Of a stretch of 64,000 nucleotides of DNA, positions 1-64,000 are shown one piece after another. A program made the position numbers and the translations under genes. The notes under the pieces are model-generated. The model did no database searches and was not told where the DNA came from. It saw only the letters and a program-made list of their open reading frames with translations. The stretch comes from an uncultured Ignavibacteriales bacterium. Lineage in GTDB: Bacteria > Zixibacteria > MSB-5A5 > GN15 > JAAZOE01. Each line of letters opens with the position of its first letter. Within the stretch, counting starts at the first letter, position 1. The stretch spans positions 5,466 to 69,465 of the forward strand of contig CAZGAV010000010.1 in the NCBI GenBank assembly GCA_964523575.1. Direction: 5' to 3'.

Positions 1-27
1 CTTGCGAACACGCAATTGCCAGAAGAT

Positions 28-101
28 TGTCGCTCTACGGTTGTCGCATGCGTTGCAACATACTGTCGCACACCGCAACGCTATGCGACACTTTTGCGAC
101 A
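28..101. promoter_or_regulatory. Cluster of five TGTCGC(A)/TGCGACA motifs; candidate enhancer (UAS) for the downstream sigma-54 promoter
   Basis: TGTCGC at 28-33, TGTCGCA at 42-48 and 64-70, and inverted TGCGACA at 84-90 and 95-101 (the last two form a direct repeat with a 4-nt spacer). The cluster lies roughly 180-260 bp upstream of the -24/-12 element at 278-293, the usual distance for enhancer-binding-protein sites. The binding protein is unknown. Confidence 0.35.
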
Positions 102-277
102 CCTCATTATGTCCATAGATTAGGTGAAAAGCTTTTTGAAATCAGCCGCTGAAAAATCTAAGGAAGATAAAAAGCAAATCTTTCTCATATCACCGGGGGA
201 ACAGGCTTGTGCCTCTTTATTCTAGCAGTATGAAAGGCCAGCTGGAATCGGTCTAATTTGCTCATTGGCAGACTATT

Positions 278-293
278 TGGCATAACACTTGCA
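278..293 (+). promoter_or_regulatory. sigma-54 (RpoN) -24/-12 promoter
   Basis: TGGCATaacacTTGCA matches consensus TGGCAC-N5-TTGCW with a single mismatch (T for C at the end of the -24 hexamer). GG and GC are correctly spaced. It sits 26 bp upstream of ATG 319, and a sigma-54 activator gene lies in the same cluster. Confidence 0.6.
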
Positions 294-318
294 AAGAGAA
301 CGCTCAGAGGTCATAACC

Positions 319-1305
319 ATGAGATATGCGATACCGATATCGAACAGGCGTATAGCGCCGCGATGCACCTTTGCGGAATCACTCCTCCTGCTTGTGGTTT
401 CGCAAAACCGGATCAAATCGCAACAAACGTACAATATGGCCGGCTATGGATTGCTCTCGTTGGCTAAGGCTCTGGCAGAGAACAGGATCGACACGCTTAT
501 CTGCGGTGGAATAAGCCGGGAGAACAGAGCCTACCTCGAGCTGCAAAATATCGATATTATCGACAATGTTGCCTCGACGGTAGATGATATAATCGAGAGC
601 CTGCGGAACGGATTGCTGCATCCGGGATACGGGCTTGGCGGACGTCAGGTGAAATCAACCGTCGGCGATACGAAGGCCGCACTCGCGGCTGGACAAGTTG
701 ACCTGATAGATTGTCTCGCATGTCAAAATCGTGTGTGCCTTCGCGGACAGAACTGCCTTGATTCCAGGCTCGATTTTCCGAAACCGGCGAAAGAAGACCG
801 CCGCATCTGCGAGGCGTCGATGGATATCGCCTGCGAGCGCGAACGAACTCTCTGCCGCCTTTCGGAATTGGTCTATTTCTGTCTCGAGATGAAGTACCGG
901 AAAATCGGTATTGCATTCTGTATCGATTTACTCGAGCCGACTGAAATACTGGTCCGTGTCCTGAGGCGATTTTTTGAAGTTGCACCTGTTTCATGCAAGG
1001 TCGGAGGAATACATCTCGCCGACCCGTATGGCTCCGAATCGTCCGTCGACAAGACGGGGGAAGATCGGTACGATGTCGCCTGTAATCCAATCGGACAGGC
1101 GGAGATTCTCAACCATATGCATACTGACCTGAATGTCATTATCGGTATTTGTATGGGTGCCGATTGTGTCTTCAGCCGATATAGTCAGGCACCGGTGACA
1201 ACTCTTTTTGTGAAGGACAAGTCGCTGGCCAATAATCCCATCGGAGCAGTGTATTCCGATTATTACCTTAAGGAGGCGGCGAGCGCTTCCGTGCAGCGAA
1301 CATGA
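319..1305 (+). CDS. NifX/NifB-C-like FeMo-cluster-binding-fold domain fused to a DUF1847-like Cys-rich metal-binding domain
   Basis: ORF 289-1305 trimmed to ATG 319, which has AGAGG upstream; earlier codons would overlap the -24/-12 promoter. The N-terminal ~105 aa (MRYAIPIS...DTLICGGISRENRAYLELQNIDII) resemble the dinitrogenase FeMo-cofactor-binding fold. The C-terminal part has Cys clusters (DCLACQNRVCLRGQNC, CNPIGQA, ICMGADC) like DUF1847. Families recalled from motifs, not searched. Confidence 0.55.
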   Translation: MRYAIPISNRRIAPRCTFAESLLLLVVSQNRIKSQQTYNMAGYGLLSLAKALAENRIDTLICGGISRENRAYLELQNIDIIDNVASTVDDIIESLRNGLLHPGYGLGGRQVKSTVGDTKAALAAGQVDLIDCLACQNRVCLRGQNCLDSRLDFPKPAKEDRRICEASMDIACERERTLCRLSELVYFCLEMKYRKIGIAFCIDLLEPTEILVRVLRRFFEVAPVSCKVGGIHLADPYGSESSVDKTGEDRYDVACNPIGQAEILNHMHTDLNVIIGICMGADCVFSRYSQAPVTTLFVKDKSLANNPIGAVYSDYYLKEAASASVQRT

Positions 1306-1366
1306 ACTGCGACCGAATTGTCATTGAAGGCGGTTGCTCGAAAAAGTCAACAATAAGGAGGAGACT

Positions 1367-1903
1367 ATGGCCATACCGACTCTCAATGCCGTCGGATTCT
1401 GCGCCCATTATTCTGAACCGGGTGATTGGGCCTTCGATTTTGCCCTGAATGTTTCAAGAGAACATTCGCTGAAGCTGAATGTATTTCATTTTCTCGAAGA
1501 TCCCTATGGCATAACGCCTGATCTGGCCAAAGGCCTCAACCGAGAGGAACGGTCGAAACTGGCGGTCAAGCTGGAAAAGGAACTGAGATTGTATTACGAT
1601 CAACGGGCCGGCGATTATCTTGATGTTGGATTTCGCCTGTGCGAAGACGCCGAATGGACGGAATTGCACCGATGCCTGGTGGTACGCGAGTTCCAGATCC
1701 TCGTGCTGGGATACCCACACCCGATGGCGACCTTCGGCGGTCAGCGTATCGACGAATTCGCAAAGTCCTTTATTTCGCCGGTTGTTCTCGTCGGACCCGA
1801 TCATCCTCTTCAATTCCGGCTTAACAGCCGCGCGGCCATGATTGTCGACAAACTCGGCCTCCATGAAAGCGGCTGGACACTGATCAATAAAGTCTCCGCC
1901 TGA
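1367..1903 (+). CDS. Hypothetical protein, divergent universal-stress-protein-like fold
   Basis: ORF 1334-1903 trimmed to ATG 1367, which follows a strong RBS (AAGGAGGAGACT). The pattern LNVFHFLED ... QILVLGYPHP ... FISPVVLVGP resembles the USP beta-strand/ATP-loop layout. Assignment is weak. Confidence 0.45.
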   Translation: MAIPTLNAVGFCAHYSEPGDWAFDFALNVSREHSLKLNVFHFLEDPYGITPDLAKGLNREERSKLAVKLEKELRLYYDQRAGDYLDVGFRLCEDAEWTELHRCLVVREFQILVLGYPHPMATFGGQRIDEFAKSFISPVVLVGPDHPLQFRLNSRAAMIVDKLGLHESGWTLINKVSA

Positions 1904-2043
1904 AGTCAACTACCGGCCGTCGGACATGGGGAACTCAGCTGACCGGGTTCGTATGATGAGAATTAATTTTCAATCGGGGGTTGTATTTGCAGACTGATCT
2001 TGCATATTATAGGGAAGAATTGACGGACTGGCAGGTACGAGAG

Positions 2044-3354
2044 ATGGAAAAAAAGCTCAGCCAGCTCATTTTCAACAGCATCAGTGACGGTGTTTTCACG
2101 GTCGATCGGAATTGTATTATCATGTCATTCAATAAATCGGCCGAGAAAATCACCGGTTTTATGGCGTCGGAGGCTGTTGGAAAACATTGTTTCGATATTT
2201 TCCGCACCGACCTTTGTCACCGGCAGTGCGCATTAAAGGATACCCTCAAGACTCATAATCAGATCCAGAACGCACGCGTGAAGATCATTACGCGGGACGG
2301 CCGGGAATTGCCGATCAGCGTGACGACGACTATGCTCAAAGACGACCAGGGCGAGATTATCGGCGCCGTCGAATTCTTCCGCGACCTGTCGGAAGTTGAG
2401 CATTTGCGCAAAACCCTCGATCAGAAGCGGGCCCTCGAGGATATCGTCAGTGTCAACCCGAAGATGCATGACTTGATAAATCTGCTGCCCGATGTCGCGG
2501 AATCCGAATGCAGCGTTCTCATCGAAGGTCCCAGCGGCTCCGGCAAGGAGCTTTTCGCTCAGGTTATTCATAACCTCAGTCCGCGTCGGTATGGCCCCTA
2601 TATCAAGATAAATTGCGCCGCACTGCCGGCCAGTCTTCTCGAATCGGAACTGTTCGGCTACGAAAAAGGCGCTTTTACCGATGCCAAGCGCGACAAGCCG
2701 GGGCAATTCAGCCTGGCCAACGGTGGCACCCTCCTGCTCGATGAAATCAGCGAGATGGATATTTCCCTGCAGGTCAAGCTGCTCCGCGTCCTCAATAATG
2801 GCGAATATCGGCCGCTGGGATCGACCAGGACATTTCACACCGATGCACGTATCATCGCCGCCACTAATGCGGATATGGGCGATTTTATCGCTGAGGGGAA
2901 ATTTCGGGAAGATCTTTACTACCGGATAAACGTGGTCAACGTAGCCATTCCTCCATTGCGCGAGCGGCCCGAGGACATTCCGCTTCTCGTGGATCATTTT
3001 CTGGAGGTGTACCGCAAGAAAAGTCACAAAACGATCGAACGGATTTCGCCCAAAGCGTTGTCCGTATTGCGCCGGCATTCATTCCCTGGTAACGTTCGAG
3101 AACTGGAAAACGCGGTCGAACACGCATTTGTCATGTGTCACGGCAACGAGATTCAGGTCGATCATCTTCCCCCGCATATTATAGCGGAGAGTATCCCCGG
3201 CCAGATAACAGCGTCGCGGGAGACCGGTGAGAAGGAGATCATTCAGGAAGCACTGCAGAGATATAACGGCAACAGGTCCCGTGCAGCGATCGAACTGGGT
3301 ATGCATCGATCGACGCTATGGCGGAAAATAAAAACGCTTGGGATAAAAATCTGA
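2044..3354 (+). CDS. sigma-54-dependent transcriptional activator (PAS sensor - AAA+ - Fis-type HTH)
   Basis: PAS region (LIFNSISDGVFTVD...ITGF), Walker A GPSGSGKE, GAFTGA-loop variant YEKGAFTDA, Walker B LLLDEI, and C-terminal HTH SRAAIELGMHRSTLWRKIK. The start is uncertain: ATG 2044 is preferred over TTG 1981, which abuts its putative RBS. Confidence 0.9.
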   Translation: MEKKLSQLIFNSISDGVFTVDRNCIIMSFNKSAEKITGFMASEAVGKHCFDIFRTDLCHRQCALKDTLKTHNQIQNARVKIITRDGRELPISVTTTMLKDDQGEIIGAVEFFRDLSEVEHLRKTLDQKRALEDIVSVNPKMHDLINLLPDVAESECSVLIEGPSGSGKELFAQVIHNLSPRRYGPYIKINCAALPASLLESELFGYEKGAFTDAKRDKPGQFSLANGGTLLLDEISEMDISLQVKLLRVLNNGEYRPLGSTRTFHTDARIIAATNADMGDFIAEGKFREDLYYRINVVNVAIPPLRERPEDIPLLVDHFLEVYRKKSHKTIERISPKALSVLRRHSFPGNVRELENAVEHAFVMCHGNEIQVDHLPPHIIAESIPGQITASRETGEKEIIQEALQRYNGNRSRAAIELGMHRSTLWRKIKTLGIKI

Positions 3355-3394
3355 TTGCGCCGGGGTGCGATGATTACCCGGTTGTGATAATCGT

Positions 3395-3418
3395 CTCGTG
3401 GACTCCACCACGAGTTTT
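3395..3418 (+). terminator. Rho-independent terminator candidate after the activator gene
   Basis: Stem CTCGTGG (3395-3401) / CCACGAG (3408-3414), 6-nt loop, then TTTT (3415-3418). It lies 41 bp after the stop at 3354. Confidence 0.5.
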
Positions 3419-3562
3419 CGGTCAGTTGCGTAAAAGATTGACTGAATATCTTTATAAGTGGCATGATAGAGCATGCAGCGATGCTCCGGCAACGCAATGC
3501 CGGGTTACCGTTTCCCTAAAAGTTCCTTGTCATTTGTGTCATATTTGTGCCCTCTCGCCAAT

Positions 3563-3598
3563 AAACCAGCTGCAAACAGACAAAACCAGCTGCAAACA
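3563..3598 (+). repeat. 16-bp direct repeat AAACCAGCTGCAAACA x2 (20-bp period)
   Basis: Identical copies at 3563-3578 and 3583-3598 in non-coding DNA. Confidence 0.6.
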
Positions 3599-3747
3599 AA
3601 CAAAAAATGGAAATCCCTTGTCCTGTTTTGACTTAAATGCTAATTGACGCCATTTCAATAGGTTACGAAAATCTCTTCCGGAGAATCCCAGCCTCTCCGC
3701 CAGTATCAGAAGATACTTTTTGGCTGTCGCGGGGGCAGAGGCCCCTC

Positions 3748-3820
3748 TTCTGCTGTCGCGTGGATGACCGGAGTTCCTACTTCAAAAGTAAAGTTCTATA
3801 ATTGTCCCAGCTTGCCCGCT
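3748..3820 (+). repeat. 73-bp perfect direct repeat, copy 1
   Basis: TTCTGCTGTCGCGTGGATGACCGGAGTTCCTACTTCAAAAGTAAAGTTCTATAATTGTCCCAGCTTGCCCGCT is identical to 3926-3998. Confidence 0.9.
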
Positions 3821-3925
3821 GCCAGAAGGCAGTTTTCGGCTGTCGCCATTATGACCTGACTATAATCCCAGAGTAACGAGAGTTCTATACTTGTCCCATC
3901 TTCCCCGACACGAATCCATCGTGTT

Positions 3926-3998
3926 TTCTGCTGTCGCGTGGATGACCGGAGTTCCTACTTCAAAAGTAAAGTTCTATAATTGTCCCAGCTTGCCCGCT
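3926..3998 (+). repeat. 73-bp perfect direct repeat, copy 2
   Basis: Identical to 3748-3820; the copies are offset by 178 bp. Confidence 0.9.
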
Positions 3999-4040
3999 CT
4001 TAGAATCACTTGTGAGCGTAGCGAATTAGTGATTCTTAGA
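3998..4040. other. Long imperfect hairpin at the boundary between the repeat array and the GIY-YIG unit
   Basis: Left arm TCTTAGAATCACT (3998-4010) pairs with right arm AGTGATTCTTAGA (4028-4040): 9 bp, one mismatch, then 3 bp, with a 17-nt loop. It lies immediately 5' of the sequence shared by both GIY-YIG copies (CCCTGAGCTTTAGCGA, 4041-4056). Confidence 0.6.
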
Positions 4041-4083
4041 CCCTGAGCTTTAGCGAAGGGCTGATTCTGTCGGGATTGCACTC

Positions 4084-4368
4084 ATGTGGTACATATATAT
4101 CCTGGAATGCCGTGACGGTTCCTATTACACCGGTGTCGCCAAAGACGTAAGAGCGCGGCTGAATAAGCATAATCCCGGCAAGGGCGCGAAATATACGCGG
4201 ATGAAGCGCCCGTGCACCATCATTTATGTCGAGGAACATCCGGATGAAAGCTCGGCACGCCGTCGTGAAATGGAGATCAAGGGCTGGCGGCGCGATAAGA
4301 AAGAAGGATTAATCCGTGGGTTTCCTTCGTCGGCCCTGGATGACCTCCTCAGGATCTCCGGGCAATAG
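4084..4368 (+). CDS. Small GIY-YIG nuclease superfamily protein (UPF0213/YhbQ-like), copy 1
   Basis: 94 aa. MWYIYILECRDGSYYTGVAKDVRARLNKHN...YTR...EIKGWRRDKK carries the GIY-YIG core (YIY...YYTG, R..RL..H, E..IK). 83 of 94 residues are identical to the ORF at 10345-10629. Confidence 0.9.
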   Translation: MWYIYILECRDGSYYTGVAKDVRARLNKHNPGKGAKYTRMKRPCTIIYVEEHPDESSARRREMEIKGWRRDKKEGLIRGFPSSALDDLLRISGQ

Positions 4369-4610
4369 CCCTCCGACGAATCCTACCTCCTCCGCCAGTA
4401 TCGGAAGATACTCTTTGGCTGTCGCGGGGGCAGGGCCCCTTTTCTGCTGTCGCATGGATGATCTCACAATATTCCCAGAGTAACCAAAGTTCGAAACTTG
4501 TCCCAGCCTCCCCGCTGCCAGAAGGCAGTTTTTGGCTGTCGCCATTATGACCTGACTATAATCCCAGAGTAACCAGAGTTCGATATTTGTCCCAGCTTTC
4601 TCCGCCACAT
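4369..4610 (+). repeat. Modular non-coding repeat array B (homologous to array A)
   Basis: Hairpins at 4398-4413 (AGTATC-GGAA-GATACT), ~4427-4439 (GGGGC...GCCCC) and 4516-4527 (TGCC-AGAA-GGCA). Each is followed by a T-run and CTGTCGC (4419-4425, 4447-4453, 4536-4542). The ~59-bp block 4536-4595 is near-identical to 3840-3898. Confidence 0.7.
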
Positions 4611-4646
4611 CATTTTCTAAGGCCACTCTTGACAAAAAAGGTCGCT

Positions 4647-4670
4647 GGACCAATTTAATATGTGGTACAT
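4647..4670 (+). other. Remnant of a GIY-YIG 5' end (GGACCAAT...ATGTGGTACAT) at the left edge of the cassette
   Basis: ATGTGGTACAT at 4660-4670 is identical to the first 11 nt of both GIY-YIG genes (4084-4094, 10345-10355). GGACCAAT at 4647-4654 recurs at 10321-10328, upstream of copy 2. After the 11-mer the reading frame diverges (MWYMSRRQ...). Confidence 0.4.
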
Positions 4671-4772
4671 GAGCCGGCGGCAGACCCGGCTGCGCAACTA
4701 TCTTGCGCCGCGCATCTTCAGCATCATGAATGCCACTCAACGGAAGGCGTCAATAATCTCGATATAAAATCA

Positions 4773-4801
4773 TTGACGTCGGCAATGCCTTTTTGTATAT
4801 T
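4773..4801 (+). promoter_or_regulatory. sigma-70-type promoter for the two-gene cassette
   Basis: -35 TTGACG (4773-4778), 17-nt spacer, -10 TATATT (4796-4801). It lies ~50 bp upstream of ATG 4854, which has an AGGTGA RBS. Confidence 0.55.
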
Positions 4802-4853
4802 ACTCTCAGGGAATAAAATCTCTTCAGGCATTTTCAACGTGGCAGGTGAAATC

Positions 4854-6665
4854 ATGTATAAAAATTCTTATTGGAAGAATAGGGGTAATCCGTGGGAATA
4901 TGATTCGGGTCCTCCGAAAAATCTATGTTGGCCGAGGTTATTTTCGGAGACGCCCAATTATCGCCGGCTTTCTCTGACGGCATTAGGCAGCGAGAAATTC
5001 AGGTGGCATTTCGGCCCGATGTATTTCCGCGGTCGAACGGGGGCCGGCAGAGTTAAAATTGTCATCATCGGTCAAGAAGGCGCGCAGGATGAGTGTCTTG
5101 CACACAGAGCATTTGTTGGCAGCACGGGAAGCAGGCTACAATATCTTCTTAATTTCATGGGGTTGGATTATTCCTATCTTTTCGTAAACACCTTCGTGTA
5201 CCCAATATACGGCCAATACGCCAGTTACTTCAAATGGCTGGCGCAAAATCTGGAGTCGCCGATTGTCCAGCATCGGCATGATATATTCAATTACATTCTG
5301 AAGAAAAACGATGTCCGGTTGGTTGTTGCGGTCGGGAAAGCCGCTGGAGAGTCGGTTATAACATGGGTAGAAAGCCGCGGCGGAACAGGCCCGGATGGTA
5401 CGGGTGATCTTTCAACCTGCAGCGGAAGTTTCCTCGATCCCAAGACCAGGATTGTCGGGGTTCGTCATCCGGGAGGGGCCAAAATCCCCGGAGAAATCGC
5501 CGAAATAAAACAGAGCTTTCAAGACGCCATAGACAAAATTAATACCTGGATTAAGCAAGATTCGGCCTGGTTGCCCCCCGACCCCGGAATGACAAGAGAT
5601 TTGAGTCTCCCATATTCATTCGGTAAAGCCGCCATTCCTTTTCGAGATTTGCCTTTTGGTATAACCTGGAGATTGGGAAAAGGCAGCACAACGAGTAACA
5701 GAAAGGATTCTCAACGATCGATACAATTGTTTTCGGCCAGCGGCAAATATAATAATTCTGGGGATAAAATCGTATACGCCGATTCAGCCCCCGGGACTGC
5801 GGAGGGGTATTCCGAAAAACCCGGTGATGTACCGTACGAACCGCAGGTTGCCGATTACAGGGATTACGATAAGGGGCCCGGCCTGTCGTTTGCACGCTTG
5901 TTCATGGGCGGCAAAAAGGATCTTGCCTGGCCGGATTTTTCGACCTTGGGAGTAAAATCTGACATATCGCTGGGCTATGGCCCGATTTATAGAGGTCGGC
6001 CAGGTAAAGCGACATTTCTCATCCTGGCAGATCAGCAATCTCATGATGATCTTTTTACCGGACGGGCCCTAACCGGTGAGTCCGGGCAGAGATTCCAGGC
6101 GTTTCTGAAAGCGATGGGTATTACCAGATCATATTGTATTCTGCGTATTTTGCCGGTGGACATGTTGGATCTCACTCCAGCCAAACGAAAATCCATAGTC
6201 ACCAATACGGAGATAGTAAAAATCTATGACGCCTTTCTTGACAAGATACTGGCCAAGAAGAAAACCAAATTGATATTAACTTTGGGTGAAATGTCGGCGA
6301 CATTGATTCAAAAATTGCAGACAGCGCCGATAGACGTCATAAATCTCCGCTCATGGCTTCAATCAGGGGCCCTGAGTGACTGGCAGAGTGCCATAAATAG
6401 CATCAAGACAAAGTCATATCCCAAAGATATTACCAATCCGTCATTTACATATAATGGCGGACGATGGCAAATACCAGGCTATGATTTGCCCTACGGGACA
6501 TTGAAATGGCTGGGCAGTTCGGGAGATCGGGCGCGAAGAGCCAAGGATAGTGCCGGGCAATGGTCAGCAGGATATTATAAACTATTCATGCCTCAATGGG
6601 CTTTCTCTCTGGCTCCTCCGCCGCTGTCCAATAGTGAGGCAAATTCCATAGCCAAGCATCCATAG
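4854..6665 (+). CDS. Protein with two tandem uracil-DNA-glycosylase-superfamily-like domains (function unknown)
   Basis: ORF 4662-6665 trimmed to ATG 4854 (AGGTGA 7 nt upstream; earlier codons overlap the promoter). Domain 1: VKIVIIGQEGAQDE..AFVGSTGSRL..LFVNTFVYP...VGVRHPGG mirrors UDG motif A (GxxPG..E...PFvG.aG), the N/F-containing strand and motif B (HPS). Domain 2: FLILADQQSHDDLFTGRALTGESGQRF...YCILRILP is a degenerate second copy. Fold call from motifs only. Confidence 0.55.
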   Translation: MYKNSYWKNRGNPWEYDSGPPKNLCWPRLFSETPNYRRLSLTALGSEKFRWHFGPMYFRGRTGAGRVKIVIIGQEGAQDECLAHRAFVGSTGSRLQYLLNFMGLDYSYLFVNTFVYPIYGQYASYFKWLAQNLESPIVQHRHDIFNYILKKNDVRLVVAVGKAAGESVITWVESRGGTGPDGTGDLSTCSGSFLDPKTRIVGVRHPGGAKIPGEIAEIKQSFQDAIDKINTWIKQDSAWLPPDPGMTRDLSLPYSFGKAAIPFRDLPFGITWRLGKGSTTSNRKDSQRSIQLFSASGKYNNSGDKIVYADSAPGTAEGYSEKPGDVPYEPQVADYRDYDKGPGLSFARLFMGGKKDLAWPDFSTLGVKSDISLGYGPIYRGRPGKATFLILADQQSHDDLFTGRALTGESGQRFQAFLKAMGITRSYCILRILPVDMLDLTPAKRKSIVTNTEIVKIYDAFLDKILAKKKTKLILTLGEMSATLIQKLQTAPIDVINLRSWLQSGALSDWQSAINSIKTKSYPKDITNPSFTYNGGRWQIPGYDLPYGTLKWLGSSGDRARRAKDSAGQWSAGYYKLFMPQWAFSLAPPPLSNSEANSIAKHP

Positions 6666-6678
6666 GAGGTACGCGCAA

Positions 6679-9600
6679 ATGGAGAAAATCAAATTGGGGG
6701 CAAATACCAAATATGCCCTCGAGGGTCGTGTCGTCTCTCTGGATGCAGAGTCGACAGTTTTCGAATCGGGAGTGATATATATTGAGGGTGATACGATTGT
6801 CGACGTGAGGAAGTCGTCGCAATCCCCTCCTCAGGGATTCACCAAGAAAGACATCATCAAAACCGGCGGAACCATCTATCCGGGTTTGATCGAGTTGCAC
6901 AATCATCTCAGTTATAATATCCTGCCTATGTGGGACGTGCCGAAGACGTTTTTCAATCGTGATCAGTGGCGAAGACACCCGGATTACAAGAAAAAAATGA
7001 CCGGTCCTATGCGGATCTTAGGGAAAATCGACGGTTACCTTCAAGCCATTGTCAGATATGTCGAATGCAAATTGTTATTTTCCGGGGTGACGTCGTCTCA
7101 GGGGATAACACTCTCCATCGCGGCCAAAATCCAGAAGTTGTACAAAGGGGTGGTCCGAAATGTCGAGCAGACAATAGATGATGATCTGCCCGGCGCTGAT
7201 ACCAGAATTGCCGATGTAGATGCAAAAGATGCGGCGCATTTTCAAAAGATACTGGAGAAGTGCAAGAACTGCTACTTAATACATCTGGCAGAAGGTGTCA
7301 ACACCAGCGCCAATAAACACTTTAAAGCGCTGCAAGTGTCCCCTGATAACTGGGCCATTACGGATAAACTGGCGGGGATACACTCGGTCGGATTATATCC
7401 CGAAGATTTTAAGGTCATGCGCGATCATAACGGTTCCATTATATGGTCGCCGATGAGTAATTTTCTCCTGTACGGAACAACGGCTGATATAAAATCGGCC
7501 AAGAAAAACGAACTATTGATCGGCATGGGATCCGACTGGTCAGCCAGCGGCAGCAAAAACCTGCTTTGCGAACTCAAAGTGGCTCATTTGTTCAATAAAA
7601 ACAATGGCAATCTATTTACCGACGAACAACTGATACGAACAGTGACAACCGACGCCGCAAAAATCCTGCACTGGGATAAAAAAATAGGAAGTCTCGAGAA
7701 AGGGAAAAAGGCGGATTTGATAGTCCTGAGGGGCAAGAAAGGGGAACCCTGCACCAATCTTATAAACTCCAACGAACATCAAATCATTCTTGTGGTTATC
7801 GATGGATGGCCAAGATTCGGTTACAAGCGCTTTTTGGGTAAATTTGACGTCACATTGGAAAAGGTAAGAATCGGCACCTATACCAGGTATATGAATCTGA
7901 AAAACGAATCGGAGAATATAATAGACATCGACGTTTCATTTAAGGATGCGCAAAAGAAATTGATTAAAGGTATGCGAGACCTTCCTCAGCTTGCCAAACA
8001 ACAGGAGGACTACGACAGCGGCATTTTCGCCGGCACAACCTTTATCTCGGAACACCAATCTGACGTTAGTATATTTTTGGAGCATGAAGACCATGAGGGC
8101 AGCTCTCAGCGACATCATTTTGGTGCGGAATTTTCCTGTGGAGGGCTCTTCGATCAGGGCGCGACCGTCTATTCCGAGATATTGGAGGGCCTGGAGCTCG
8201 ATCCGCCGACCATCGCAGATGACCATCGTTATTTTGACAAACTGGCCAGACAAATGAACCTGCCTGATTACATAGCCGCCGGGCTGCCGGGATACTATGG
8301 AAGAAAAGTCACAATATCAGCTGCCGACAGCGTGTCGCGTAACAAAAGCTATCTAAAGCGGTCGAATTTCGATTCAATTCAATCCTTGGCCACCTTCCGC
8401 ATGACACCGGGATATCTGCACCCAAATGACCGACTGACCATTATCGATCAGGCAATATCCATACTAAAAAATGCCTATGTTCATTTGCCTTTGAAAAGGG
8501 CCAGACATGCGTCCAACCCCCTGAAGCGGCTGGATTTATTGCGCGATGCGGTGCAATATGATGATGATTATAATTCCGAGTTGGAGTTTCACTCCGAGAT
8601 AATCCAGATATTTAATTCATTACGGGATCTGCATACGGTCTACCATTTGCCTGCGCCATTCAATGACAAGGTTGTCTTTGTCCCCTTCATGATTGAGGAA
8701 TGCTACGAAGGCGAAGAACCCAAATACATCATTTCGCGAATAATGAGCGATGATGTTCCCTCGAGTTTTAAGATCGGTGTCGAGGTCACCCATTGGAATA
8801 ATATACCTATCAGGAGGGCTATCGCCTCCAATGGGGATCGCTATGCGGGCAGCAATAAGGCGGCCAGATTTGCAAGAGGTCTGAATTCGATGACCTTCAG
8901 GCACCTGGAGGTCATGCTGCCGCCGGAAGAAGAATCAGTCACCCTTAATTATCGAGACCCCGGGTCTGGTAAGAGGACGAAGGGCATAAAGAGGAGAATC
9001 AGCTTCCCTTGGTTGGTGGGATCGGTCAACTCAGAATACATGCTGAACATGGAAAACGGCTGGCGTGCGGCGCATCAAACGTTGTCCGGCTATGATTATA
9101 ACACTCTTTTGGTTCAGAACACACGAAAGGCCTTTTTTGCCCCCGGCCAATTATATAAGCGCAAGCTTTCTGAGGGCAGCAACAAACGCGAAAATCCTTT
9201 CTATGGATTTGAAGAGACGCGTTTCCCCAATCACTTCCGCTGCAAAAAAGTAACGCATGAGGGAAAATCATACGGTTATATCCGCATTTTCTCCTTTGAC
9301 ACCGACAACCCTTTGGGGTTGGCCGAAGAATTCGCTCGGCTGCTTCACAGGATGCCGCCGACGGGAGTGATTCTGGATGTTCGCAATAATGGAGGCGGCC
9401 ACATCCGGGCGGCCGAGTATATGCTGCAAACTCTTTCGAAAAAATATATCAACACGGAAGCGGCGCAGTTTATCAATTCCGACTTCATTGAATATTTATG
9501 CAGGGTTCATTCCCCTTCGAATATAAATGAGCAGTTGGATTTGTCCAGATGGCGAGATTCCCTGGATGAGTTAAGAAATACCGGGGAAGATTATAGTCAG

Positions 9601-10044
9601 GGATTTCCGCTGACACCGCGGTCCCTGTTGAAACGATTTCGGTCGAATCGAGGTTACAAGCTGGTATTGATCACCGACGCCTTATGCTATAGCGCCACCG
9701 ATATATTTGCTTCAGGATTTCAAGATAATAAACTCGGTACAATACTGGGTATACATGAAAACACCGGTGCGGGTGGCGCCAACGTGTGGACTCATTCGAT
9801 CCTTTACGAGCTGACCCTGGATGTGAATGGGGATTCACAGTATTTCGAACCCCTCCCTTGTGGCGCCAATTTCACTGTAGCCATACGCCGCATGTTGCGG
9901 ACCGGCGACAATCAGGGCCTGCCTTTGGAGGATCTAGGTGTCGAACCGGATTATATCCACCGGATGACAAAAGCCGATTTGCTGGGTAAAGACCATGCAA
10001 ACAGGGATCTTATTGCCAGAGCGTGTGAAATTCTTCGTGAGTGA
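6679..10044 (+). CDS. Fusion protein: N-terminal COG0402-type (nucleobase/nucleoside deaminase-like) amidohydrolase and C-terminal peptidase S41 (tail-specific/tricorn-like) domain
   Basis: RBS TAGGAGGT precedes ATG 6679. Amidohydrolase motifs: PGLIELHNHLSY (HxH), IHLAEG (HxxE), HSVGL, SPMSNFLL, GMGSDWSAS, GSLEKGKKADLIVL. S41 motifs: DLHTVYHLP helper region, GVILDVRNNGGGH, LVLITDALCYSATDIFASGF (Ser nucleophile context), TILGIHENTGAGGANV. 1121 aa, with no signal peptide evident. Confidence 0.75.
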   Translation: MEKIKLGANTKYALEGRVVSLDAESTVFESGVIYIEGDTIVDVRKSSQSPPQGFTKKDIIKTGGTIYPGLIELHNHLSYNILPMWDVPKTFFNRDQWRRHPDYKKKMTGPMRILGKIDGYLQAIVRYVECKLLFSGVTSSQGITLSIAAKIQKLYKGVVRNVEQTIDDDLPGADTRIADVDAKDAAHFQKILEKCKNCYLIHLAEGVNTSANKHFKALQVSPDNWAITDKLAGIHSVGLYPEDFKVMRDHNGSIIWSPMSNFLLYGTTADIKSAKKNELLIGMGSDWSASGSKNLLCELKVAHLFNKNNGNLFTDEQLIRTVTTDAAKILHWDKKIGSLEKGKKADLIVLRGKKGEPCTNLINSNEHQIILVVIDGWPRFGYKRFLGKFDVTLEKVRIGTYTRYMNLKNESENIIDIDVSFKDAQKKLIKGMRDLPQLAKQQEDYDSGIFAGTTFISEHQSDVSIFLEHEDHEGSSQRHHFGAEFSCGGLFDQGATVYSEILEGLELDPPTIADDHRYFDKLARQMNLPDYIAAGLPGYYGRKVTISAADSVSRNKSYLKRSNFDSIQSLATFRMTPGYLHPNDRLTIIDQAISILKNAYVHLPLKRARHASNPLKRLDLLRDAVQYDDDYNSELEFHSEIIQIFNSLRDLHTVYHLPAPFNDKVVFVPFMIEECYEGEEPKYIISRIMSDDVPSSFKIGVEVTHWNNIPIRRAIASNGDRYAGSNKAARFARGLNSMTFRHLEVMLPPEEESVTLNYRDPGSGKRTKGIKRRISFPWLVGSVNSEYMLNMENGWRAAHQTLSGYDYNTLLVQNTRKAFFAPGQLYKRKLSEGSNKRENPFYGFEETRFPNHFRCKKVTHEGKSYGYIRIFSFDTDNPLGLAEEFARLLHRMPPTGVILDVRNNGGGHIRAAEYMLQTLSKKYINTEAAQFINSDFIEYLCRVHSPSNINEQLDLSRWRDSLDELRNTGEDYSQGFPLTPRSLLKRFRSNRGYKLVLITDALCYSATDIFASGFQDNKLGTILGIHENTGAGGANVWTHSILYELTLDVNGDSQYFEPLPCGANFTVAIRRMLRTGDNQGLPLEDLGVEPDYIHRMTKADLLGKDHANRDLIARACEILRE

Positions 10045-10105
10045 CGTTGTCGGTGTAGATATACCAGACCTCGTGAGACATATTGTGTTTTATTGTAATT
10101 CACAA

Positions 10106-10330
10106 ATGGAGGTTCGTTCGTTGAAGCATCAGATTCGATCAGCGAGGGTGAAAAGGCTGGTATCGGAGTTGGCGGAGGCTTTAGGCAGCGATGCCATGGC
10201 GTACCGTGACTTTGAAATCCCGCGCTCGACAATCTATCGGTGGAAGAAAGCCTATGTCGAGAAGGGGGTAGACGGTCTGGTTCAGAGAAAGCCAATCGCC
10301 AGGACCCTGAGCTTTAGCGAGGACCAATCG
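10106..10330 (+). pseudogene. Truncated transposase N-terminal helix-turn-helix remnant
   Basis: ...DFEIPRSTIYRWKKAYVEKGVDGLVQRKP... matches the HTH found at the N-terminus of IS481/IS630/IS3-type transposases. No catalytic domain follows, and the frame runs into the GIY-YIG unit. Confidence 0.45.
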
Positions 10331-10344
10331 ATGCGGAGCATCTT

Positions 10345-10629
10345 ATGTGGTACATATATATCCTGGAATGCCGTGACGGTTCCTATTACACCGGTGTCGC
10401 CAAAGACGTAAGGGCGCGGCTGGATAAACATAATTCCGGCAAAGGGGCGAAATATACGCGGATGAAGCGCCCGTGCACCATCGTCTATGTCGAGGAACAT
10501 CCGGATGAAAGCTCGGCGCGCCGTCGTGAGCTGGAAATAAAAAGCTGGCGGCGCGATAAGAAAGAAGAATTAATCCGCGGGTTTCCTTCGTCGGTCCCGG
10601 ACGGCCTCCCCAGTATCTCCGGGCAATAG
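10345..10629 (+). CDS. Small GIY-YIG nuclease superfamily protein, copy 2
   Basis: 94 aa, with 83/94 identity to copy 1. Shared flanks: CCCTGAGCTTTAGCGA (10305-10320 vs 4041-4056) and the 3' ...ACGAATCC.ACCTCCTCC. Confidence 0.9.
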   Translation: MWYIYILECRDGSYYTGVAKDVRARLDKHNSGKGAKYTRMKRPCTIVYVEEHPDESSARRRELEIKSWRRDKKEELIRGFPSSVPDGLPSISGQ

Positions 10630-10654
10630 TCCATCAACGAATCCAACCTCCTCC

Positions 10655-10674
10655 GGGGGCAGAAGCCCCTTTTT
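10655..10674 (+). terminator. Short GC hairpin plus T-run after GIY-YIG copy 2
   Basis: GGGGGC-AGAA-GCCCC followed by TTTTT. This is the same hairpin type as 3732-3745 and 4427-4439. Confidence 0.45.
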
Positions 10675-10886
10675 GCAGGCGGGGATATTACGAATAATTT
10701 TTAAGAAATATTCTCCGGGGGCCCTTTCAAACCTCTAACTAAATATCTGATAATAGAATAGAGGCAATAAGCCGAGGCCTCTCAATCAGCTTGAGGGGCG
10801 CCCGCGCACCCTTGAACCACCACCGGCCGGAGCGGCCGCCTAATAACGACGGAAACAAAATATTATTTCAACATCGACAAATTCGT

Positions 10887-10915
10887 TTGCGTATTTTGCT
10901 TTGTATGCATAATGT
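10887..10915 (+). promoter_or_regulatory. Possible sigma-70-type promoter of the MarR-efflux operon
   Basis: TTGCGT, 17-nt spacer, TAATGT, ~40 bp upstream of ATG 10952. Moderate match only. Confidence 0.3.
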
Positions 10916-10951
10916 TTGGTTACAAAATGGTTTGATGACGGTGAGGCGTCC

Positions 10952-11413
10952 ATGAAGACTGAGACCCGTCGACAGGATATCGGCGAAATTGTCAACTCCA
11001 TCCGGTTGTTGCAGGGCGTGAGCCGCCGGCAGTCGGGTGAATTTGTCCGCAAATACCGGATTACCGGCCAGCAGCTCGGCGCCCTTCGCATCGTGGCCCT
11101 GTCGCCGGGTATTTCTCTGCGTCAACTCAGCGAACGTCTGTACCTGCACATCAGCACCGTCTCCGGCATCGTTGATCGCCTCGAGAAGAGAGGGTATGCA
11201 GTGCGCGAGCGGAGTCTTGAGGATCGCCGGGTGGTGCACCTGAAAGTTACGGCGGCCGGAAGGAGGGTGATCCGGCGAACGCCGCTGGCCGGGATGGGGT
11301 TTCTGATTCATACCATCGATCAACTTCCGGACGGGCAATTGCGCGATATCCTGAAGGGATTAAGACCGCTACTGGACATGATGAAAATCAAAGGCGGACG
11401 CCGCCGCGATTAA
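10952..11413 (+). CDS. MarR family transcriptional regulator
   Basis: ITGQQLGALRIVALSPGISLRQLSERLYLHISTVSGIVDRLEKRGYAVRERSLEDRRVVHLKVT is a typical MarR winged HTH. The start is trimmed to ATG 10952, which has a GGTGAGG RBS. Confidence 0.85.
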   Translation: MKTETRRQDIGEIVNSIRLLQGVSRRQSGEFVRKYRITGQQLGALRIVALSPGISLRQLSERLYLHISTVSGIVDRLEKRGYAVRERSLEDRRVVHLKVTAAGRRVIRRTPLAGMGFLIHTIDQLPDGQLRDILKGLRPLLDMMKIKGGRRRD

Positions 11414-11432
11414 TGACAATGAAAAATGAAAG

Positions 11433-12410
11433 ATGACTGACAAAATGGCTGAAGAAAATAAAGGAGGGGAACGGCCAGCGATTCCGCCAACCGGGCGCCG
11501 CCGCAAAAAAAGATTCTTTATTCCGGCGCTGATATTATTGATTCTCGCCGCCGCGATATTCCTCTACTGGTACTACTTTCTCCGGGGCTATGTCGCCACC
11601 GATGACGCCGTGATCGACAGCGATCCCGTGACCATCAGTTCGAAAATCCTTGGCCGCATTGTGGCTTTGAACACCGATGAAGGCGATTCGGTGGAGGCTG
11701 GCGAACTCCTGGTGCAGCTTGACGATTCCGACCTTAAAGCCCGGGAGGCTCAGGCTGTGGCCGACCTCGACTATATCCAGCAAAACGTGCGCGTGGCGAG
11801 CATCGCTCTGGGACGCGCCCGTGATGATTTCGGTCGGGATTCCGTCCAATTTTCCGATCATGCGATTACCCGGGAGCAATTCGATCATACCCGAAGCGCC
11901 CTCGAAATGGCGCAGGCTCAGCAGGCCGTCGCGCTCAGTCATGTCAAGGCGTCGCAGGCGCAATTGGCGGTTATCGAGACGGAACTCGCCAACACCAGAA
12001 TAAGCGCTTCCTCCTCCGGAGTCGTGGCCCGTAAATGGGTCGTTCCCGGCGATATCGTCCAGCCCGGCCAGCCGATTTTCACCATGTTCGACCTGAACGA
12101 CGTCTGGGTGACGGCGAATTTCGAAGAAACCAAATTGGCCTCGATCCATCCGGGCGACTCGGTTGAGATTTCGGTGGACGCCATTCCCGGCCGCAAATTC
12201 GCCGGCATGGTCAAATTGATCGGCGCCGCGGCCGCCTCGCAGTTCGCGCTCATTCCGCCCAACAACGCCTCCGGCAACTTCACCAAAATCACCCAGCGGA
12301 TACCGGTCAAGATCCTGTTCTCCGACCTCGACGGCAATGGTACCCTCGGGCAAGTGTCTTTGCTTCCGGGAATGTCGGTCGAAGTGAAAATAAGGCTCAC
12401 GGAGAAGTAG
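11433..12410 (+). CDS. HlyD/EmrA-family membrane fusion (periplasmic adaptor) protein
   Basis: N-terminal TM, then YVATDDAVIDSDPVTISSKILGRIVAL...GDSVEAGELLVQLD (biotinyl-lipoyl-like hairpin), a coiled coil, and a C-terminal beta-barrel (NFTKITQRIPVKI). Confidence 0.85.
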   Translation: MTDKMAEENKGGERPAIPPTGRRRKKRFFIPALILLILAAAIFLYWYYFLRGYVATDDAVIDSDPVTISSKILGRIVALNTDEGDSVEAGELLVQLDDSDLKAREAQAVADLDYIQQNVRVASIALGRARDDFGRDSVQFSDHAITREQFDHTRSALEMAQAQQAVALSHVKASQAQLAVIETELANTRISASSSGVVARKWVVPGDIVQPGQPIFTMFDLNDVWVTANFEETKLASIHPGDSVEISVDAIPGRKFAGMVKLIGAAAASQFALIPPNNASGNFTKITQRIPVKILFSDLDGNGTLGQVSLLPGMSVEVKIRLTEK

Positions 12411-12413
12411 GCC

Positions 12414-14051
12414 ATGACGACTCGCCGGTGGCGCGACATGCGCTCGAAATTGGTTCAGAACTACCCGCAACTGCGACCCGAACATCCGACGTATCGCTGG
12501 TTGGTGCTGGCGGGAGTCATGATTGCGACCTTTATGGCGGTGCTGGACGCCACCATCGTCAATGTCGCCCTGCCGAAACTGATGTCTTCGTTCGGGGTCT
12601 CGGTCGATCGCGTGGAATGGGTTCTCACGGCCTATTTGCTGGTGTTCAGTGTTATGTTGCCGACCTCCGGCTGGCTGGCCGACCACCTCGGATATAAATT
12701 GATATTCACGCTGGGGCTGTTGTTGTTCACGGTCAGTTCGTTCCTGTGCAGTCTGGCCTGGGATTTCAATATCCTGATACTTTTCAGGGTGCTTCAGGGG
12801 GCCGGTTCGGGTATCCTGATGCCGGTCGGGATGGCGATTATCACGCGCGAATTTCCACCCGAGAAGCGGGGCATCGCGCTGGCCTTCTGGTCGATGGCGG
12901 CGTCGGCCTCGGTTTCGCTGGGACCGACTATCGGCGGCTACCTGATCGACCGCTTTTCATGGCATACGATTTTCGACGTCAACGTCCCGGTCGGCATTGT
13001 CGGGATGATCGCCGCCATGATCATTCTTCGGGAGCGTAAAGCCGCCGATTCCCATACCTTCGATCTGGTCGGCTTCATTTCGCTCACGGCTTTTCTGACA
13101 TCGCTTCTGCTGGCCCTGGCCAACGGCAATTCGGCCTGGAACACCGGCGGCTGGACTTCCAATTATATTCTGACCTGTTTCGCTGTGTCGGCGGTGTCGC
13201 TGGTCGTCTTTTTGACCGCGGAGTTCACGGTGTCGCATCCGCTCATCGAGCTTAAACTCTTCAAAAATTTCAACTTCGGGGTATGCAATATCGTGTTGTT
13301 TCTGGTTGGCGTGGGGATGTTCGGCAGTACTTTTCTTCTGCCTATTTATCTCCAGGATTCACTCGGTTACACGCCTTTTCAGGCCGGTCTGGTCTTTCTG
13401 CCGGTCGGCCTTATGCAGGGTATCGTGGCCCCGCTGGCCGGTTGGTTCAGCGACCGTTTCACCCCCAAGATACCGTCGATTCTCGGCCTTCTTTTGATGG
13501 TTGTTACCTTCTACCAATATTCAACGCTGTCATTGTTTTCCGGGAAAGAGGATATAACCTTTCCGCTCATCCTGCGCGGCGTCGCCATCGGGGCCTTGTT
13601 CGCGCCGCTGATGACCATGGCTATCTCGGAAATATCGCATCAGAAGATGGCTCAAGCCTCCGGTTTGCTGAATGTCGTTCGGCAGATCGGCGGAAGTTTC
13701 GGAGTGGCGGTGTTTGGGACGATTCTCGCGCGGCGGACCATATATCATGCGGCGACGTATGGCGAGCAGGCCAGTGCCTATTCCGACAGCTTCCAGCAGA
13801 CGGCCATGAAATTGCAGTCATGGGCGATGCATGCCGCCGGAAGTACGGCGGCTAAAGCTATGGCGCAGGCCAAGGCGATGATCGGGAGCTTTATCGGAAC
13901 GCAGGCGTTTATCCGGGCGGTTGACGACGTGTTTCTCCTGGCCGCCGTGGTTCTCCTGATAGGATTGGTTCCGCTTCTTCTGACTCGGACACGCCATGCC
14001 GCCGCCCGCCCTCGCCCCGGAAAGAAACCCGTTCCGGCGCAAGTCGAATAG
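12414..14051 (+). CDS. MFS transporter, DHA2 (EmrB/QacA, 14-TMS) drug efflux family
   Basis: FMAVLDATIVNVALPKL, LGYKLIFTLGLLLF, RVLQGAGSGILMP and many hydrophobic segments. Lies between the adaptor and TolC genes. Confidence 0.9.
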   Translation: MTTRRWRDMRSKLVQNYPQLRPEHPTYRWLVLAGVMIATFMAVLDATIVNVALPKLMSSFGVSVDRVEWVLTAYLLVFSVMLPTSGWLADHLGYKLIFTLGLLLFTVSSFLCSLAWDFNILILFRVLQGAGSGILMPVGMAIITREFPPEKRGIALAFWSMAASASVSLGPTIGGYLIDRFSWHTIFDVNVPVGIVGMIAAMIILRERKAADSHTFDLVGFISLTAFLTSLLLALANGNSAWNTGGWTSNYILTCFAVSAVSLVVFLTAEFTVSHPLIELKLFKNFNFGVCNIVLFLVGVGMFGSTFLLPIYLQDSLGYTPFQAGLVFLPVGLMQGIVAPLAGWFSDRFTPKIPSILGLLLMVVTFYQYSTLSLFSGKEDITFPLILRGVAIGALFAPLMTMAISEISHQKMAQASGLLNVVRQIGGSFGVAVFGTILARRTIYHAATYGEQASAYSDSFQQTAMKLQSWAMHAAGSTAAKAMAQAKAMIGSFIGTQAFIRAVDDVFLLAAVVLLIGLVPLLLTRTRHAAARPRPGKKPVPAQVE

Positions 14052-14061
14052 GATACCGGAT

Positions 14062-15372
14062 ATGAGAATATCTACAGTTATAGCGGCTTTGATAACCTGG
14101 GGTTGTATGGTCGGTGCAGCCCTCGCTCAGGTCGAATTTTCCGACTCGATCACCGTCGAGCAGGCGATCAAGATGACGCTTGAAAATCACCCGGCGGTTC
14201 GAAAGGCGGAATATGGCATGACCGCCTCGGCGGCACGGGTTGAAGTTAATCGTAGCGCCCGTTACCCGGATATCTCGGTCAAAGGCGATTACACCCGGAT
14301 CGGGCCGGTACCGTCTTTCTCGCTCCCCGGACAGGGCCCCTTGGAACTGGCGCCCTATGATAATTTCGATTTTCATCTGGGTTTGCGGCAGACGCTGTAT
14401 GATTTCGGCCGGACCGACGAGGCCGTAAATCTGGCCGAAACTTCGCGTCAGACGGCGGCGGACAATATCGATCTGGTCAAATTCGACCTCGCCTACCAGA
14501 CCGTTGGCGTCTTTACTAATATTCTGATCCTGCACCAACGATTTGCCGTCCTCGATGAACAACTCCAAACGCTCCGGCAACATCTGGAGATGAGCGTCAA
14601 GCGGATGGAGGTCGGAACCGCGACCGATTTCGATACCCTGACGATTCAGGTCCGCATCGCCGTCGTCGAAAGCGACAGCATCGACGCCGCACATGCTCTG
14701 GAAAGCCGGGAAATCATGCTCCGGCAGTTGACTGGCCTGCCGCCGGAAACGCCAATCAACCTGCGCGGCTCATTCGCGTCCGATAAAGTGGCGCTTGATG
14801 CCGACTCGCTGATGGCGGCCGCGGAAAAACAGCGGCCGGAACTGCTTCTCTCCCATGACCTCGAATCCGGCGCCACTGCCCAATCGCGACTGGCCGCCCT
14901 GGGCGACAAACCGTCTCTGGATTTGAATCTCGTCACCGGATTTAAGAATGGGTATGAGCCCAACCTGAATACATGGCGAGGAAATTATGCGGCCGGACTC
15001 GAATTGAAAATCCCCGTGTTCAACGGCCGCAAAACCAAACATCAAACCGCCGAGGCTGAGGCCGGACTCAATTCGGCCCGGGCGCATACGGCCGATCTCG
15101 AACGGCAGATTCATGCAGAGATTCTTCAGGCTTTAGCGGGCGTCAATTCCAATCTGAAAAAGATTTCCAGCACCGAAACGCAGGTGCGTCAGGCCGAAAA
15201 GGCGGTGTCGATGGCCCGTGTGCGCTATGCCGCCGGTGTGACAACCAACCTGGACCTGCTCGACGCCGAGACGACGCTTTCAGAAGCGAAACTGATCCGC
15301 TTGCGGGCCTTCTACGATTACACAGCCAGCTTGAATGCGCTCGATCGGGCCACCGGCAGAAAGGTGTGGTAG
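14062..15372 (+). CDS. TolC-family outer membrane efflux protein
   Basis: Trimmed to ATG 14062 (signal peptide MRISTVIAALITWGCMVGAALAQ). Shows a two-fold repeat of coiled-coil/beta segments, ending ...YDYTASLNALDRATG, which is typical of OMF proteins. Confidence 0.85.
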   Translation: MRISTVIAALITWGCMVGAALAQVEFSDSITVEQAIKMTLENHPAVRKAEYGMTASAARVEVNRSARYPDISVKGDYTRIGPVPSFSLPGQGPLELAPYDNFDFHLGLRQTLYDFGRTDEAVNLAETSRQTAADNIDLVKFDLAYQTVGVFTNILILHQRFAVLDEQLQTLRQHLEMSVKRMEVGTATDFDTLTIQVRIAVVESDSIDAAHALESREIMLRQLTGLPPETPINLRGSFASDKVALDADSLMAAAEKQRPELLLSHDLESGATAQSRLAALGDKPSLDLNLVTGFKNGYEPNLNTWRGNYAAGLELKIPVFNGRKTKHQTAEAEAGLNSARAHTADLERQIHAEILQALAGVNSNLKKISSTETQVRQAEKAVSMARVRYAAGVTTNLDLLDAETTLSEAKLIRLRAFYDYTASLNALDRATGRKVW

Positions 15373-15460
15373 TGAATAAAAAGCCTATAGTACAGGGCTC
15401 AGGTCACGGGGGAGAGCGCCGACAGTATAAAACATTACCTCCGTAAAAAATAAAAAATGG

Positions 15461-15489
15461 TTGCCAAGGGCCATATTCTGGCTTAGTAT
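15461..15489 (+). promoter_or_regulatory. sigma-70-type promoter candidate for the kinase/receiver/TauE cluster
   Basis: TTGCCA (15461-15466), 17-nt spacer, TAGTAT (15484-15489). Leaves a ~130-nt leader before ATG 15620. Confidence 0.4.
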
Positions 15490-15619
15490 GATTAGATAGC
15501 TTGTCTGTTTTAGCCGAAGACTGACGGAATTGGGCGTACAATAGACGCCCGGCGGAATCTATTTAACTTCCCGACGTTAGGCGGGCGCAGTCTACTGGCA
15601 ACAGAGGACGGAGAGAGCG

Positions 15620-17179
15620 ATGGCGAAGCAGGTAGACGATTCGGAGGATCCGGAGGGTCTCCGGACCATGCGATTCACCGAAGAGCAGGCGCGAAGCGCG
15701 CAGGATGCTCTTACTCATCGACCAAGGATCAGCATCAGACTCCGTATCGCCGCCGGTTTTCTTGTCACCTTCGTTTTTACCTGCTGTGTCACCATCGCGG
15801 CCATGGTCTTCATCTCCAATATCGCCAGCCGCCAGCAACTTCTGGAACGGGCCGGGAATTATGAATTCGAAATCCAGCAGGCCCGCCGGTTCGAAAAAAA
15901 CTGGTTTCTCTACGGCACCAACCTGTACGATGCCCTGAACAATACCCAGAACGCCGAAAACCTGCTGAATAATTCCCAGGATGAGATGGAGAAAATCATG
16001 GGCGGCCGGGCCTATGAGAGGATGAAGAATAATCTCGTTCGATATCGGGAAACGCTTGAGAAGCTGGGCGCTCTGCCCCAGCCGGGTGATTCCACTTCCC
16101 AGAGTCAACGTCTGACGCTGGAGTCGGAATTACGCCATTTCGGCGCCGAAATCGTCACCGAGGCGTCGAATGTCGTCGATCAGGAACGGCTTCGTATCCA
16201 TACATGGCTGCGGACGTCGATGGTCATCGCCGTGGCGGCGCTGGTGGTTATTCTCATTTTCGTGGCCGTCATCGCCTCATTCATTGCGCGCCAGATCATC
16301 CGGCCTTTCGGGCGTTTTGAAACCTACACGCGCCGTATCGCCGCCGGCGACTTCTCCCTGATTACACCCGCCCGCAAATATCGAGATGAATTTACCAATC
16401 TCGCCATCGCCCTCAATCATATGTTGCTGGAAGTCAAAAACCGGGAGGATCAGCTTATCCAGTCGCGGAAGATGGCCGCTATCGGCAACCTGACGGCGGG
16501 CATCGCCCATGAGCTGAACAATCCCCTGAATAATATCAGTATCACGACCGAGGCTTTGATCGACGAATTCGATGACTGGAATCGTGAAGAGAAACTGAAA
16601 ATGCTCAACACGATCGCCTCACAGGTGGAGCGTTCCGGCGCCATCGTCGCCAACCTGCTCGATTTCACCCGGCGGGACGAGTCCTCGTTCGAGGAGATTT
16701 CCATCAACGACGTCCTCAACCGGACAGTGAAGCTGATGGCCAATGAAATCAGTTTGAACAATATCCGCCTCGATCTCGATCTGGGGTCCAATCTGCCGCG
16801 GATGATGGGGAACGTCCACAACCTCCAGCAGGTATTTCTCAATCTGTTTCTCAATGCAATCCAGGCGATGCCCGACGGCGGCGTGCTGTCGGTGAAAAGC
16901 CATGTGGAAAGCGGATCGCTCCGGGTGGACGTCGGCGATACCGGAGTCGGTATCCCGGCCGAAAATCTGGATAAGATATTCGATCCGTTTTTCACGACCA
17001 AGGAAATCGGCACGGGCACCGGCCTGGGCCTGTCGGTGAGCTACGGGATAATCGAGAAGCATCACGGCCGGGTCACGGTGAAAAGCGAAGTCGGCCACGG
17101 AACCGTGTTTTCAATCATACTGCCGTTATCCGGCGCCATGAGCGGAGTCAATGAACATTTGACCGACAGGTCGATATGA
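15620..17179 (+). CDS. Sensor histidine kinase (2 TM, extracytoplasmic sensor, HAMP, HisKA, HATPase_c)
   Basis: H-box [14 protein letters not shown]-box [13 protein letters not shown]1 DTGVGI, G2 [12 protein letters not shown], and a HAMP-like segment after the second TM. Confidence 0.9.
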
Positions 17180-17204
17180 CCGGCAATGCGAAAAGGAGAA
17201 AGGT

Positions 17205-17585
17205 ATGAGCAAGGCGGTTGAGGTTATGGTTCTGGACGATGAACCGATTGTCTGTGAACGACTGCAGGAGTATTTGGAAAAGAAGGGAATGTCGGTGGAA
17301 ACCTTCACCGAATCGCCCAAGGCCCTCGACCGGCTCAAGGAAAAAACCTTCGATGTCATTGTCACCGATATCAGGATGGCCGGGCCGAGCGGGATCGATG
17401 TCCTCGTCGCCGTAAAAAACGAGGCTTATCCATCGGAGGTCATTCTGATCACCGGATACGGTTCCTTTGAGACCTTTCGCGCGGCCGAAGCGGTCGGCGC
17501 CTTCGATTATATAAACAAGCCGTTCAAGGTGGAAGAGGTTTACAAGAAGGTAACGAAAGCGGCGTCGAAGGCCCGCAAGCATTAA
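17205..17585 (+). CDS. Stand-alone response-regulator receiver (CheY-like) protein
   Basis: VMVLDDE, ...FDVIVTDIRM (phospho-Asp), ...ILITGYG, ...DYINKPF. No output domain. Confidence 0.9.
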   Translation: MSKAVEVMVLDDEPIVCERLQEYLEKKGMSVETFTESPKALDRLKEKTFDVIVTDIRMAGPSGIDVLVAVKNEAYPSEVILITGYGSFETFRAAEAVGAFDYINKPFKVEEVYKKVTKAASKARKH

Positions 17586-17647
17586 ACATAGCCGGGTGAT
17601 CCTACGGTAATGCAACCGGCGGCGATGCGGTAATATGAGTCGTATGG

Positions 17648-18043
17648 ATGATGAAGATGAATAAAAAGACAAGAATTCTGGTGCTGGACGACGAAGCCAT
17701 CGTCGGTGAACGCCTCAAGGCCTCGCTGGAGCGGGCCGGATTCGCCGTCGATGCTTTCGCCTCAAGCCATGAGGCCATCGAGAGCCTGCGCGAGGAACAT
17801 TATGATATCCTGGTAACCGATCTCAAGATGAGCGGCCCCGATGGTATGGAGGTATTGAGGGAGGCGCGGCAATCGAATCCGGGCATCAAGGCGGTCGTTA
17901 TCACCGGCTTCGCCACCTCCGAAACCGCCAGGGAAGCGATGCAAAGCGGGGCCGTGTCGTTTATCGCCAAGCCGTTCAAGATCAGTGAATTGAAAAGCCT
18001 TTTAAGCGAACTTGCGAGACCGAAAGATGATGCCGGAGAATAA
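17648..18043 (+). CDS. Stand-alone response-regulator receiver protein
   Basis: ILVLDDE, YDILVTDLKMSGPDG, VVITGFA, FIAKPFKISELKSLL. Alternative starts at 17651 and 17657. Confidence 0.9.
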   Translation: MMKMNKKTRILVLDDEAIVGERLKASLERAGFAVDAFASSHEAIESLREEHYDILVTDLKMSGPDGMEVLREARQSNPGIKAVVITGFATSETAREAMQSGAVSFIAKPFKISELKSLLSELARPKDDAGE

Positions 18044-18140
18044 TGGCAATAATATCCGGGACTGTAAAATATCAGAAGTCCCGGCGCACAGGGAAACGAC
18101 AACTTTGGATCATGACAATTATTGGGAGTGAGTAAGACGA

Positions 18141-19073
18141 ATGCCTGACTTATATATCTATCTGCCGGTCGCCAATGTCAGCGTTCATATCCTGGTGCTT
18201 CTCGGCCTCGGCCTGATAGTCGGCTTTCTCTCCGGGTTATTCGGGGTGGGAGGCGGCTTTCTGCTGACGCCGCTATTGATGATGATCGGGATTCCGCCGA
18301 CTGTCGCCGCCGCCTCGGACGCCAACCAGATCGTGGCCGCTTCCACCTCGGGCACGCTGGCCCACTGGCGGCTGGGCAACGTCGATTTCAAGATGGGACT
18401 GCTGCTGGTGATAGGGGGGATTATCGGCGGGACGCTGGGCGTCCAGCTCATCAAAATTCTCCGGGCGGCCGGTAATGCCGACTTCGTCATCAAAATCACC
18501 TATGTGATCATGCTCGGCGTTATCGGGACTTACATGTTTCAGGAAAGCCTCAGAAACCTGCGGCCGCGACCGCTCCAAAGCCCCAGAGAGAAAGTGCGCA
18601 AGAAATCATGGTTCGCCGGCTGTTGCGAAGCCCTGCCGCTGGAAGTCCAATTCGAAAAATCAGGCATCAGCCTGTCGGTTTTTATGCCCTTGATTCTGGG
18701 GACGCTGGTCGGTGTGCTTTCGGCCCTGATGGGCGTTGGCGGCGGGTTTATCATGGTTCCGGTGATGGTGTACATGTTGCGTATGCCGATGCATGTCGTC
18801 GTCGGGACAAGCCTCTTTCAGGTATTATTCACCTGCATCAACGTCACCTTCATGCAGTCGTATTACAATCATACGGTTGATCTCGTGCTGGCTATATTCC
18901 TGCTCGTCGGATCCACGACCGGGGCTCAGTTCGGGGCGCGGATCAGCAGCCGCCTCAAGGCCGACCAATTGAAAATTATTCTGGCGTCGATCGTCCTTCT
19001 GGTCATGATCAAAATGGCGGTCGGACTGATATTGCCCCCGAGCACTTTACTATCCTATCAGGGAGGTCATTGA
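18141..19073 (+). CDS. TauE/SafE (DUF81) family anion-exporter-like permease, paralog 1
   Basis: Two halves each carry the G(V/M)GGGF(L/I)(L/M)(T/V)P motif (FGVGGGFLLTPLL and MGVGGGFIMVPVM). Multi-TM. Confidence 0.85.
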   Translation: MPDLYIYLPVANVSVHILVLLGLGLIVGFLSGLFGVGGGFLLTPLLMMIGIPPTVAAASDANQIVAASTSGTLAHWRLGNVDFKMGLLLVIGGIIGGTLGVQLIKILRAAGNADFVIKITYVIMLGVIGTYMFQESLRNLRPRPLQSPREKVRKKSWFAGCCEALPLEVQFEKSGISLSVFMPLILGTLVGVLSALMGVGGGFIMVPVMVYMLRMPMHVVVGTSLFQVLFTCINVTFMQSYYNHTVDLVLAIFLLVGSTTGAQFGARISSRLKADQLKIILASIVLLVMIKMAVGLILPPSTLLSYQGGH

Positions 19074-19250
19074 TGATCCGGCAGGTGCCGTCGATCCGAA
19101 CCGGTAGATTTAGACGCCAGGCAGCCTTTACGCCGCTCAGGGACTTCCGGGAAACGGGAAGATTCCCGATCGTCTCGGCCGGGGCATGGATAATTGCCCG
19201 GCGCGACGGACTTTTTTATTATTCAACCATTGGGAGCCGATGATCAAGCC

Positions 19251-20183
19251 ATGTTTCATCTTTACGTTCATCTTCCGATTGCCAACGCCAGCGTGCAGAT
19301 GTTTCTTTTGCTCGGGCTGGGTTTGTCGGTTGGTTTTCTTTCCGGCCTGTTCGGTGTGGGCGGGGGCTTTTTATTGACTCCGCTGTTAATGATGATAGGG
19401 ATCGCACCCACCGTCGCGGCCGCTTCCGATGCCAACCAGATTGTCGCCTCCACCACGTCAGGCACGTTTGCCCACTGGCGATTGGGAAATGTTGATTTCA
19501 AAATGGGCCTGATCCTGGTGACCGGCGGGATTATCGGCGGGACGCTCGGCGTCCAGTTGGTCAAATTGCTGAGAGCGGCCGGCGAAGCCGGAGCGGTCAT
19601 AAAGGTCACGTACGTGATCATGCTCGGAATCGTCGGCTCCTACATGTTCCTGGAAAGTCTTAAAAACCTGCGGCACCAACAGCCCCCGGATACGGATGTG
19701 AGACGCCGGAAGAAATCATGGTTCGCCGTTTGCAGCGAAGCCCTTCCGTTGCCGGCCCGATTCGAAAAGTCGGGAATAACCATCTCGGTTTTTGTCCCGA
19801 TAATCCTGGGTTCGCTGGTCGGTATGCTTTCGGCGCTGCTGGGTGTCGGCGGCGGGTTCATCATGGTCCCGGTGATGATCTATTTGCTGCGGATGCCGAT
19901 GCACGTCGTTGTGGGTACGAATCTTTTTCAGGAAGTGTTCACCTGCATCAATGTCACTTTCATGCAGGCATACTACAATCATACGGTCGATCTTGTTCTG
20001 GCCCTGTTCTTGCTGGTCGGTTCCTCAACCGGGGCTCAGTTGGGGGCGCGGATCAGCAACCGGCTGAAATCCGACCAATTGAAAATTATTCTGGCCTCGA
20101 TTGTGCTGATCGTCATGGTGAAAATCGCCCTCGGGCTGTTGCTGCATCCCAATGCAATGCTTTCGTATGGGGGGGGTGAATGA
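19251..20183 (+). CDS. TauE/SafE (DUF81) family permease, paralog 2 (tandem duplicate)
   Basis: Trimmed to ATG 19251 so that MFHLYVHLPIANASV aligns with MPDLYIYLPVANVSV of paralog 1. The two are collinear and highly similar over their full length. Confidence 0.85.
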   Translation: MFHLYVHLPIANASVQMFLLLGLGLSVGFLSGLFGVGGGFLLTPLLMMIGIAPTVAAASDANQIVASTTSGTFAHWRLGNVDFKMGLILVTGGIIGGTLGVQLVKLLRAAGEAGAVIKVTYVIMLGIVGSYMFLESLKNLRHQQPPDTDVRRRKKSWFAVCSEALPLPARFEKSGITISVFVPIILGSLVGMLSALLGVGGGFIMVPVMIYLLRMPMHVVVGTNLFQEVFTCINVTFMQAYYNHTVDLVLALFLLVGSSTGAQLGARISNRLKSDQLKIILASIVLIVMVKIALGLLLHPNAMLSYGGGE

Positions 20184-20965
20184 TGTTCAGCTTATTTCGG
20201 CTGATCGGGCTCGTCTGCCTGCTCTTTCCGGCGCTTACGGCCGCCGTGGAGACCGCTTCCAATGACTCGCTGGTATCGTTGACACTGACGCCCGACCAAA
20301 TCCATGTCGGTACGTTTTATCGCGGAGCCACGGTGGATGCTTCGGCGCAAGTGCCCGAATGTGACGGGGCCATTGTGATCATGGCATCGGAAGGCGAGGG
20401 CGAGACCCTGAACAGAAAGGGGCGCGTGGTCGGCATCTGGCTGAATGTGGCCCAGGTAACAGTCCGCGATGTGCCCGATGTATATCTTCTGGGGGCGTCG
20501 GATAAATTGGAAAATATCTGTTCGCCCGAGGTTCGACAAGAATTGGGACTGGGCGTGGATTACCTGCGACAGCAGTTGAAATTCACCTGTGACAAGCCGC
20601 TGACCGGGACCGAATTCGATGAATTCCTGAGGCTGAAAAGCAAAAGCGGCACGTATAATATGGATATAAAAGCCGAATTGACGCCGGCCGGGCCGGGAAT
20701 GCAGGAATTTTCAGCAATCCTGCCTGTTCCGGCCACCATACCTCCCGGGAAATACGAAGTTTTGCTCTATTGCTTCCGGGGAGGCGAACCGGTTATGCGA
20801 GGGACGGCGACGCTCCTCATAGAACAGGTCGGATTCGCGCGATTGATGTCGGATCTGGCTCACAAGCGGGCGGCCCTTTATGGCGGGCTGGCGATAGTCA
20901 TCGCGATGGTCGTCGGTGTCGGCATGGGGATAGTGTTCAATTCGATGCGCGGAGCCGGCCACTAA
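20180..20965 (+). CDS. Membrane-anchored protein, possibly TIGR02186/Alph_Pro_TM-like TauE partner
   Basis: ATGA start/stop overlap with the TauE paralog. N-terminal signal/TM (FRLIGLVCLLFPALTAAV) and C-terminal TM (LYGGLAIVIAMVVGVGMGIVF). The size (~260 aa) and the adjacency to DUF81 recall the alphaproteobacterial TIGR02186 family. Not verified. Confidence 0.4.
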   Translation: MMFSLFRLIGLVCLLFPALTAAVETASNDSLVSLTLTPDQIHVGTFYRGATVDASAQVPECDGAIVIMASEGEGETLNRKGRVVGIWLNVAQVTVRDVPDVYLLGASDKLENICSPEVRQELGLGVDYLRQQLKFTCDKPLTGTEFDEFLRLKSKSGTYNMDIKAELTPAGPGMQEFSAILPVPATIPPGKYEVLLYCFRGGEPVMRGTATLLIEQVGFARLMSDLAHKRAALYGGLAIVIAMVVGVGMGIVFNSMRGAGH

Positions 20966-20993
20966 TTCGGCGAAAGATTTCGTCGGGAGAGAA

Positions 20994-21380
20994 ATGAATA
21001 ACAGGCTGGATATACTTATTGTCGATGATGAGGCCATCGTCTGTACGCGCCTGAAACCGGCGCTGGAGAAAGATGGCCATCGCGTGGAGACTTTCACCGA
21101 GAGCACTCGGGCTAAAAAGCGTCTCGAGGAAAGTCGGTTCGATATCGTCGTGACGGATATCAAAATGCCCGATGTCGACGGTATGGAGCTGTTTCGATTT
21201 ATCAGGGAAAAATGGCCGACGACCAGGGTGATAATTATTTCGGGCTTTGCCACGGTCGAGATAACAAGGGAGGCGTTCCAGGCGGGGGCCAGCGATGTGA
21301 TCGCCAAACCGTTCAAGATCAGCCAGCTCAAGGCTCTGGTCACCCGGGTGGCGTCGGAAATATTGGACGCCCGCGAATGA
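20994..21380 (+). CDS. Stand-alone response-regulator receiver protein
   Basis: ILIVDDE, FDIVVTDIKMPDVDG, IIISGFA, VIAKPFKISQLKALV. Confidence 0.9.
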   Translation: MNNRLDILIVDDEAIVCTRLKPALEKDGHRVETFTESTRAKKRLEESRFDIVVTDIKMPDVDGMELFRFIREKWPTTRVIIISGFATVEITREAFQAGASDVIAKPFKISQLKALVTRVASEILDARE

Positions 21381-21411
21381 GCCGGCGTAATGACACGAAT
21401 GAGGTAACGGC

Positions 21412-22230
21412 ATGGCTATCATAACCATATCACGGGGCACCATGAGCGGCGGCAAGAAGCTGGCCGAAATGCTGGCCGAGAAATTGAATTACCGATGTGT
21501 GAGCCGGGAGATCGTCATCAAGGCCGCCGACGATTATGGCGCACCCGAGAGCAAGCTTTTCGAAGCCGTCCGAAAATCGCCCTCCATATTTCAAAAGCTT
21601 TCATTCGAAAGGGAACGGTATCTGGCCTATATTCAGGCCAGCCTGTGCGAATACGCCCGGGATGATAATATGATCTATCATGGGCACGCCGGACATTTCC
21701 TTCTGAAAGGGATTTCGCATGTCTTACGCGTCCGCCTTGTCGCCGATATGGCCTATCGCACCGAGGCCGCCATGGAACAATTGAATCTATCGGAGAAGGA
21801 CGCCGTCAGACATATCGAGCGGGTTGACAAAGAGCGTGTCAAGTGGACGAGCTTCCTTTACGGCAAAGACTGGGAATCGCCCGAGTTGTACGACATCGTG
21901 TTCAATCTGGAACACGCCGGACTCGACTTTGTTTGCGAAATGTGCTCTCATGCGGTAGCCCAGCCGCAATTTCAGGTGACGCCGGAATCGGCCCGGGCGA
22001 TGAAAAACCTCCTGACCGCCAGCAAGGTGCGGGCGGCCCTGGCCGGGATTTCCTATCTTCGCCTGGACCATCTGGAAGTTATGGCCGAGGGAGGCGAAGT
22101 GACTATCCGGGGCAGGGTCAAATCGCAGGAACAGATGGATGCCGTCCTCGAAGCGGCCCGCGCCATACCGGGAGTCGAAACCGTCGAGAACTTGGTGCAA
22201 ATCGATTATCGCAGTTTCGGAGTTCAATAA
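21412..22230 (+). CDS. Cytidylate-kinase-like (P-loop NMP kinase family 2) protein with C-terminal BON domain
   Basis: N-terminus MAIITISRGTMSGGKKLAEMLAEKLNY is typical of Cytidylate_kin2-type proteins. The C-terminus VTIRGRVKSQEQMDAVLEAARAIPGVETVENLVQI is BON-like. Confidence 0.65.
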   Translation: MAIITISRGTMSGGKKLAEMLAEKLNYRCVSREIVIKAADDYGAPESKLFEAVRKSPSIFQKLSFERERYLAYIQASLCEYARDDNMIYHGHAGHFLLKGISHVLRVRLVADMAYRTEAAMEQLNLSEKDAVRHIERVDKERVKWTSFLYGKDWESPELYDIVFNLEHAGLDFVCEMCSHAVAQPQFQVTPESARAMKNLLTASKVRAALAGISYLRLDHLEVMAEGGEVTIRGRVKSQEQMDAVLEAARAIPGVETVENLVQIDYRSFGVQ

Positions 22231-22251
22231 AAAAACCGTGAGGGGCGCCTT

Positions 22252-24819
22252 GTGGTATTTCGCAGAATTGCCAAATTCTTCCGCCGTTCCCGCCCCGGTG
22301 ATCTGAGCCGTTTCCGGGAATTGTTCGAGAGATTTCAGCAAATTCTCAAAAGCAACAACCGCATCCTGGAAATCATCTCGGAACTCGACGACAAGCTCGG
22401 CGGCGAATATATCTTCGATATCAACTACCTCAGGGACGCCGTCGATCAGCTTTCCGAGGCCGTCTATTTCGTCAGCTCTAATCTCAACGTCATGGCCGAT
22501 AATCGTTACCGGGAGCTTTTTTCGCGGCAGACAGCCATCCATGAAGAGCTAAAAAATATCGTCGAGGAATACCATCCGCAGGTCCCGGATAGCTTTGTCG
22601 TGGATTACGCCGACGTCGATGCCGATATGGCGGAATTTGCGGGCGGTAAGAATGCCAATCTGGGAGAAATTAGAAATCATCTCGAGATGCTCACTCCGGA
22701 AGGCTTTGTGATTTCGACCGTCGCCTATCGGCGTTTCATGGATGACAACGAGCTGGGGCCGGAGATCGAGAAGTTGCGCCGGAAATATGCCGGAGAAGAT
22801 CGAAATGCCGCCGGGCAATACGATCAGGCCATCGCCGACCTTTTCGAACGGATATCAATACCGGAGGATATTGTCAGGGCTGTCGAGGGGCAGATCGCCC
22901 GTCTTCGAAAACTGGCGCCCGACAGACTCAATTTTGCCGTTCGATCCAGCGCTCTTGGGGAAGATTCATCGGGACAGAGTTTCGCCGGACAGTTCGTCTC
23001 CGTCTTGAATTGCCGGGATGACGGCATCCTCGACGCCTATAAAAAAGTGGTGGCCAGCCGATTCAAGCACAGCGTCTTCGCCTATGCCGGGGAGGATGCG
23101 TCCCGGGATGATCGGCAGCCGATGGCGGTCGGCGTCCAACGGATGATCGACGCCGATGCGGCCGGTGTGGCTTATTCGGTCGAGCCTTCTGGCGAAGCTC
23201 CCGAATGTCTGTCGATTTCGGCCGGTTTCGGACTGGGCGTCAGCGTCGTGGGAGGAACCTCCGATACCGATTATTTCACGGTATCCCGGCTGGACCCGAC
23301 CAGGATTGTCTCGCGCCGTATCGGGCGGAAGCTGACGCAAATGATACCGTCCGACCTCGAAGGGGTCCTCTCGGCCACGGTGCCGGAGGAACTTCAGGAA
23401 ACGCCCAGTCTTGACGACGAGCAGGTGGCCCGGCTGGCCGAGATGGTTCTTATGCTGGAGCGATATTTCAAACGGCCGGTTGACGTCGAATGGTGTTTTG
23501 ACCGGGGCGGCCGGCTTTATGTCCTCCAATGCCGTCCCCTTAAAGTGGCGGCCCGGGGGCCCAAACGTCCATTCAACCGCACCATCGACCTGGCCGACAC
23601 GCCGATTGTGATGAAAAATCGGGGACAGGTGGCCCAGCGCGGCATCGCGGCGGGCAGGGTGCGGCAAATTCATGAGGAAGACGATGCCGCTGATTTTCCG
23701 GTAGGGGCGATAGCCGTCACCCAATATACAACCCCGCGGCTGGCTTCGATCGTCCGCAAAGCCGCCGCCATCGTCACCGATGTCGGCAGTCCCAGCGGTC
23801 ATATGGCCACGGTGGCCCGTGAATTCGGGGTACCGATGATCGTCAATGCCGTCGATGCCACGAAACTTCTGATCGACGGCGCCGAGATCACCATCGACGC
23901 CGAGGAAAATGTCATTTACCGGGGAATCATCAAGGAATTGCTGGATTACAAGACCGAAGCCGAAGATGTGTACCGGGATCTCAAGGAATATCATATCCTC
24001 CGGCAATTACTCCGAAGGATTTCGCCGCTGAACCTGATTGATCCCAACAGTCCCGACTTCACCGCCCGGAACTGCCGTACCTACCATGACATCGCGCGTT
24101 TCTGTCATGAAATGGCGGTCAAAATCCTGATAAATCTCAATATCTCCTCGCGCCTTTTCCGGGGCGTCGAATCGCGGGAACTCCAGCTCCCCATCCCGCT
24201 GGGCCTGCACGTCATCGACCTCGGTGGCGGAGTCATGCCCGACGCCGGAAGCCGTAAAATCACTTCGGTCGAGATGGTTCAATCCCTTCCGATGAGGGCC
24301 TTTCTCGATGGCCTGGTGTCTCCGGGGGCATGGAGCACCCATCCGGTTCAATTGGGATTCGGCGACCTTGTTTCAAGCCTGACCAGATTTTCCATGTCCG
24401 ACCGGGCGACGCACTACCAGGGACAAAATCTGGCCGTTATCACCGACCATTATGCCAATATCAGTCTTCGCCTGGGGTATCATTTCAATGTCATCGACAC
24501 CTACGTCTCCGAAAATGTAGATGACAACTATATCTATTTCCGCTTTGTCGGAGGCGTTACTGAAACCGAACGGCGGCATCTCCGGGCGATTTTGATAAAG
24601 GAAATCCTTGAGAAGCTCCATTTCAGAGCCACGCTCAAAGGCGATCTGGTCGTGGCGCGGCTGAAAAAATTAGAAGATAAAAAGGTTCTGGAAGTCCTGT
24701 ATGACATCGGCCGACTGGTCGGTTTCACCCGCCAGTTAGACACCCAGATGGACAGCAAGGGATCGGTGGCGGAAAGCCTGCGGGTGTTCTTTGGTCATCC
24801 ACAGGGGCGGCAGGACTAA
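22252..24819 (+). CDS. PEP/pyruvate-binding (PPDK_N ATP-grasp) plus PEP-utilising swivel-His domain protein with a non-TIM C-terminal region
   Basis: GTG start with a GAGGGG RBS. FAGGKNANLGE (PpsA-like nucleotide-binding start), DVEWCFDRGGRLYVLQCRPL (end of PPDK_N), and AAIVTDVGSPSGHMATVAREFGVPMIV (phospho-His swivel). The last ~290 aa lack PEP-utilizers_C motifs that I can recognise. Confidence 0.8.
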   Translation: MVFRRIAKFFRRSRPGDLSRFRELFERFQQILKSNNRILEIISELDDKLGGEYIFDINYLRDAVDQLSEAVYFVSSNLNVMADNRYRELFSRQTAIHEELKNIVEEYHPQVPDSFVVDYADVDADMAEFAGGKNANLGEIRNHLEMLTPEGFVISTVAYRRFMDDNELGPEIEKLRRKYAGEDRNAAGQYDQAIADLFERISIPEDIVRAVEGQIARLRKLAPDRLNFAVRSSALGEDSSGQSFAGQFVSVLNCRDDGILDAYKKVVASRFKHSVFAYAGEDASRDDRQPMAVGVQRMIDADAAGVAYSVEPSGEAPECLSISAGFGLGVSVVGGTSDTDYFTVSRLDPTRIVSRRIGRKLTQMIPSDLEGVLSATVPEELQETPSLDDEQVARLAEMVLMLERYFKRPVDVEWCFDRGGRLYVLQCRPLKVAARGPKRPFNRTIDLADTPIVMKNRGQVAQRGIAAGRVRQIHEEDDAADFPVGAIAVTQYTTPRLASIVRKAAAIVTDVGSPSGHMATVAREFGVPMIVNAVDATKLLIDGAEITIDAEENVIYRGIIKELLDYKTEAEDVYRDLKEYHILRQLLRRISPLNLIDPNSPDFTARNCRTYHDIARFCHEMAVKILINLNISSRLFRGVESRELQLPIPLGLHVIDLGGGVMPDAGSRKITSVEMVQSLPMRAFLDGLVSPGAWSTHPVQLGFGDLVSSLTRFSMSDRATHYQGQNLAVITDHYANISLRLGYHFNVIDTYVSENVDDNYIYFRFVGGVTETERRHLRAILIKEILEKLHFRATLKGDLVVARLKKLEDKKVLEVLYDIGRLVGFTRQLDTQMDSKGSVAESLRVFFGHPQGRQD

Positions 24820-24858
24820 ACCCCAAAAGATCAGATAAATGCCTGTGGAGGTTTGCCT

Positions 24859-25143
24859 ATGCGACTGTTGAAAAATCTGTCCGCGATGTTGTGCGGCCTG
24901 CTTGTCGGCGCCGGTTTGTTTCTCTGGTATCTGGCTCAGGTCAGTGCGGAAAAATCCTCGATGAAGATGTTTCTTTTTATCCCGATGTTCGAATTCCACC
25001 AATTCACCCTGACGGACTACATTATAGCCGCGCTCATCGGTGTGATTGGCGCAGTGGTCGCATACGGGATCGTGGTCTTTATTTTCCGGCTGATCGGGTC
25101 GTACGTCCCTCATGCGGATTCCGGAAACGCGCCAGTCGAGTGA
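24859..25143 (+). CDS. Small two-TM membrane protein (hypothetical)
   Basis: GGAGG RBS 7 nt upstream of ATG 24859. Two hydrophobic helices (LCGLLVGAGLFLWYL and IIAALIGVIGAVVAYGIVVFIF). Confidence 0.45.
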   Translation: MRLLKNLSAMLCGLLVGAGLFLWYLAQVSAEKSSMKMFLFIPMFEFHQFTLTDYIIAALIGVIGAVVAYGIVVFIFRLIGSYVPHADSGNAPVE

Positions 25144-25275
25144 AACCGGCCCATGATGGCCGACGGAGCGGCGACGACAAGATCATAAGGGGAGTGAATT
25201 TCTCGAAATGATCGCCATCCCTGTTATTTATGGGCGATGCTGGTAACCTGTCGAGTTATTTCATTGCGGTCTGAT

Positions 25276-25821
25276 ATGGACGATTTTCAAGATAAAAAAT
25301 ATATGATCATTTTTGACCTCGAAGCCACCTGCTGGGCTCCCGACCGGCATGCCGATCATGAAATGGAGACCATTGAGATTGGCGCAATTAAAGTACGGAT
25401 GGGAAAATTTGAAGTCCTTGATGAATTTGACTCCTATATCAAACCGGTCCGGCATCCGGAGTTGAGTGATTTTTGTATTTCACTGACAACGATAACGCAG
25501 GCCGAGGTGGACAGCTCAGACTTTTTCCCGGCGGTCTTCGACCGATTCGTTTCCTGGACCGGACGGATCGATGAAATCATATTGGCCTCCTGGGGGAATT
25601 ATGATCGACGTCAGTTGATCCAGGACTGCCGGCATCACGAGATCGATTATGTCTTCGGGGATGACCATATCAACCTGAAAGGTCTCTATGCCGAAAGGCG
25701 CCAGGGGAAGAAATTTGGTTTGATACGGGCTCTCAGGTTGGAGGGGCTGAAATTCGAGGGCACTCACCATCGGGCCATTGATGATGCCCGGAATATATTG
25801 AGACTTGTCAGGCGGCTATGA
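25276..25821 (+). CDS. DEDDh 3'-5' exonuclease (ERI-1/KapD-like)
   Basis: ExoI IIFDLEATC, ExoII-like region ASWGNYDRRQL, ExoIII HHRAIDDARN. Trimmed to ATG 25276. Confidence 0.8.
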   Translation: MDDFQDKKYMIIFDLEATCWAPDRHADHEMETIEIGAIKVRMGKFEVLDEFDSYIKPVRHPELSDFCISLTTITQAEVDSSDFFPAVFDRFVSWTGRIDEIILASWGNYDRRQLIQDCRHHEIDYVFGDDHINLKGLYAERRQGKKFGLIRALRLEGLKFEGTHHRAIDDARNILRLVRRL

Positions 25822-26008
25822 CGCCGACGGTTTCCGGCTCAAACAAATAATGTATTCCAAAACTTCATTCTGCGCCTGCAATTCGCGGCGAAAGCGTTCC
25901 TCACGAATCTTGTACAGATTATCTTAGTTGGCGATTTCGGGGAACAAATTAGCCTGGCCGACGTTATCGTTAATGACAACCGGAAATAGCATCTCTGAAT
26001 AGATTGAA

Positions 26009-26037
26009 AAGGGCCTTGAAAAAGGCCCTTTTCTCTT
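26009..26037. terminator. Bidirectional Rho-independent terminator between convergent genes
   Basis: AAGGGCC (26009-26015) / GGCCCTT (26024-26030), flanked by an A-run on the left and a T-rich run (TTCTCTT) on the right. It lies 30 bp beyond the minus-strand gene end at 26067. Confidence 0.65.
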
Positions 26038-26066
26038 ATGGAAATATTCGTCAGGATCGCCCCAAA

Positions 26067-26849
26067 TTAGTCGAAGGGATATATCCGGTGTTCGCTCAAG
26101 TAAGCGATAGCGGTCTTCGAATTGGCCAGACCGCCAACCTCCAAAACGATATTGGGTTGCATCTTGTATTTCCTGATCAATCGCGAAAACTTCGGCCAGT
26201 CGAAATTGCCCCGCCCCGGAACACTCTCCGAATCGGCCTGGCCGTAATTGTCATTGACATGAATATAGGCGATATCATCCCGCAGGATTTCAAACCAGTT
26301 CTCGAGATCGACCTCCGAGAAGACATTGGCGTGGCCGGTATCGAAACATATTTTCAATTGGGGCGACCGGGCAGTATCGAGAAGCCGCCGAAAATTCTCA
26401 GGCGACGGCTCCCAGACATTCTCGATCATGATGGTGAGGGGGGAGCGGTCGAGCACCGAATTCCAGAAAGCGGCTGTTTTTTTGATCCAGTCGCGCTGGT
26501 AACTTGCCTGCTTGATCAGCGGGTTGAACCCCCCGTGAAAAACGGCATACCGGGCGTTTAACGTTTTGGCGGCAGCCAGAGCCTGCTCGATCCGTTCCCG
26601 GCTGACGGCGGCAATGCGGCGGTCGAGGCTGGTCGGATGTAAATCCATGAAAGGTCCGTGGATCGAAATTATCCCTTCGAAATCCCGCAATCGTTTCCGG
26701 TAATCGTCAAGAGTTGGTTCCCAGTCTCCATCCCAATAGGCACTGGAGGCAAAGGTGGCGATTTCCAGGTTATGCCCTCCCTCTCCGGCATAATCCAACA
26801 ACTCTTCAAAATTTTCCGGCTTGTACGGCTGAAGGAATATTTCTGACAT
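26067..26849 (-). CDS. Sugar phosphate isomerase/epimerase (xylose-isomerase-like TIM barrel, AP_endonuc_2 family)
   Basis: IISIHGPF, AVFHGG, IMIENV, ICFDTGHANVF and IAYIHVNDNYG...D form the typical metal-ligand pattern. Trimmed to MSEIFLQPY (26849). Confidence 0.75.
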   Translation of the reverse strand: MSEIFLQPYKPENFEELLDYAGEGGHNLEIATFASSAYWDGDWEPTLDDYRKRLRDFEGIISIHGPFMDLHPTSLDRRIAAVSRERIEQALAAAKTLNARYAVFHGGFNPLIKQASYQRDWIKKTAAFWNSVLDRSPLTIMIENVWEPSPENFRRLLDTARSPQLKICFDTGHANVFSEVDLENWFEILRDDIAYIHVNDNYGQADSESVPGRGNFDWPKFSRLIRKYKMQPNIVLEVGGLANSKTAIAYLSEHRIYPFD

Positions 26850-27025
26850 GATTTTCGGCTCCGCAAAGGGTTTGGCCAACATGATACCGACGCGGGAAGA
26901 TCGTGTCAATGAGAATAATGGCTTCCGGCTTCGCTCCGCCGACGGGGGGTGCCCGTTTGGGGGCCAAAACAGAATTCCTGCCTCATCTCTTGCAGTCCGG
27001 GCCGGAGCATATTATATTTCAAGCC

Positions 27026-29614
27026 ATGAGGACGACAATTCGACATCGGGTCTTTTGCCTGCTTTTATTTTTGTCCCTTCCGATACCTTTTCATCAAGCC
27101 AAGGCCGTGGCCTTGTACAATGATTCCCTTCAGGATCGACTCCAGCGTCAGGACAAAATTGCGGCTGCCGGCGTCCCCAATTTTCAGTTTAATGTTCACA
27201 AAACCGGCAAGATGGCCCTGACTATCACCAACGCCGGCACCTTCGGCACCGGCTCTCTGGGGATAACCATCGTCGATGGTGAAATTGCGCCTTCATGCGA
27301 GTACCCGATAAATTCCAATATCATCTATCTTTTCCAGGGAGCCCTATGGATCGGCGCCGTCGTCGGACGCGACACTCTGGTTTCGGTGGGAGCCGACGGC
27401 TGGTTCAGCATGCGTGAATTTTTCCCCGATGCCGGCGACAAGGGCGCTTTTGTCTCCCGCAGTAACCTCCGTTCGCGGCCGGATTATGATAAAGATGCGA
27501 TTTCCGAACAGGATTTCATCTGCACCTACACCGACACTTTCACCGATCCCGGCCTGACCGGCGAAGATCCCTTCGATAATCGGCCTCATGTCCCGTTAAA
27601 CCTTTCCATCCGTCAGAGTTCCTATGCCTGGAGTTATCAGTACGCCGAGGATTTCGTCCTTTTCGATTACCAGATAACCAATATCGGCGACTTTCCTCTG
27701 AGAGATGTTTATCTGGGCGTTTATGTCGATGGCGTCGCCTATCACAAGTCGATTGAATCGAACGGATTCAAGGACGACGTCTGCGGCTTTCGCCGGACGG
27801 TGGCGACGCCCCAGGATTTCTGCATCGACGAAGATACCGTCAATCTGGCGTGGATTGCCGATAACGACGGCGATCCCGTCGGCGACTCCTGGAATTTCGC
27901 TTCGCCGGTGGCCGTGACCGGGGTCAGAGTGGTGCGTTCGCCGAACAATAACCTTCAATACAGTTTCAACTGGTGGATTTCAAACAGCAATCCCCAGCTG
28001 GATTTCGGTCCGCGCAAAGCCGGCACCGACGAAGACCCGTTTCGCCCTTTCGGCACCAATATTGGAACGCCGACCGGCGACCGGAATAAATACTATATTC
28101 TATCGCATCCGGAATTCGATTATGACCAGTTGTTCACGGCCATTTCGCATACCGATCGGGGTTATCTTCGTCCCCCGCCGGTCGGCCTGGCCGATGATTT
28201 CGCGGATGGTTACGATACCCGCTACCTGCTGTCCTTCGGACCGTTTGAAGTTGAGCCGGGCGATTCATTGCCGATAACCCTGGCCTATGTCGCCGGAGAC
28301 AATTTCCATGTCAATCCCCTTGATTACGCCGAAAATTTCGATCCCTACAACCCGATGGCGTTTTACAGTAAGCTCGATTTCACCGACTTCGGTAACAACG
28401 CCCGCTGGGCCAGCTGGATCTTCGACAATCCCGGCCTCGATACCGACGGCAACGGCGATTCCGGGAAATACTGCTGGAGTTATATCTGGACCGACACCAC
28501 CCTGTTCAATCCCGACAGTAGCGGCCCGGCCGACAGCGTCCATATCGATTCCTTCAAGGTCTTTTATGCCGGCGACGGTGTGCCTGATTTCAAGGGCGCT
28601 TCGCCGCCCCCGCCCCCAATTATCCGAAGCATCCCCAGTTACTCCACCGTTACCCTGCGCTGGAATGGGGAGCAGGCCGAGAACGCCTATGACGTTTTTT
28701 CGGGAATCAAGGATTTTGAGGGGTACCGGGTCTATATGGGGGAAGATAACCGCCAGTCGGATTTCATCCAGTTGGCCACCTATGATATCGACAACTATAT
28801 CATCTACCTGTTTGACCGGGTTCCCACCAGTCAGTCCGATGTCTATGAAGTGACCTGGCATCAGGTGGGGCCGCCGATCACACGGGACAGCCTGCTGAAA
28901 CAGTACGGGGAGGATTTCGATCCCTATCAGTATTACGACGAATTTCATTATTTCTACGATAATGACCGGCAGGAATTCTTCTTTATCCGGCCCCAGGGAT
29001 GGAATGAATCGGACTTGAGCGATCCCCTCAAAATTCATAAGGTTTATCCCGGCGCCTCCGCCGACGATCCCTCCGATACGACCGCCGAGGGGTACATGCG
29101 CTACTATGAATACGAATATGTGATCGACAACCTGCGCCCCTCCCAGCCCTACTATTTCAGCGTTACCACCTTCGATTTTGGTTCGACGGGTTCGCTTCTG
29201 GGAGCTCTGGAGTCATCGCCGCTGGTCAATGCCGTCCGCGAATATCCGCTGGTGGCGGCCGATTCGGTCGAACAACAGGGATTGAAAGTTTACGTCTACC
29301 CCAATCCCTATCGAATCGACGCCGGTTACGCCCGCGACGGATATGAAAACCGCGACCGGGCCCGGTCGGCGGAATGGACGCGCCGGGTGCATTTCGCCAA
29401 CCTGCCCAATGTCTGCACCATAAGGATTTTTACCCTCAGCGGCGATCTGGTGCAGGAAATCAATCACGACTATCCCGGAGGGGCTCCCGGCTCCCAGCAT
29501 GAGGAATGGAGCCTCATCAGCCGCAATACGCAGGCGGTGACGACCGGCATTTATATCTGGTCGGTGCGGTCGGATATGGGCGAACAGCTCGGGAAACTGG
29601 TCATTATCAAATGA
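27026..29614 (+). CDS. Secreted protein of unknown function with FlgD-Ig/T9SS-type C-terminal sorting domain
   Basis: Trimmed to ATG 27026 (signal peptide MRTTIRHRVFCLLLFLSLPIPFHQAKA). The C-terminus VYVYPNPYRID...CTIRIFTLSGDLV...GIYIWSVRS...KLVIIK resembles TIGR04183-like CTDs. The body has no family I can name. Confidence 0.7.
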   Translation: MRTTIRHRVFCLLLFLSLPIPFHQAKAVALYNDSLQDRLQRQDKIAAAGVPNFQFNVHKTGKMALTITNAGTFGTGSLGITIVDGEIAPSCEYPINSNIIYLFQGALWIGAVVGRDTLVSVGADGWFSMREFFPDAGDKGAFVSRSNLRSRPDYDKDAISEQDFICTYTDTFTDPGLTGEDPFDNRPHVPLNLSIRQSSYAWSYQYAEDFVLFDYQITNIGDFPLRDVYLGVYVDGVAYHKSIESNGFKDDVCGFRRTVATPQDFCIDEDTVNLAWIADNDGDPVGDSWNFASPVAVTGVRVVRSPNNNLQYSFNWWISNSNPQLDFGPRKAGTDEDPFRPFGTNIGTPTGDRNKYYILSHPEFDYDQLFTAISHTDRGYLRPPPVGLADDFADGYDTRYLLSFGPFEVEPGDSLPITLAYVAGDNFHVNPLDYAENFDPYNPMAFYSKLDFTDFGNNARWASWIFDNPGLDTDGNGDSGKYCWSYIWTDTTLFNPDSSGPADSVHIDSFKVFYAGDGVPDFKGASPPPPPIIRSIPSYSTVTLRWNGEQAENAYDVFSGIKDFEGYRVYMGEDNRQSDFIQLATYDIDNYIIYLFDRVPTSQSDVYEVTWHQVGPPITRDSLLKQYGEDFDPYQYYDEFHYFYDNDRQEFFFIRPQGWNESDLSDPLKIHKVYPGASADDPSDTTAEGYMRYYEYEYVIDNLRPSQPYYFSVTTFDFGSTGSLLGALESSPLVNAVREYPLVAADSVEQQGLKVYVYPNPYRIDAGYARDGYENRDRARSAEWTRRVHFANLPNVCTIRIFTLSGDLVQEINHDYPGGAPGSQHEEWSLISRNTQAVTTGIYIWSVRSDMGEQLGKLVIIK

Positions 29615-29653
29615 CCTATTAAATGGCGGAAAGGGGCCGGTTTTCAAAAGCCC

Positions 29654-29681
29654 TTGACTTTGGAAAATTTCCCCGTATATA
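29654..29681 (+). promoter_or_regulatory. sigma-70-type promoter of guaB
   Basis: TTGACT (29654-29659), 16-nt spacer, TATATA (29676-29681), ~95 bp upstream of ATG 29776. Confidence 0.5.
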
Positions 29682-29775
29682 TTTTAGCCCAAATATAAAC
29701 AGGCCCGGGTTATAGAGGCTGTTTTGGCCGGTACCTTACTTAATTATCGAAGAACCTGTATCGTGAAGGTTGAAC

Positions 29776-31278
29776 ATGGCGCATTTTATCAAAGAACCAA
29801 GTCGAACATTCAGTGAATATTTACTTATTCCCGATTTGACCAAACGCAATTGCATCCCGTCCAGCGTTGCCCTGCGGACGCCGATCGTGAAATTCAAAAA
29901 AGGCGAAGAATCGAAAACGCAGATCAGCGTGCCCCTGGTGTCGGCCATCATGCAGGCGGTTTCGGATAATAATCTGGCCGTCACCCTGGCCGAATCCGGC
30001 GGCCTGTCATTTATTTTCGGCTCCCAGCCGATCGAGGATCAAGCGGCGATGGTGGCCAAGGTCAAGAAATATAAGGCCGGTTTCGTGGTTAGCGATTCCA
30101 ACCTCGAATTCAACGCCACCCTGAAAGACGTCCGCGATCTGACCAGGAAAACCGGCCATTCGACCATCGCCATCACCGAGGACGGGTCGCTTTCCGGTAA
30201 ATTCATGGGACTGATGACCCGCAAAGACTACAGTTTACGCCGCCACGAACTCGAGGAAAAGGTGGCCGATTTGATGACGCCGGTGGAAGGGTTGACGGTC
30301 GGCAACGCCAAATTGACCCTCGAAGAAACTAACGAAATTATCTGGCGCAATAAACTCGACTGTCTGCCGATTCTGGATCCCCGCGGGCGGCTGAAATACC
30401 TCGTCTTCCGGCGCGATATCGAGGCTCACAACATGAACCCAAACGAGTCGGTGGACCGCGATTTGCGGCTCCTCGCCGGGGCCGGGATCAACTCCCGCGA
30501 TTACGAAGAACGGGTGCCGGCGCTGATCGAGGCCGGCGCGGACGTTCTCTGCGTCGATTCCTCGGACGGTTTCAGCGAATGGCAACGCGATACCATCCGG
30601 TTCGTTAAGAAAAAATACGGCGACGAAGTCAGCGTCGGCGGCGGAAACGTGGTCGATGAAGACGGTTTCATGTATCTGGTCGAATCCGGGGCCGATTTCG
30701 TCAAGATCGGTATCGGCGGCGGTTCGATCTGCATCACCCGCGAACAAAAGGGCATCGGGCGGGGGCAGGCCTCGGCCTTGATAGATATCGCCCGAGCCCG
30801 CGAAGCTTATTTCAAGAAAACCGGCGTCTATATCCCAATCTGCTCCGACGGCGGTATTGTCCACGACTATCATATCACTCTGGCGCTGGCAATGGGCGCC
30901 GATTTCGTCATGATGGGCCGATATTTCGCTCGCTTCGACGAAAGCCCCGGCAAAAAGATCAAACGGGCCGGCAACTATTACAAAGAATATTGGGCCGAGG
31001 GCTCCAACCGCGCCCGCAACTGGCAAAGATACGATATGGGCGACAAGCAGGAACTGGTTTTCGAAGAGGGCGTTGACAGTTACGTCGCTTATGCCGGGCC
31101 GCTGAAGGAAAACATGGAGCGGACGCTGAGTAAAATCAAATCGACCATGTGCAATTGCGGGGCGTTGTCACTCAGGGAATTCCGCAAAAAGGCCCGCCTG
31201 ACGCTGGTTTCATCGACCAGCCTGGTCGAGGGCAAAGTCCACGACGTCATTCTCAAGAAAGATGAAGATTATCCGTAA
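29776..31278 (+). CDS. guaB: Inosine-5'-monophosphate dehydrogenase (long Tritrichomonas/Borrelia-type GuaB)
   Basis: [19 protein letters not shown]..., [13 protein letters not shown] pair region, [14 protein letters not shown], catalytic loop [45 protein letters not shown]. Collinear with my recollection of the T. foetus IMPDH sequence. Confidence 0.92.
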
Positions 31279-31307
31279 GACATGGTTTTGATGCAATCGA
31301 TTTTCGA

Positions 31308-31336
31308 AACGGCGCCCCTTGGGCGCCGTTTTTATT
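31308..31336 (+). terminator. Rho-independent terminator of guaB
   Basis: AACGGCGCCC (31308-31317) / GGGCGCCGTT (31321-31330), followed by TTTATTT. Confidence 0.7.
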
Positions 31337-32267
31337 TAGCCAGTTCCATCAGGTGCAACTCGACCGATTCGGCCAGGGCGGACAGATTGTAGCCGCCTTC
31401 CAGTATTGAAACGATTTTCCCGCCGCAATGGCGGTCGGCGCATTCTTTGGTCAGGCGCGTAATCTCCCCATAAACGGCGGTGGTCAAATTGGTGCTGGAC
31501 ATCGGGTCGGCCTTATGCCCGTCGAACCCGGCCGAAATCAAAATGAACTGCGGCTTATAATCGTCGAGGGTCGGTATGACTTGATGATGGAAGGCGTCGA
31601 GAAGAAGATCGTCTCCCGCCCCCGATCCCAGGGGGATATTGAGGTTATAGCCGGAGCCTTTGCCGGTGCCATAGACGGTTTCCTGCCCGGTTCCGGGAAA
31701 ATGAGGATACTGATGGAGGCTGATATAAAGCACCTTATCGTCCTCCAGGAACATCCGTTCGGTGCCGTTGCCGTGATGGATATCCCAGTCGATTATGGCC
31801 ACCCGCTCGAGTCCGCCGGCGTCGATCAGGTCGGCGGCGGCGATGGCGATATTATTGAATATGCAGAATCCCATCGCCCGGGCCGGTTCGGCATGATGGC
31901 CGGGAGGTCGAACGGCGCAGAAGCCGGCCGAAAATTTCCCCGACAGAACATCCCGGGCCGCCTGCACACTGCAACCGGCGGCATAAAGGGCCGCCTGCGG
32001 CGTCGCCGGGGTGGCGATGGTATCGCCCCAGTCGAGGACGAAGGCGTCTTCGATTTTCAGGTTGAGGATATCGTCGATGTAATTGGGATCATGGACCCTT
32101 TCCAGCCAGTACCTTTCGGCCGGGATGGCGTCGACGAAAGTGATCGAGGCGGCGACAGGGGAGGCTTTGATCTTCTCTATTATGGCCAGAACTCTTGCGG
32201 GCCGTTCAATATGGCCATAACCCAGCAAATGTTCCGCGAAAAGGCGATGGTAGTAAAAACCGATCAT
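31332..32267 (-). CDS. Histone deacetylase-family amidohydrolase (AcuC/acetylpolyamine-type)
   Basis: RPPGHHAEPARAMGFCIFNN, IIDWDIHHGNGT, SAGFDGHKADP and EGGYNL are the canonical HDAC zinc/active-site motifs. Confidence 0.88.
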   Translation of the reverse strand: MIGFYYHRLFAEHLLGYGHIERPARVLAIIEKIKASPVAASITFVDAIPAERYWLERVHDPNYIDDILNLKIEDAFVLDWGDTIATPATPQAALYAAGCSVQAARDVLSGKFSAGFCAVRPPGHHAEPARAMGFCIFNNIAIAAADLIDAGGLERVAIIDWDIHHGNGTERMFLEDDKVLYISLHQYPHFPGTGQETVYGTGKGSGYNLNIPLGSGAGDDLLLDAFHHQVIPTLDDYKPQFILISAGFDGHKADPMSSTNLTTAVYGEITRLTKECADRHCGGKIVSILEGGYNLSALAESVELHLMELAK

Positions 32268-32578
32268 AGGACCCTCGATAATCAGCTTATGATGCGGAAA
32301 CCGCCACAGTTTCCATTTCCCATTCAGCCAAGATCAGTTAATCTCCCTTCGACGGCAACAACAATCTCACCGATCCCGCCCTTGTCTGGAAAATCCCGAT
32401 CGGTTATTGCAGAATGTTGCACATAGGGTTGTTGAGATGCGATCGGACCGAATCTCAACTTGTAAACACAATCCGTTGTCTTATAATTACTTATATTGGC
32501 AGCTAAAACCTAATACGGCAAATCGATAATGGATTGGTTGAATTCAAGGTCGCCTGTCCAAAATCAATCATAAAAAAC

Positions 32579-32607
32579 TTGACAAAGATTGCTTCGTACA
32601 CTAATAT
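32579..32607 (+). promoter_or_regulatory. Near-consensus sigma-70 promoter of the MarR/racemase operon
   Basis: TTGACA (32579-32584), 17-nt spacer, TAATAT (32602-32607). Confidence 0.6.
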
Positions 32608-32619
32608 TTCGTGTACGAA
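32593..32619. promoter_or_regulatory. Inverted repeat operator overlapping the -10 box (probable MarR autoregulation site)
   Basis: TTCGTACAC (32593-32601) and GTGTACGAA (32611-32619) form perfect 9-bp arms with a 9-nt spacer containing the -10 hexamer. Confidence 0.5.
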
Positions 32620-32637
32620 ATATCTTTGAAGGTGAAT

Positions 32638-33135
32638 ATGGTCGAGAACGAAATAACTCTGAATGTGCTTATGACGCTGAGGCGGATAATGAGGGCGGTA
32701 TCGCTTAATTCCAAAAAACTGGAAAAGAATTACAATCTTACCGGACCGCAATTGATTTTGCTGAACGAGATCGCCAAATCGGGTGAAGTGGCCATCGGCG
32801 CTCTGGCTATGACTGTTAACCTGAGCAATCCCACTACCAGCGGAATCGTGGATCGTCTTGAAAAACGGGCACTGGTGGTGCGGACAAGGGGTTCGGATGA
32901 CCGCCGCAAAGTCTTTGTCGGAATCACCGAAACCGGCCGAAAAACCCTCGGAAGTGCGCCGCCGCCTCTGCAAGCGCAGTTTATCGGACAATTCGGGCAG
33001 TTGAAACCCGAAGAACAGAGGAATATCCTGTCGGCCTTGGAGAAAGTGGCCTTGATGATCAACGCCGAACATCTGGAAGTGGCCCCGGTATTATCGGGCC
33101 AGTCGTTGGATGAAAGTGAAAAGAACTCAATTTAA
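32638..33135 (+). CDS. MarR family transcriptional regulator
   Basis: LTGPQLILLNEIAKSGEVAIGALAMTVNLSNPTTSGIVDRLEKRALVVRTRGSDDRRKVFVGIT. ATG 32638 follows an AAGGTG RBS; the GTG at 32611 lies inside the operator. Confidence 0.85.
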   Translation: MVENEITLNVLMTLRRIMRAVSLNSKKLEKNYNLTGPQLILLNEIAKSGEVAIGALAMTVNLSNPTTSGIVDRLEKRALVVRTRGSDDRRKVFVGITETGRKTLGSAPPPLQAQFIGQFGQLKPEEQRNILSALEKVALMINAEHLEVAPVLSGQSLDESEKNSI

Positions 33136-33143
33136 GGGAGTAA

Positions 33144-33644
33144 ATGATGGGAAATGAAGGAGGAAAAACCGAGCCGTTAACAATAGAGAAAGACCACCCG
33201 AAAATCAGGATGCATATCCTGCGGCGCATCGATGAATTTCCCGAATGGCTGACAATCGACAACCTGGCGGAATTCGTTCATGAAAATATAAAACCTTATG
33301 AGGACACGCTGGCCGACACCAAACGGGCGGTCGGAATCGCAATTGATCCCGACAGCCCCAAGGGCGCCTTTATCCTCGTCGCCGAGGCCGATCGGAAGCC
33401 GGTCGGAGCCTTGATTATGCATCGGACGGGCATGAAAGGCTATATCCCGGAGAATATCCTCCTGATGGTCTGTGTCCATCCGTCGGCCCGCGGTTTGGGT
33501 GTCGGCGGTCTGTTGATCCGAACCGGCCTTGAGACTGCCGACGGCGATGTCAAGCTCCATGTCGAGTATGACAACCCGGCCAAGCAGGTCTATGAAAAGA
33601 TCGGATTCACGACCAAGTACGCCGAAATGAGGTTTTACAAATGA
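33144..33644 (+). CDS. GNAT family N-acetyltransferase
   Basis: Acetyl-CoA motif A VHPSARGLGVGGLLI and C-terminal AKQVYEKIGF. AAGGGAG RBS. Confidence 0.75.
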   Translation: MMGNEGGKTEPLTIEKDHPKIRMHILRRIDEFPEWLTIDNLAEFVHENIKPYEDTLADTKRAVGIAIDPDSPKGAFILVAEADRKPVGALIMHRTGMKGYIPENILLMVCVHPSARGLGVGGLLIRTGLETADGDVKLHVEYDNPAKQVYEKIGFTTKYAEMRFYK

Positions 33645-34801
33645 ACCGCTTACTGATAAACCTGGAAGCCCTGAAACGTAACATCGCCGCCATCAACCGG
33701 CTGATGGCCAAACACGACGCTTCGTGGACGGTCGTGACCAAGGTGTTATGCGGGCACTCGGAAACGATCAAGGCCCTGCAGCTGCTGGGAATCCGGTCCA
33801 TCGGCGATTCGCGCCTCGATAACCTTCGGGATATCGAACGGCTGGTGCCCGATTTTGAAGCCTGGTATCTGCGTATCCCCGACTTCACTTCGATCCCCGA
33901 GGTCGTTACCTATTCGGATGTCAGCCTCAACAGTGAAATGGCCATAATCAAGGCGCTCAACGAGGAGGCCAAGCGGCAGGATAAGGTCCATCGCATCATC
34001 CTCATGATCGAACTCGGCGACCTGCGGGAAGGCATTCTGCCGGGGTCGCTGATCAAATTTTACGAGGAAATATTCAAACTTTCCAATATCGACCTGCTGG
34101 GTATCGGCGCCAACCTCGGATGCATGGCCGGAGTGATTCCCACCGTGGACCAGTTCATGCAGCTGGTACTCTATCGCGAATTGCTGGAATTGAAATTCAA
34201 GCATCGCCTGCCGATGATTTCAGCCGGCTCGACGGTGGTCTTGCCGCTGGTAATGGACGGCCAACTGCCCCGGGCCATCAATCATTTCCGGATCGGCGAG
34301 GCGATTTTTCTGGGAACGAATTTGATTCAGGGGGGCATCCTGCCCGAACTGAACAACGAGGTCATGTTATTGGAGGCCGAAATCGCCGAAATCAAGGAGA
34401 AAGCGCTGGTGCCGATCGGCGAGACCGGATCGGCCACGGCTCCGTTCGAAACGGAGACCGAAGACGAATCCTCGCCCGGCCAGCGCGGCTATCGGGCCCT
34501 GGTCAGTATCGGGCATCTCGATACCGATATCGGCGGCCTGACGCCAGTCAATGACAGTTATAAAATTGCCGGAGCCTCGAGCGATATCACTGCCATCAAC
34601 ATCGGCGAGGAAACCGGCGGCCTCAAGGTCGGCGATGTCATCAAGTTCAAGGTCAGTTATTCGGCGCTGTTGAGACTGATGAATGATAAATATATCGCCA
34701 AGGAAATTGTGCCGTCTCCTGATCAACTCCAATCGTCGCTCAATATCGATCGATACGAAGTATTGCCGGCCATTGCGCAAGTCGAGCAGGAGGAGGATTA
34801 G
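33641..34801 (+). CDS. Fold-type III PLP enzyme, alanine-racemase-N-domain family (ornithine/lysine racemase or YhfX-like)
   Basis: ATGA overlap with the GNAT gene. WTVVTKVLCGH (PLP-Lys context), MIELGDLREG, GIGANLGC and SAGSTV are typical of the broad amino-acid racemase family. Confidence 0.7.
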   Translation: MNRLLINLEALKRNIAAINRLMAKHDASWTVVTKVLCGHSETIKALQLLGIRSIGDSRLDNLRDIERLVPDFEAWYLRIPDFTSIPEVVTYSDVSLNSEMAIIKALNEEAKRQDKVHRIILMIELGDLREGILPGSLIKFYEEIFKLSNIDLLGIGANLGCMAGVIPTVDQFMQLVLYRELLELKFKHRLPMISAGSTVVLPLVMDGQLPRAINHFRIGEAIFLGTNLIQGGILPELNNEVMLLEAEIAEIKEKALVPIGETGSATAPFETETEDESSPGQRGYRALVSIGHLDTDIGGLTPVNDSYKIAGASSDITAINIGEETGGLKVGDVIKFKVSYSALLRLMNDKYIAKEIVPSPDQLQSSLNIDRYEVLPAIAQVEQEED

Positions 34802-34903
34802 TCATCCGTTTTTTTAACGCCCGGCCCATACTCGAATCGAAATTTCAAAGCCGCTCTTTGCCGATGAGCGCATCAATGGCTTCATCCGCCGTGGGGTTCC
34901 CGA

Positions 34904-36751
34904 ATGTCTGATCAATTAATCCTGTGGATAATCGTCATCGGCTACGTGTTGTTTGTCTTTATCAAGGGCGTCGTAAAAGTTCGGCAGGTCGGCAGTACCG
35001 ATGATTTCCTGGTGGCCGGAAGAAACGTCGGCTGGTTTCTGCTCTTTGCCACCATGGGCGCCACCGTTATCGGCGGCGGCTATTCGATCGGCGCTATCGG
35101 CAAAACCTATGAATGGGGCATCCTGATGCTCCTGGTTTCGACCGGGGGGTATTTCCATTTTATTTTCTCGGGGCTGGTGGTGGCGCCTCAATTTCGCAAA
35201 GCCGAACTATACACCGTCGCCGGGTTCTTCGGATATCGATTCGGTGAACGGCCCCGGTTTGTGATGCTGATACTCTCTCTGCTCTTCTCGGTGTTCATCA
35301 TCGCCGCCCAGATGGCGGCCTTCGGCACCGTGCTGACGGCCATCATGCCCCAGTATTCCAACTCGGTCGAGGTCCTTCGCTGGTCTATTATTATCGGCGG
35401 ATCGATGGTCGTGATTTACAGCACCGCCGGCGGACTTCTGGCCGTGATTCAAACCGACGTCTATCAATTCATCATCCTCTTTCTTGGTTTTGTCGTGACC
35501 CTGTTCTTCTGCGTTCCCGACATCGTCGGCTCCTATAATTCCGATACCGGCAAATTCGTGCCGACCAGATTCGGTTCAATCGATTTTATTAATTCCCGGC
35601 ACCTCGCCGACCGCATCCTGAGCGACGACGATTCGGTCTCGACCTATATCCGCACTCATATGAACCCCGACCGGCGGGCTTTTTTGAGTACGGCCGCATC
35701 CGATTCGGCTTCCGCGGCCGCTTTGACCGACAGCCTCAAGGCCGGGCTCAATACTGTCCTCGAGGACGAAAAGCTCTATCAGCCGGCCCGCTTCGCCGAT
35801 GTCAACCTCAGTCCCCAGACGCTGGAATACATCAAAGGCGACTATACCGGCGAGAGAGGCCGGCGGCGCCTTAATCTATCGCTTTTGCAGGACGCCTATC
35901 GCGAAGAGATCACCAAAAATCGCACCATCCCGGCCAATTTTTTCAAGCTTGAGGGGGGCAAGGGCTGGTTGTTTCTGATCACGACCTTTCTCGCTTTTCT
36001 ACTGGGGGAAACTTTCGCTCCCGGATACGCCACCCGGTACTGCATCGGCAAGGACGCCCGAAATACCCGGCTCGGTATCGCCGGCGTCGGATTTTTCCTG
36101 GCCTTCACATTTCCGGTCATCCTCTTTTTTATTGCTCTCTACGCCCGGATACATTTTCCCGATATCGACGCTCAGCAGGCTCTGCCGATGGTCGTCAAGC
36201 AGTTGCATAATCCGCTCATCGGCGGGTTGATGATCGGCGCTCTGCTGATGGCCGTCATGTCCTCGGCCGATTCGGCCCTCAATTCCTCGACCGCCATTTT
36301 CGTCAAGGATCTCTTCGAACATCAATTGGGCTGGCATGATAAAGACGACAAAAAAATGCTGACGCTGGCCCGGATATGTTCGGCCTTTTTGGGGGTCGCG
36401 GCCATTTTGATCGCCGTCCTCTGGTCCGACATAATCGGCCTCCTGCTGTTCACCTATCACCTGTGGGCTCCGGCGGTAATCCTGCCGGTCGTGGTCGGTG
36501 CTCTCACGAAAAGGAAGAACAAACGTCTGACTCAAAATATCTTCATCACCATGCTGTGCGCCATCGGTTTCAGCATGAGCTATCGTCTCCTGCTGTTTCT
36601 CAAAAACACCCTCGACACCGCCATCCTGCCGGATCAGGTTTACAAGATTATGGGTCAATTCGACACCTCCGTTTTCGGGGTACTGGTCTCCTGCATCGTC
36701 TTCCTGGGTTTGACGTTGTATGGGAAATACAGAAAACGGGAAACGGCCTGA
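34904..36751 (+). CDS. Sodium:solute symporter family (SSF) transporter with a large hydrophilic insertion
   Basis: DFLVAGRNVGWF, GGGYSIGAIG, AGGLLAVIQTDVYQF and ~13 TM segments. A ~130-aa polar insert spans roughly nt 35546-35940. Confidence 0.88.
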   Translation: MSDQLILWIIVIGYVLFVFIKGVVKVRQVGSTDDFLVAGRNVGWFLLFATMGATVIGGGYSIGAIGKTYEWGILMLLVSTGGYFHFIFSGLVVAPQFRKAELYTVAGFFGYRFGERPRFVMLILSLLFSVFIIAAQMAAFGTVLTAIMPQYSNSVEVLRWSIIIGGSMVVIYSTAGGLLAVIQTDVYQFIILFLGFVVTLFFCVPDIVGSYNSDTGKFVPTRFGSIDFINSRHLADRILSDDDSVSTYIRTHMNPDRRAFLSTAASDSASAAALTDSLKAGLNTVLEDEKLYQPARFADVNLSPQTLEYIKGDYTGERGRRRLNLSLLQDAYREEITKNRTIPANFFKLEGGKGWLFLITTFLAFLLGETFAPGYATRYCIGKDARNTRLGIAGVGFFLAFTFPVILFFIALYARIHFPDIDAQQALPMVVKQLHNPLIGGLMIGALLMAVMSSADSALNSSTAIFVKDLFEHQLGWHDKDDKKMLTLARICSAFLGVAAILIAVLWSDIIGLLLFTYHLWAPAVILPVVVGALTKRKNKRLTQNIFITMLCAIGFSMSYRLLLFLKNTLDTAILPDQVYKIMGQFDTSVFGVLVSCIVFLGLTLYGKYRKRETA

Positions 36752-36821
36752 GGATTCAGGTATGAAAATTAAAATCATTTCCGCAGCCGAAGGCGGCCAC
36801 ATTGAATAGGATGCAGGCATC

Positions 36822-37970
36822 ATGAACGATGATCTGAATGCCATCAGACACCGGCTTCATTCGCAGGCCGAACTCTCTGAGCACGAAAGCGCCACGGCCG
36901 CGCTGATCGGCGATTACCTGAAACAGCAATCGCCGGATAAATTAATCATCGGGCTGGGCGGTCATGGGCTGGCCGCGATCTATGAGGGGAAGAAGCCGGG
37001 TCCGAGGATATTGATTCGGTGCGAACTTGACGGCCTGCCGATCACCGAAACGACGGCGCTTGATTATGCCTCGAAAAACCGCGGCGCGGCCCATAAATGC
37101 GGCCATGACGGTCATATGACCATCCTGCTCGGCCTGTCGAGGCTTTTCAAAAAAGTCCGACCTGCCAATGGATCGGTGGTTTTGCTTTTTCAGCCGTCCG
37201 AAGAAAACGGCCGGGGGGCCGGTCGTGTTATCGATGACCCGCAGTTTCGCGAAATCACTCCCGACTATGTTTTCGCTCTTCATAACCTGCCCGGTTTTGA
37301 GCGCCATCAGATTATCGTCCGTGAGGGGGTCTTTGCCTCGGCCTCGAAGGGATTGATAATCAAACTGCATGGCGCCACCTCGCACGCCGCCGAGCCCCAG
37401 AAGGGCCGAAGCCCGGCCCCGGCGGCGGCGGCCCTGATTCAAAATCTCAGTAGCGCCGTGCAATATCATACGGCCCTTGAGGCGGCGGCCAAGGTCACGA
37501 TCATTCATGCCCGCGTCGGGGAGATCGCCTTTGGAACCTCTCCGGGCGAGGGCGAGGTGATGGCCACCCTGCGGGCGCATGACGAAGAGGTCATGGAAAA
37601 ATTATCAAAGCAATGCGCGGCGTTGGCCGAGCATATCGCCGGGACCTATGAACTGAAATATGAACTACAATGGGTCGAACCGTTCCCCTCGACGGTGAAT
37701 GACGGCAATTGCGTCGAGTTAATAATCGAATGCGCGGATGAGCTGGCTCTCGATGTCCATAAGCCGGCGACGCCGTTTCCCTGGTCGGAGGATTTCGGCC
37801 ATTTCACCGCGCTTTGTCCCGGGGCCATGTTCGGTCTCGGGTCCGGATTGAATCATCCCGCCCTTCATCATCCGGATTATGATTTCCCGGATGACCTGAT
37901 CGAAACCGGCGTGAAGATGTTCAAGGATATCATCGACAAGCTGATTGATGGTTACGATTGCCAAAAATGA
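36822..37970 (+). CDS. M20D family amidohydrolase (aminoacylase/hippuricase-like)
   Basis: IRHRLHSQAELSEHE, IRCELDGLPI, AHKCGHDGHM, LLFQPSEE and HNLP match the Ama/HipO/HyuC motif order. Confidence 0.88.
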   Translation: MNDDLNAIRHRLHSQAELSEHESATAALIGDYLKQQSPDKLIIGLGGHGLAAIYEGKKPGPRILIRCELDGLPITETTALDYASKNRGAAHKCGHDGHMTILLGLSRLFKKVRPANGSVVLLFQPSEENGRGAGRVIDDPQFREITPDYVFALHNLPGFERHQIIVREGVFASASKGLIIKLHGATSHAAEPQKGRSPAPAAAALIQNLSSAVQYHTALEAAAKVTIIHARVGEIAFGTSPGEGEVMATLRAHDEEVMEKLSKQCAALAEHIAGTYELKYELQWVEPFPSTVNDGNCVELIIECADELALDVHKPATPFPWSEDFGHFTALCPGAMFGLGSGLNHPALHHPDYDFPDDLIETGVKMFKDIIDKLIDGYDCQK

Positions 37971-37992
37971 CTGATGGAGGAAGCTAAGACAG

Positions 37993-39159
37993 ATGCGTCA
38001 CTCTTCATACATAGAATTGAGCCGTTCGGCTCTGCATAAGAATATCAAATTCCTCCGGGAGTATATCGGACCCGGAGTGGAATATTCGGCGGTCATCAAG
38101 GGCAACGCCTACGGCCACGGTATCAGACAGTTTGTGCCTCTGGCCGAGCAATGCGGGGTGCGCCGTTTCTCCGTCTTCAGTTCCGACGAAGCCCTGCTGG
38201 CTTCGGCGAGTACCGAAGCCGAAAGCGACATCTGTATCATGGGGGCCATCGACAACGGCGATATCGAATGGGCCGTCGAAAACGATATTTCATTCTGGAT
38301 TTTCGAAATCGACCGCCTTCAAGCGGCCATCAAAGCCTCGAAAAAAGTCGGGAAACCCGCCCGGATTCATCTCGAATTGGAGACCGGCCTCAATCGCACC
38401 GGATTACAGGACGGCCAATTATCGGAAGCAGTCGAGATCATCAAGGTCAATGCCGACCGCCTGAAGATCGAAGGCGTTTGCACTCATTATGCCGGAGCCG
38501 AAAGCGAAAGCAATTACCTGCGTATTCAGAAGCAGATCGAGGCCTTCAAGCTTCAATGTGATTCACTTCGGGGGCAATTACCGGCTCTCGGCCGACGCCA
38601 TTCGGCCTGCTCGGCCGCGGCCCTGATCTATCCTGAAACCCGGCAGGATATGGTCCGCATCGGGATTGCTCAATACGGTTTCTGGCCCAGCGGCGAAACC
38701 CGGATGCACTTCGTGCTGGAAAACGCCGGGAACGGAAAGAAACAGTTTCATGATCCCCTGAAACGGGTCATGACCTGGAAATCGAGAGTGATGAACATCA
38801 AGGAAGTCGGCGCCGGACAATTCGTCGGGTATGGGACGTCTTATATGACGACCGAAAAACAGAAAATCGCAGCCATCCCAATCGGCTATCACCATGGTTT
38901 CGCTCGCAGTCTGAGCAACCTCGGTCATGTGCTGATTCGCGGCCGCCGGGCGCTGGTGGTCGGGCTGGTCAATATGCACCTGATTATGGTCGATGTCACC
39001 CGGCTGCCGGATTTGCAGAAAGGAGAGGAGGTGGTTCTGATCGGCAAACAGAAAAAAGCCGAGATTACCGTCGGTTCCTTCTCCGATCTGACGCGTTTTC
39101 AAAATTACGAAGTGCTCGCCCGTCTGCCCTACAATATTCCCCGGATCATCGTCGACTGA
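37993..39159 (+). CDS. alr: Alanine racemase
   Basis: AVIKGNAYGHG (PLP-Lys), HLELETGLNRTG, THYAGAE, VGYGTSY, IPIGYHHGF and the C-terminal YEVLARLPYNIPRIIV. Confidence 0.88.
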   Translation: MRHSSYIELSRSALHKNIKFLREYIGPGVEYSAVIKGNAYGHGIRQFVPLAEQCGVRRFSVFSSDEALLASASTEAESDICIMGAIDNGDIEWAVENDISFWIFEIDRLQAAIKASKKVGKPARIHLELETGLNRTGLQDGQLSEAVEIIKVNADRLKIEGVCTHYAGAESESNYLRIQKQIEAFKLQCDSLRGQLPALGRRHSACSAAALIYPETRQDMVRIGIAQYGFWPSGETRMHFVLENAGNGKKQFHDPLKRVMTWKSRVMNIKEVGAGQFVGYGTSYMTTEKQKIAAIPIGYHHGFARSLSNLGHVLIRGRRALVVGLVNMHLIMVDVTRLPDLQKGEEVVLIGKQKKAEITVGSFSDLTRFQNYEVLARLPYNIPRIIVD

Positions 39160-39265
39160 CCTCATAAGGCAGTCGCTCCCTCGGTTGCAGGGAAAGGATC
39201 CGAGACCGCGATGATTCGCGGTGCGAGCGCCCTGATATTAATGATAAATACTATGGAGGTATGTT

Positions 39266-40777
39266 ATGTATGCAAGCAAACTTTTTTTGGGTCTATATAA
39301 TGATCGTCAGGAACATCCGGAACGCACCCATGCCACCTTCGAGAGAGTCGAGGAGGTATTGAGACTGGTTCTGGAAAATAAGGCTTCCGATATTATTGAA
39401 CAATGCTCCGCCGGGGTCGAGAATCGGCGGGCGGATCTAACCAAAGATCAGGCCGACCGGATCGCGGCCCTTATCGAGCGGCGATGCAGTATCGAGCAGG
39501 TAGAAGCCATCTCCGATCTTTTGATCGAAAGCGAAATATCGACGGCCGAGGCGATTGAAATTCATGAAACCTATAAAATCCCGGTGTCTCGCCTGGAAAA
39601 GGATATTATTCCCGTCCGCGGCGGATCGGCCTGGATTGTCGATAACAGGGGCAAAACCTATCTCGATATGGATTCCAATTACAGCGCTACCAACCTGGGT
39701 ATGAATAACCCGGAAATTGCCCAGGGCCTGTATAATCAGGCGATGCAGTTGATTTCCATGAAGGAAGACCGGGTGCATATTCCCCGGGCCCGGTTTTTAA
39801 AAAACATCCATTCGATGATGCCCGAGGGGCTGGGACATTTTTACTGGCAGAATTCCGGGGGCGAAGCGGTTGACAAAGCACTGAAAATCGCCAAAGCCTA
39901 TACCCAGAATAAGGGCGTCGTGGCCTTCAAGGGCGGTTTCCACGGCCGCACCCACGGAGCGGTGGCTGTGACCCATAACCTCAAATACCGTCAGCCGTTT
40001 TTCCTGGATAAAGAAGACTGGGTGCATTTCGTCGATTTCAACGACGCCGGGGCGGTTGAGAAATTATTTGAAAGCGGCGAAGCCCGCACCGTCATTCTGG
40101 AACTGATTCAGGGCGAAGAAGCCGGCAATCGTCCCGCCGATAAAGAATTTCCGGCGCAACTGCGGAAAATCTGCGATGACTATGGCGGCGTCATGATTGT
40201 CGATGAAATACAAACGGGATTCGGGCGCACGGCGGCAAAGGAAGGTCAGTGGTTCGCCTGCATGCGCTATGGGGTGACGCCGGATATTATAACCATCGGC
40301 AAAAGTTTCGGCGGTGGCTACCCGGTGACGGCGGTGGTGACCAATTCCAAAATCAGCGCCGCCATGAAACCCGGCTACGACGGCAGTACCTTCGGCGGTA
40401 ATCCCATGGCTATGGTGGCGGCGTTAATCGCCACCCGGCAGATGCGTGAGAAGAATATCACCCGCAATGTCGTGGAACGGTCGTCTCAGTTCGAAAAGGG
40501 GATGGCGGCTCTCAAAGAAAAACATCCTGAAATCGGCGGGGTGCGGACAACCGGATTGATGCTCGCCTTCGAACTGCCCTCGCCCGAGAAAGTGACCGAG
40601 TTTGAAACAGCCATGATCAAAAACGGCGTCAAGACTTCGCTTTCATCGGGATCGTTCGTTCGTTTTCTGCCGCCGCTGATCGTCACCAGAAACGATATAA
40701 CGGTTTTGCTCGATGCCATCGACAAGTCGGTCGCGGAAATTACCGGTAAGACGCCGGTGGCCGAAAAGGCCGAATAA
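39266..40777 (+). CDS. Class-III (acetylornithine/ornithine-type) PLP aminotransferase with a ~110-aa N-terminal extension
   Basis: NSGGEAVDKALKIA, FHGRTHGA, MIVDEIQTGFGRT, ITIGKSFGGGYP (PLP-Lys) and GSTFGGNP. The first ~110 aa are helical and acidic with no family I can name. Confidence 0.85.
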   Translation: MYASKLFLGLYNDRQEHPERTHATFERVEEVLRLVLENKASDIIEQCSAGVENRRADLTKDQADRIAALIERRCSIEQVEAISDLLIESEISTAEAIEIHETYKIPVSRLEKDIIPVRGGSAWIVDNRGKTYLDMDSNYSATNLGMNNPEIAQGLYNQAMQLISMKEDRVHIPRARFLKNIHSMMPEGLGHFYWQNSGGEAVDKALKIAKAYTQNKGVVAFKGGFHGRTHGAVAVTHNLKYRQPFFLDKEDWVHFVDFNDAGAVEKLFESGEARTVILELIQGEEAGNRPADKEFPAQLRKICDDYGGVMIVDEIQTGFGRTAAKEGQWFACMRYGVTPDIITIGKSFGGGYPVTAVVTNSKISAAMKPGYDGSTFGGNPMAMVAALIATRQMREKNITRNVVERSSQFEKGMAALKEKHPEIGGVRTTGLMLAFELPSPEKVTEFETAMIKNGVKTSLSSGSFVRFLPPLIVTRNDITVLLDAIDKSVAEITGKTPVAEKAE

Positions 40778-40788
40778 TAAATACCGCT

Positions 40789-41985
40789 CTATCGGTCGGA
40801 CGGCAAGAACTGCTGAAGGACGTCGAGATATTTATAGCCGCTACCGGTAATAAAAATAACTACCTGGTCGCTCGGTTTGACAAAACCCATCTCGACCAGT
40901 TTCAGCAAACAGGCCAATGAAGCGCCGCCTTCGGGCGATGAGAAAATACCCTCCTTCGAAGCCAGTTGACGGGTTTGTTCCATCAGTTCCTCATCGGTAA
41001 CCGACAGGGCCAGCCCGCCGCTGGCCCGGATGGCCTGAAGCATCAAAAAATCGCCGATGGCGCCGGGGACACGCAAACCGGCGGCGACGGTATGCGGATT
41101 GGAAAATTCCTCCGCATGATCGGCTCCATTTTCGAAGGCGCGGGGAATAGGCGCACAACCTTCGGCCTGAACCGCAATCATTTTTGGACGAGGGCCGCTG
41201 ATCCAGCCCATTTTTTCCATTTCGTCGAAGGCTTTCCACATCCCGATCAAACCGGTGCCGCCGCCGGTGGGATAGATGATCACATCGGGGAGACGATAAT
41301 CGAATTGTTCGGCCAGTTCGTACCCCATGGTCTTCTTGCCTTCGATCCGATACGGTTCTTTCAGGGTGGCAATCGAGAACCAGCCTTCGTCTTTGGTCCT
41401 TTGCGCCGCCCGCAGACCGCAATCTTTGATTGTCCCCTCGACCAGTTCAATCTGCGCACCATGATAAACGCCATCCACCAGAAACGGCGCCGGGACATCC
41501 TTGGGCATGATAATCAAACATTCCAAACCGGCTCGGGCGGCATAGGCCGCCAGAGCCGAACCGGCATTGCCGGCGGTGGGAATAATCAGTTTTTTGATGC
41601 CCAGTTCTCTGGCCCGCGAGACAGCCATGCCCAGTCCGCGGGCTTTGAATGATCCGGTCGGATTGACGCTTTCATCCTTGAAATACAGATTTGGAAAACC
41701 GATAGCCCGGCCGATTTGAACCGACGGCAAAAGCGGCGTGCCGCCTTCACCCAGCGTTACGATATTGGCTTCGTCTTTAACCGGCAGGAGTTCGCGGTAT
41801 TTCCACATGGAAAGCGTCCGCGTCCGGAGCGTAGCGGGATTCACCAGTTGTCCGGCCTTGCCATAATCATAATCGACCAATAGCGGCGCGCCGCATTGGC
41901 AGAGCGTCATGATGGAATCGATATCGTATTCGGCCCGGCATTTGGGGCAGTACAAATTCCTGACGGTGGTGTTGGTGGTCGGCAT
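40789..41985 (-). CDS. thrC: Threonine synthase (short form with N-terminal Zn-ribbon)
   Basis: CPKCRAEYD...CQCG, NPTGSFKARGLGMAVS (PLP-Lys), TAGNAGSALAAYAA, YPTGGGTG. Confidence 0.8.
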   Translation of the reverse strand: MPTTNTTVRNLYCPKCRAEYDIDSIMTLCQCGAPLLVDYDYGKAGQLVNPATLRTRTLSMWKYRELLPVKDEANIVTLGEGGTPLLPSVQIGRAIGFPNLYFKDESVNPTGSFKARGLGMAVSRARELGIKKLIIPTAGNAGSALAAYAARAGLECLIIMPKDVPAPFLVDGVYHGAQIELVEGTIKDCGLRAAQRTKDEGWFSIATLKEPYRIEGKKTMGYELAEQFDYRLPDVIIYPTGGGTGLIGMWKAFDEMEKMGWISGPRPKMIAVQAEGCAPIPRAFENGADHAEEFSNPHTVAAGLRVPGAIGDFLMLQAIRASGGLALSVTDEELMEQTRQLASKEGIFSSPEGGASLACLLKLVEMGFVKPSDQVVIFITGSGYKYLDVLQQFLPSDR

Positions 41986-42032
41986 TTATTTATCTCCCTG
42001 TCGGCGGCTGTTTATCATCCGCCGATGATTAA

Positions 42033-43202
42033 TCAGATCACAACCAGTTTTTCCTGAGGCGGCGCCAAAAAGCGCGCGCCGTTTTTTTCCAGGACAGCGT
42101 CCTCTTCCAGTCCGACACAGCCGATTCCCGGAAGCATGATTTCCAATTCGAGGGTAAAGACATTGCCTTCTTCCAGAGGCTGAAACGGCGTCGATCCGTA
42201 TCGTTCCCACTTAGGGCCAATAACGGCCCCGCCGTCATGGGCCCGACGCCCCAGTTGGTGCCCGAGAGCGTGCTGGTATTCCGGATAACTGCGTTCGGCA
42301 AGCCTTTGCCGCGCCAGAGCGTCCACTTCCCAGGCGGTCATTCCGGGACGGCAGAAGGCGGCCGTTTCGATAATGATATCCCTGACCAGATCAAAGGCCG
42401 CCGCAAGTTCCTCCGGCGGTTCAGTTTCACCCGGTTTAAGAAAATAACAGAGGCGCTGGAGATCGGAACAGTATTCATCGAGCCGAAGACCGAAATCGAC
42501 ATGGAGGAGATCACCCGGTCCAAGGACCGCCCCGGTCGGCTGACCATGGCCGGGCGATGATTTATCGCCGGCGTTGACGATCGTTGCAAAGGAATTGGTC
42601 CCGCCGGTCGCCGATATGCCATTGTCGATAATCTCTGCAATTTCCCGCTCGGTCATGCCGGTGGAAATCCGGGCCAAAGAATCCTCCCAGATATCGCAGG
42701 TTTTCTGCGCCGCGCGAGCCAGCAATTCGATTTCGACCGGAAGTTTGCGGCTCCGGAGTCGGGCGCAAATATCTTCGGCCGACACCAGGCGTTCGGCGTA
42801 GGGCGTACCCTCAAGGTATTCCAGCAATTGCAGATACATGCCATGAGTCAGACCATCGGCGGCCGGATTGTCGATCGAGAAATCGACGGCGATTTGACGC
42901 GGGTCGAACTTCTCGATCAATTGCCTGAATTGCTCGCGGGCGCCTCCGATGAAAGTATGAACTTCGGTGAAACGACCGCTTCCGGCAAATAGATCGCGGT
43001 CGAAATTTCCCACCAAGGCAACGGCCTGCTTATTTCGGGAATAAAGAAAAAAGGACTCCCAGGTGGCGTCCTCGCCGACCACCAGGGGCAGGACCGGGTC
43101 GGCCATCATCATCGTCTCCCGGACAAAAACCAGCCAGAGGTCGATGTCCAGTTCGTTAAGGAGACCATAAGCCTGATCGATTTTTTGCCTGATTATATCC
43201 AT
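42033..43202 (-). CDS. M24 family metallopeptidase (Xaa-Pro aminopeptidase/creatinase-like)
   Basis: HVDFGLRLDEYCSDLQR, HALGHQLGRRAHDGG, FTLELEIM and GLEEDAV are the pita-bread metal ligands. The start is ambiguous (43202 preferred; 43271 or 43415 possible), and no clear RBS is present. Confidence 0.8.
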   Translation of the reverse strand: MDIIRQKIDQAYGLLNELDIDLWLVFVRETMMMADPVLPLVVGEDATWESFFLYSRNKQAVALVGNFDRDLFAGSGRFTEVHTFIGGAREQFRQLIEKFDPRQIAVDFSIDNPAADGLTHGMYLQLLEYLEGTPYAERLVSAEDICARLRSRKLPVEIELLARAAQKTCDIWEDSLARISTGMTEREIAEIIDNGISATGGTNSFATIVNAGDKSSPGHGQPTGAVLGPGDLLHVDFGLRLDEYCSDLQRLCYFLKPGETEPPEELAAAFDLVRDIIIETAAFCRPGMTAWEVDALARQRLAERSYPEYQHALGHQLGRRAHDGGAVIGPKWERYGSTPFQPLEEGNVFTLELEIMLPGIGCVGLEEDAVLEKNGARFLAPPQEKLVVI

Positions 43203-43427
43203 AAGGCCAAAATAATCGCAGTCAACGTCGAGGACAACGACTAAATGACCAATTGTCAAGCTTTTGGCCATTGACCACGGGCTGTTCAATTTTTGCCCAG
43301 TGATGGCCGGCGGGATCGCGATGCCCGGTCGGCAAAAACCGGCCGTTTCCGGCCGCCAAGTGTTTAGAAAACATGAAGATAATCCGATATAAAGATTAAT
43401 CTCTGGTCGATTCAAAGATTCTATTAA

Positions 43428-46400
43428 ATGATGCGGACAACAATAGTAATAACAATGCTTCTCATGCTTGCCGCCGCAGTAGCGCCGGCGACAGGTTATT
43501 ATGTGTCGCCCGATGGCGATGATGCCAACGATGGCCTGACTCCCGGCGCCGCCTGGAAGGACATCGATAACGGCGATGTCAAAGGTCTTCTGGCGCCGGG
43601 CGACGTCGTCAATATCCTGCCGGGACTATATTCCACCACCGCAACTATCATGCTGAGCACCTCCGGCACCGAAACGCTTCCGATTACTTATCGAGGACCG
43701 GACAGCGGCGGAGTCATCGTCGATATGGGCGGGATCTCGGATGAAATCATCCAGATCGACGGCCATCATGTCAATCTGATCGGCCTGACCCTGACCAATT
43801 GCGGCCGCCACGCCATCCGCATCTACGGCGATACCTGTCTGGTCACCGAATGCTTTCTCCATGACTATGGTCTTCAGGGTATCGATGTTAACGGCGACGG
43901 CAATTTGATACAGAAAAATATCATGTATAACGCCGGCCAATGCGGTATTACCAACCGCTCCGGGGCCACCGGCAACAAATTTTATGGCAATACCATTTAC
44001 AATTGCGGCTATCAGGGTATCTGGATCGATTACACTGTCTATTCCTGCCGGGCTTTCAATAATGACATCGTCTTGTGCGACGAAGGTATTTCGGGGGCAT
44101 CATGGAATAAGTGCGGCTTTAACAACATCTGGAATTGCGCTTCCGGCAGCTACGTCGGTGGCGTTTATGATTCGGCCGGCGGTCTCGCAGTCGATCCTTT
44201 ATTCATGAATGCGGCGGGGGCCGACTTCAACCTGCAATCAGGTTCTCCGGTCATCAACAAGGGCATCGATCTCGGCTATTCATATTATGGCTATGGGCCC
44301 GATCTGGGGGCTTTGGAATACCTTCCGGAAATTCAACGAACCTATTGGGTTTCGCCGACAGGCAATGATCTGGCCGATGGATTTTCCGCAGCCACCGCCT
44401 GGAAATCTATTGATAATGGCGAGAAAAGGGGGATCCTGGTACCGGGCGATACTATCAATATCCTCCCGGGATTATATCAGCCGGCGGCGACGCTGGAAAT
44501 GATATCGAGCGGTTCGCCGACAGCGTCCATTGTTTATCGCAAAATCGGCAAGGCTTCGGCCAAAATCGACGGTCGCGCCACCATCAACACGCTGATATTG
44601 ATCGAGGGAGATTATGTCGAGATCCATGGTCTGGAATTGACCAACAACAAAGATCACGGAATTCATATCAAGGGTGACCACGGTCTAATTACCGGCTGTT
44701 ATATTCACGACATCGAAAATTTTGGAATCCGGCTCGAAGGCGATTCTATTCTGGTATTGAAAAATGTCATCGCTTTCACGCGCGACGACGGGATCCGAAA
44801 CGAAGACGCCTCTTACTATTGCCGCTACTACGGCAACACCATTTATGGTTGCACCAATGACGGCATGGAGCTCAAGAAGGGATCTTCCCGGGCTTTCAAC
44901 AACATCGTGGCCCAAAATGCGGTCGGTATCAAAGCCTCATCGACCGATATTTGCGCTTTCAACAATGTCTGGGGCAATCCGGGCGGCAATTACAGCGGGA
45001 CCGTCGATTCCGCCGGCGGTATTTCGGTCCTGCCGAAATTCGTCAATTCCGCCGCCGGACGTTATGACCTTCTGGCTTCCGCCTCCGAAATTGACGCCGG
45101 GCTGGACCTTGGTTATCCCTACAACGGGGCCGCCCCGGATATCGGCGCCTTTGAAAAATACAATGTCTATTATGTCAACCCCAGTGGTGACGATCTTCTT
45201 AGCGGCCGCACGCCCGACAGCGCCTGGGCCTACATCGATAACGGCGATTCTCTGTTATTTCCCGGCGACACCGTCTATGTTATGCCCGGCGCCTATACCA
45301 ACCGAGTCATAATTACGGACAGCGGTCTCGTTGATGACAGAATTGCCTATGTCGGCGTCAGGGATTCCTGCCTGATCGAAACGTCCGAAGCCGCCAACGC
45401 CGTCAGTCTTTTATCCGAATACATCCTCTGGTCGGGTATCAGCGTTCACAACGCCATATCCGACAACATGTATATCAACGGCGGCAACAATCGAATTGAG
45501 GCCGCCACCTTCGGGAGCGGAGGATCCTACGGCATTGATATCGCCGTCGGGCAAAACAATAACATCGTCCATAGTGTTTTTTCGAAAAACGCCCTGGCCA
45601 ATATCCACATTCACGACGACTATAATGCCATCTACAACTGTTCTTTTCTCGACTCCGCCGGCTATGGAATCGACGCTCAGGGGTATCAGCACCAGACCAT
45701 AACCAACTGCATCTTTCAAGGGACAAACGGCGAAGACGTGGCCGTGATTACCAATGCAACCTCATCGTTGACCTATTGCCTTTTCTATAATAACCTGGCT
45801 TCCGCCAGCGGCGGCATCGGCATGGGAACGGGATGTTTCGTGGCCGACCCGTTATTCATAGACCCTGCCGGCGGTAATTTCAGATTGCAGTCGCATTCCC
45901 CGGCCATTGACGCCGGGGTGTATGTTGGATTGCCGTTTGAGGGGTCGGCTCCCGATCGCGGCGCCTATGAAACCGGAATTCTCGATCAGTTGACGATTTC
46001 GCCCGTGTATGAATCGCTGAACGCCGATTCCCAGTATCGATTTGAAACCCTCGGATGGGACAGCGTTGGCTATCCGGCCGATCCCGGACATATAACCTGG
46101 TCGCATACCTTCGCCACCGGTAATATAAATGGCGCCGGTCTTTTTCAGCCGCAGATGATCGGAACAGGTGAAATTATCGCTGAATCGGATATCAATCTCA
46201 TCTCCGCGGCCTCGCCGACCATGACGGTGATTCCGGGCGCTTTGGATAATTTTGTTATAACCCCCAGCCGCGATACGATCTCGGCCGATGACACCAGACT
46301 TTTCACCGTCGCCGGATACGATCAGTGGGGCAATGAGGTGATCGAAACCGGATTACTGAACTGGCAGGTGATGAACAATATCGGCGTCATAGACGGCGAC

Positions 46401-49400
46401 GGACTATTCGACGCCCAGCATGCCGGCATTGGTTTCATTCGGGTTTCCAGTGAACTTGGACCGACCGAAATATCCGATACCATCATCGTCATCCCGGGTG
46501 AGATCGCCGCTATCGACGTCACTCCGGCCACAATTATTGTCGTCGAGGATTCTTCATATCAGTATTCGGCCTCCGGGATCGATGCCGATCTCAATCTGGT
46601 CAGGGACCTGACCGATTCGGTCACCTGGGCGACCACCGACCCCGGCGGCAATATCAGTCCATCCGGGCTCTATACGGCCGGCAACAGCCCGTCGCCGCCT
46701 GTGTATTCGGTCACAGCGACCTACCAGGGGCTCATGAGTGATTCCGGTCAGGTATCAGTCATCAGCAATGGTTTGATCAATTATGTCCGGATCGAATGGC
46801 AGAACGGCACGCCATTCACTGACACCGTCCTGACCACCGATATCGACTCGACCCGGCTTTATTGCCGCGGATATACATCGGGCGACGTTTTACTGGGTGA
46901 TGTTTCCGTGATCTGGTCGGTTAGCGGCGGCGATTCCATCGGCGTCTTTTATCCGTCCGCCGGAGTGACCAGTACTCTGGAACTGCGTCGGCCGGGAACC
47001 GGTCGGCCGGTCGCCACCTACTCGGCTTTGATCTCCGATACCGGCGGTACTATTGGGTGCGCGGCCGGAATTCCGGATGTCATCGATGTCTCGCCCGATT
47101 CGGCTGTCATATCCGCCGACAGCAGTATGCAGTTTACCATGATTCTCTTCGATTCCGACGGCAATGTCACCACCGCCGGTGAAACTCCCGGCTGGCAGGT
47201 CATCGGCGGTATAGGAATCGTCTCGCCTGAGGGGAATTTTATCCCCTCGCAAATCGGGACCGGATACATCGTCGGATATGCGGGCGAGACCGCTGATACG
47301 GTCGGACCGATAACGGTGACGGCCGGATCCCTTGACCACATAACCGTGATTCCCGATTCGGCTTTGATTTCAAGCGATTCCGTTCTTCAATTCGCCGTCA
47401 CCGGTTATGATGCCGAAGATAATCTCTGCGATCCCGGCGCTGTCACATGGTCGGTGACGTCGCCGCTTGGAGTCATCGATTCCACCGGATTGTTCAATCC
47501 CACAATTGTCGGTTTGGCCCGGATAGTCGCCTCGTCCAGCCTGGGTCCGGTCGATACCTCCGCCTATTTGGAAGTGACCCCCGGCCGCCTGAATGCTCTG
47601 CAGATTATCCCCGATTCGGCCACGCTCACCACCGACAGCACTCTGATCTTTACCGCTGCCGGGCGGGATGCCGACGGCAACCCGACCTCGACCGGCACGA
47701 TTGTCTGGTCGGTCACCGGCGGCATCGGCGATATCAATTCCTCCGGTCAGTTTACGCCTTTGACTATCGGAAGCGGCCGCATCGTGGCCCTCAGCAATAT
47801 CGACGGCGTCTGCGATACCACCGCTGAAGTGCAGGTCAATCCGGGCTTGCTGGATATAATGGTCATCACGCCCGACTCGGCTCGATTACAGATCGGCGAT
47901 ACGCTTGATTTCGCGGCCACCGGGTATGACGCTCGGTACAACATTACCGACGTCGGTAACTTGACCTGGTCGGTGCTGGGCGTGATAGGCCAAATCGATA
48001 ATAACGGCCGCTTTGTGGCCCAATCCCGCGGCGAGGGCAATATTAAAGTTGTCAGCGACATTAATTATGTGGAGGCGATCTCGGGCGCCGTCGTGGTCGA
48101 GGCTCTTCAACTAACGGCCATCCCGCTTGGCAACAGCTATATCCGGCCCCGCGAATCATCGGTTCCGGTTCTCGCCTTCCGAATCGACAATTACTATATA
48201 GAAAATAAATCGCTCACGGGCTTGACGATTCGGGACATCAGCCGGGGGGATGGCAGTACCGAAGAAATGGCGGCCAATCTTGACCGAGTCTATCTCTATA
48301 TCGACCGGGATGATGATTCCACCCTTTCTCCCGGCGACAGCCTGGCGGCGTCGGCCGCCTATTCCACGGGAATAACCGATTTGACTTTCCCCGGAATCGT
48401 GGTACCCGGAGGGTCGGGACTCAATTTCATAATCACCGCCGACGTCAGCCTTTATCCGCATGACGGCGATTCGATCGATGTTTATTTTGCCACCGACAGC
48501 GATCTGCAAACCAAAGAAATCCTCTCGATCATCGGACAACCGTCCATAAATTCCGTCGGCTACGGCATTATCAACGGCCTGATCGCGGAACAGATAACCG
48601 TCAGCGCCTCGGGCTCCGACATCATCCATCCCGCGGAGACTTTATATAATTGCTTGACGCTCGATATCCCCCGAGACGGGTATGCCTCCGATATCCTGGA
48701 AGTCATGAGTATCGCCAATGCCGGCACCGCCGGACCCGCTGATATCGACTCCCTCGTGCTCTATGCCGATGACGGCAATAATGTATGGGGCGGTCCGGAC
48801 GAAGAAAACCGCCTGGGACGACCGGCCTTCACCGGCAATCGCTGGACTATCAGCGGCCTGGACCTGCCTCTGGTATCGCCTCTGACCCGGTTGTACATCG
48901 CCGCGACGCCGTCGGAATATCCGGAAAACGGATCGACCATTGCTTTGTACATCCCCGTCAACGGTCTCGAAATGTCATCCGATAATGACGGCCCTTATGA
49001 TTTCCCGACCATAGCCGTCGATACGCTTGTCATCGAAACCGACGAAAAAGTTACCATCACCACAGGCGATATTCCTTTCCGCGAACTGATTCCGGGACAA
49101 CTCACCGGGCCTTTGACCGGTTTCGAACTGACCAACCGGTACAACAATGAACTGGCCCTCGACAGCCTGACCTGCCGGGTGTTGACTTATGATCCCCAGG
49201 GAGCCACTCAGGAACAACTCGACAGCCAGATTGACAGCCTGCTCTTGTATATCAATCGCGACGGCGATTACTCGCATCTGGGAGCCGCCGATTCTTTGAT
49301 CTCGACGACAGTGCCGGTCGGGGGACAGGTCGTGTTCATAACCGAAAATTTGATCATTCCCCCGGACGGCGGCCGGCTGAGTTTGTCGGTGGCGGCGTTT

Positions 49401-52400
49401 CTTGACCATGAAAACAGTCGCAACGGCAACACTTTGAATATATCCATAGACAGCGCCGACGATCTTAATTTCGATCAACCGGCCGCGGTCGAGGCCGAAT
49501 GGCCTTTGACCAATGACGCCGATTTCAGAATCAACGCCTTCCCGGCCTCGCGAGTGATTATCAATCCGATTGAAGTGAGCACCCTGTTCGGGGGACAGAG
49601 CAACCGTCCGGTCATGGATTTCATCCTTCCCGGCAATGGTTACGCCGCCGATATTCTGGATGGTTTCAGCCTTCACAACTCCGGCACGCTGAATGAATTC
49701 GAGGCTCTCTTATCGGTCAAATTATGGGCCGACAACGGCGATGGCGTTTTTACCACCGGCGATAATATGTTGGGGCGTCTGGTCCCGGGACCCGCCGTCT
49801 GGACCATAAGTAATTTGAATTATGCCGTCGCCTCGTCCGGCGCTCGATTCTTTGTAACCGTCGATGTCATTGCCGATCAGAGCGAGGCGGGGACATTGCT
49901 GTTCAAAATTCCCGTCAGGGGAATCACTTATCGGTCGTCGATGAACGGTCCCGATGATGCTGAAGTCGGCAATCCCGAGGCCCATTTGGTTTTCCCGTCC
50001 AACCGGATTTTCGCCATCTCTATCCCGGCCTCCGGCGATAAAGACCTGACGCCCAAAAGCGTCCGCAATATGGCTTTGTCCTTTGCTCTCTACAACGGTT
50101 ATGTCGGTCAGGATCAAACGCTCGAGGCGATCAATTTCACTAATATCTCGCACAGCGCTTCGGGGGCGCCCTTCGCCGATCATGAGTTCGGCCAGGTCTC
50201 CTTATATATGGATACCGACAGCAGTCGGACTTTCAACGGCGACAGCCTGATCGCGGCCGGAGTATTCAAAAACGGCCGTCTGCAGGTCAGCGGCCTCGAC
50301 GTTACCCTCCCGCCGGAAGCGCTAAAATATTTCTTCGTCGTTATTGATGTCCCGCTGGATTTGATTGACGCCGACAGCCTGGCCCTTTCCATCGCGGCGG
50401 CGGCCGATATCATGTTTGCCGAACCGGTCAGTATCGGTGGCGATCTGCCGTTGATCAGCGGCAGTCACCTGATCGTGAACGGATCGGTGCGGCGTCAGTA
50501 TGTCGCGGTCGAAACCCCGCCCCGGTCGGTCAGTCCCGGCGACAGCGCCGTCACGCTGCTCACTTTCAAGCCGGCCGTCAACGGAAATCTGAGCGATACT
50601 CTTCAGGCGATCACTCTGGAAAATACCGGAGCCGCCGATCCGGGGGATTTCCACACTCTTCAATTATGGCTCGATACCAACGACGATAATCTCTGGCAGG
50701 CCGGAGATTCCCTGCTTGGACCTTTTACGGATCACACCGGTTTCTGGATGGCAGAGGGCATTTCCGGCGTCATCGAAACCCCGCCGCCGACTATGTTCGT
50801 GACCTGCAATATTGCCGATACCACGGCCGTCAACGCCTCCTTCCGGGCCCGGATACCGCTGAACGGATGCGATTACTCATCCGCCAACGACGGCCCGCTT
50901 GATTCGGTGCTGACCGCCTCCAACGCCGTCACCGTTTCCGGATCGGGGCTGGCTGTCTCGGCCGGTTCGATGGACCCGACCTGTTCGGTCGGTCAGACGA
51001 TTATGGTGCGCCTGAATGTCACCAATCGATCAGATATGACGATGACCGGTGTTTCGGGGGAAATCGTCGGCGATTACGATACCACGGTTGTACGGCCGGA
51101 CAGCAATTTCTCCGGCCCGGTCAGCCTGGGACCGCAGGCTTCGACCGAATTCACCTACTTCTTTACGGCTCTCAGCCCGGCCCTGGTTTCATGGCACCTG
51201 CGCGCCGCCGATCCCGGTGTGCCCGATACTTCGGCGAGTATCGAGACCGCCCCGGTGATGATTCAGGCTGCGCCCGGCAATGTCAAAATAAATTTCGTCA
51301 ATTCCATACCGACGGCGGTCATCAAGGGACAGGCCAACGTCTTCCCGCTGAGTTTCGGCTATGCGCATCCCGATTCCGGGTCGATGTTCGCTTCCCTGAG
51401 GCTTGACAGCCTGCAACTGACCGTCGAAAACGGCGCCGGAATACCGATTGAGGCCAGTTCGGTATTCAGCCGGATTCTGCTCGTCACCGGCTATACCAAT
51501 CTGTCGGCGCTGGAAACGATTCCCAACCAATCGCAAGTATGGTTGGTCTTCGATGAACCGGTCATCGTCGCGCCCGGCCAGACCCAGCATTATTCGCTTC
51601 TGGTCGATATCGACCCGAATACCGCCGCCGGAAGTTTTGCTCTGGCCATCGCAGGTGCCGGTTCGATCCCGATCACCGATTACAATACCGAACTGGCGGC
51701 GACTTTCGACCCCACGGTCGTGTTCCCGATGAAAACGGCCTCATGCCGTATCGATAATCCTTCGGAATATATGTTCATCTCGTATGAATCGGTGGCTCCC
51801 GCGACAGCCAATTACGGCCAGCAGAATGTGCCCCTGATCCGGCTCGATATCCGCCATCCCGGCGCCGCCGGAAGCTCTCAAATTCAGTTTACTTCGCTGG
51901 CGGTGCGGTTTATCGATGCTTTCGCCGCGGCTCTGCCGATCGGCGATATGTTCGAACGGTTGTCGATTCGACGGCAGTCAACCATTATCGGCACTGTCTC
52001 CTCGATCAATTTCGACTCTCTGGAAACAGTTATCGATCTGGCCCTGCCGGTAACGCTCAGCGCCGGCGAAACGGCGGCCCTGACAATCGAGGCCTCCGTC
52101 AATGAAATGACCGCCGGTGATGGGTTCAGTTTATATATCCCCGATAGTACCGTCTTCATGGTGCGCGACCTCAGTTCCGGATCGTTGCTGGAGGTGACCA
52201 CCGACACCTTATTGCTATCGGCCGGTGTTTCCGCCTTTCCGCTTATGTCCGACTGGGTTACTCTTAAAAATCAGGCGACCGCGCCCGAGATTTGCTTCCA
52301 GTCGAATCTCCCCGACATCGTCATCGGCGGCGCCGATTCGACGGTGCTTCTCCAGATGACTTTCGATTATCCGGCGGGCGAGGATTATTCTCCGATCCGC

Positions 52401-53588
52401 ATCAGGGAGGCCCGGCTGGCCGTGCTTGATACCTTGGAAAGATCGCTGGGCCCGGATATGCTCTTTGATCGCATCGGCTATGCCGCCACTGGAGGATTTG
52501 GCGGCTATCAAGCTTATGTCGAGTTGGAAAACGGCCTGGCCGTTTTCCGCTTCGGAGCCTATGGGATTCTCCTTGAACCGGGGCAAAGCGTGTCGATTGC
52601 CTTTTTCGGCGATATTAAATCCGATGCCCCCTATGATCATTTCCTGATCCGCGTGCCGGAAGCCGACGATATTCGGCTGACCGATGTCAGCGATACCGGT
52701 TACAGCCCAGGATTGGCATCCGGGACAGGATGCGATGGAAATCTGCCTTATGAGACCGGTGTGGCTCATATATTCCTGCCGGCCGGTAGGCCGGGGTTGA
52801 CGCCGCATGAATCACCGGTCATTACCGCCTTTCTGGGGCAAAAACAAGCGCCGATCTTCGAATGCAATATCAGCTATACCAGCGCCGCTCCTCAGGGCGA
52901 CATCCGGCTCAGCGCCGTCGGAGGGCGCGTCTTGAAGCGAACCAAAGAAGGCCTGCAGGCTGTCAATGCCGGAGATATTTTTGATTCCCTCCAGATAAAA
53001 ATCAATGATCAAGTCGTTTCCGAAAATGCCCTTTTCAGCGCCGATACGCTGACGATTTCGTTTGATAACGGTCATATCATCTCCCGGGGTGATGGCTTTA
53101 TTTTCAGCCTTTCCGGCGATATCAGGCCCGACGCTCCCTTGGGCAATTACCTCATCACTTTTACCGATTCGACCTTCATGACCATGACCGACCGCGAACT
53201 GGCCACGCCCGTCTATCCGACCCTGACCGGGACCTTGTATCCTCTGTATTCGGCGGAAATTTCCTTATCGGCGGCGGAGTTGAACGGGTCCTTCCGGTGC
53301 TTCCCAAATCCCTTCTATCCCTCGCGGGGCGAAGTCACTCATATCGCCTATACCCTCGACGCCTCGGCCGAAGTCGATATCGAAATCTTCACCATTACCG
53401 GCGAGGCGGTCACGACGGTGGTGCAAGGTACATTCAAGGAAGCCGGGAGTCATCAGGAGGATATCTGGTCCGGATATAATGATATCAGCCGTCCGGTGGT
53501 TCCGGGAACCTATTTCTGCCGCATTCGAGCCCGGTACGATTCCGGCGCGGCGGATGAACTCAAAATCAAGATTGCCGTGTTGCGATGA
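43428..53588 (+). CDS. Giant (3386 aa) secreted surface protein: 3 parallel beta-helix modules, Big_2-like Ig repeats, ~2000 aa of degenerate repeats, FlgD-Ig/T9SS-type C-terminal sorting domain
   Basis: Signal peptide MMRTTIVITMLLMLAAAVAPATG. Three modules start YYVSPDGDD / TYWVSPTGND / VYYVNPSGDD and end D..F.L...SP.I..G (NosD/CASH/pectate-lyase-like). Ig repeats have the form ..PDSA.I..DS.LQF...G.D..GN. The C-terminus is FRCFPNPFYPSRGE...YFCRIRA...KIAVLR. The frame is uninterrupted. Confidence 0.85.
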   Translation: MMRTTIVITMLLMLAAAVAPATGYYVSPDGDDANDGLTPGAAWKDIDNGDVKGLLAPGDVVNILPGLYSTTATIMLSTSGTETLPITYRGPDSGGVIVDMGGISDEIIQIDGHHVNLIGLTLTNCGRHAIRIYGDTCLVTECFLHDYGLQGIDVNGDGNLIQKNIMYNAGQCGITNRSGATGNKFYGNTIYNCGYQGIWIDYTVYSCRAFNNDIVLCDEGISGASWNKCGFNNIWNCASGSYVGGVYDSAGGLAVDPLFMNAAGADFNLQSGSPVINKGIDLGYSYYGYGPDLGALEYLPEIQRTYWVSPTGNDLADGFSAATAWKSIDNGEKRGILVPGDTINILPGLYQPAATLEMISSGSPTASIVYRKIGKASAKIDGRATINTLILIEGDYVEIHGLELTNNKDHGIHIKGDHGLITGCYIHDIENFGIRLEGDSILVLKNVIAFTRDDGIRNEDASYYCRYYGNTIYGCTNDGMELKKGSSRAFNNIVAQNAVGIKASSTDICAFNNVWGNPGGNYSGTVDSAGGISVLPKFVNSAAGRYDLLASASEIDAGLDLGYPYNGAAPDIGAFEKYNVYYVNPSGDDLLSGRTPDSAWAYIDNGDSLLFPGDTVYVMPGAYTNRVIITDSGLVDDRIAYVGVRDSCLIETSEAANAVSLLSEYILWSGISVHNAISDNMYINGGNNRIEAATFGSGGSYGIDIAVGQNNNIVHSVFSKNALANIHIHDDYNAIYNCSFLDSAGYGIDAQGYQHQTITNCIFQGTNGEDVAVITNATSSLTYCLFYNNLASASGGIGMGTGCFVADPLFIDPAGGNFRLQSHSPAIDAGVYVGLPFEGSAPDRGAYETGILDQLTISPVYESLNADSQYRFETLGWDSVGYPADPGHITWSHTFATGNINGAGLFQPQMIGTGEIIAESDINLISAASPTMTVIPGALDNFVITPSRDTISADDTRLFTVAGYDQWGNEVIETGLLNWQVMNNIGVIDGDGLFDAQHAGIGFIRVSSELGPTEISDTIIVIPGEIAAIDVTPATIIVVEDSSYQYSASGIDADLNLVRDLTDSVTWATTDPGGNISPSGLYTAGNSPSPPVYSVTATYQGLMSDSGQVSVISNGLINYVRIEWQNGTPFTDTVLTTDIDSTRLYCRGYTSGDVLLGDVSVIWSVSGGDSIGVFYPSAGVTSTLELRRPGTGRPVATYSALISDTGGTIGCAAGIPDVIDVSPDSAVISADSSMQFTMILFDSDGNVTTAGETPGWQVIGGIGIVSPEGNFIPSQIGTGYIVGYAGETADTVGPITVTAGSLDHITVIPDSALISSDSVLQFAVTGYDAEDNLCDPGAVTWSVTSPLGVIDSTGLFNPTIVGLARIVASSSLGPVDTSAYLEVTPGRLNALQIIPDSATLTTDSTLIFTAAGRDADGNPTSTGTIVWSVTGGIGDINSSGQFTPLTIGSGRIVALSNIDGVCDTTAEVQVNPGLLDIMVITPDSARLQIGDTLDFAATGYDARYNITDVGNLTWSVLGVIGQIDNNGRFVAQSRGEGNIKVVSDINYVEAISGAVVVEALQLTAIPLGNSYIRPRESSVPVLAFRIDNYYIENKSLTGLTIRDISRGDGSTEEMAANLDRVYLYIDRDDDSTLSPGDSLAASAAYSTGITDLTFPGIVVPGGSGLNFIITADVSLYPHDGDSIDVYFATDSDLQTKEILSIIGQPSINSVGYGIINGLIAEQITVSASGSDIIHPAETLYNCLTLDIPRDGYASDILEVMSIANAGTAGPADIDSLVLYADDGNNVWGGPDEENRLGRPAFTGNRWTISGLDLPLVSPLTRLYIAATPSEYPENGSTIALYIPVNGLEMSSDNDGPYDFPTIAVDTLVIETDEKVTITTGDIPFRELIPGQLTGPLTGFELTNRYNNELALDSLTCRVLTYDPQGATQEQLDSQIDSLLLYINRDGDYSHLGAADSLISTTVPVGGQVVFITENLIIPPDGGRLSLSVAAFLDHENSRNGNTLNISIDSADDLNFDQPAAVEAEWPLTNDADFRINAFPASRVIINPIEVSTLFGGQSNRPVMDFILPGNGYAADILDGFSLHNSGTLNEFEALLSVKLWADNGDGVFTTGDNMLGRLVPGPAVWTISNLNYAVASSGARFFVTVDVIADQSEAGTLLFKIPVRGITYRSSMNGPDDAEVGNPEAHLVFPSNRIFAISIPASGDKDLTPKSVRNMALSFALYNGYVGQDQTLEAINFTNISHSASGAPFADHEFGQVSLYMDTDSSRTFNGDSLIAAGVFKNGRLQVSGLDVTLPPEALKYFFVVIDVPLDLIDADSLALSIAAAADIMFAEPVSIGGDLPLISGSHLIVNGSVRRQYVAVETPPRSVSPGDSAVTLLTFKPAVNGNLSDTLQAITLENTGAADPGDFHTLQLWLDTNDDNLWQAGDSLLGPFTDHTGFWMAEGISGVIETPPPTMFVTCNIADTTAVNASFRARIPLNGCDYSSANDGPLDSVLTASNAVTVSGSGLAVSAGSMDPTCSVGQTIMVRLNVTNRSDMTMTGVSGEIVGDYDTTVVRPDSNFSGPVSLGPQASTEFTYFFTALSPALVSWHLRAADPGVPDTSASIETAPVMIQAAPGNVKINFVNSIPTAVIKGQANVFPLSFGYAHPDSGSMFASLRLDSLQLTVENGAGIPIEASSVFSRILLVTGYTNLSALETIPNQSQVWLVFDEPVIVAPGQTQHYSLLVDIDPNTAAGSFALAIAGAGSIPITDYNTELAATFDPTVVFPMKTASCRIDNPSEYMFISYESVAPATANYGQQNVPLIRLDIRHPGAAGSSQIQFTSLAVRFIDAFAAALPIGDMFERLSIRRQSTIIGTVSSINFDSLETVIDLALPVTLSAGETAALTIEASVNEMTAGDGFSLYIPDSTVFMVRDLSSGSLLEVTTDTLLLSAGVSAFPLMSDWVTLKNQATAPEICFQSNLPDIVIGGADSTVLLQMTFDYPAGEDYSPIRIREARLAVLDTLERSLGPDMLFDRIGYAATGGFGGYQAYVELENGLAVFRFGAYGILLEPGQSVSIAFFGDIKSDAPYDHFLIRVPEADDIRLTDVSDTGYSPGLASGTGCDGNLPYETGVAHIFLPAGRPGLTPHESPVITAFLGQKQAPIFECNISYTSAAPQGDIRLSAVGGRVLKRTKEGLQAVNAGDIFDSLQIKINDQVVSENALFSADTLTISFDNGHIISRGDGFIFSLSGDIRPDAPLGNYLITFTDSTFMTMTDRELATPVYPTLTGTLYPLYSAEISLSAAELNGSFRCFPNPFYPSRGEVTHIAYTLDASAEVDIEIFTITGEAVTTVVQGTFKEAGSHQEDIWSGYNDISRPVVPGTYFCRIRARYDSGAADELKIKIAVLR

Positions 53589-55612
53589 AGCGAGCCGTTC
53601 TGTACATATTGAGCCTGAGCCTGCTGGTGCTGATGTCGCCGCTATCGGCCTCCGATCAGGGCGGCACCGAATCGCCCTTCAGTTTCGGCGCCGGGGCGCG
53701 GGAATTGGCGCTTGGAGGCGCCGGTTTGGCCGAATGCAATGGCGACATGGCTCCTTTCTGGAATGCTTCGCGGCTGGCCCGGGCCGGACAATATTCACTG
53801 AGCGCCTTCCACAGCAATCTCTATGAATCCGACGTCGCCTATCAATACCTCGGCCTGGCTGTCCCGACCATGGATTTCGGTTCCTTCGGGCTGGGTATTT
53901 TCCGACTGGGAATCAAGGGCATCCGGAAAAGAGACGAGGGCGACCTCTACCTCGGCGATATCGACGACAACCGGCTGGCCGTCAATCTGGCTTATGCCCG
54001 GACGATTTCCGATTACGACTTCGGCCTGGTCATCATGATGGAGCATCATTCGCTCGATGATTACTCCGCCACTTCCTCGCCCGGCTTCAATCTTTCCGCC
54101 GGCCGTCGTTTTGAACTGAATAACGGACGGTTCCGATATATTTCGGCGGCCGTCAATTTCCGCAACCTGATCAAGCCCCATATGAATCTGGTGGAAGAAA
54201 ACATCGGTTATCCCGGGGCTCTTGATCTCGGATTGACTTCCGGTATCATGCCCAATCCCCGATGGAACCAGACACTGAATCTCTCCCTCCGGCTGACCAA
54301 GGTCGAAAATCTGGATCCCGATCTTAGCGCCGGGATTGAATATGATATCGAAAAACTGCTCTGGATTCGCGGCGGTATCCATGATCGCAAATTGTCGATG
54401 GGCGCCGGGATCAAAATCAAGTCCGTCGCCTTCGATTATGCTTTAGTCGATCGCGATCTGGGCAGTCTTCATATGTTTACTCTGACGACTTCCTTCGGTA
54501 TGCCCATCAAGGAAAAACGGCAGGAACGCCTCCGCCGCCGCGAGGCCGAATTCGACGATCTGATGCGTGACCGGCTGATGTCGCTTAATCGTGAAAAAGT
54601 CTCTCAGATGACCGCCGAGGGGAGGCAGTTGCTGGAAGAAGGAAAGCTGGTCGAGGCCGCCGGCGCTTTTGACCGGGCGCTCTTCCTGGCCCGCGCCAGC
54701 AGTCTTGACTCGACCGCCATAATCGATCTGGCTCAGGAAACGCAATCCCGGCTCCGGGAAGTTTCGCGGACTGAGCGTTACCAGCAATTCCTCGATTCCG
54801 CCGGGGTCAAATTAACCAATGGGGATTTTCTGGCGGCCCGTTATTTCGCCTCCCTGGCCCTGACCGAGAAGCCTGATGCTCCGGAAGCGAAGGCGGTATG
54901 GAATCGGGCCGATGAAACTATCCGGCAATTGGAATCGCGGGAAGAGACCATCAAGAATCAACTTTGGGCCGCCGACTCCTTGCTCAGTTACGGGCAGATC
55001 GATCAGGCTCTGACCCTGCTGTCGGCGCTGGAGGAGTATGCTCCCGGTGATATCAATGTCGGCAAGGCCCGGCGCAAAGCGGTTTTTGAACGATGGCGCA
55101 CCATGGCCTCAAACGCCTATTCCACCACCCAATTCGACCTCGCCTTGTCGGCGCTCGATTCGGCTCTGAGCCTGTTTCCGGGGCATGAATGGTGTCTTGA
55201 TTTGAAAAAACGGATTCAAAGGGAATCGACCCTGACCGAACAAAAAACGGCACCGGCGCCGATGGCTTCGATCGCGGAACCTCTCAGCCCCGAACTGGAA
55301 AAAGAGGTGGCCGCCGCCTATACGACCGGGCGCGATCTCTTTACCCGGGGCGAATTGCCCGATGCGATAAAATTCTGGGAGAAAGTCGAACGCATGGCGC
55401 CCGATTACCTTTCGGTGCGCAGTTATCTGGTCAACGCCTACCGGTTCGTCGGCATCGATCTCTACAGCCGCAGTCTTTACGATCAGGCAGTGGAGGTATG
55501 GAAAAAGGCGGTCCGCCTCGAACCGGATAATGAAGAAATCAACGGTTATATCCGGCGGACCGAAACCGAAATCAGGAAATTACAAGAGTTGTCCTATGAG
55601 CATGGGAAATAA
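53585..55612 (+). CDS. Outer-membrane beta-barrel-like protein (PorV/PorQ/UPF0164-like N-terminus) with C-terminal coiled-coil/TPR region
   Basis: ATGA overlap with the giant gene. Signal peptide MKRAVLYILSLSLLVLMSPLSA. GAGARELALGGAGLA...FWNASRLA and alternating beta-strand patterns run to ~aa 300. TPR-like helices follow (AIKFWEKVERMAPDY...AVEVWKKAVRLEPDN). The family call is tentative. Confidence 0.5.
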   Translation: MKRAVLYILSLSLLVLMSPLSASDQGGTESPFSFGAGARELALGGAGLAECNGDMAPFWNASRLARAGQYSLSAFHSNLYESDVAYQYLGLAVPTMDFGSFGLGIFRLGIKGIRKRDEGDLYLGDIDDNRLAVNLAYARTISDYDFGLVIMMEHHSLDDYSATSSPGFNLSAGRRFELNNGRFRYISAAVNFRNLIKPHMNLVEENIGYPGALDLGLTSGIMPNPRWNQTLNLSLRLTKVENLDPDLSAGIEYDIEKLLWIRGGIHDRKLSMGAGIKIKSVAFDYALVDRDLGSLHMFTLTTSFGMPIKEKRQERLRRREAEFDDLMRDRLMSLNREKVSQMTAEGRQLLEEGKLVEAAGAFDRALFLARASSLDSTAIIDLAQETQSRLREVSRTERYQQFLDSAGVKLTNGDFLAARYFASLALTEKPDAPEAKAVWNRADETIRQLESREETIKNQLWAADSLLSYGQIDQALTLLSALEEYAPGDINVGKARRKAVFERWRTMASNAYSTTQFDLALSALDSALSLFPGHEWCLDLKKRIQRESTLTEQKTAPAPMASIAEPLSPELEKEVAAAYTTGRDLFTRGELPDAIKFWEKVERMAPDYLSVRSYLVNAYRFVGIDLYSRSLYDQAVEVWKKAVRLEPDNEEINGYIRRTETEIRKLQELSYEHGK

Positions 55613-55613
55613 A

Positions 55614-57209
55614 ATGCAGGAGACCAATTGGCCGGAAGCCCGGGACTATCGAAAGTCGATCCGGTGGGAATTTTCGATCTATGTTTCAGGCATGATCATC
55701 ATCCTGATGCTGGTCACCGGCTTTGTCATTACCGACCAGTATGTCAGGCGGGTAACCAATAATATCGTCGATAAACTGCTGGTGCAGGCCCGCTCCTACT
55801 CCGGCCCGGCCGGCAAATTGATAATCGCCGCCGACGCGCCGGACGCCTTGCTTCTGAGCAACATCTGCAAAAAGCTCTCGATCGACAATCCCGACGTGTA
55901 CTGGTCGGGCATCGCCGGACAGGATGATATTTATCTGGCTCACACTGACATCAAAAATGTCATCGCCGGCGCCCGGATGGAACCGGTGACCTCGGTTCAA
56001 TTCGGAGAAATATTGAGGCCGGGCGAGGCCTTCGACCTGGCCGGAGACACCCTGTTCATTCTATCTCCGATCATTGAAAATGGAATCCCGGTCGGCAAAC
56101 TCAAAGTCGCCGCCTCGACGCGGCAGATCGTTGAGGCCCGTAACGCCTCCATAATGACGGTGGCCTCCATCACGGCCCTGGTGATGCTCCTCGGGATTCC
56201 CCTGACCATGATCATCCTCCATCGGAAACTGCGCCCGGTGGCCGAAATGACCGACTATCTCAAAAGCATCGACGTCGATAACATTGCCATCGACATCCCC
56301 TTGCAGAAAAACAACGAGTTCGGATATCTGGCCCAAACGCTGAGAGTCATGGGGGCCAAATTGAATCAGGCGCGTGACGATTTGATCGAAAAGGAACGTA
56401 TCGCCCGCGAACTTGAAATCGCGCACGAAATCCAGGCCAACATGCTTCCCCGCGGTTGTCCCGCCGACGATCAGATGGAATTCTCGGTCGAATATCGAAG
56501 CGCCCGCGAGGTCGGCGGCGATTATTATGATTTTATGGAAATCGATGACAAACGCATCGGCTTTCTGGTGGCCGACGTTTCCGGGAAATCGTTGCCGGGA
56601 ATGCTGGTCATGTTGCTAACCCGGGATATCGTCAAGCGGGAGGCCCGAAGAACACCCGATCCGGCCGGATTGCTTCGAAGCGTCAACCGGGAACTGCTCC
56701 CCAATATCAAAAGGGGGATGTTTGTCACAATGTTTGTGGGGGTGCTCAACCGGATTACCGGCGTTTTCACTTTCGCATCCGCCGGTCATAACCCCCTGAT
56801 TCGCCTGGGCGCCGGAACTGGTGATCCCGAATTGCTAAAAACCAAAGGCTTTCCTCTGGGCTTGATGGAGGCCGAACAGTTCGATGAACGCCTCGAGCGA
56901 GGCGTTATTCAACTTGAACCGGGGGACTGGCTGGTTCAATACACCGACGGCATCAATGAAGCTCGCAATGCCGAAAATGTCGAATACGGCATGGATCGTT
57001 TTATCAGAAATCTTGAAACCGATCGCAACCTGACCGCGGGAAGTCTGGTCAAAGATGTCATCGAAAGACATTCCGAATTTGTCGGAACCGCCCCTCAGTT
57101 CGATGATATCACCCTTCTGGTGATGAAGTGGAAGGGCGTTTTGGCCGATACCAAGAACAGACCCCAGCGCGACGAGGTCCGGGTCGATCAAGAGGAAATT
57201 ACCAGATGA
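55614..57209 (+). CDS. Membrane-bound HAMP-PP2C (SpoIIE/RsbU-type) serine phosphatase
   Basis: Trimmed to ATG 55614, 1 nt after the previous stop. Two TM segments and a HAMP-like linker, then EIAHEIQANMLP, GGDYYDF, VADVSGKSLPG, SAGHNP, YTDGINEA, DDITLLV. Confidence 0.88.
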   Translation: MQETNWPEARDYRKSIRWEFSIYVSGMIIILMLVTGFVITDQYVRRVTNNIVDKLLVQARSYSGPAGKLIIAADAPDALLLSNICKKLSIDNPDVYWSGIAGQDDIYLAHTDIKNVIAGARMEPVTSVQFGEILRPGEAFDLAGDTLFILSPIIENGIPVGKLKVAASTRQIVEARNASIMTVASITALVMLLGIPLTMIILHRKLRPVAEMTDYLKSIDVDNIAIDIPLQKNNEFGYLAQTLRVMGAKLNQARDDLIEKERIARELEIAHEIQANMLPRGCPADDQMEFSVEYRSAREVGGDYYDFMEIDDKRIGFLVADVSGKSLPGMLVMLLTRDIVKREARRTPDPAGLLRSVNRELLPNIKRGMFVTMFVGVLNRITGVFTFASAGHNPLIRLGAGTGDPELLKTKGFPLGLMEAEQFDERLERGVIQLEPGDWLVQYTDGINEARNAENVEYGMDRFIRNLETDRNLTAGSLVKDVIERHSEFVGTAPQFDDITLLVMKWKGVLADTKNRPQRDEVRVDQEEITR

Positions 57210-57958
57210 TAATCTTCCCCGCCAGTCTTTCCGCCGATGAGATCGACCGTTTCTACGACGAAACGGCCCGGTCGCTTCAGTCGAAAACCGCGGAGGCTGT
57301 CGAAATCGATTGTTCCCGAATCGGACGGGTGACGTCCAGCCATATCAATATCTTGTGGCAGGCTCGTATCCAATGCACCGCCGTCGGTTCGGAACTCTCA
57401 TTGATATCGCCCTCGGCCGATCTCATCCGCGTGCTTCGGGCGCTCGATTTATATGAGGTTTTTATTCCCCAGCCGGGCCGGCAGGCGGAGACCGAATTCC
57501 TTCCTGGAAAAACCGGCCCCCTCGACTCGGGACAAGCTTTCGATCTCAGCTTCAAACCCGACGCTCGGAGTATCGACTCCGCCCTGACCGCCTTCCGCGA
57601 TTTCCTTGAGCAAATCAAGGTCGTCGGAACCCCGGCCTTCGAACTCGAAACCGCCTTCTATGAAGTCGCGACCAATATTCGCATCCACGGCCAATTGGGG
57701 AACGAAGATACGGTCGAATTCACGGCCGAATGTCTGCCCGACCGGCTGTCGATGCGATTTATTGACCCCGGACGTCCGTTCAATTATGAGGCCCTGCAAA
57801 GTGATTTCGATCCCGGGCAGGCTATGGCGGAAGGCCGTAAAAGAGGTTTCGGCCTGGTCATGATATCTCGATTGACCGACAATGTCCGGTATGAACGCCG
57901 GGATAAGAGATATAATGTCCTGACGGTGGAAAAAAGCTGGAGTCGGGCCGATGGATAA
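57206..57958 (+). CDS. Fusion of STAS-like (anti-anti-sigma) domain and RsbW/SpoIIAB-type Ser kinase (HATPase_c_2) domain
   Basis: ATGA overlap with the phosphatase gene. The N-terminal ~85 aa are STAS-like (VEIDCSRIGRVTSSHINILW...LIRVLRALDL). The C-terminus has FYEVATNIRIHG (N-box), FIDPGRPF (G1) and GFGLVMISRLTDNV (G2). Confidence 0.65.
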   Translation: MIIFPASLSADEIDRFYDETARSLQSKTAEAVEIDCSRIGRVTSSHINILWQARIQCTAVGSELSLISPSADLIRVLRALDLYEVFIPQPGRQAETEFLPGKTGPLDSGQAFDLSFKPDARSIDSALTAFRDFLEQIKVVGTPAFELETAFYEVATNIRIHGQLGNEDTVEFTAECLPDRLSMRFIDPGRPFNYEALQSDFDPGQAMAEGRKRGFGLVMISRLTDNVRYERRDKRYNVLTVEKSWSRADG

Positions 57959-58304
57959 ACACTCATTCGATATTAAGAAACTGAACGATTTCACCATCAT
58001 GGTCGATCCCGGAGGCCGGCTGGATAACAATAACGCCCAGGCTATGGTGGAAACCCTGCTGACGGCCCGGTCCGAGGGTTACATGCATGTCATCATCGAC
58101 ATGAATCGTCTCGAATTTTTATCCTCGGCCGGCGTCGGTTCCATACTGGGGACGGTCGAACACTTCCGGGCCGAAGGCGGCGATATCGTGCTGTGCAACG
58201 CTTCCCCCGAAATCGTCCATGTCTTTCGGGTTCTTGACCTGATCGATTACCTGACCGTCAAGGCGAGCGCCGAAGAAGCCGTCAAATTCTGCGAAACCGG
58301 GTGA
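57951..58304 (+). CDS. STAS-domain anti-sigma-factor antagonist (SpoIIAA/RsbV-like)
   Basis: VIIDMNRLEFLSSAGVGSILG (phosphorylatable Ser context) and ...VHVFRVLDLIDYL. Overlaps the upstream gene by 8 nt. Confidence 0.85.
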   Translation: MDKHSFDIKKLNDFTIMVDPGGRLDNNNAQAMVETLLTARSEGYMHVIIDMNRLEFLSSAGVGSILGTVEHFRAEGGDIVLCNASPEIVHVFRVLDLIDYLTVKASAEEAVKFCETG

Positions 58305-59968
58305 TGAGATTGAAAACGACCGCATCAGAAGAAAAAGATAGCCAATATCTGGCCTGGTCGGATCGCCAGAAGTATGACAAACAGGTTCTGGCTCTCAACG
58401 CCCTGACCGATCTGGCCCGGAAATTTTCCAATAAGCCCGATTTCCATAATCTTGTCGATACCGTCGTTCTGACCCTGGCCGGGCAGTTTTCGGCTACCGG
58501 CGCTTTTGCCCGGCTGGTTCAGCCGGGGGCCTCATCCTCCCGCCAGATGATTTATGCCACCGGAAAATTCAAGAACGAAAGCCTCCTGGAACAACTGGAA
58601 TTCACCGAAGAACACACCCGTTACTTTCTTGAAAACAGCCATCCCCGGGAAGTCGATGAACTGTCACTATCGGGGCCGTCGGCCAATCTCGGATTCATCT
58701 TATCGGAATGCGGCGTCGCGCTCATTGCCCCCCTGCTTCATGATCGCCGCCTGATCGGCCTTTTCGGGTTGGGGGAGAAGGTCACGAAAAAGCCTTTTGA
58801 ATCTTCCGAAAGGGACCTGCTGATGACCATTGTCAATACCATCACGCCCCTGATCGTCAATGCCTATCTGTTCCATGAAATTTCCGAGGTCAATGACTGG
58901 TATTTGCAGATTCTGGATAACGTCAAACAGGGCGTTTTCGTCTTTGATGATATTTACCGCCTTAAAAAAGTCAACGTTCCCGGATACAATATCCTCAAGA
59001 CCTTTCGGCCGCATCTCAAACATATCGAATCGCTTTATAATATCCCCCTCAAGGCCCTTTTCCCGGATACGATTTATCCCGGCTGGGCTCGTCAGCTGGT
59101 CAGGGTCGGAGCCGGGGGCGAGAGTATGCTCTGGGAAAAAATGAAAGCCAAACAGGGAGAGAACGAATGCATTTACAATGTCCGGGTCGGAGCCATCGCT
59201 CATGAGGCCGGGCAGGGCCGCGATTTCATTATCACCGTCGATGATGTGACGGCGCAGGAGGAGAACGACCAGCGTTTATTCGACCTGGAAAAATTCGCCG
59301 AGAAGGGGATGATGGCTTCCTCGATCTCCCATGAACTGAATAATTACCTTGGGATGCTTCTGGGAGGAGTCGAACTGTCTCAGATCGCCATCAGCCGCGG
59401 AAAAACCGACAAGCTCAGTGAAACCCTCGAAAAACTCAAAGCCAATATCGGCAAAATGGAACGTTTTACGACCGGCCTCATGGACTACGCCCGGCTCAAT
59501 ACCCTCAAGAAACAAGCCAGCCTCAATACCGTCGTGACCGATGTGCTGTCATTTGCCGCCATCCAGAAACGATTCAAGAACATCACCATCGCCACCGACC
59601 TCGATGGTAATCTGCCCGATTACGATATGGACGCCGATCAAATCGCCCAACTTCTTCTGAATCTTCTCAACAACGCCGCCGATGCCATCCGGGACGGCGG
59701 CAGGAAGGCCGGTCATATCAAAGTCGGCACCCACCGCGAAAACGAAAACGTCTGCCTGACGGTTTCCGATAACGGGGCCGGCATCAAACCGGAAGTCAAA
59801 GAACGTCTTTTCAAATTCCATCTCACGACCAAACCGGGCGGCCACGGTTATGGCCTGGTGACCTGCAACAAAATTATCCGCAATCATCAGGGGCAGGTCG
59901 AAATCGAATCCGAACTCGGCGCCGGCACCACCTTTACCATCGCCTTCCCCATCACCACCGGCGAATGA
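58304..59968 (+). CDS. Cytoplasmic GAF(-PAS-like) sensor histidine kinase
   Basis: TGATG stop/start overlap (a GTG at 58301 is also possible). GAF-like region (LIAPLLHDRRLIGLFGLGEK), H-box MMASSISHELNNYL, N-box LLNLLNNAADA, G1 DNGAGI, G2 GHGYGLVTC. Confidence 0.88.
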   Translation: MRLKTTASEEKDSQYLAWSDRQKYDKQVLALNALTDLARKFSNKPDFHNLVDTVVLTLAGQFSATGAFARLVQPGASSSRQMIYATGKFKNESLLEQLEFTEEHTRYFLENSHPREVDELSLSGPSANLGFILSECGVALIAPLLHDRRLIGLFGLGEKVTKKPFESSERDLLMTIVNTITPLIVNAYLFHEISEVNDWYLQILDNVKQGVFVFDDIYRLKKVNVPGYNILKTFRPHLKHIESLYNIPLKALFPDTIYPGWARQLVRVGAGGESMLWEKMKAKQGENECIYNVRVGAIAHEAGQGRDFIITVDDVTAQEENDQRLFDLEKFAEKGMMASSISHELNNYLGMLLGGVELSQIAISRGKTDKLSETLEKLKANIGKMERFTTGLMDYARLNTLKKQASLNTVVTDVLSFAAIQKRFKNITIATDLDGNLPDYDMDADQIAQLLLNLLNNAADAIRDGGRKAGHIKVGTHRENENVCLTVSDNGAGIKPEVKERLFKFHLTTKPGGHGYGLVTCNKIIRNHQGQVEIESELGAGTTFTIAFPITTGE

Positions 59969-60084
59969 TCTCGGCGGCATTTTCGCCTTTCATTCCACGA
60001 CGTCTGTCTGGTCCGCGAGACTGCGGAAATTTACCTCGTTTATAAATTTGTGATAGCGGTCGTGATGCGCCGGCCAATATTTTA

Positions 60085-60113
60085 TTGACAGTCCCCAAAG
60101 GCCTTCGTATACT
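60085..60113 (+). promoter_or_regulatory. Near-consensus sigma-70 promoter with no downstream ORF
   Basis: TTGACA (60085-60090), 17-nt spacer, TATACT (60108-60113). Confidence 0.5.
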
Positions 60114-60119
60114 GAAAAT

Positions 60120-60270
60120 ACAGGTGAGAAACACCGGCTGGACCTGTAACGACCGGGATATGACCTGTCCCGGCAAGACATAGCGGGAAGAGGTGATAAG
60201 GCTGTAAATATCCATTTCGGCGGCGCCAAATGGCTGGGAAGGCAAAAGGGCGTCGCCGGCTTCACGTTTT
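60120..60270 (+). ncRNA. Candidate ~150-nt structured non-coding transcript (class unknown)
   Basis: Begins just after the promoter above. The 5' end GTGAG/CCGGC (60124-60138) can pair with GCCGG/TTCAC (60255-60265), followed by GTTTT. An internal hairpin is CCGGGA (60153-60158) / TCCCGG (60168-60173). No convincing ORF on either strand. I could not match it to SRP, 6S, tmRNA, RNase P or a common riboswitch by eye. Confidence 0.25.
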
Positions 60271-60483
60271 GAGGCATCAAATATCGTGAAAACAACTTCA
60301 GGGGATAATTATTAACGGATGCCGGAAGGCGTTAGGGTTTTAGTCGTCTCGGAGATCATGCCTTCGATGCACAAGACCCTGCGACGGCCTGATTCGGGCG
60401 CCCTCCTCGATCGTGATAATAAACCTGAAAATAAATAAAAGGGGCTGGGAACGCCTGCATAAGGGGAAGGGGGCACCGCAGGC

Positions 60484-60517
60484 ACCAAAATGGCCGACGC
60501 CGCAAGGCGTCGGCCAT
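60484..60517 (-). terminator. Rho-independent terminator of the C1 peptidase gene
   Basis: 12-bp stem ATGGCCGACGCC / GGCGTCGGCCAT (60490-60517) with a GCAA loop. On the minus strand it is followed by TTTTGG. It lies 34 bp after the gene end at 60551. Confidence 0.7.
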
Positions 60518-60550
60518 GAAAAAGCATTACATTTTATTGCGCCGTACCGA

Positions 60551-61957
60551 TCACGGACAAGCCGGCTGGGGGCCGCTTTTGAAAACATAATTAATCAGGT
60601 AAACGGCGTCGGCGACATTGGCGACGGCGTCGCAGTTGGCGTCGCCGGCCAGGTCAACCGGATGAGGATCGGGTCCTCCGTTGAATACGAAATTGATCAT
60701 GTAGGAAGCGTCGCCGACGTTGACATCGGCGTCGGCATTGGCGTCACCCGGCAAATATTTATCGACTGCGATTGTGTACGCCTTTTCGGCATAGCGATCA
60801 TAATTATCGCTCACGGCGGCCACGAAGCTGATTGAATTTTCCACTAAGGGCGTGCCCGAAATGACGCCGTCGGACGAAAACGACAGACCTGTCCCTTCAA
60901 GGCTTCCGTCGCGATCGCTCCAGGTTATGACGCCGGAGCCGCCGACAGCCGTCAACTGCTGCATATACGGCACTCCCAGGCTGCACGAGGGGAGGCTCTC
61001 GGTGGCAATGGTCAGGACCCCCGGATAATTGATATAACTGGCGCCGTATCCGATTTTGCTGACGCCGTATTCAATCCGCATATAACCGCCGTCCTCACCC
61101 CACCAGGTTCCCCAGGAATTGCGCATAATCCACACCCCGGCCGTGCCCTGATTGTCATCCCAGCCGACCAGCACGACGCCGTGATTAACCGTGCCGGAAG
61201 CATCATAATTGAAAATTCCGCCATGATATGCCTGCATGGCTGAACTGGAAACGACCGCTACCGAGATCGGACCGTAATCGAGAATGGCCTGTTTCATGGC
61301 GTTCACGCTCGGAATGCTGCTGGAGGTGCCGATATAGGCCCAATTCTGGATCCGGTAGGCATGGGGATAGGGACAGCCGCAGGGCAGATCGGAGGCGGCA
61401 TAGGGGAAATCGGATTCCATCACGGCCCCGGTTTCGTTGCAGGCGTCGTTTTTCCATTGATGATAATGATGCGCCCACCAGCCGCCGGTACAGTCCCAGC
61501 CCTCGGTATTGCAGCTCACCAGCCATTGTTCCGATAAGTTGACCGTGATCCCGTCCTTCAATTTGATATTGCATTCCAGGGGACCGACCGTGGCAAAGGC
61601 CCAGCAGCTGCCGCATCCGCCCTGATTGCGCACCGGCGGCAAACCGCCGTTGTCCCGCCAGTCGAAAGCGACGGGGAGACTTTTGTCCGGCGTGCAGGGA
61701 TCGAAAACCGCACCCTTCTCCCAGTCGGCCGGCGGTTTGAGACCGCATAATTCATTGATCGAATATTGGGTGGCCGGGTTTTCCGAAACGGTGAAAGTCC
61801 AGCCTTCGGCGCGTCCCTGTTCCTGAAGACTGGTGATATCGTTAGCCGTCAACTGACCCAGCGCCGGGACGGCGTTCAATGCGAAAATAAGAACCACGGC
61901 CGCAAATACTATGGCCGGCGAAAACGACGCGGTCGCATGTCGGAAACGGTGCGTCAT
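60551..61957 (-). CDS. Secreted papain-family (C1A) cysteine peptidase with C-terminal dockerin-type repeats
   Basis: Signal peptide. QGGCGSCWAFA (catalytic Cys), VNHGVVLVGWD (His), NSWGTWWGEDGY (Asn/Trp). The C-terminus has a duplicated Ca-binding segment GDANADADVNVGDASYMINFVF / GDANCDAVANVADAVYLINYVF. Confidence 0.88.
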   Translation of the reverse strand: MTHRFRHATASFSPAIVFAAVVLIFALNAVPALGQLTANDITSLQEQGRAEGWTFTVSENPATQYSINELCGLKPPADWEKGAVFDPCTPDKSLPVAFDWRDNGGLPPVRNQGGCGSCWAFATVGPLECNIKLKDGITVNLSEQWLVSCNTEGWDCTGGWWAHHYHQWKNDACNETGAVMESDFPYAASDLPCGCPYPHAYRIQNWAYIGTSSSIPSVNAMKQAILDYGPISVAVVSSSAMQAYHGGIFNYDASGTVNHGVVLVGWDDNQGTAGVWIMRNSWGTWWGEDGGYMRIEYGVSKIGYGASYINYPGVLTIATESLPSCSLGVPYMQQLTAVGGSGVITWSDRDGSLEGTGLSFSSDGVISGTPLVENSISFVAAVSDNYDRYAEKAYTIAVDKYLPGDANADADVNVGDASYMINFVFNGGPDPHPVDLAGDANCDAVANVADAVYLINYVFKSGPQPACP

Positions 61958-62184
61958 AATGGACTCCTCTCCATCCGGTGAGCGATGTGAAGCTTATCTG
62001 GAATGATGGCAATACAGAGCAAGGAATATCGCCTTTCGATCAGTTGACACAAGCGAGTAGCGCGATCGCCTTTTGGGGCGATCATTTAATAATATAAGCC
62101 CAAGTTTAAAATTTGTCCACAATAAACACCAGACCGGCTCGGTATAATCCTTTGCTTTAGCCTCAGGGAATGCCGGCGGATATC

Positions 62185-62344
62185 TGCGACGCCCCTTTCC
62201 GCCATCAGCCCCCGGCCGAAATCGCGCTTTCCGCAAATTCGTGCGACTCCTGCAACGCCCCTTGTCGCATTTTGCATAATATGTGTAAGCCATTACAACA
62301 CAGCGCAATACGAGACGACATTTTCGCGTGCGACATCGGTCGCA
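62185..62344. promoter_or_regulatory. Second cluster of TGCGAC/GTCGCA motifs, including the inverted repeat TGCGAC-N4-GTCGCA
   Basis: TGCGAC at 62185-62190 and 62242-62247, TGTCGCA at 62263-62269, and the inverted pair TGCGAC ATCG GTCGCA at 62329-62344. This is the same hexamer core as the cluster at 28-101. Confidence 0.3.
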
Positions 62345-62454
62345 ATAAAAGATGGCGTAATGGACTGTTTGAAACCCGACGCTCCGGGTGAATAATTGAC
62401 GTATGTCGTTGTCGTATAGCGGCTTTTATATTTTTATAGTATTCGCGAACTAAA

Positions 62455-62470
62455 CGGCACATAAGTTGTT
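62455..62470 (+). promoter_or_regulatory. Weak sigma-54-like -24/-12 element
   Basis: cGGCACataagTTGtt has GG and TTG at consensus spacing, but the -12 GC is replaced by GT. It lies ~110-270 bp downstream of the motif cluster above. Confidence 0.2.
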
Positions 62471-62481
62471 TACATAGAAAG

Positions 62482-62697
62482 ATAATATGCAGGTTTCCCA
62501 GCCCCCTGTATAAAGAAGTGGCTTTTGGCCCTTCGGGGAGGTTCTCCACCATTCTCGTTGTAGGCCGGGAGCTGCTGAGGTTCACACCTCCTTCCCCTTG
62601 GACACGTGTGTGATTTGATGCCGTCACACACGGGGAAACCGCCGGGTCGTACCAAATTTCGTACGAAAGCCTCCTCGGCCCGGCGGTTATTTTTTTG
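62482..62697 (+). ncRNA. Candidate ~215-nt structured orphan RNA ending in a strong intrinsic terminator (class unknown)
   Basis: Several stable hairpins: GAGGT/ACCTC around 62577-62591, the 9-bp CGTGTGTGA/TCACACACG at ~62605-62632, and TCGTAC/GTACGA at 62647-62666. The terminator is at 62637-62697. No plus-strand gene lies downstream. The 5' end is not defined. Confidence 0.35.
62637..62697 (+). terminator. Strong Rho-independent terminator (long branched stem plus T7)
   Basis: AACCGCCGGG (62637-62646) pairs with CCCGGCGGTT (62679-62688) and encloses an inner hairpin. It is followed by ATTTTTTT (62689-62697). Confidence 0.7.
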
Positions 62698-62853
62698 CCC
62701 CAAACAGCATGCATCAAATTCGACAAAATATGGACAAACGCGCCTTATGACGCCACGACTTGTCCTGAATCACATTTAACAGGAAATCAGTTGTTGTTCC
62801 GGAGCCGTCCGTGGCCCGGAGAGGTTCGGCCCGGGCCACCGGGGTCTTACACG

Positions 62854-64000
62854 CTATTTTCTTTTCTTCATCGTCAGGGGCAAAGCCGGGTCAGTGGCGG
62901 CGTTGATCTTGGCGGCGTAGCCGCGCCGGGCCTCGATATCATCGTCGGAAACAAAGCGGACATCCAGCAATCCGGGACAATGATACCCGGTCCGCATATA
63001 ATTGATTTCGGCCAGCGCCAGACTCCAGCCGTTCAGCCAGGTCTGCAATTCCTCTTTCTGGCGCTCGACGCCGTCGAAATGGATCAGGATATCGATGTCG
63101 CTGGAGGGGGTGGCCGAGGCGTTCTTGATACCGCCGATCAGGTAAATCCCCCTGACTCCGGATTTTTCCGGATCGATTTCGGAAGCGATCTTTTCGGCCA
63201 TCTGCATCCGCCACCGCCAGTAATCGGCCACCCGGCGCACGCCCGGCCGTTCGGTGTTGACATTGGGCGTCTCGACCTCATCGCCCGGTTTGGTCAGAAT
63301 CGCCAGGGCCTCATCGAGATCGGCGTTCATCAATAACCGCATGACAAAACCGGAGGTGCTCAAAGGCACGTCGATCAGTCGGATCGTGTCGGATAGATGA
63401 GCGAATTCCGGAAGAACGTCCTTGAGGATATTCTGCCGTTTGGTCAAAAAGTATTCATTGAAGATAACCCGTTCGTCATCGGGATAAAGCGGCAGGTAGC
63501 GGATATTGGCTTCGACCAGATCCTGGAAGAAATGAGTGCCGAAAGACAGGTCGGGAACATAATTGTCTTTCTTACGCGCGATTTCGATCAGGGCCGCAGT
63601 GTTGTTGATATCGGAATAAGTGACGCTGACGCCGAGTTTGATATCGCCCCGACTGCCCCATCGCCCCGGCCCCATCAGAATAAATTTCCGCTTGGGCAAA
63701 AGTTTATTAAGGCGGCTGACGGCCCGTCCGACCTCCATCATCTCATTCGCCGAACCCAATTCGCCGTAGGCTTTGGGATCGACATAGACAATATGCGTGA
63801 TATCCGGCACGATGCCGTTCGAGACATATTTATGGGCCGTGAAGATAATCTGTTCCTTGGGCAGGTCTTTCGGGATGGGCGGGGCGCTGTCCAGAGTCGA
63901 ATAACTCTGCGGCCGGCATTGCAGTAAATACAGGTCCTTGCCGTCGGATGCGAATTCGACATCGATCGGGGTGCCGATCGTCTTTTCCAGCGTGTGCAGG
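62854..64000 (-). CDS. Partial (5' end off-window) protein: PEP/pyruvate-binding PPDK_N domain fused to a C-terminal nucleotidyltransferase-fold domain
   Basis: The frame stays open upstream of the GTG at 63810 all the way to the window edge. My translation of 63811-63999 gives LHTLEKTIGTPIDVEFASDGKDLYLLQCRPQS, the signature end of PPDK_N. The C-terminus has GIYLIGGIKNASATPSSDIDILIHFDG (the NTase G[SG]...DxD motif). Confidence 0.8.
   Translation of the reverse strand, partial: LHTLEKTIGTPIDVEFASDGKDLYLLQCRPQSYSTLDSAPPIPKDLPKEQIIFTAHKYVSNGIVPDITHIVYVDPKAYGELGSANEMMEVGRAVSRLNKLLPKRKFILMGPGRWGSRGDIKLGVSVTYSDINNTAALIEIARKKDNYVPDLSFGTHFFQDLVEANIRYLPLYPDDERVIFNEYFLTKRQNILKDVLPEFAHLSDTIRLIDVPLSTSGFVMRLLMNADLDEALAILTKPGDEVETPNVNTERPGVRRVADYWRWRMQMAEKIASEIDPEKSGVRGIYLIGGIKNASATPSSDIDILIHFDGVERQKEELQTWLNGWSLALAEINYMRTGYHCPGLLDVRFVSDDDIEARRGYAAKINAATDPALPLTMKKRK

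Follow-up and report, generated by a model that had tools for sequence, protein, structure and literature searches.

The fusion gene and its two modules

The window analysed here, a 64,000-nucleotide stretch of DNA from an uncultured Ignavibacteriales bacterium, carries a gene at positions 6679..10044 that starts with ATG and encodes an 1121-aa protein with an amidohydrolase module and a CPAF-like S41 peptidase. All features described here lie on the plus strand. The joining of these two enzymes in a single open reading frame, proposed earlier from the sequence alone, was confirmed by Pfam (Amidohydro_1, E 6e-16, 59 bits against a cutoff of 25; Peptidase_S41, PF03572, E 3e-15, 56.8 bits against a cutoff of 24), by an AlphaFold2 model (pLDDT 88.7, pTM 0.86) and by Foldseek, which matched the N-terminal half to AtzA, TrzN and guanine deaminase (E 1e-15 to 1e-18) and the C-terminal half to CPAF (E 3e-24). 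The motif coordinates given in that sequence-only reading are all correct to within 1-2 nt. In the model, the N-terminus forms a beta-strand of the amidohydrolase domain, so there is no signal peptide, as had been proposed, and a cytoplasmic location of the protein is supported.

The amidohydrolase module (aa 1-545, 6679..8313) consists of a composite beta domain, a TIM barrel and a conserved C-terminal extension. The metal-ligand series expected in this domain is complete. H74 and H76 form the HxH motif on strand 1 of the barrel (H74-N75-H76, 6898..6906), and H202-L-A-E205-G on strand 5 (7282..7296) provides a metal-ligand His and the HxxE catalytic acid. H235 on beta-6 (7381..7383) would be a metal ligand or the water-activating residue, and D286 of GSDW (7534..7536), within the G284-SDWSAS motif (7528-7548), is the beta-8 aspartate. 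None of these metal and acid residues varies among 117 homologues, and each is retained in 93% or more, most of them in 95% or more, of 150 diverse family representatives (140 and 142 for the HxH histidines, 146 and 143 for H202 and E205, 149 for H235, and 142 for D286). Judged by these motifs, the domain belongs to the amidohydrolase superfamily and has a predicted mononuclear, deaminase-type, COG0402-like site. It shares the fold and the HxH/HxxE/H/D set with the COG0402 deaminases and dechlorinases (guanine deaminase, AtzA, TrzN, 8-oxoguanine/isocytosine deaminase, and MTA/SAH deaminase), but its family has a signature of its own in residues 80-225 (W85, W97, TxxQG, and RNxE), a conserved C-terminal extension of ~150 aa, and a linkage to a glycosylase and proteases. 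None of four NCBIfam equivalogs reached its cutoff, namely guanine deaminase (71 against 375), TRZ-ATZ hydrolase (74 against 540), SsnA (59 against 444) and 8-oxoguanine deaminase (62 against 532), and their partial alignments cover only residues ~190-376, barrel strands 5-8. The region formerly read as a ~180-aa linker is not one, because conservation extends through residues 386-540, and these also occur in homologues of 520-590 aa that consist of the amidohydrolase module alone, as most family members do. Disorder is predicted within this region only at residues 452-489 (8032..8145, pLDDT <50), an acidic and His-rich HEDHE...RHH stretch; that this loop is a processing site is only a guess.

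The CPAF/tricorn-like S41 module (aa 560-1121, 8356..10041) comprises a helical region, a PDZ-like insert and a catalytic domain. The S41 domain was detected in 42 of 42 members, and a weak PDZ_4 match in seven of them. The S41 signature loop DVRNNGGG (aa 900-907, 9376..9399; D900-VRNNGGGH, 9376-9402) aligns with DVRGNPGG of CtpB. The predicted nucleophile, the invariant Ser1005 (9691..9693) of the Y1004-SATD motif (9688-9702), aligns with CtpB S309, the residue changed in the S309A entries, and this Ser in its conserved context places the domain in peptidase family S41. The S41 Lys is absent, as suspected earlier. In the register set by CtpB, where S309 plus 25 residues gives K334, the catalytic Lys position of S41A is occupied by Gly1030 (9766..9768) in T1029-GAGGA (9763-9780), and the surrounding GAGGANVW is invariant in the 117 homologues. 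Assignment to S41A (CtpA, Prc, CtpB), which uses a Ser-Lys dyad, was therefore rejected.

The tricorn-like arrangement offered as an option by the sequence-only reading is supported as a prediction by Foldseek, in which the best structural match of the module is CPAF (3dor, E 3e-24, ~600 aligned columns). H638 and H652 (FH...RDLHT, 8590..8634), both invariant, are candidates for the general base, the role played by H105 in CPAF and H746 in tricorn. Glu1084 (PLEDLG, 9928..9930), invariant in 42 sequences and present in at least 90% of the 117 homologues, may be the third triad member in the manner of CPAF E558. The module thus resembles the CPAF/tricorn core in having a Ser in S41 context, no catalytic Lys, and invariant His and Glu candidates. 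However, its identity to CPAF is just ~15%, and the CPAF HMM, which covers residues 636-930, scores 50 against an equivalog cutoff of 250. The fusion also differs from CPAF and tricorn in being cytoplasmic and joined to an amidohydrolase, and it lacks the beta-propellers of tricorn.

The upstream UDG-fold partner

The informative partner of the fusion is a BdiUng-type UDG gene upstream of it (4854..6665), outside the coordinates covered by the sequence-only reading and identified by homology and fold, which encodes a 603-aa tandem UDG-fold protein. Its start is ATG 4854 and not GTG 4662, because the 603-aa homologues cover residues 65-667 of the longer, 667-aa reading frame. A promoter-like site (TTGACG-17-TATATT, 4773..4801, 10 of 12 consensus positions) lies ~50 nt upstream, but it is weak evidence since such sites are no more numerous in the region than in shuffled sequence. 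An AGGAGG ribosome-binding site (6664..6669) overlaps the stop codon of the partner and lies 9 nt before the ATG at 6679. The junction between the two genes is of operon type; at other loci, the partner and amidohydrolase genes overlap by 4 nt. The partner gives a profile match to PDB 5gn2 (BdiUng) with E 4e-28, and BdiUng is the top Foldseek match of its structure model (pLDDT 90.4). Its pI is 9.5 (family median ~9), against medians of 5.7-5.8 for the amidohydrolase families.

BdiUng (Blr0248, PDB 5gn2) is the protein on which a distinct UDG family was founded (Chembazhi et al. 2017, PMC5449639). It excises uracil, 5-hydroxymethyluracil and xanthine but not hypoxanthine or thymine, prefers ssDNA, resists Ugi, does not complement ung, and has weak activity in vitro (PMC5449639). 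In that paper, BdiUng is treated as a stand-alone repair enzyme, and a search of its text for amidohydrolase or operon found no mention of either (PMC5449639). Close BdiUng-like genes with the motif GQDPAQHET are located directly upstream of a stand-alone amidohydrolase gene (e.g. locus L081).

In the partner, UDG motif A reads GQEGAQDE (aa 73-80, 5070..5093), with E75 at the catalytic Asp position of GQDPA/GQDPY. G73, Q74, G76, D79 and E80 are invariant, and E75 is found in no fewer than 90% of the long-subfamily sequences. BdiUng and the partner share the base-contact Asn and the HP motif. Asn112 (xNTF, 5187..5189), at the base-recognition Asn position of UDGs, and the motif B-like His205-Pro206 (5466..5471) show no variation in either the long type or the BdiUng-like set, nor in the common short-type variants. 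Three features together, namely the acidic residue of motif A, the Asn and the HP, argue for membership of the BdiUng-type UDG family. The exact GQDPA motif of BdiUng is not kept in the subfamily of the window, where it reads GQEGA; because the Asp is Glu and the Pro is Gly, glycosylase activity of the partner is not assured. In addition, BdiUng is the 272-aa subunit of a homodimer, whereas the 603-aa partner contains two UDG stretches in tandem, and a family-4 UDG model aligns with residues 458-563 of the 667-aa reading frame. The second UDG-fold domain (5961..6662) is degenerate, with ADQQSHDD for motif A, Arg for the Asn, and no HP; D393, Q394, R431 and P434 are invariant in it. Since BdiUng is a dimer (PMC5449639), we infer that the partner is a fused pseudo-dimer in which one pocket is intact and the other degenerate.

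Distribution, pairing and genomic context of the family

The fusion had been called unusual, but full-length homologues of it form more than 120 clusters in bacteria and archaea, all with generic names only. The possibility that the architecture is common and already annotated with a known pathway, raised in the sequence-only reading, thus holds only in its first half: the architecture is common but comes without a known pathway. The family as a whole comprises 598 clusters at 50% identity (E<=1e-30), and at least 576 matches were confirmed when one genome per species was scanned. The peptidase is not a core part, and most family members have no S41 domain. Across the family, this domain is optional: it may be absent, separate, as in Variovorax, where the S41 orthologue is a gene of its own, or replaced by neighbouring S8 peptidase genes. 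The link to a protease is therefore independent of the protease family.

The UDG-like gene adjoins the amidohydrolase gene in ~70 of the 82 loci examined, in many phyla, and no third gene family recurs among these 82 loci. Seen from the UDG side, the amidohydrolase gene lies directly downstream with a 4-nt overlap in five of five places. Single-chain fusions occur in both orders, UDG plus amidohydrolase and amidohydrolase plus UDG. The pairing does not extend to the whole family, since more distant, plasmid-borne relatives lack the UDG partner. Cultured carriers include Pseudozobellia thermophila DSM 19858, Arenibacter amylolyticus AK53, Flavilitoribacter nigricans DSM 23189, Rhodocyclus purpureus DSM 168 and Niastella vici, which makes the family directly testable.

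In the window, the gene pair is bracketed by direct repeats of 357 nt, with one copy upstream (4039..4394, containing an intact 94-aa GIY-YIG gene at 4084-4368) and one downstream (10303..10655, GIY-YIG gene at 10345-10629). The two copies, the only ones within the window, are 88% identical in DNA and their GIY-YIG genes 88% identical in protein. GC in the window falls to 0.46-0.49 from ~0.55. Elsewhere, an identical gene pair occurs amid transposases in three different contexts, and by raw count ~8 of 13 annotated contexts contain defence, toxin-antitoxin or transposase/IS genes. The module is accompanied by nSTAND1, TIR, TPR-S and patatin genes at one place and by SLATT and TIR genes at another; other contexts include AbiH, a restriction enzyme, a PLD protein, a PD-T7-1-like gene, toxin-antitoxin genes and large plasmids. 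Some contexts are plain housekeeping, and 145 immediate neighbours sampled from genome loci were mostly ordinary metabolic genes with few defence matches. Neither the fusion nor the partner nor any of the plasmid homologues is matched by a PADLOC-DB 2.0 model; only unrelated neighbouring genes, such as PD-T7-1, gave matches. The module is absent from the phage collections searched, which points to a host-side function.

Possible functions of the module

Given the conserved UDG partner upstream, which recurs in different phyla and in some cases forms one chain with the amidohydrolase, the substrate is more likely to be a nucleobase, either within DNA or in the nucleotide pool, than a free peptidyl-nucleoside. 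No finding specifically supports the conjugated peptidyl-nucleoside substrate suggested by the sequence-only reading. Our leading but tentative interpretation is a mobile two-gene module that deaminates and then excises a base, probably in defence. Such a module would be self-contained and horizontally mobile, with the fusion as one half and the basic two-domain UDG-fold protein as the other, possibly acting in a complex. The amidohydrolase would cut an exocyclic C-N bond of a nucleobase that bears an amino group, with or without an N-substituent. The acidic pI of the enzyme speaks for a (deoxy)nucleotide-pool substrate; alternatively, it might act on DNA held by the partner. The product would be an oxo-base of the kind represented by uracil, 5-hydroxymethyluracil or xanthine. 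These three bases are the deamination products of cytosine, 5-hydroxymethylcytosine and guanine, respectively. The glycosylase partner would then excise the oxo-base from DNA, and the abasic sites left behind would block or break DNA in replication. The S41 module may be an accessory third activity, either an effector or a processing or regulatory protease. We consider conflict with phages or other mobile DNA the most likely role. This interpretation is favoured by the conserved, predicted catalytic residues of the amidohydrolase and the protease, the strong pairing, the homology of the partner to a glycosylase and its basic pI, the mobile and defence-type contexts, the absence from phage collections, the known use of UDG-fold glycosylases in phage defence, and the recurring protease link. 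Against it count the mostly metabolic immediate neighbours, the lack of a PADLOC match, the relatives without a UDG partner and the altered motif A.

A more specific form of this scheme, in which a metal-dependent TIM-barrel deaminase acts on a phage-specific base or a base of replicating DNA, a dedicated, Ugi-insensitive UDG excises the product and a CPAF-like protease serves as a third arm, is possible but doubtful. To our knowledge, no TIM-barrel amidohydrolase deaminates DNA, which weighs against the leading interpretation as well. Such a "deaminate, excise, degrade" sequence would be a bacterial counterpart, assembled from unrelated folds, of the APOBEC and UNG logic; the conversions could be, for example, hmC or C to hmU or U, or G to X. 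Known defence systems offer partial parallels. Brig1, Brig2 and Brig3 are UDG-fold single-gene phage defences. Compared by description only, the Brig1/2/3 and Dag glycosylases are likewise found on mobile, low-GC islands and cut particular bases from phage DNA, but they are single-gene systems acting directly on phage-modified bases and no amidohydrolase or protease has been described with them.

The strongest competitor, though in our view an unlikely one, is that the module repairs DNA damaged by deamination or by crosslinking to protein, for example under nitrosative stress. The protease would trim the crosslinked protein, the amidohydrolase would cut the remaining base-N-linked adduct or a damaged base, much as AtzB and AtzC remove N-alkylamines, and the glycosylase would remove uracil or xanthine for base excision repair, so that the three activities fit one chemical sequence. 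The nearest solved relatives of the amidohydrolase, which include AtzA, TrzN and hydroxydechloroatrazine ethylaminohydrolase, accord with this, as the substituents that these enzymes displace from heteroaromatic rings are N-alkylamino or chloro groups. The module is found in some housekeeping contexts or near RecJ and UvrD genes, and one operon has a cytochrome P460-like gene. Many of the stand-alone-type loci listed come from nitrifiers (at least six Nitrospira, at least two Nitrosomonas, and Nitrososphaera), but this count comes from a similarity-ranked and not an unbiased sample, and the protease is absent from most members, the nitrifier loci included. BdiUng does excise both xanthine and uracil, yet it does not rescue ung deficiency (PMC5449639). 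In addition, the module is patchily distributed in a way that suggests horizontal transfer, and many copies are found with IS, toxin-antitoxin or defence genes or on plasmids.

Less probable still is that the amidohydrolase alone is the effector, depleting or poisoning the nucleotide pool, with the UDG-fold protein, DUF5677 and proteases as interchangeable sensors or regulators outside the reaction path. Deaminases do serve as immune effectors, as in dCTP deaminase, RADAR RdrB and Cad1; RdrB and Cad1 also have an amidohydrolase fold, but are of adenosine-deaminase type with ATPase or CARF partners and no glycosylase. The amidohydrolase is the only universal part of the family, its partners being UDG-like, DUF5677, S41, S8 or none, and the degenerate second domain and departure from GQDP in the long subfamily would suit a non-catalytic partner. 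However, the glycosylase catalytic residues are kept in the long, BdiUng-like and common short subtypes, BdiUng is catalytically active (PMC5449639), and the PADLOC models of dCTP deaminase, RdrB, Cad1 and other deaminase defences show no sequence match to the fusion.

Least likely is the breakdown or detoxification of a peptidyl-nucleoside or modified nucleoside or nucleotide, in which the peptidase would remove the peptide, the amidohydrolase deaminate the base and the UDG-fold protein act as an N-glycosidase on the free nucleotide: three hydrolases of fitting chemistry are physically linked, all are cytoplasmic, the amidohydrolases are acidic like small-molecule enzymes, and plasmid and island locations also suit resistance genes, but no transporter or biosynthetic gene recurs near the module, the peptidase is optional, and the partner is strongly basic in the manner of nucleic-acid-binding proteins.

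Should the module serve repair or detoxification instead of defence, it would still represent an undescribed three-enzyme pathway. If the pairing reflects a reaction sequence, the coupling of an amidohydrolase-fold deaminase with a DNA glycosylase would be without precedent. In that case, the recently recognised defence glycosylases would gain a multi-enzyme type, and BdiUng would gain a biological role, which would explain the existence of an orphan UDG with weak repair activity.

Domains and active sites of the fusion protein

The open reading frame at 6679-10044 on the forward strand encodes a product of 1121 residues, in which Pfam recognises Amidohydro_1 (residues 226-376) and Peptidase_S41 (residues 865-1035), both over the curated cutoffs. 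The NCBIfam matches are partial and sub-threshold, comprising TRZ/ATZ hydrolase, guanine deaminase, 8-oxoguanine deaminase and SsnA at residues ~190-376, and CPAF at residues 636-930. An AlphaFold2 model, computed from an input alignment of 117 homologues, is confident (pLDDT 88.7, pTM 0.86) and contains a single disordered loop at residues 452-489. With this model, Foldseek matched the N-terminal half to the PDB structures of AtzA, TrzN, isocytosine deaminase and guanine deaminase (E 1e-15 to 1e-18), and the C-terminal half to CPAF (3dor, E 3e-24, ~600 columns). The protein belongs to both the amidohydrolase superfamily and peptidase family S41, within no curated subfamily.

In the amidohydrolase module, alignments of 29 and of 117 full-length homologues show no variation at H74, H76, H202, E205, H235 and D286. 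Each of the six is retained in 140-149 of 150 representatives, which cover every architecture of the amidohydrolase family. Together these residues make up the HxH / HxxE / H / D site known from amidohydrolases of the deaminase and dechlorinase type. A family-specific signature accompanies it, consisting of W85, W97, T138-x-x-Q-G, R160-N-x-E163, WSPxSN at 256-261, DW at 286-287, GxKN at 291-294, E298, K300, W332 and D346. The positions that the sequence-only reading gave for HNH (6898-6906), HLAEG (7282-7296) and GSDW (from 7528) are correct, as are those of the S41 motifs DVRNNGGG (from 9376), YSATD (9688-9702) and TGAGGA (9763-9780).

In the peptidase module, S1005 is aligned by profile to the CtpB residue altered in the S309A entries. 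Unlike S41A peptidases, the fusion protein has a glycine, G1030, at the CtpB lysine position 25 residues after this serine, within an invariant GAGGANVW, as seen in both the profile and the homologue alignments. The absence of the usual S41 lysine, already suspected from the sequence alone, is therefore borne out. In addition, H638 and H652 are invariant among homologues, and E1084 is invariant or nearly so. Because a serine falls on the CtpB serine, a glycine occupies the lysine position and H638, H652 and E1084 are conserved, the catalytic arrangement is likely to be Ser/His(/Glu), the type found in CPAF and tricorn. For the correspondence of the general-base histidine, the profile search gave alignments to CtpB alone; a profile restricted to the helical and PDZ part gave no CPAF match, and Tricorn_C1 had no match in the fusion protein (Pfam, E<=1). 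The RDLHT of the fusion protein may resemble the tricorn "SH" motif, a likeness given no weight here.

The fusion had been called unusual, but the architecture is common. A search of 5.8 billion proteins found more than 120 full-length fusion clusters at 41-62% identity, all carrying generic names, from Planctomycetota, Bacteroidota, Chloroflexota and one Asgard archaeon. Scanning one genome per species gave at least 576 confirmed matches, and an exhaustive HMMER search with query residues 1-540 gave 598 clusters at 50% identity (E<=1e-30). The majority of these 598 are stand-alone proteins of 500-590 aa aligned over residues ~10-540. Residues 386-540, formerly taken for a linker, are thus part of the amidohydrolase module. 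The two halves are encoded as separate genes in a few loci (L010, L025, L030). Several family representatives (P0337, P0378, P0282 and P0330) carry extensions, of ~430-460 aa or of 110-190 aa, that have no Pfam match.

Pairing with a predicted BdiUng-type glycosylase

The gene directly upstream, starting with the ATG at 4854, encodes a partner of 603 residues; its stop codon overlaps an AGGAGG, and the ATG at 6679 lies 9 nt further on. The partner carries two UDG-superfamily stretches. Its profile matches PDB 5gn2, the BdiUng of Bradyrhizobium diazoefficiens (E 4e-28), which is also the top structural match of the partner model (pLDDT 90.4), and the partner is assigned on these matches to the BdiUng family of UDGs. 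In the main variants of all partner subtypes, motif A has kept an acidic catalytic residue (GQDPA in BdiUng-like forms, ASDPG or GQDPS in other short forms, GQEGA in the window's subfamily), and the Asn of xNTF and the HP motif are likewise retained. In the tandem form, the second domain is conserved but has neither this Asn nor HP, and we read the tandem partner as a fused pseudo-dimer with probably one working pocket.

For a survey of the pairing, ORFs were called in 82 loci and searched with phmmer. A partner homologue directly adjoins the amidohydrolase gene in ~70 of them, and no third gene family recurs among the 82; one candidate, a cluster in 12 loci, proved to be antisense ORFs of high-GC genomes. 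Starting instead from BdiUng-like proteins, the amidohydrolase gene lies immediately downstream, with a 4-nt overlap, in all five places. Single chains exist in either order, UDG followed by amidohydrolase in P0268 and P0296 and the reverse in P0245. Given the adjacency, the overlap and these single-chain fusions, the coupling of UDG and amidohydrolase is physical as well as genomic. L063 was set aside as a further fusion, its middle section resembling a frame-shifted, high-GC translation, and the long ORFs of L017 and L073 are upstream over-extensions from ORF calling.

Three arrangements were seen: (a) a tandem UDG of ~600 aa with the fused amidohydrolase-S41 protein, the window's type; (b) a UDG of ~315 aa with the fused protein; and (c) a UDG of ~260-300 aa with a stand-alone amidohydrolase, without S41. 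With a pI of 9.5 (family median ~9), the partner is strongly basic, whereas the amidohydrolase and amidohydrolase-S41 proteins are acidic (pI medians 5.7-5.8).

BdiUng, described in 2017, represents a separate UDG family; the enzyme is dimeric and favours single-stranded DNA (PMC5449639). It acts on uracil, 5-hydroxymethyluracil and xanthine, not on hypoxanthine or thymine; it is resistant to Ugi, and an ung mutant was not rescued (PMC5449639). In a term search of that paper, neither an amidohydrolase nor an operon came up, so the gene context of BdiUng apparently went undiscussed there. The bases BdiUng removes are precisely those that arise when C, hmC and G are hydrolytically deaminated.

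An accessory protease and mobile surroundings

The protease is accessory, but recurrent. It is missing from arrangement (c), and on plasmid 2 of Variovorax sp. RA8 (L083) it has a gene of its own, its product 32% identical to the fused half (E 6e-84). That operon, at 2850-8500 of the locus, runs S41, a 409-aa weak cytochrome P460 match, amidohydrolase and a 287-aa marginal UDG match. On Azospirillum argentinense plasmid p5 (L088, 2473-8981), two S8 serine peptidase genes come after the gene of a 938-residue family member, whose ~430-aa N-terminal extension has no assigned fold. With S41 fused or separate and S8 as neighbours, serine proteases of two unrelated families have become linked to the amidohydrolase. 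Distant plasmid relatives of the amidohydrolase have other neighbours. In Sinorhizobium fredii pSfreNXT3b (L085) and Rhizobium sp. CB3060 (L086) it lies between DUF5677 and PD-T7-1-like genes, in a common block (DUF5677, amidohydrolase, a 470-aa PD-T7-1-like protein, a hypothetical protein, an XRE regulator and an aminotransferase) beside AbiH, which may be a distinct multi-gene system around the same amidohydrolase.

Defence, toxin-antitoxin or mobile-element genes lie within ~6 kb in ~8 of 13 annotated contexts. These genes include nSTAND1, TIR, TPR-S and patatin together; SLATT with TIR; an NB-ARC/WD40 protein; AbiH with a restriction endonuclease and a PLD protein; the ParD and Phd antitoxins that flank the Variovorax operon; HNH with Fic; and a PD-(D/E)XK nuclease with an HsdR fragment and an integrase. 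An identical UDG-amidohydrolase pair also occurs on three contigs (L093, L094, L095) with different transposase genes on each, of the rve_3, DDE_3, DDE_Tnp_1 and ISL3 types; two of the three have a PNP_UDP_1-domain gene upstream of the pair. Pointing the other way, the 145 immediate neighbours sampled at 37 genome loci belong mainly to ordinary metabolism, with only a few defence matches. Nor were any relatives found in phage genomes or viral contigs (INPHARED, IMG/VR), and a phage origin was rejected for this reason.

In the window, GC is 0.46-0.49 over the module and ~0.55 around it. Two 357-nt direct repeats, 88% identical, flank the module at 4039-4394 and 10303-10655, each with an intact 94-residue GIY-YIG gene (4084-4368 and 10345-10629). 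The repeat has exactly two copies in the 64 kb, and this bracketing points to either insertion as a cassette or a product of recombination. An ORF at 9995-10411 (+), overlapping the end of the fusion gene, bears a transposase-type HTH fragment at ~10211-10291 on the forward strand (HTH_28, HTH_23, E ~1e-6) and is probably an IS element remnant beside the downstream repeat. Ahead of the module, 1.2 kb of non-coding DNA (3650-4600) is rich in short repeats (3748-3827 with 3926-4005, 96%; 3677-3744 with 4372-4439, 85%; 3790-3902 with 4486-4598, 91%) and holds several terminator-like hairpins. Further upstream, an ORF at 289-1305 (+) encodes 338 aa with a dinitrogenase FeMo-cofactor-binding-type domain (weak, under the Pfam cutoff) and DUF1847; just past it, at 1981-3354, is a sigma-54 activator with a PAS domain, and both are unrelated to the fusion module.

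A candidate deaminate-then-excise module

Best supported are the existence of a conserved, mobile two-gene module, the active sites that both enzymes have kept, and the match between the bases BdiUng removes and the deamination products of C, hmC and G. The most economical mechanism would be sequential, the amidohydrolase generating an oxo-base that the glycosylase partner would then remove from DNA. The opposite charges of the acidic amidohydrolase and its basic partner suggest either a nucleotide substrate or access to DNA that depends on the partner. In the first option, the amidohydrolase would act on nucleotides, for example converting dCTP or hm-dCTP to the dUTP type, with incorporation and excision to follow, which parallels the lethal dut/ung logic. 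In the alternative, it would reach DNA through the basic partner. We tentatively favour such a deaminate-then-excise module, acting in conflict or defence; its surroundings point that way, and the UDG-fold defence glycosylases Brig1-3 offer a parallel.

A less probable explanation is that the module repairs nitrosative or crosslink damage. The xanthine activity of BdiUng, the AtzB/AtzC-like chemistry among the amidohydrolase's nearest relatives, the P460-like gene in the Variovorax operon and the number of nitrifier genomes in arrangement (c), counted in a similarity-ranked sample, would all agree with it, but the mobile contexts argue against it. In that sample, stand-alone amidohydrolases with a short UDG often come from nitrifiers, namely Nitrospira (L056, L060, L061, L066, L074, L076), Nitrosomonas (L069, L071) and Nitrososphaera (L065). 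It is rather unlikely that the amidohydrolase is the sole effector and its regulators interchangeable. Least probable is the breakdown of a peptidyl-nucleoside or modified nucleotide, as the sequence-only reading had proposed, since BdiUng requires an oligonucleotide, the peptidase is optional and no transporter was found near the module.

Neither the fusion protein nor its partner matches a PADLOC model, and no description of the fusion or of the gene pair was found in the searchable literature, which is incomplete; the module corresponds to no catalogued system. The module brings together enzymes of known folds and predicted function, possibly with one defence glycosylase among them, in a multi-enzyme combination that has been undescribed.

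Follow-up and report, generated by a model that had tools for sequence, protein, structure and literature searches.

The window, i.e., the whole 64,000-nucleotide stretch of a Zixibacteria genome analysed here, contains six same-strand ORFs at 43428–59968 (+), whose junctions overlap or nearly touch according to the ORF list and to the sequence itself. They code for a giant surface protein, an outer-membrane protein and a set of signalling proteins, and the question raised by this locus is what the signalling genes have to do with the giant protein. An earlier note on this DNA had suggested that they report on, or gate, its display or secretion.

ORF 1 (43428–53588 (+), 3386 aa) encodes the giant protein and ORF 2 (53585–55612 (+), 675 aa) a PorV-TPR protein, the two overlapping by ATGA at 53585–53588. 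The phosphatase, ORF 3, ends at 57209 (+) and is listed with alternative starts at 55530 and 55614, and the RsbW-like kinase, ORF 4, ends at 57958 (+) with starts listed at 57128 and 57206. A free STAS protein is encoded by ORF 5 (57951–58304 (+)), and ORF 6, the histidine kinase, runs from 58301 or 58304 to 59968 (+). Direct reading gave ATGA at 57206–57209 for the phosphatase/RsbW-like kinase junction, an 8-nt overlap at 57951–57958 for the kinase/free STAS junction and GTGATG at 58301–58306 for the free STAS/histidine kinase junction. The junction coordinates in the earlier note were all confirmed except that between the PorV-TPR protein and the phosphatase, read there from start 55614, with which it is TAA-A-ATG at 55610–55616. 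Additional in-frame ATGs are present in the window at 55596 and 55602; since an identical database protein, P0121 (537 aa), corresponds to the phosphatase started at 55596, and the same junction in the orthologues is mostly an overlap of −11, −14 or −17, the start is probably 55596 or 55602, which would turn the 1-nt gap into an overlap of 17 or 11 nt. That stop and start codons overlap speaks for translational coupling, from which neither fixed stoichiometry nor a single transcript follows.

All six genes were found in the identical order in 41 distinct Zixibacteria genomes, the remaining Zixibacteria loci being interrupted by contig ends or an N-gap and a different neighbour being found in none. 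Order and tight junctions, as described for the window, recurred in every sufficiently long locus of the 58 genome loci, so the arrangement is not due to chance. The 4-nt giant/barrel overlap was ATGA in 48 of 54 Zixibacteria loci, and the histidine kinase followed the STAS gene in all those with enough sequence. No flanking gene was conserved, no flanking family occurring in more than 5 of 42 loci. The cassette is real and is conserved over more than 100 related loci.

The translation of ORF 1, analysed with Pfam and by self-comparison, corresponded to a giant secreted surface protein with a signal peptide (residues 1–23), three right-handed beta-helix modules of about 280 aa each (24–850), about eight Big_2-like Ig repeats (~850–1600), three repeats of ~320 aa detected by self-comparison (~1554–2500), a unique region (2500–3290) and a T9SS-like C-terminal domain (CTD; residues 3292–3386, 53301–53585 (+), PNPF...GTYFCRI...KIAVLR). 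The Pfam matches were Beta_helix, NosD, Big_2 and DUF5123. Orthologues from 26 complete loci were 1865–3217 aa long and covered residues 1500–3386 in every case, and in distant relatives homology was restricted to residues ~1875–3386. The N-terminal head is lineage-variable (beta-helix here; DUF11/CLIPPER, CARDB or CBM96 elsewhere); conserved are the C-terminal ~1500 aa, with the specialised T9SS-like domain at their end. The tail of the window protein scored below the curated cut-offs of TIGR04183 (16 bits, cut-off 23) and FlgD_ig (19 bits, cut-off 27); among 53 orthologous tails, FlgD_ig matched 38, Por_Secre_tail 18 and CHU_C 7. With a profile built from the orthologous tails, other Zixibacteria proteins were matched at their canonical type-A CTDs (E 1e-8 to 1e-14), and the distant giant proteins at their tails (59–94 bits). 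Judged from these profile matches, the tail and the bona fide type-A CTDs found in the phylum are homologues. The mean identity of the tail, 68%, far above the ~40% of the remainder of the protein, fits a dedicated partner.

A candidate for that partner is encoded by ORF 2. Its product carries a signal peptide, a beta-barrel (residues ~30–304) and a helical arm of ~370 aa with Pfam TPR matches (308–673), which probably lies in the periplasm. Its match to NCBIfam PorV_fam (E 4.9e-20) reached 72 bits, the cut-off being 90, and no PorP_SprF match at E<0.01 was listed for it in Pfam or NCBIfam. The top Foldseek PDB match of its AF2 model (pLDDT 87.8) was 6h3i_F (E 4.7e-8, TMt 0.65), a chain which we take to be PorV, followed by TPR proteins and FadL; the title of entry 6h3i is 'Structural snapshots of the Type 9 protein translocon'. 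The outer-membrane/TPR partner named in the earlier note can thus be refined to a PorV/PorQ-like T9SS-type barrel with a TPR arm, and one distant relative bears the NCBI name 'PorV/PorQ family protein'. Among the representative proteins covered by the search, 468 matched the PorV-TPR profile at E≤1e-30.

The third product (probably from 55596 or 55602, to 57209 (+)) is an inner-membrane transducer and phosphatase with the layout TM1, Cache-like domain (~135 aa), TM2, HAMP, coiled coil and PP2C/SpoIIE. Pfam gave SpoIIE with E 1e-42 and a weak HAMP match. In the AF2 model (pLDDT 82.7) a long helix, a second helix and five strands lie between the TM helices, and the nearest structure to the PP2C domain was SiaA-PP2C 6k4e (TMt 0.83); the SiaA equivalog model itself gave 47 bits, far under its cut-off of 700. 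The PP2C catalytic motifs GGDYYD, DVSGKS, TDG and DD are present and are conserved in the orthologues. Profile alignment of the periplasmic domain with the sCache_3_2 domains of distant relatives (hhalign probability 95.7%, E 9e-9) indicated that the sensor domain is homologous in the two groups. Cache domains classically sense small molecules, and this one could work without any involvement of the TPR arm. Among the Zixibacteria orthologues, conservation in the N-terminal half of this periplasmic domain is about equal to that in the catalytic domain, which fits a protein partner and not a variable small ligand.

The next two genes complete the partner-switching set recognised earlier, including the fusion of a STAS domain to the kinase. 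The RsbW-like serine kinase (57206–57958 (+)) has an N-terminal STAS domain (STAS_2, E 1.5e-7) and HATPase_c_2 at residues ~115–250 (E 1.8e-16), with N-box and G-box-like motifs. Among 48 orthologues, Ser44, the canonical STAS phospho-site, was at least 95% conserved by manual count of the conservation string, Cys36 96% and Cys57 90%. The free STAS protein (57951–58304 (+), 117 aa) is of the anti-sigma-antagonist type (Pfam STAS E 1.4e-16; TIGR00377 62.7 bits, over the cut-off of 53.45), and its FLSSAG motif, containing the canonical phosphorylatable serine, was at least 95% conserved in 47 orthologues. As had been stated, none of the six genes codes for a sigma or anti-sigma factor. The last product (58304–59968 (+)) is a histidine kinase with matches in Pfam and NCBIfam, made up of GAF-like, PAS-like, HisKA (H-box SHELNN) and HATPase_c regions, with no evident transmembrane segment and no receiver domain in the window. 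In the earlier note it was called a GAF kinase; no GAF domain was detected in the window protein at E<0.01, but GAF_2 was found in 18 of 27 orthologues and PAS families in 6–7 of 27. In some Zixibacteria a hybrid kinase with a receiver domain occupies this slot.

Distant relatives of the cassette were found in Krumholzibacteriota and in further soil and sediment lineages. Each of the seven distant contexts inspected showed a three-gene core, coding for the giant protein, the PorV-TPR protein and an inner-membrane transducer of the sCache-HAMP type. Across 80 metagenome loci, 54 of 55 informative cases had the giant gene upstream of the PorV-TPR gene, and the giant/barrel overlap was ATGA or GTGA in 71 of the 74 distant loci. 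The transducer directly followed the PorV-TPR gene in 51 of 52 distant metagenome loci, being absent downstream in locus L135; together with the Zixibacteria genomes, this bears out the synteny of signalling genes with the giant gene. Among 48 transducers analysed with Pfam, sCache_3_2 and HAMP were each found in 47, with SpoIIE as output in 36 (32 with fused HATPase_c_2), HD_5 in 9 and HisKA plus receiver in 2. The output is thus a PP2C-RsbW-like kinase fusion with STAS, often with a histidine kinase, or HD-GYP, with its motifs intact, or a hybrid histidine kinase. The histidine kinase followed STAS in 17 of 24 distant PP2C-type loci and never followed the HD-GYP type; being absent from the other 7, it cannot be the sole output. 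The signalling parts are linked by fusions, PP2C-kinase and kinase-STAS in distant relatives and STAS-kinase in the window. The whole signalling set follows the giant and outer-membrane genes in Zixibacteria; beyond them the transducer is constant, the output varies and the histidine kinase is often, though not always, present. From gene order and domain content, the invariant partner of giant protein and barrel is the Cache-HAMP transducer, not the partner-switching set. That the output is exchanged while the sensor stays constant suggests that signals enter a trans-envelope signalling device through the giant protein and its anchor.

A functional tie between the signalling and the giant protein is well supported by the synteny in all informative relatives, the unconserved flanks and the lack of a sigma or anti-sigma gene. 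Also well supported is the description of the cassette as a conserved envelope-spanning unit of Zixibacteria, with relatives beyond, whose core is the giant protein, the PorV-TPR barrel and the Cache-HAMP transducer. With moderate confidence we read the whole as a path from a surface-held giant protein through the PorV-like barrel and its TPR arm to the Cache-HAMP transducer and a cytoplasmic output. The giant protein would be exported and then held at the surface through its CTD by its own barrel, mirroring T9SS type-B cargo, which is anchored by dedicated carrier proteins (PMC12635249). The TPR arm would reach the periplasmic Cache domain, and the state of the giant protein (substrate- or surface-bound, under load, or absent) would set the cytoplasmic output via HAMP. 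We infer the site of contact, the direction of signalling and the choice between reporting and gating, the direction being judged solely by the kind of output domain. In the window, the PP2C domain would remove phosphate from the free STAS protein and perhaps also from the STAS domain of the RsbW-like kinase, this kinase would phosphorylate these targets in return, and unphosphorylated STAS would switch partner. The partner is most likely the GAF-PAS histidine kinase of the same cluster, given that no sigma factor is encoded there and by analogy with SiaC acting on SiaD, the alternative being an unlinked target. In sister lineages the same input would drive an HD-GYP c-di-GMP phosphodiesterase or a hybrid histidine kinase, outputs which point to a surface or attachment lifestyle decision.

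The cytoplasmic part resembles SiaABCD of Pseudomonas aeruginosa, in which a TM-HAMP-PP2C phosphatase, a small RsbW-like kinase and a STAS-type protein also occur without a sigma factor and the last operon gene encodes the enzyme controlled by the switch, as is proposed here for the enzyme gene that ends the cassette. That gene encodes a diguanylate cyclase in Sia, in contrast to the GAF-PAS histidine kinase of the cassette, whose RsbW-like kinase has the extra STAS domain; Sia also has no giant protein or outer-membrane partner. In FecA-FecR-FecI (TonB-dependent transducers) and RcsF-IgaA, as proposed here, the periplasmic domain of an outer-membrane barrel passes surface information to that of an inner-membrane regulator. 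The protein families are unrelated, however, the input is a siderophore or envelope stress and not, as proposed for the cassette, a giant tethered protein, and the outputs are an ECF sigma factor or the Rcs system instead of partner switching, c-di-GMP hydrolysis or phosphorelay. No description of a device such as the cassette was found in the searched literature, and it looks like an undescribed means of passing signals across the cell envelope.

The nearest precedent for cargo signalling suggests another explanation. In Porphyromonas gingivalis, signalling is activated when the CTD of PorA, a T9SS cargo that stays attached to PorV, binds PorY, an inner-membrane kinase, in the periplasm (PMC7712824, PMC12152298), which links surface or secretion status to the cytoplasm. 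By analogy, the Cache ligand could be a periplasmic CTD or the unexported giant protein, so that export backlog or completion would be reported and not surface events, the TPR arm being only a docking or chaperone platform for export. The tail is available in the periplasm prior to export, its unusual conservation within and across phyla speaks for this reading, and the three-gene core is accounted for equally well. We nevertheless consider it unlikely, since it leaves without reason both the conserved ~370-aa, probably periplasmic arm on the barrel in all relatives and the diversified N-terminal heads with retained stalk. PorA also differs in being small, encoded apart from its sensor and dependent on the general PorV, whereas the giant cargo has a dedicated, TPR-fused PorV-like barrel; its sensor is a histidine kinase and the output of PorA-PorV-PorXY-SigP an ECF sigma factor, as against Cache-HAMP with PP2C, HD-GYP or kinase output in the cassette, whose parts are probably all co-transcribed.

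Small ligands are commonly bound by Cache domains, and the transducer might sense a soluble chemical, co-transcription merely regulating or accompanying expression of the surface protein and the TPR arm mechanically linking barrel and giant protein to periplasmic secretion or motility machinery, in the way that SprB is coupled to GldK by the C-tail of SprF. The periplasmic tails of known T9SS dedicated carriers are attached to internal machinery (PMC12635249), and the giant protein shares its large size and repetitiveness with the gliding adhesin SprB. In Flavobacterium johnsoniae (PMC12635249, PMC9143113), SprB, a type-B cargo, is likewise a very large T9SS-CTD protein encoded directly upstream of its own outer-membrane barrel, SprF, which is thought to hold it on the cell and has a periplasmic extension. 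The cassette barrel, however, belongs to the PorV/PorQ and not to the PorP/SprF family, its extension is a TPR domain and not a short tail with twin cysteines, a transducer gene almost always comes next, and the hosts are outside Bacteroidota. One would expect a generic chemical sensor to turn up in changing contexts, but the transducer kept its place in 51 of 52 distant loci and in all Zixibacteria loci whatever the output, and the N-terminal half of its periplasmic domain is conserved like the catalytic core; single conserved cysteines, possible mimics of the SprF-GldK disulfide, are not conserved outside Zixibacteria. This explanation is accordingly rated as quite improbable.

The direction could also be reversed, a cytoplasmic state (STAS phosphorylation or c-di-GMP) acting through HAMP on the periplasmic domain, which would grip or release the TPR arm so that the giant protein is retained, released or exposed. 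In the Lap system, whether the giant adhesin LapA is retained at its outer-membrane pore is decided by LapD, which has a periplasmic domain, HAMP and degenerate GGDEF-EAL. LapA-LapE-LapG-LapD is alike in its giant repetitive adhesin, outer-membrane anchor, inner-membrane HAMP receptor with a periplasmic domain and tie to c-di-GMP. It depends, however, on type I secretion, a periplasmic protease and inside-out degenerate GGDEF-EAL domains, of which the cassette has none: a LapG-like protease is absent, and its cytoplasmic domains are intact enzymes of three signal-output classes (PP2C, HD-GYP and hybrid kinase) and not degenerate binding domains, which makes such control very unlikely. Finally, unrelated genes can share operons, but adjacency through compact genome organisation alone is effectively refuted by synteny, as order, strand and overlapping junctions are kept in the more than 100 loci at 25–70% protein identity while all flanks change.

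In the window, the flanks are a divergent M24 peptidase gene upstream and a convergent papain-like peptidase gene downstream, both unrelated to the cluster. A consensus scan located a terminator-like hairpin (GGCGGCATTTTCGCC followed by TTTCATT) at 59973–59987 (+), 5 nt past the last stop codon, a position suggestive of the terminator of the cluster.

Six open reading frames, all on the + strand, occupy positions 43428–59968 of the window and code, in this order, for a giant protein, a PorV-like barrel protein with tetratricopeptide repeats (PorV-TPR), a Cache-HAMP-PP2C transducer, a STAS-kinase, a free STAS protein and a histidine kinase. The cluster is bordered by a divergent M24 peptidase gene upstream and a convergent papain-like peptidase gene downstream, and a terminator-like hairpin begins 5 nt past the final stop codon. 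The tight junctions described in the earlier note were found between the giant and barrel genes (ATGA at 53585–53588, read from the sequence), the transducer and STAS-kinase genes (ATGA at 57206–57209, by direct reading), the STAS-kinase and free STAS genes (8-nt overlap, 57951–57958) and the free STAS and histidine kinase genes (GTGATG, 58301–58306). The 1-nt gap described between the barrel and transducer genes was less secure: TAA-A-ATG is present at 55610–55616, but upstream starts probably make an overlap the likelier arrangement. Alternative in-frame ATG codons of the transducer lie at 55596 and 55602, the former being preferred because the identical database protein P0121 has 537 aa, and in the orthologues this junction is mostly an overlap (−11, −14 or −17). 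Scans for sigma-70 promoter and terminator consensus sequences within the cluster were uninformative; the consensus may not be that of this phylum. All six genes are likely carried on one transcript.

The giant protein (3386 aa) starts with MMRTTIVITMLLMLAAAVAPATG followed by YYVSP, read by eye as a Sec signal peptide. It comprises a beta-helix part of three right-handed modules of about 280 aa each (residues 24–850), about eight Big_2-like Ig repeats (residues ~850–1600), three repeats of about 320 aa (residues ~1554–2500), a unique region (residues 2500–3290) and a 95-aa tail. Its matches among solved structures were limited to weak, Ig-like ones with Leptospira LigA. The orthologues are about 40% identical, and residues 1500–3386 are present in 26 of 26 complete copies from Zixibacteria. 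In one organism represented by both CP070674.1 and a Logan assembly (L001/L002), the giant gene at locus positions 3225–10004 is a single ORF of 2259 aa in one sequence and is divided into 2042 and 203 aa in the "complete" genome. It is similarly split in L004, L026 and L058, and such splits are likely frameshift or assembly errors in long repetitive genes.

[quoted passage not shown] The tail encoded in the window lies below both cut-offs tried (TIGR04183, 16 vs 23 bits; FlgD_ig, 19 vs 27 bits). Among the tails of 53 orthologues, FlgD_ig was matched in 38, Por_Secre_tail in 18 and CHU_C in 7, and a search with the tail profile retrieved other Zixibacteria proteins by their canonical type-A C-terminal domains (E 1e-8 to 1e-14). 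Canonical Por_Secre_tail domains also occur on further proteins encoded in Zixibacteria loci, an indirect sign that the hosts may have the T9SS translocon and motor. We refer to the tail of the giant protein as T9SS-like. Elsewhere in the window, a 903-aa ORF without a Pfam match (26903–29614, + strand) weakly resembles the profile of this tail at residues ~842–894 (E 4.7e-5) and may code for another T9SS-type secreted protein.

Residues 34–304 of the second protein (675 aa) match the PorV/PorQ family NF033709 (E 4.9e-20) with a score of 72.4 bits, under the curated cut-off of 90, and Pfam places its TPR region at residues ~340–655. The PorP_SprF family was not among its matches (Pfam at E<0.01; NCBIfam), and an exact-sequence lookup of this protein gave no match. 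In the AF2 model (pLDDT 87.8) the beta-barrel runs into a helix of 44 residues, with helical repeats after it. The closest PDB match of the model was 6h3i_F (E 4.7e-8, TMt 0.65), from the entry entitled "Structural snapshots of the Type 9 protein translocon", a chain which we take to be PorV; FadL came next. The modelled structure thus shows a FadL/PorV-type beta-barrel fold, and the TPR arm would be periplasmic if the number of barrel strands is even, as in PorV and FadL. A disulfide modelled on SprF-GldK, joining the single conserved periplasmic cysteines of the TPR arm (C537) and of the transducer (C85, counted from 55614), was rejected as a general mechanism because distant relatives lack both cysteines and, in two Zixibacteria, position 537 is Trp although C85 is kept.

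The third protein contains, in order, a transmembrane helix, a periplasmic domain of about 135 aa, a second transmembrane helix, HAMP, a coiled coil and PP2C. The domain between the two membrane helices has a Cache/PDC-like fold in the predicted structure. Pfam sCache gave weak matches in 2 of 52 Zixibacteria transducers and none in the others, so homology with the sensors of distant loci was established through the model and a profile–profile comparison with their sCache_3_2 domains (hhalign 95.7%, E 9e-9). The PP2C domain, matched by SpoIIE (E 1e-42) and structurally nearest to SiaA-PP2C, retains the catalytic motifs GGDYYD, DVSGKS, TDG and DD, (nearly) invariant among 50 orthologues. The fourth protein is a STAS domain joined to an RsbW-like GHKL serine kinase (HATPase_c_2, E 1.8e-16) that matches the RsbW equivalogs weakly (23.6 bits vs a cut-off of 145). 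In its STAS domain (gene 57206–57958), Cys36 and Cys57 are 96% and 90% conserved among 48 Zixibacteria orthologues and could form a redox or metal site. The fifth, a free-standing STAS protein (TIGR00377, 62.7 bits, exceeding the 53.45 cut-off), bears the canonical serine and an FLSSAG motif at least 95% conserved in the orthologues.

The complete partner-switching set announced in the earlier note is therefore borne out by a PP2C phosphatase with its catalytic motifs, an RsbW-like kinase and a STAS protein with a phosphorylatable serine, as is the statement on sigma factors: none is encoded in the cassette, and the flanking genes are not conserved. The sixth protein, described earlier as a GAF kinase, is a histidine kinase with GAF-like/PAS-like domains, but the GAF domain was detectable via the orthologues only. 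It contains HisKA and HATPase_c with the H-box SHELNN and has no evident transmembrane segment; a response regulator is absent from the cassette and its conserved flanks. At six Zixibacteria loci (L004, L010, L029, L030, L051 and L061) the kinase encoded by the sixth gene is a hybrid, longer and ending in a receiver domain, two of them with extra PAS and GAF domains; the position is kept and its occupant remodelled.

Homologues of the PorV-TPR protein of ~670 aa share 45–69% identity, and all the named ones are from Zixibacteria. A scan of species-representative genomes, in which six-frame ORFs were searched with the six window proteins, gave 58 loci. The proposed linkage of the giant gene with the signalling genes held throughout: the full set of six was present in 41 distinct loci with order and strand unchanged, the incomplete loci were interrupted by contig ends or by an N-gap (L056), and across the 58 loci no different gene was found in any of the six positions. 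All the junctions were tight, the giant/barrel junction being ATGA in 48 of 54 loci. Clustering of flanking ORFs, carried out in search of a conserved regulator, showed every family to be confined to 5 or fewer of the 42 loci; the cassette is therefore the conserved unit. L056 was rejected as an exception to synteny, its phosphatase gene being broken by an N run and scaffold join with no rearrangement. That N run (13252–13352) links the phosphatase to an unrelated fragment ending in a canonical T9SS C-terminal domain, in what looks like a scaffolding join in CP070756.1. Many Zixibacteria-type cassettes (44–56% identity to the window) sit in bins labelled "uncultured Ignavibacteriales/Ignavibacteriaceae", "Calditrichota" or "Eisenbacteria" (L004, L016, L018, L020, L025, L031, L032 and others; L013; L027), labels which are probably placeholders or wrong.

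A PorV-TPR profile compared with 1.84 billion representative proteins gave 468 matches at E<=1e-30, including, below the orthologues, a second tier of full-length barrel and TPR proteins of 630–700 aa, some named as Krumholzibacteriota and one annotated "PorV/PorQ family protein". The seven genomic contexts obtained for these distant proteins all start with a giant protein (2600–3300 aa; in L068 a C-terminal fragment of 1520 aa at a contig end), the PorV-TPR gene and an inner-membrane transducer. Downstream of the PorV-TPR gene, L063 and L067 carry an sCache_3_2-HAMP-SpoIIE-HATPase_c_2 fusion and then STAS; L064, an sCache-HAMP-SpoIIE protein, kinase, STAS and histidine kinase; L065, HAMP-SpoIIE and then the contig end; a JGI contig (P0298), HAMP-SpoIIE, a kinase-STAS fusion and a histidine kinase; and L066 and L068, an sCache-HAMP-HD-GYP protein with intact HD-GYP motifs and no partner switch. 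A metagenome scan added 80 further loci, with the giant protein upstream in 54 of 55 informative cases and a Cache-HAMP transducer directly downstream in 51 of 52. By Pfam, 48 of these transducers contained sCache_3_2 (47), HAMP (47) and SpoIIE (36, of which 32 with a fused kinase), other outputs being HD_5 in nine and HisKA plus receiver in two. The giant/barrel overlap was ATGA or GTGA in 71 of 74 distant loci. The three-gene core of giant, PorV-TPR and transducer genes is thus conserved beyond Zixibacteria and is smaller than the six-gene cassette; its Cache-HAMP sensor is constant while the outputs swap, and gene fusions link phosphatase, kinase and STAS. Similarity between the distant giant proteins and that of the window is confined to the last ~1500 aa and the specialised tail, the N-terminal modules of the former including DUF11/CLIPPER, CARDB and CBM96. 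In L067 a second sCache_3_2 protein (430 aa, 14501–15793) follows STAS in the place of the histidine kinase. L135, the sole informative distant locus without a recognisable transducer within ~6 kb downstream of the PorV-TPR gene, may represent a genuine loss or rearrangement.

Our tentative reading, which we hold at somewhat less than even confidence, is that candidate phyla related to Bacteroidota have a hitherto unrecognised class of sensor for contact or load that spans the envelope; in it, a fibre would act through the barrel and TPR arm on a Cache-HAMP transducer with swappable outputs. The giant fibre, anchored by T9SS-type machinery and bearing interchangeable substrate-binding heads, would be the antenna; its own barrel may keep it at the surface, much as dedicated carriers hold type-B cargo (PMC12635249). 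The dedicated PorV-like barrel would pass the state of the fibre to the transducer via the periplasmic TPR arm, which would touch the Cache domain. A feedback like that of PorA-PorY, with the giant protein's own tail as periplasmic ligand (PMC12152298), would account for the conserved tail but leaves the conserved TPR arm unexplained, and we consider it unlikely. Somewhat less credible is a chemical sensor acting independently, the TPR link being mechanical, which fits poorly with the near-perfect adjacency for every type of output. In the contact or load sensor, information would run inward. The cytoplasmic domains speak for this direction, being intact enzymes of three classes whose normal role is that of signal outputs; Lap-like control from the inside out fits poorly with such catalytically intact domains and is improbable. 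Chance adjacency of the genes, excluded by the synteny, has next to no likelihood.

During evolution of such a sensor the transducer would have exchanged one output for another, whether partner switching, phosphorelay or the hydrolysis of c-di-GMP. In every Zixibacteria locus that extends far enough, and in 17 of 24 distant loci of the PP2C type, STAS is followed by the histidine kinase, which never comes after the HD-GYP type; it is therefore tied to the partner switch, of which it would most simply be the target, by analogy with SiaC-SiaD. Since it is missing from some loci, the switch must have a further target as well. A decision on lifestyle or attachment is suggested by the HD-GYP variants together with the generally known roles of sigma-less partner switches.

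The individual components are of known kinds. The third protein scored 47 bits against the SiaA equivalog NF038263 (cut-off 700), and SiaABCD has the diguanylate cyclase SiaD as output, whereas the cassette has no GGDEF gene. The literature searched contained nothing combining Zixibacteria or Krumholzibacteria with T9SS, nor was any T9SS cargo-carrier pair linked there to partner switching or to signalling by HD-GYP; to our knowledge, T9SS and cargo-carrier pairs have been studied nearly exclusively in Bacteroidota. What appears undescribed is the combination in which a dedicated PorV-like barrel is fused to a TPR arm and its gene is invariably succeeded by that of a Cache-HAMP transducer whose outputs are interchangeable. 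In uncultured phyla (Zixibacteria, Krumholzibacteriota and common soil and sediment relatives), a cargo-carrier pair that is both conserved and specialised is genetically wired to a transducer. If the mechanism is true, it would be a new Gram-negative route to sensing what a surface protein touches, a third in addition to the Rcs system and to cell-surface signalling through TonB-dependent transducers. Sigma-less partner-switch modules gain a defined input from the cassette. The constant sensor with swapped output is a natural experiment, with STAS phosphorylation, c-di-GMP and phosphorelay as possible readouts, and hundreds of entries named "tetratricopeptide repeat protein" or "hypothetical" could receive a more precise annotation.

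The gene converging on the end of the cassette (60551–61957, − strand) codes for a C1 peptidase of the papain family whose C-terminal segment resembles a type-I dockerin, a module unusual in this phylum, and is not conserved beside the cassette in relatives. Upstream, positions 33144–43415 hold a run of amino-acid or peptide metabolism genes unrelated to the cassette (two alanine-racemase-like genes, a sodium:solute symporter, an M20 peptidase, a class-III aminotransferase, a PALP enzyme and an M24 peptidase), which may be a cluster for D-amino-acid or peptide utilisation.
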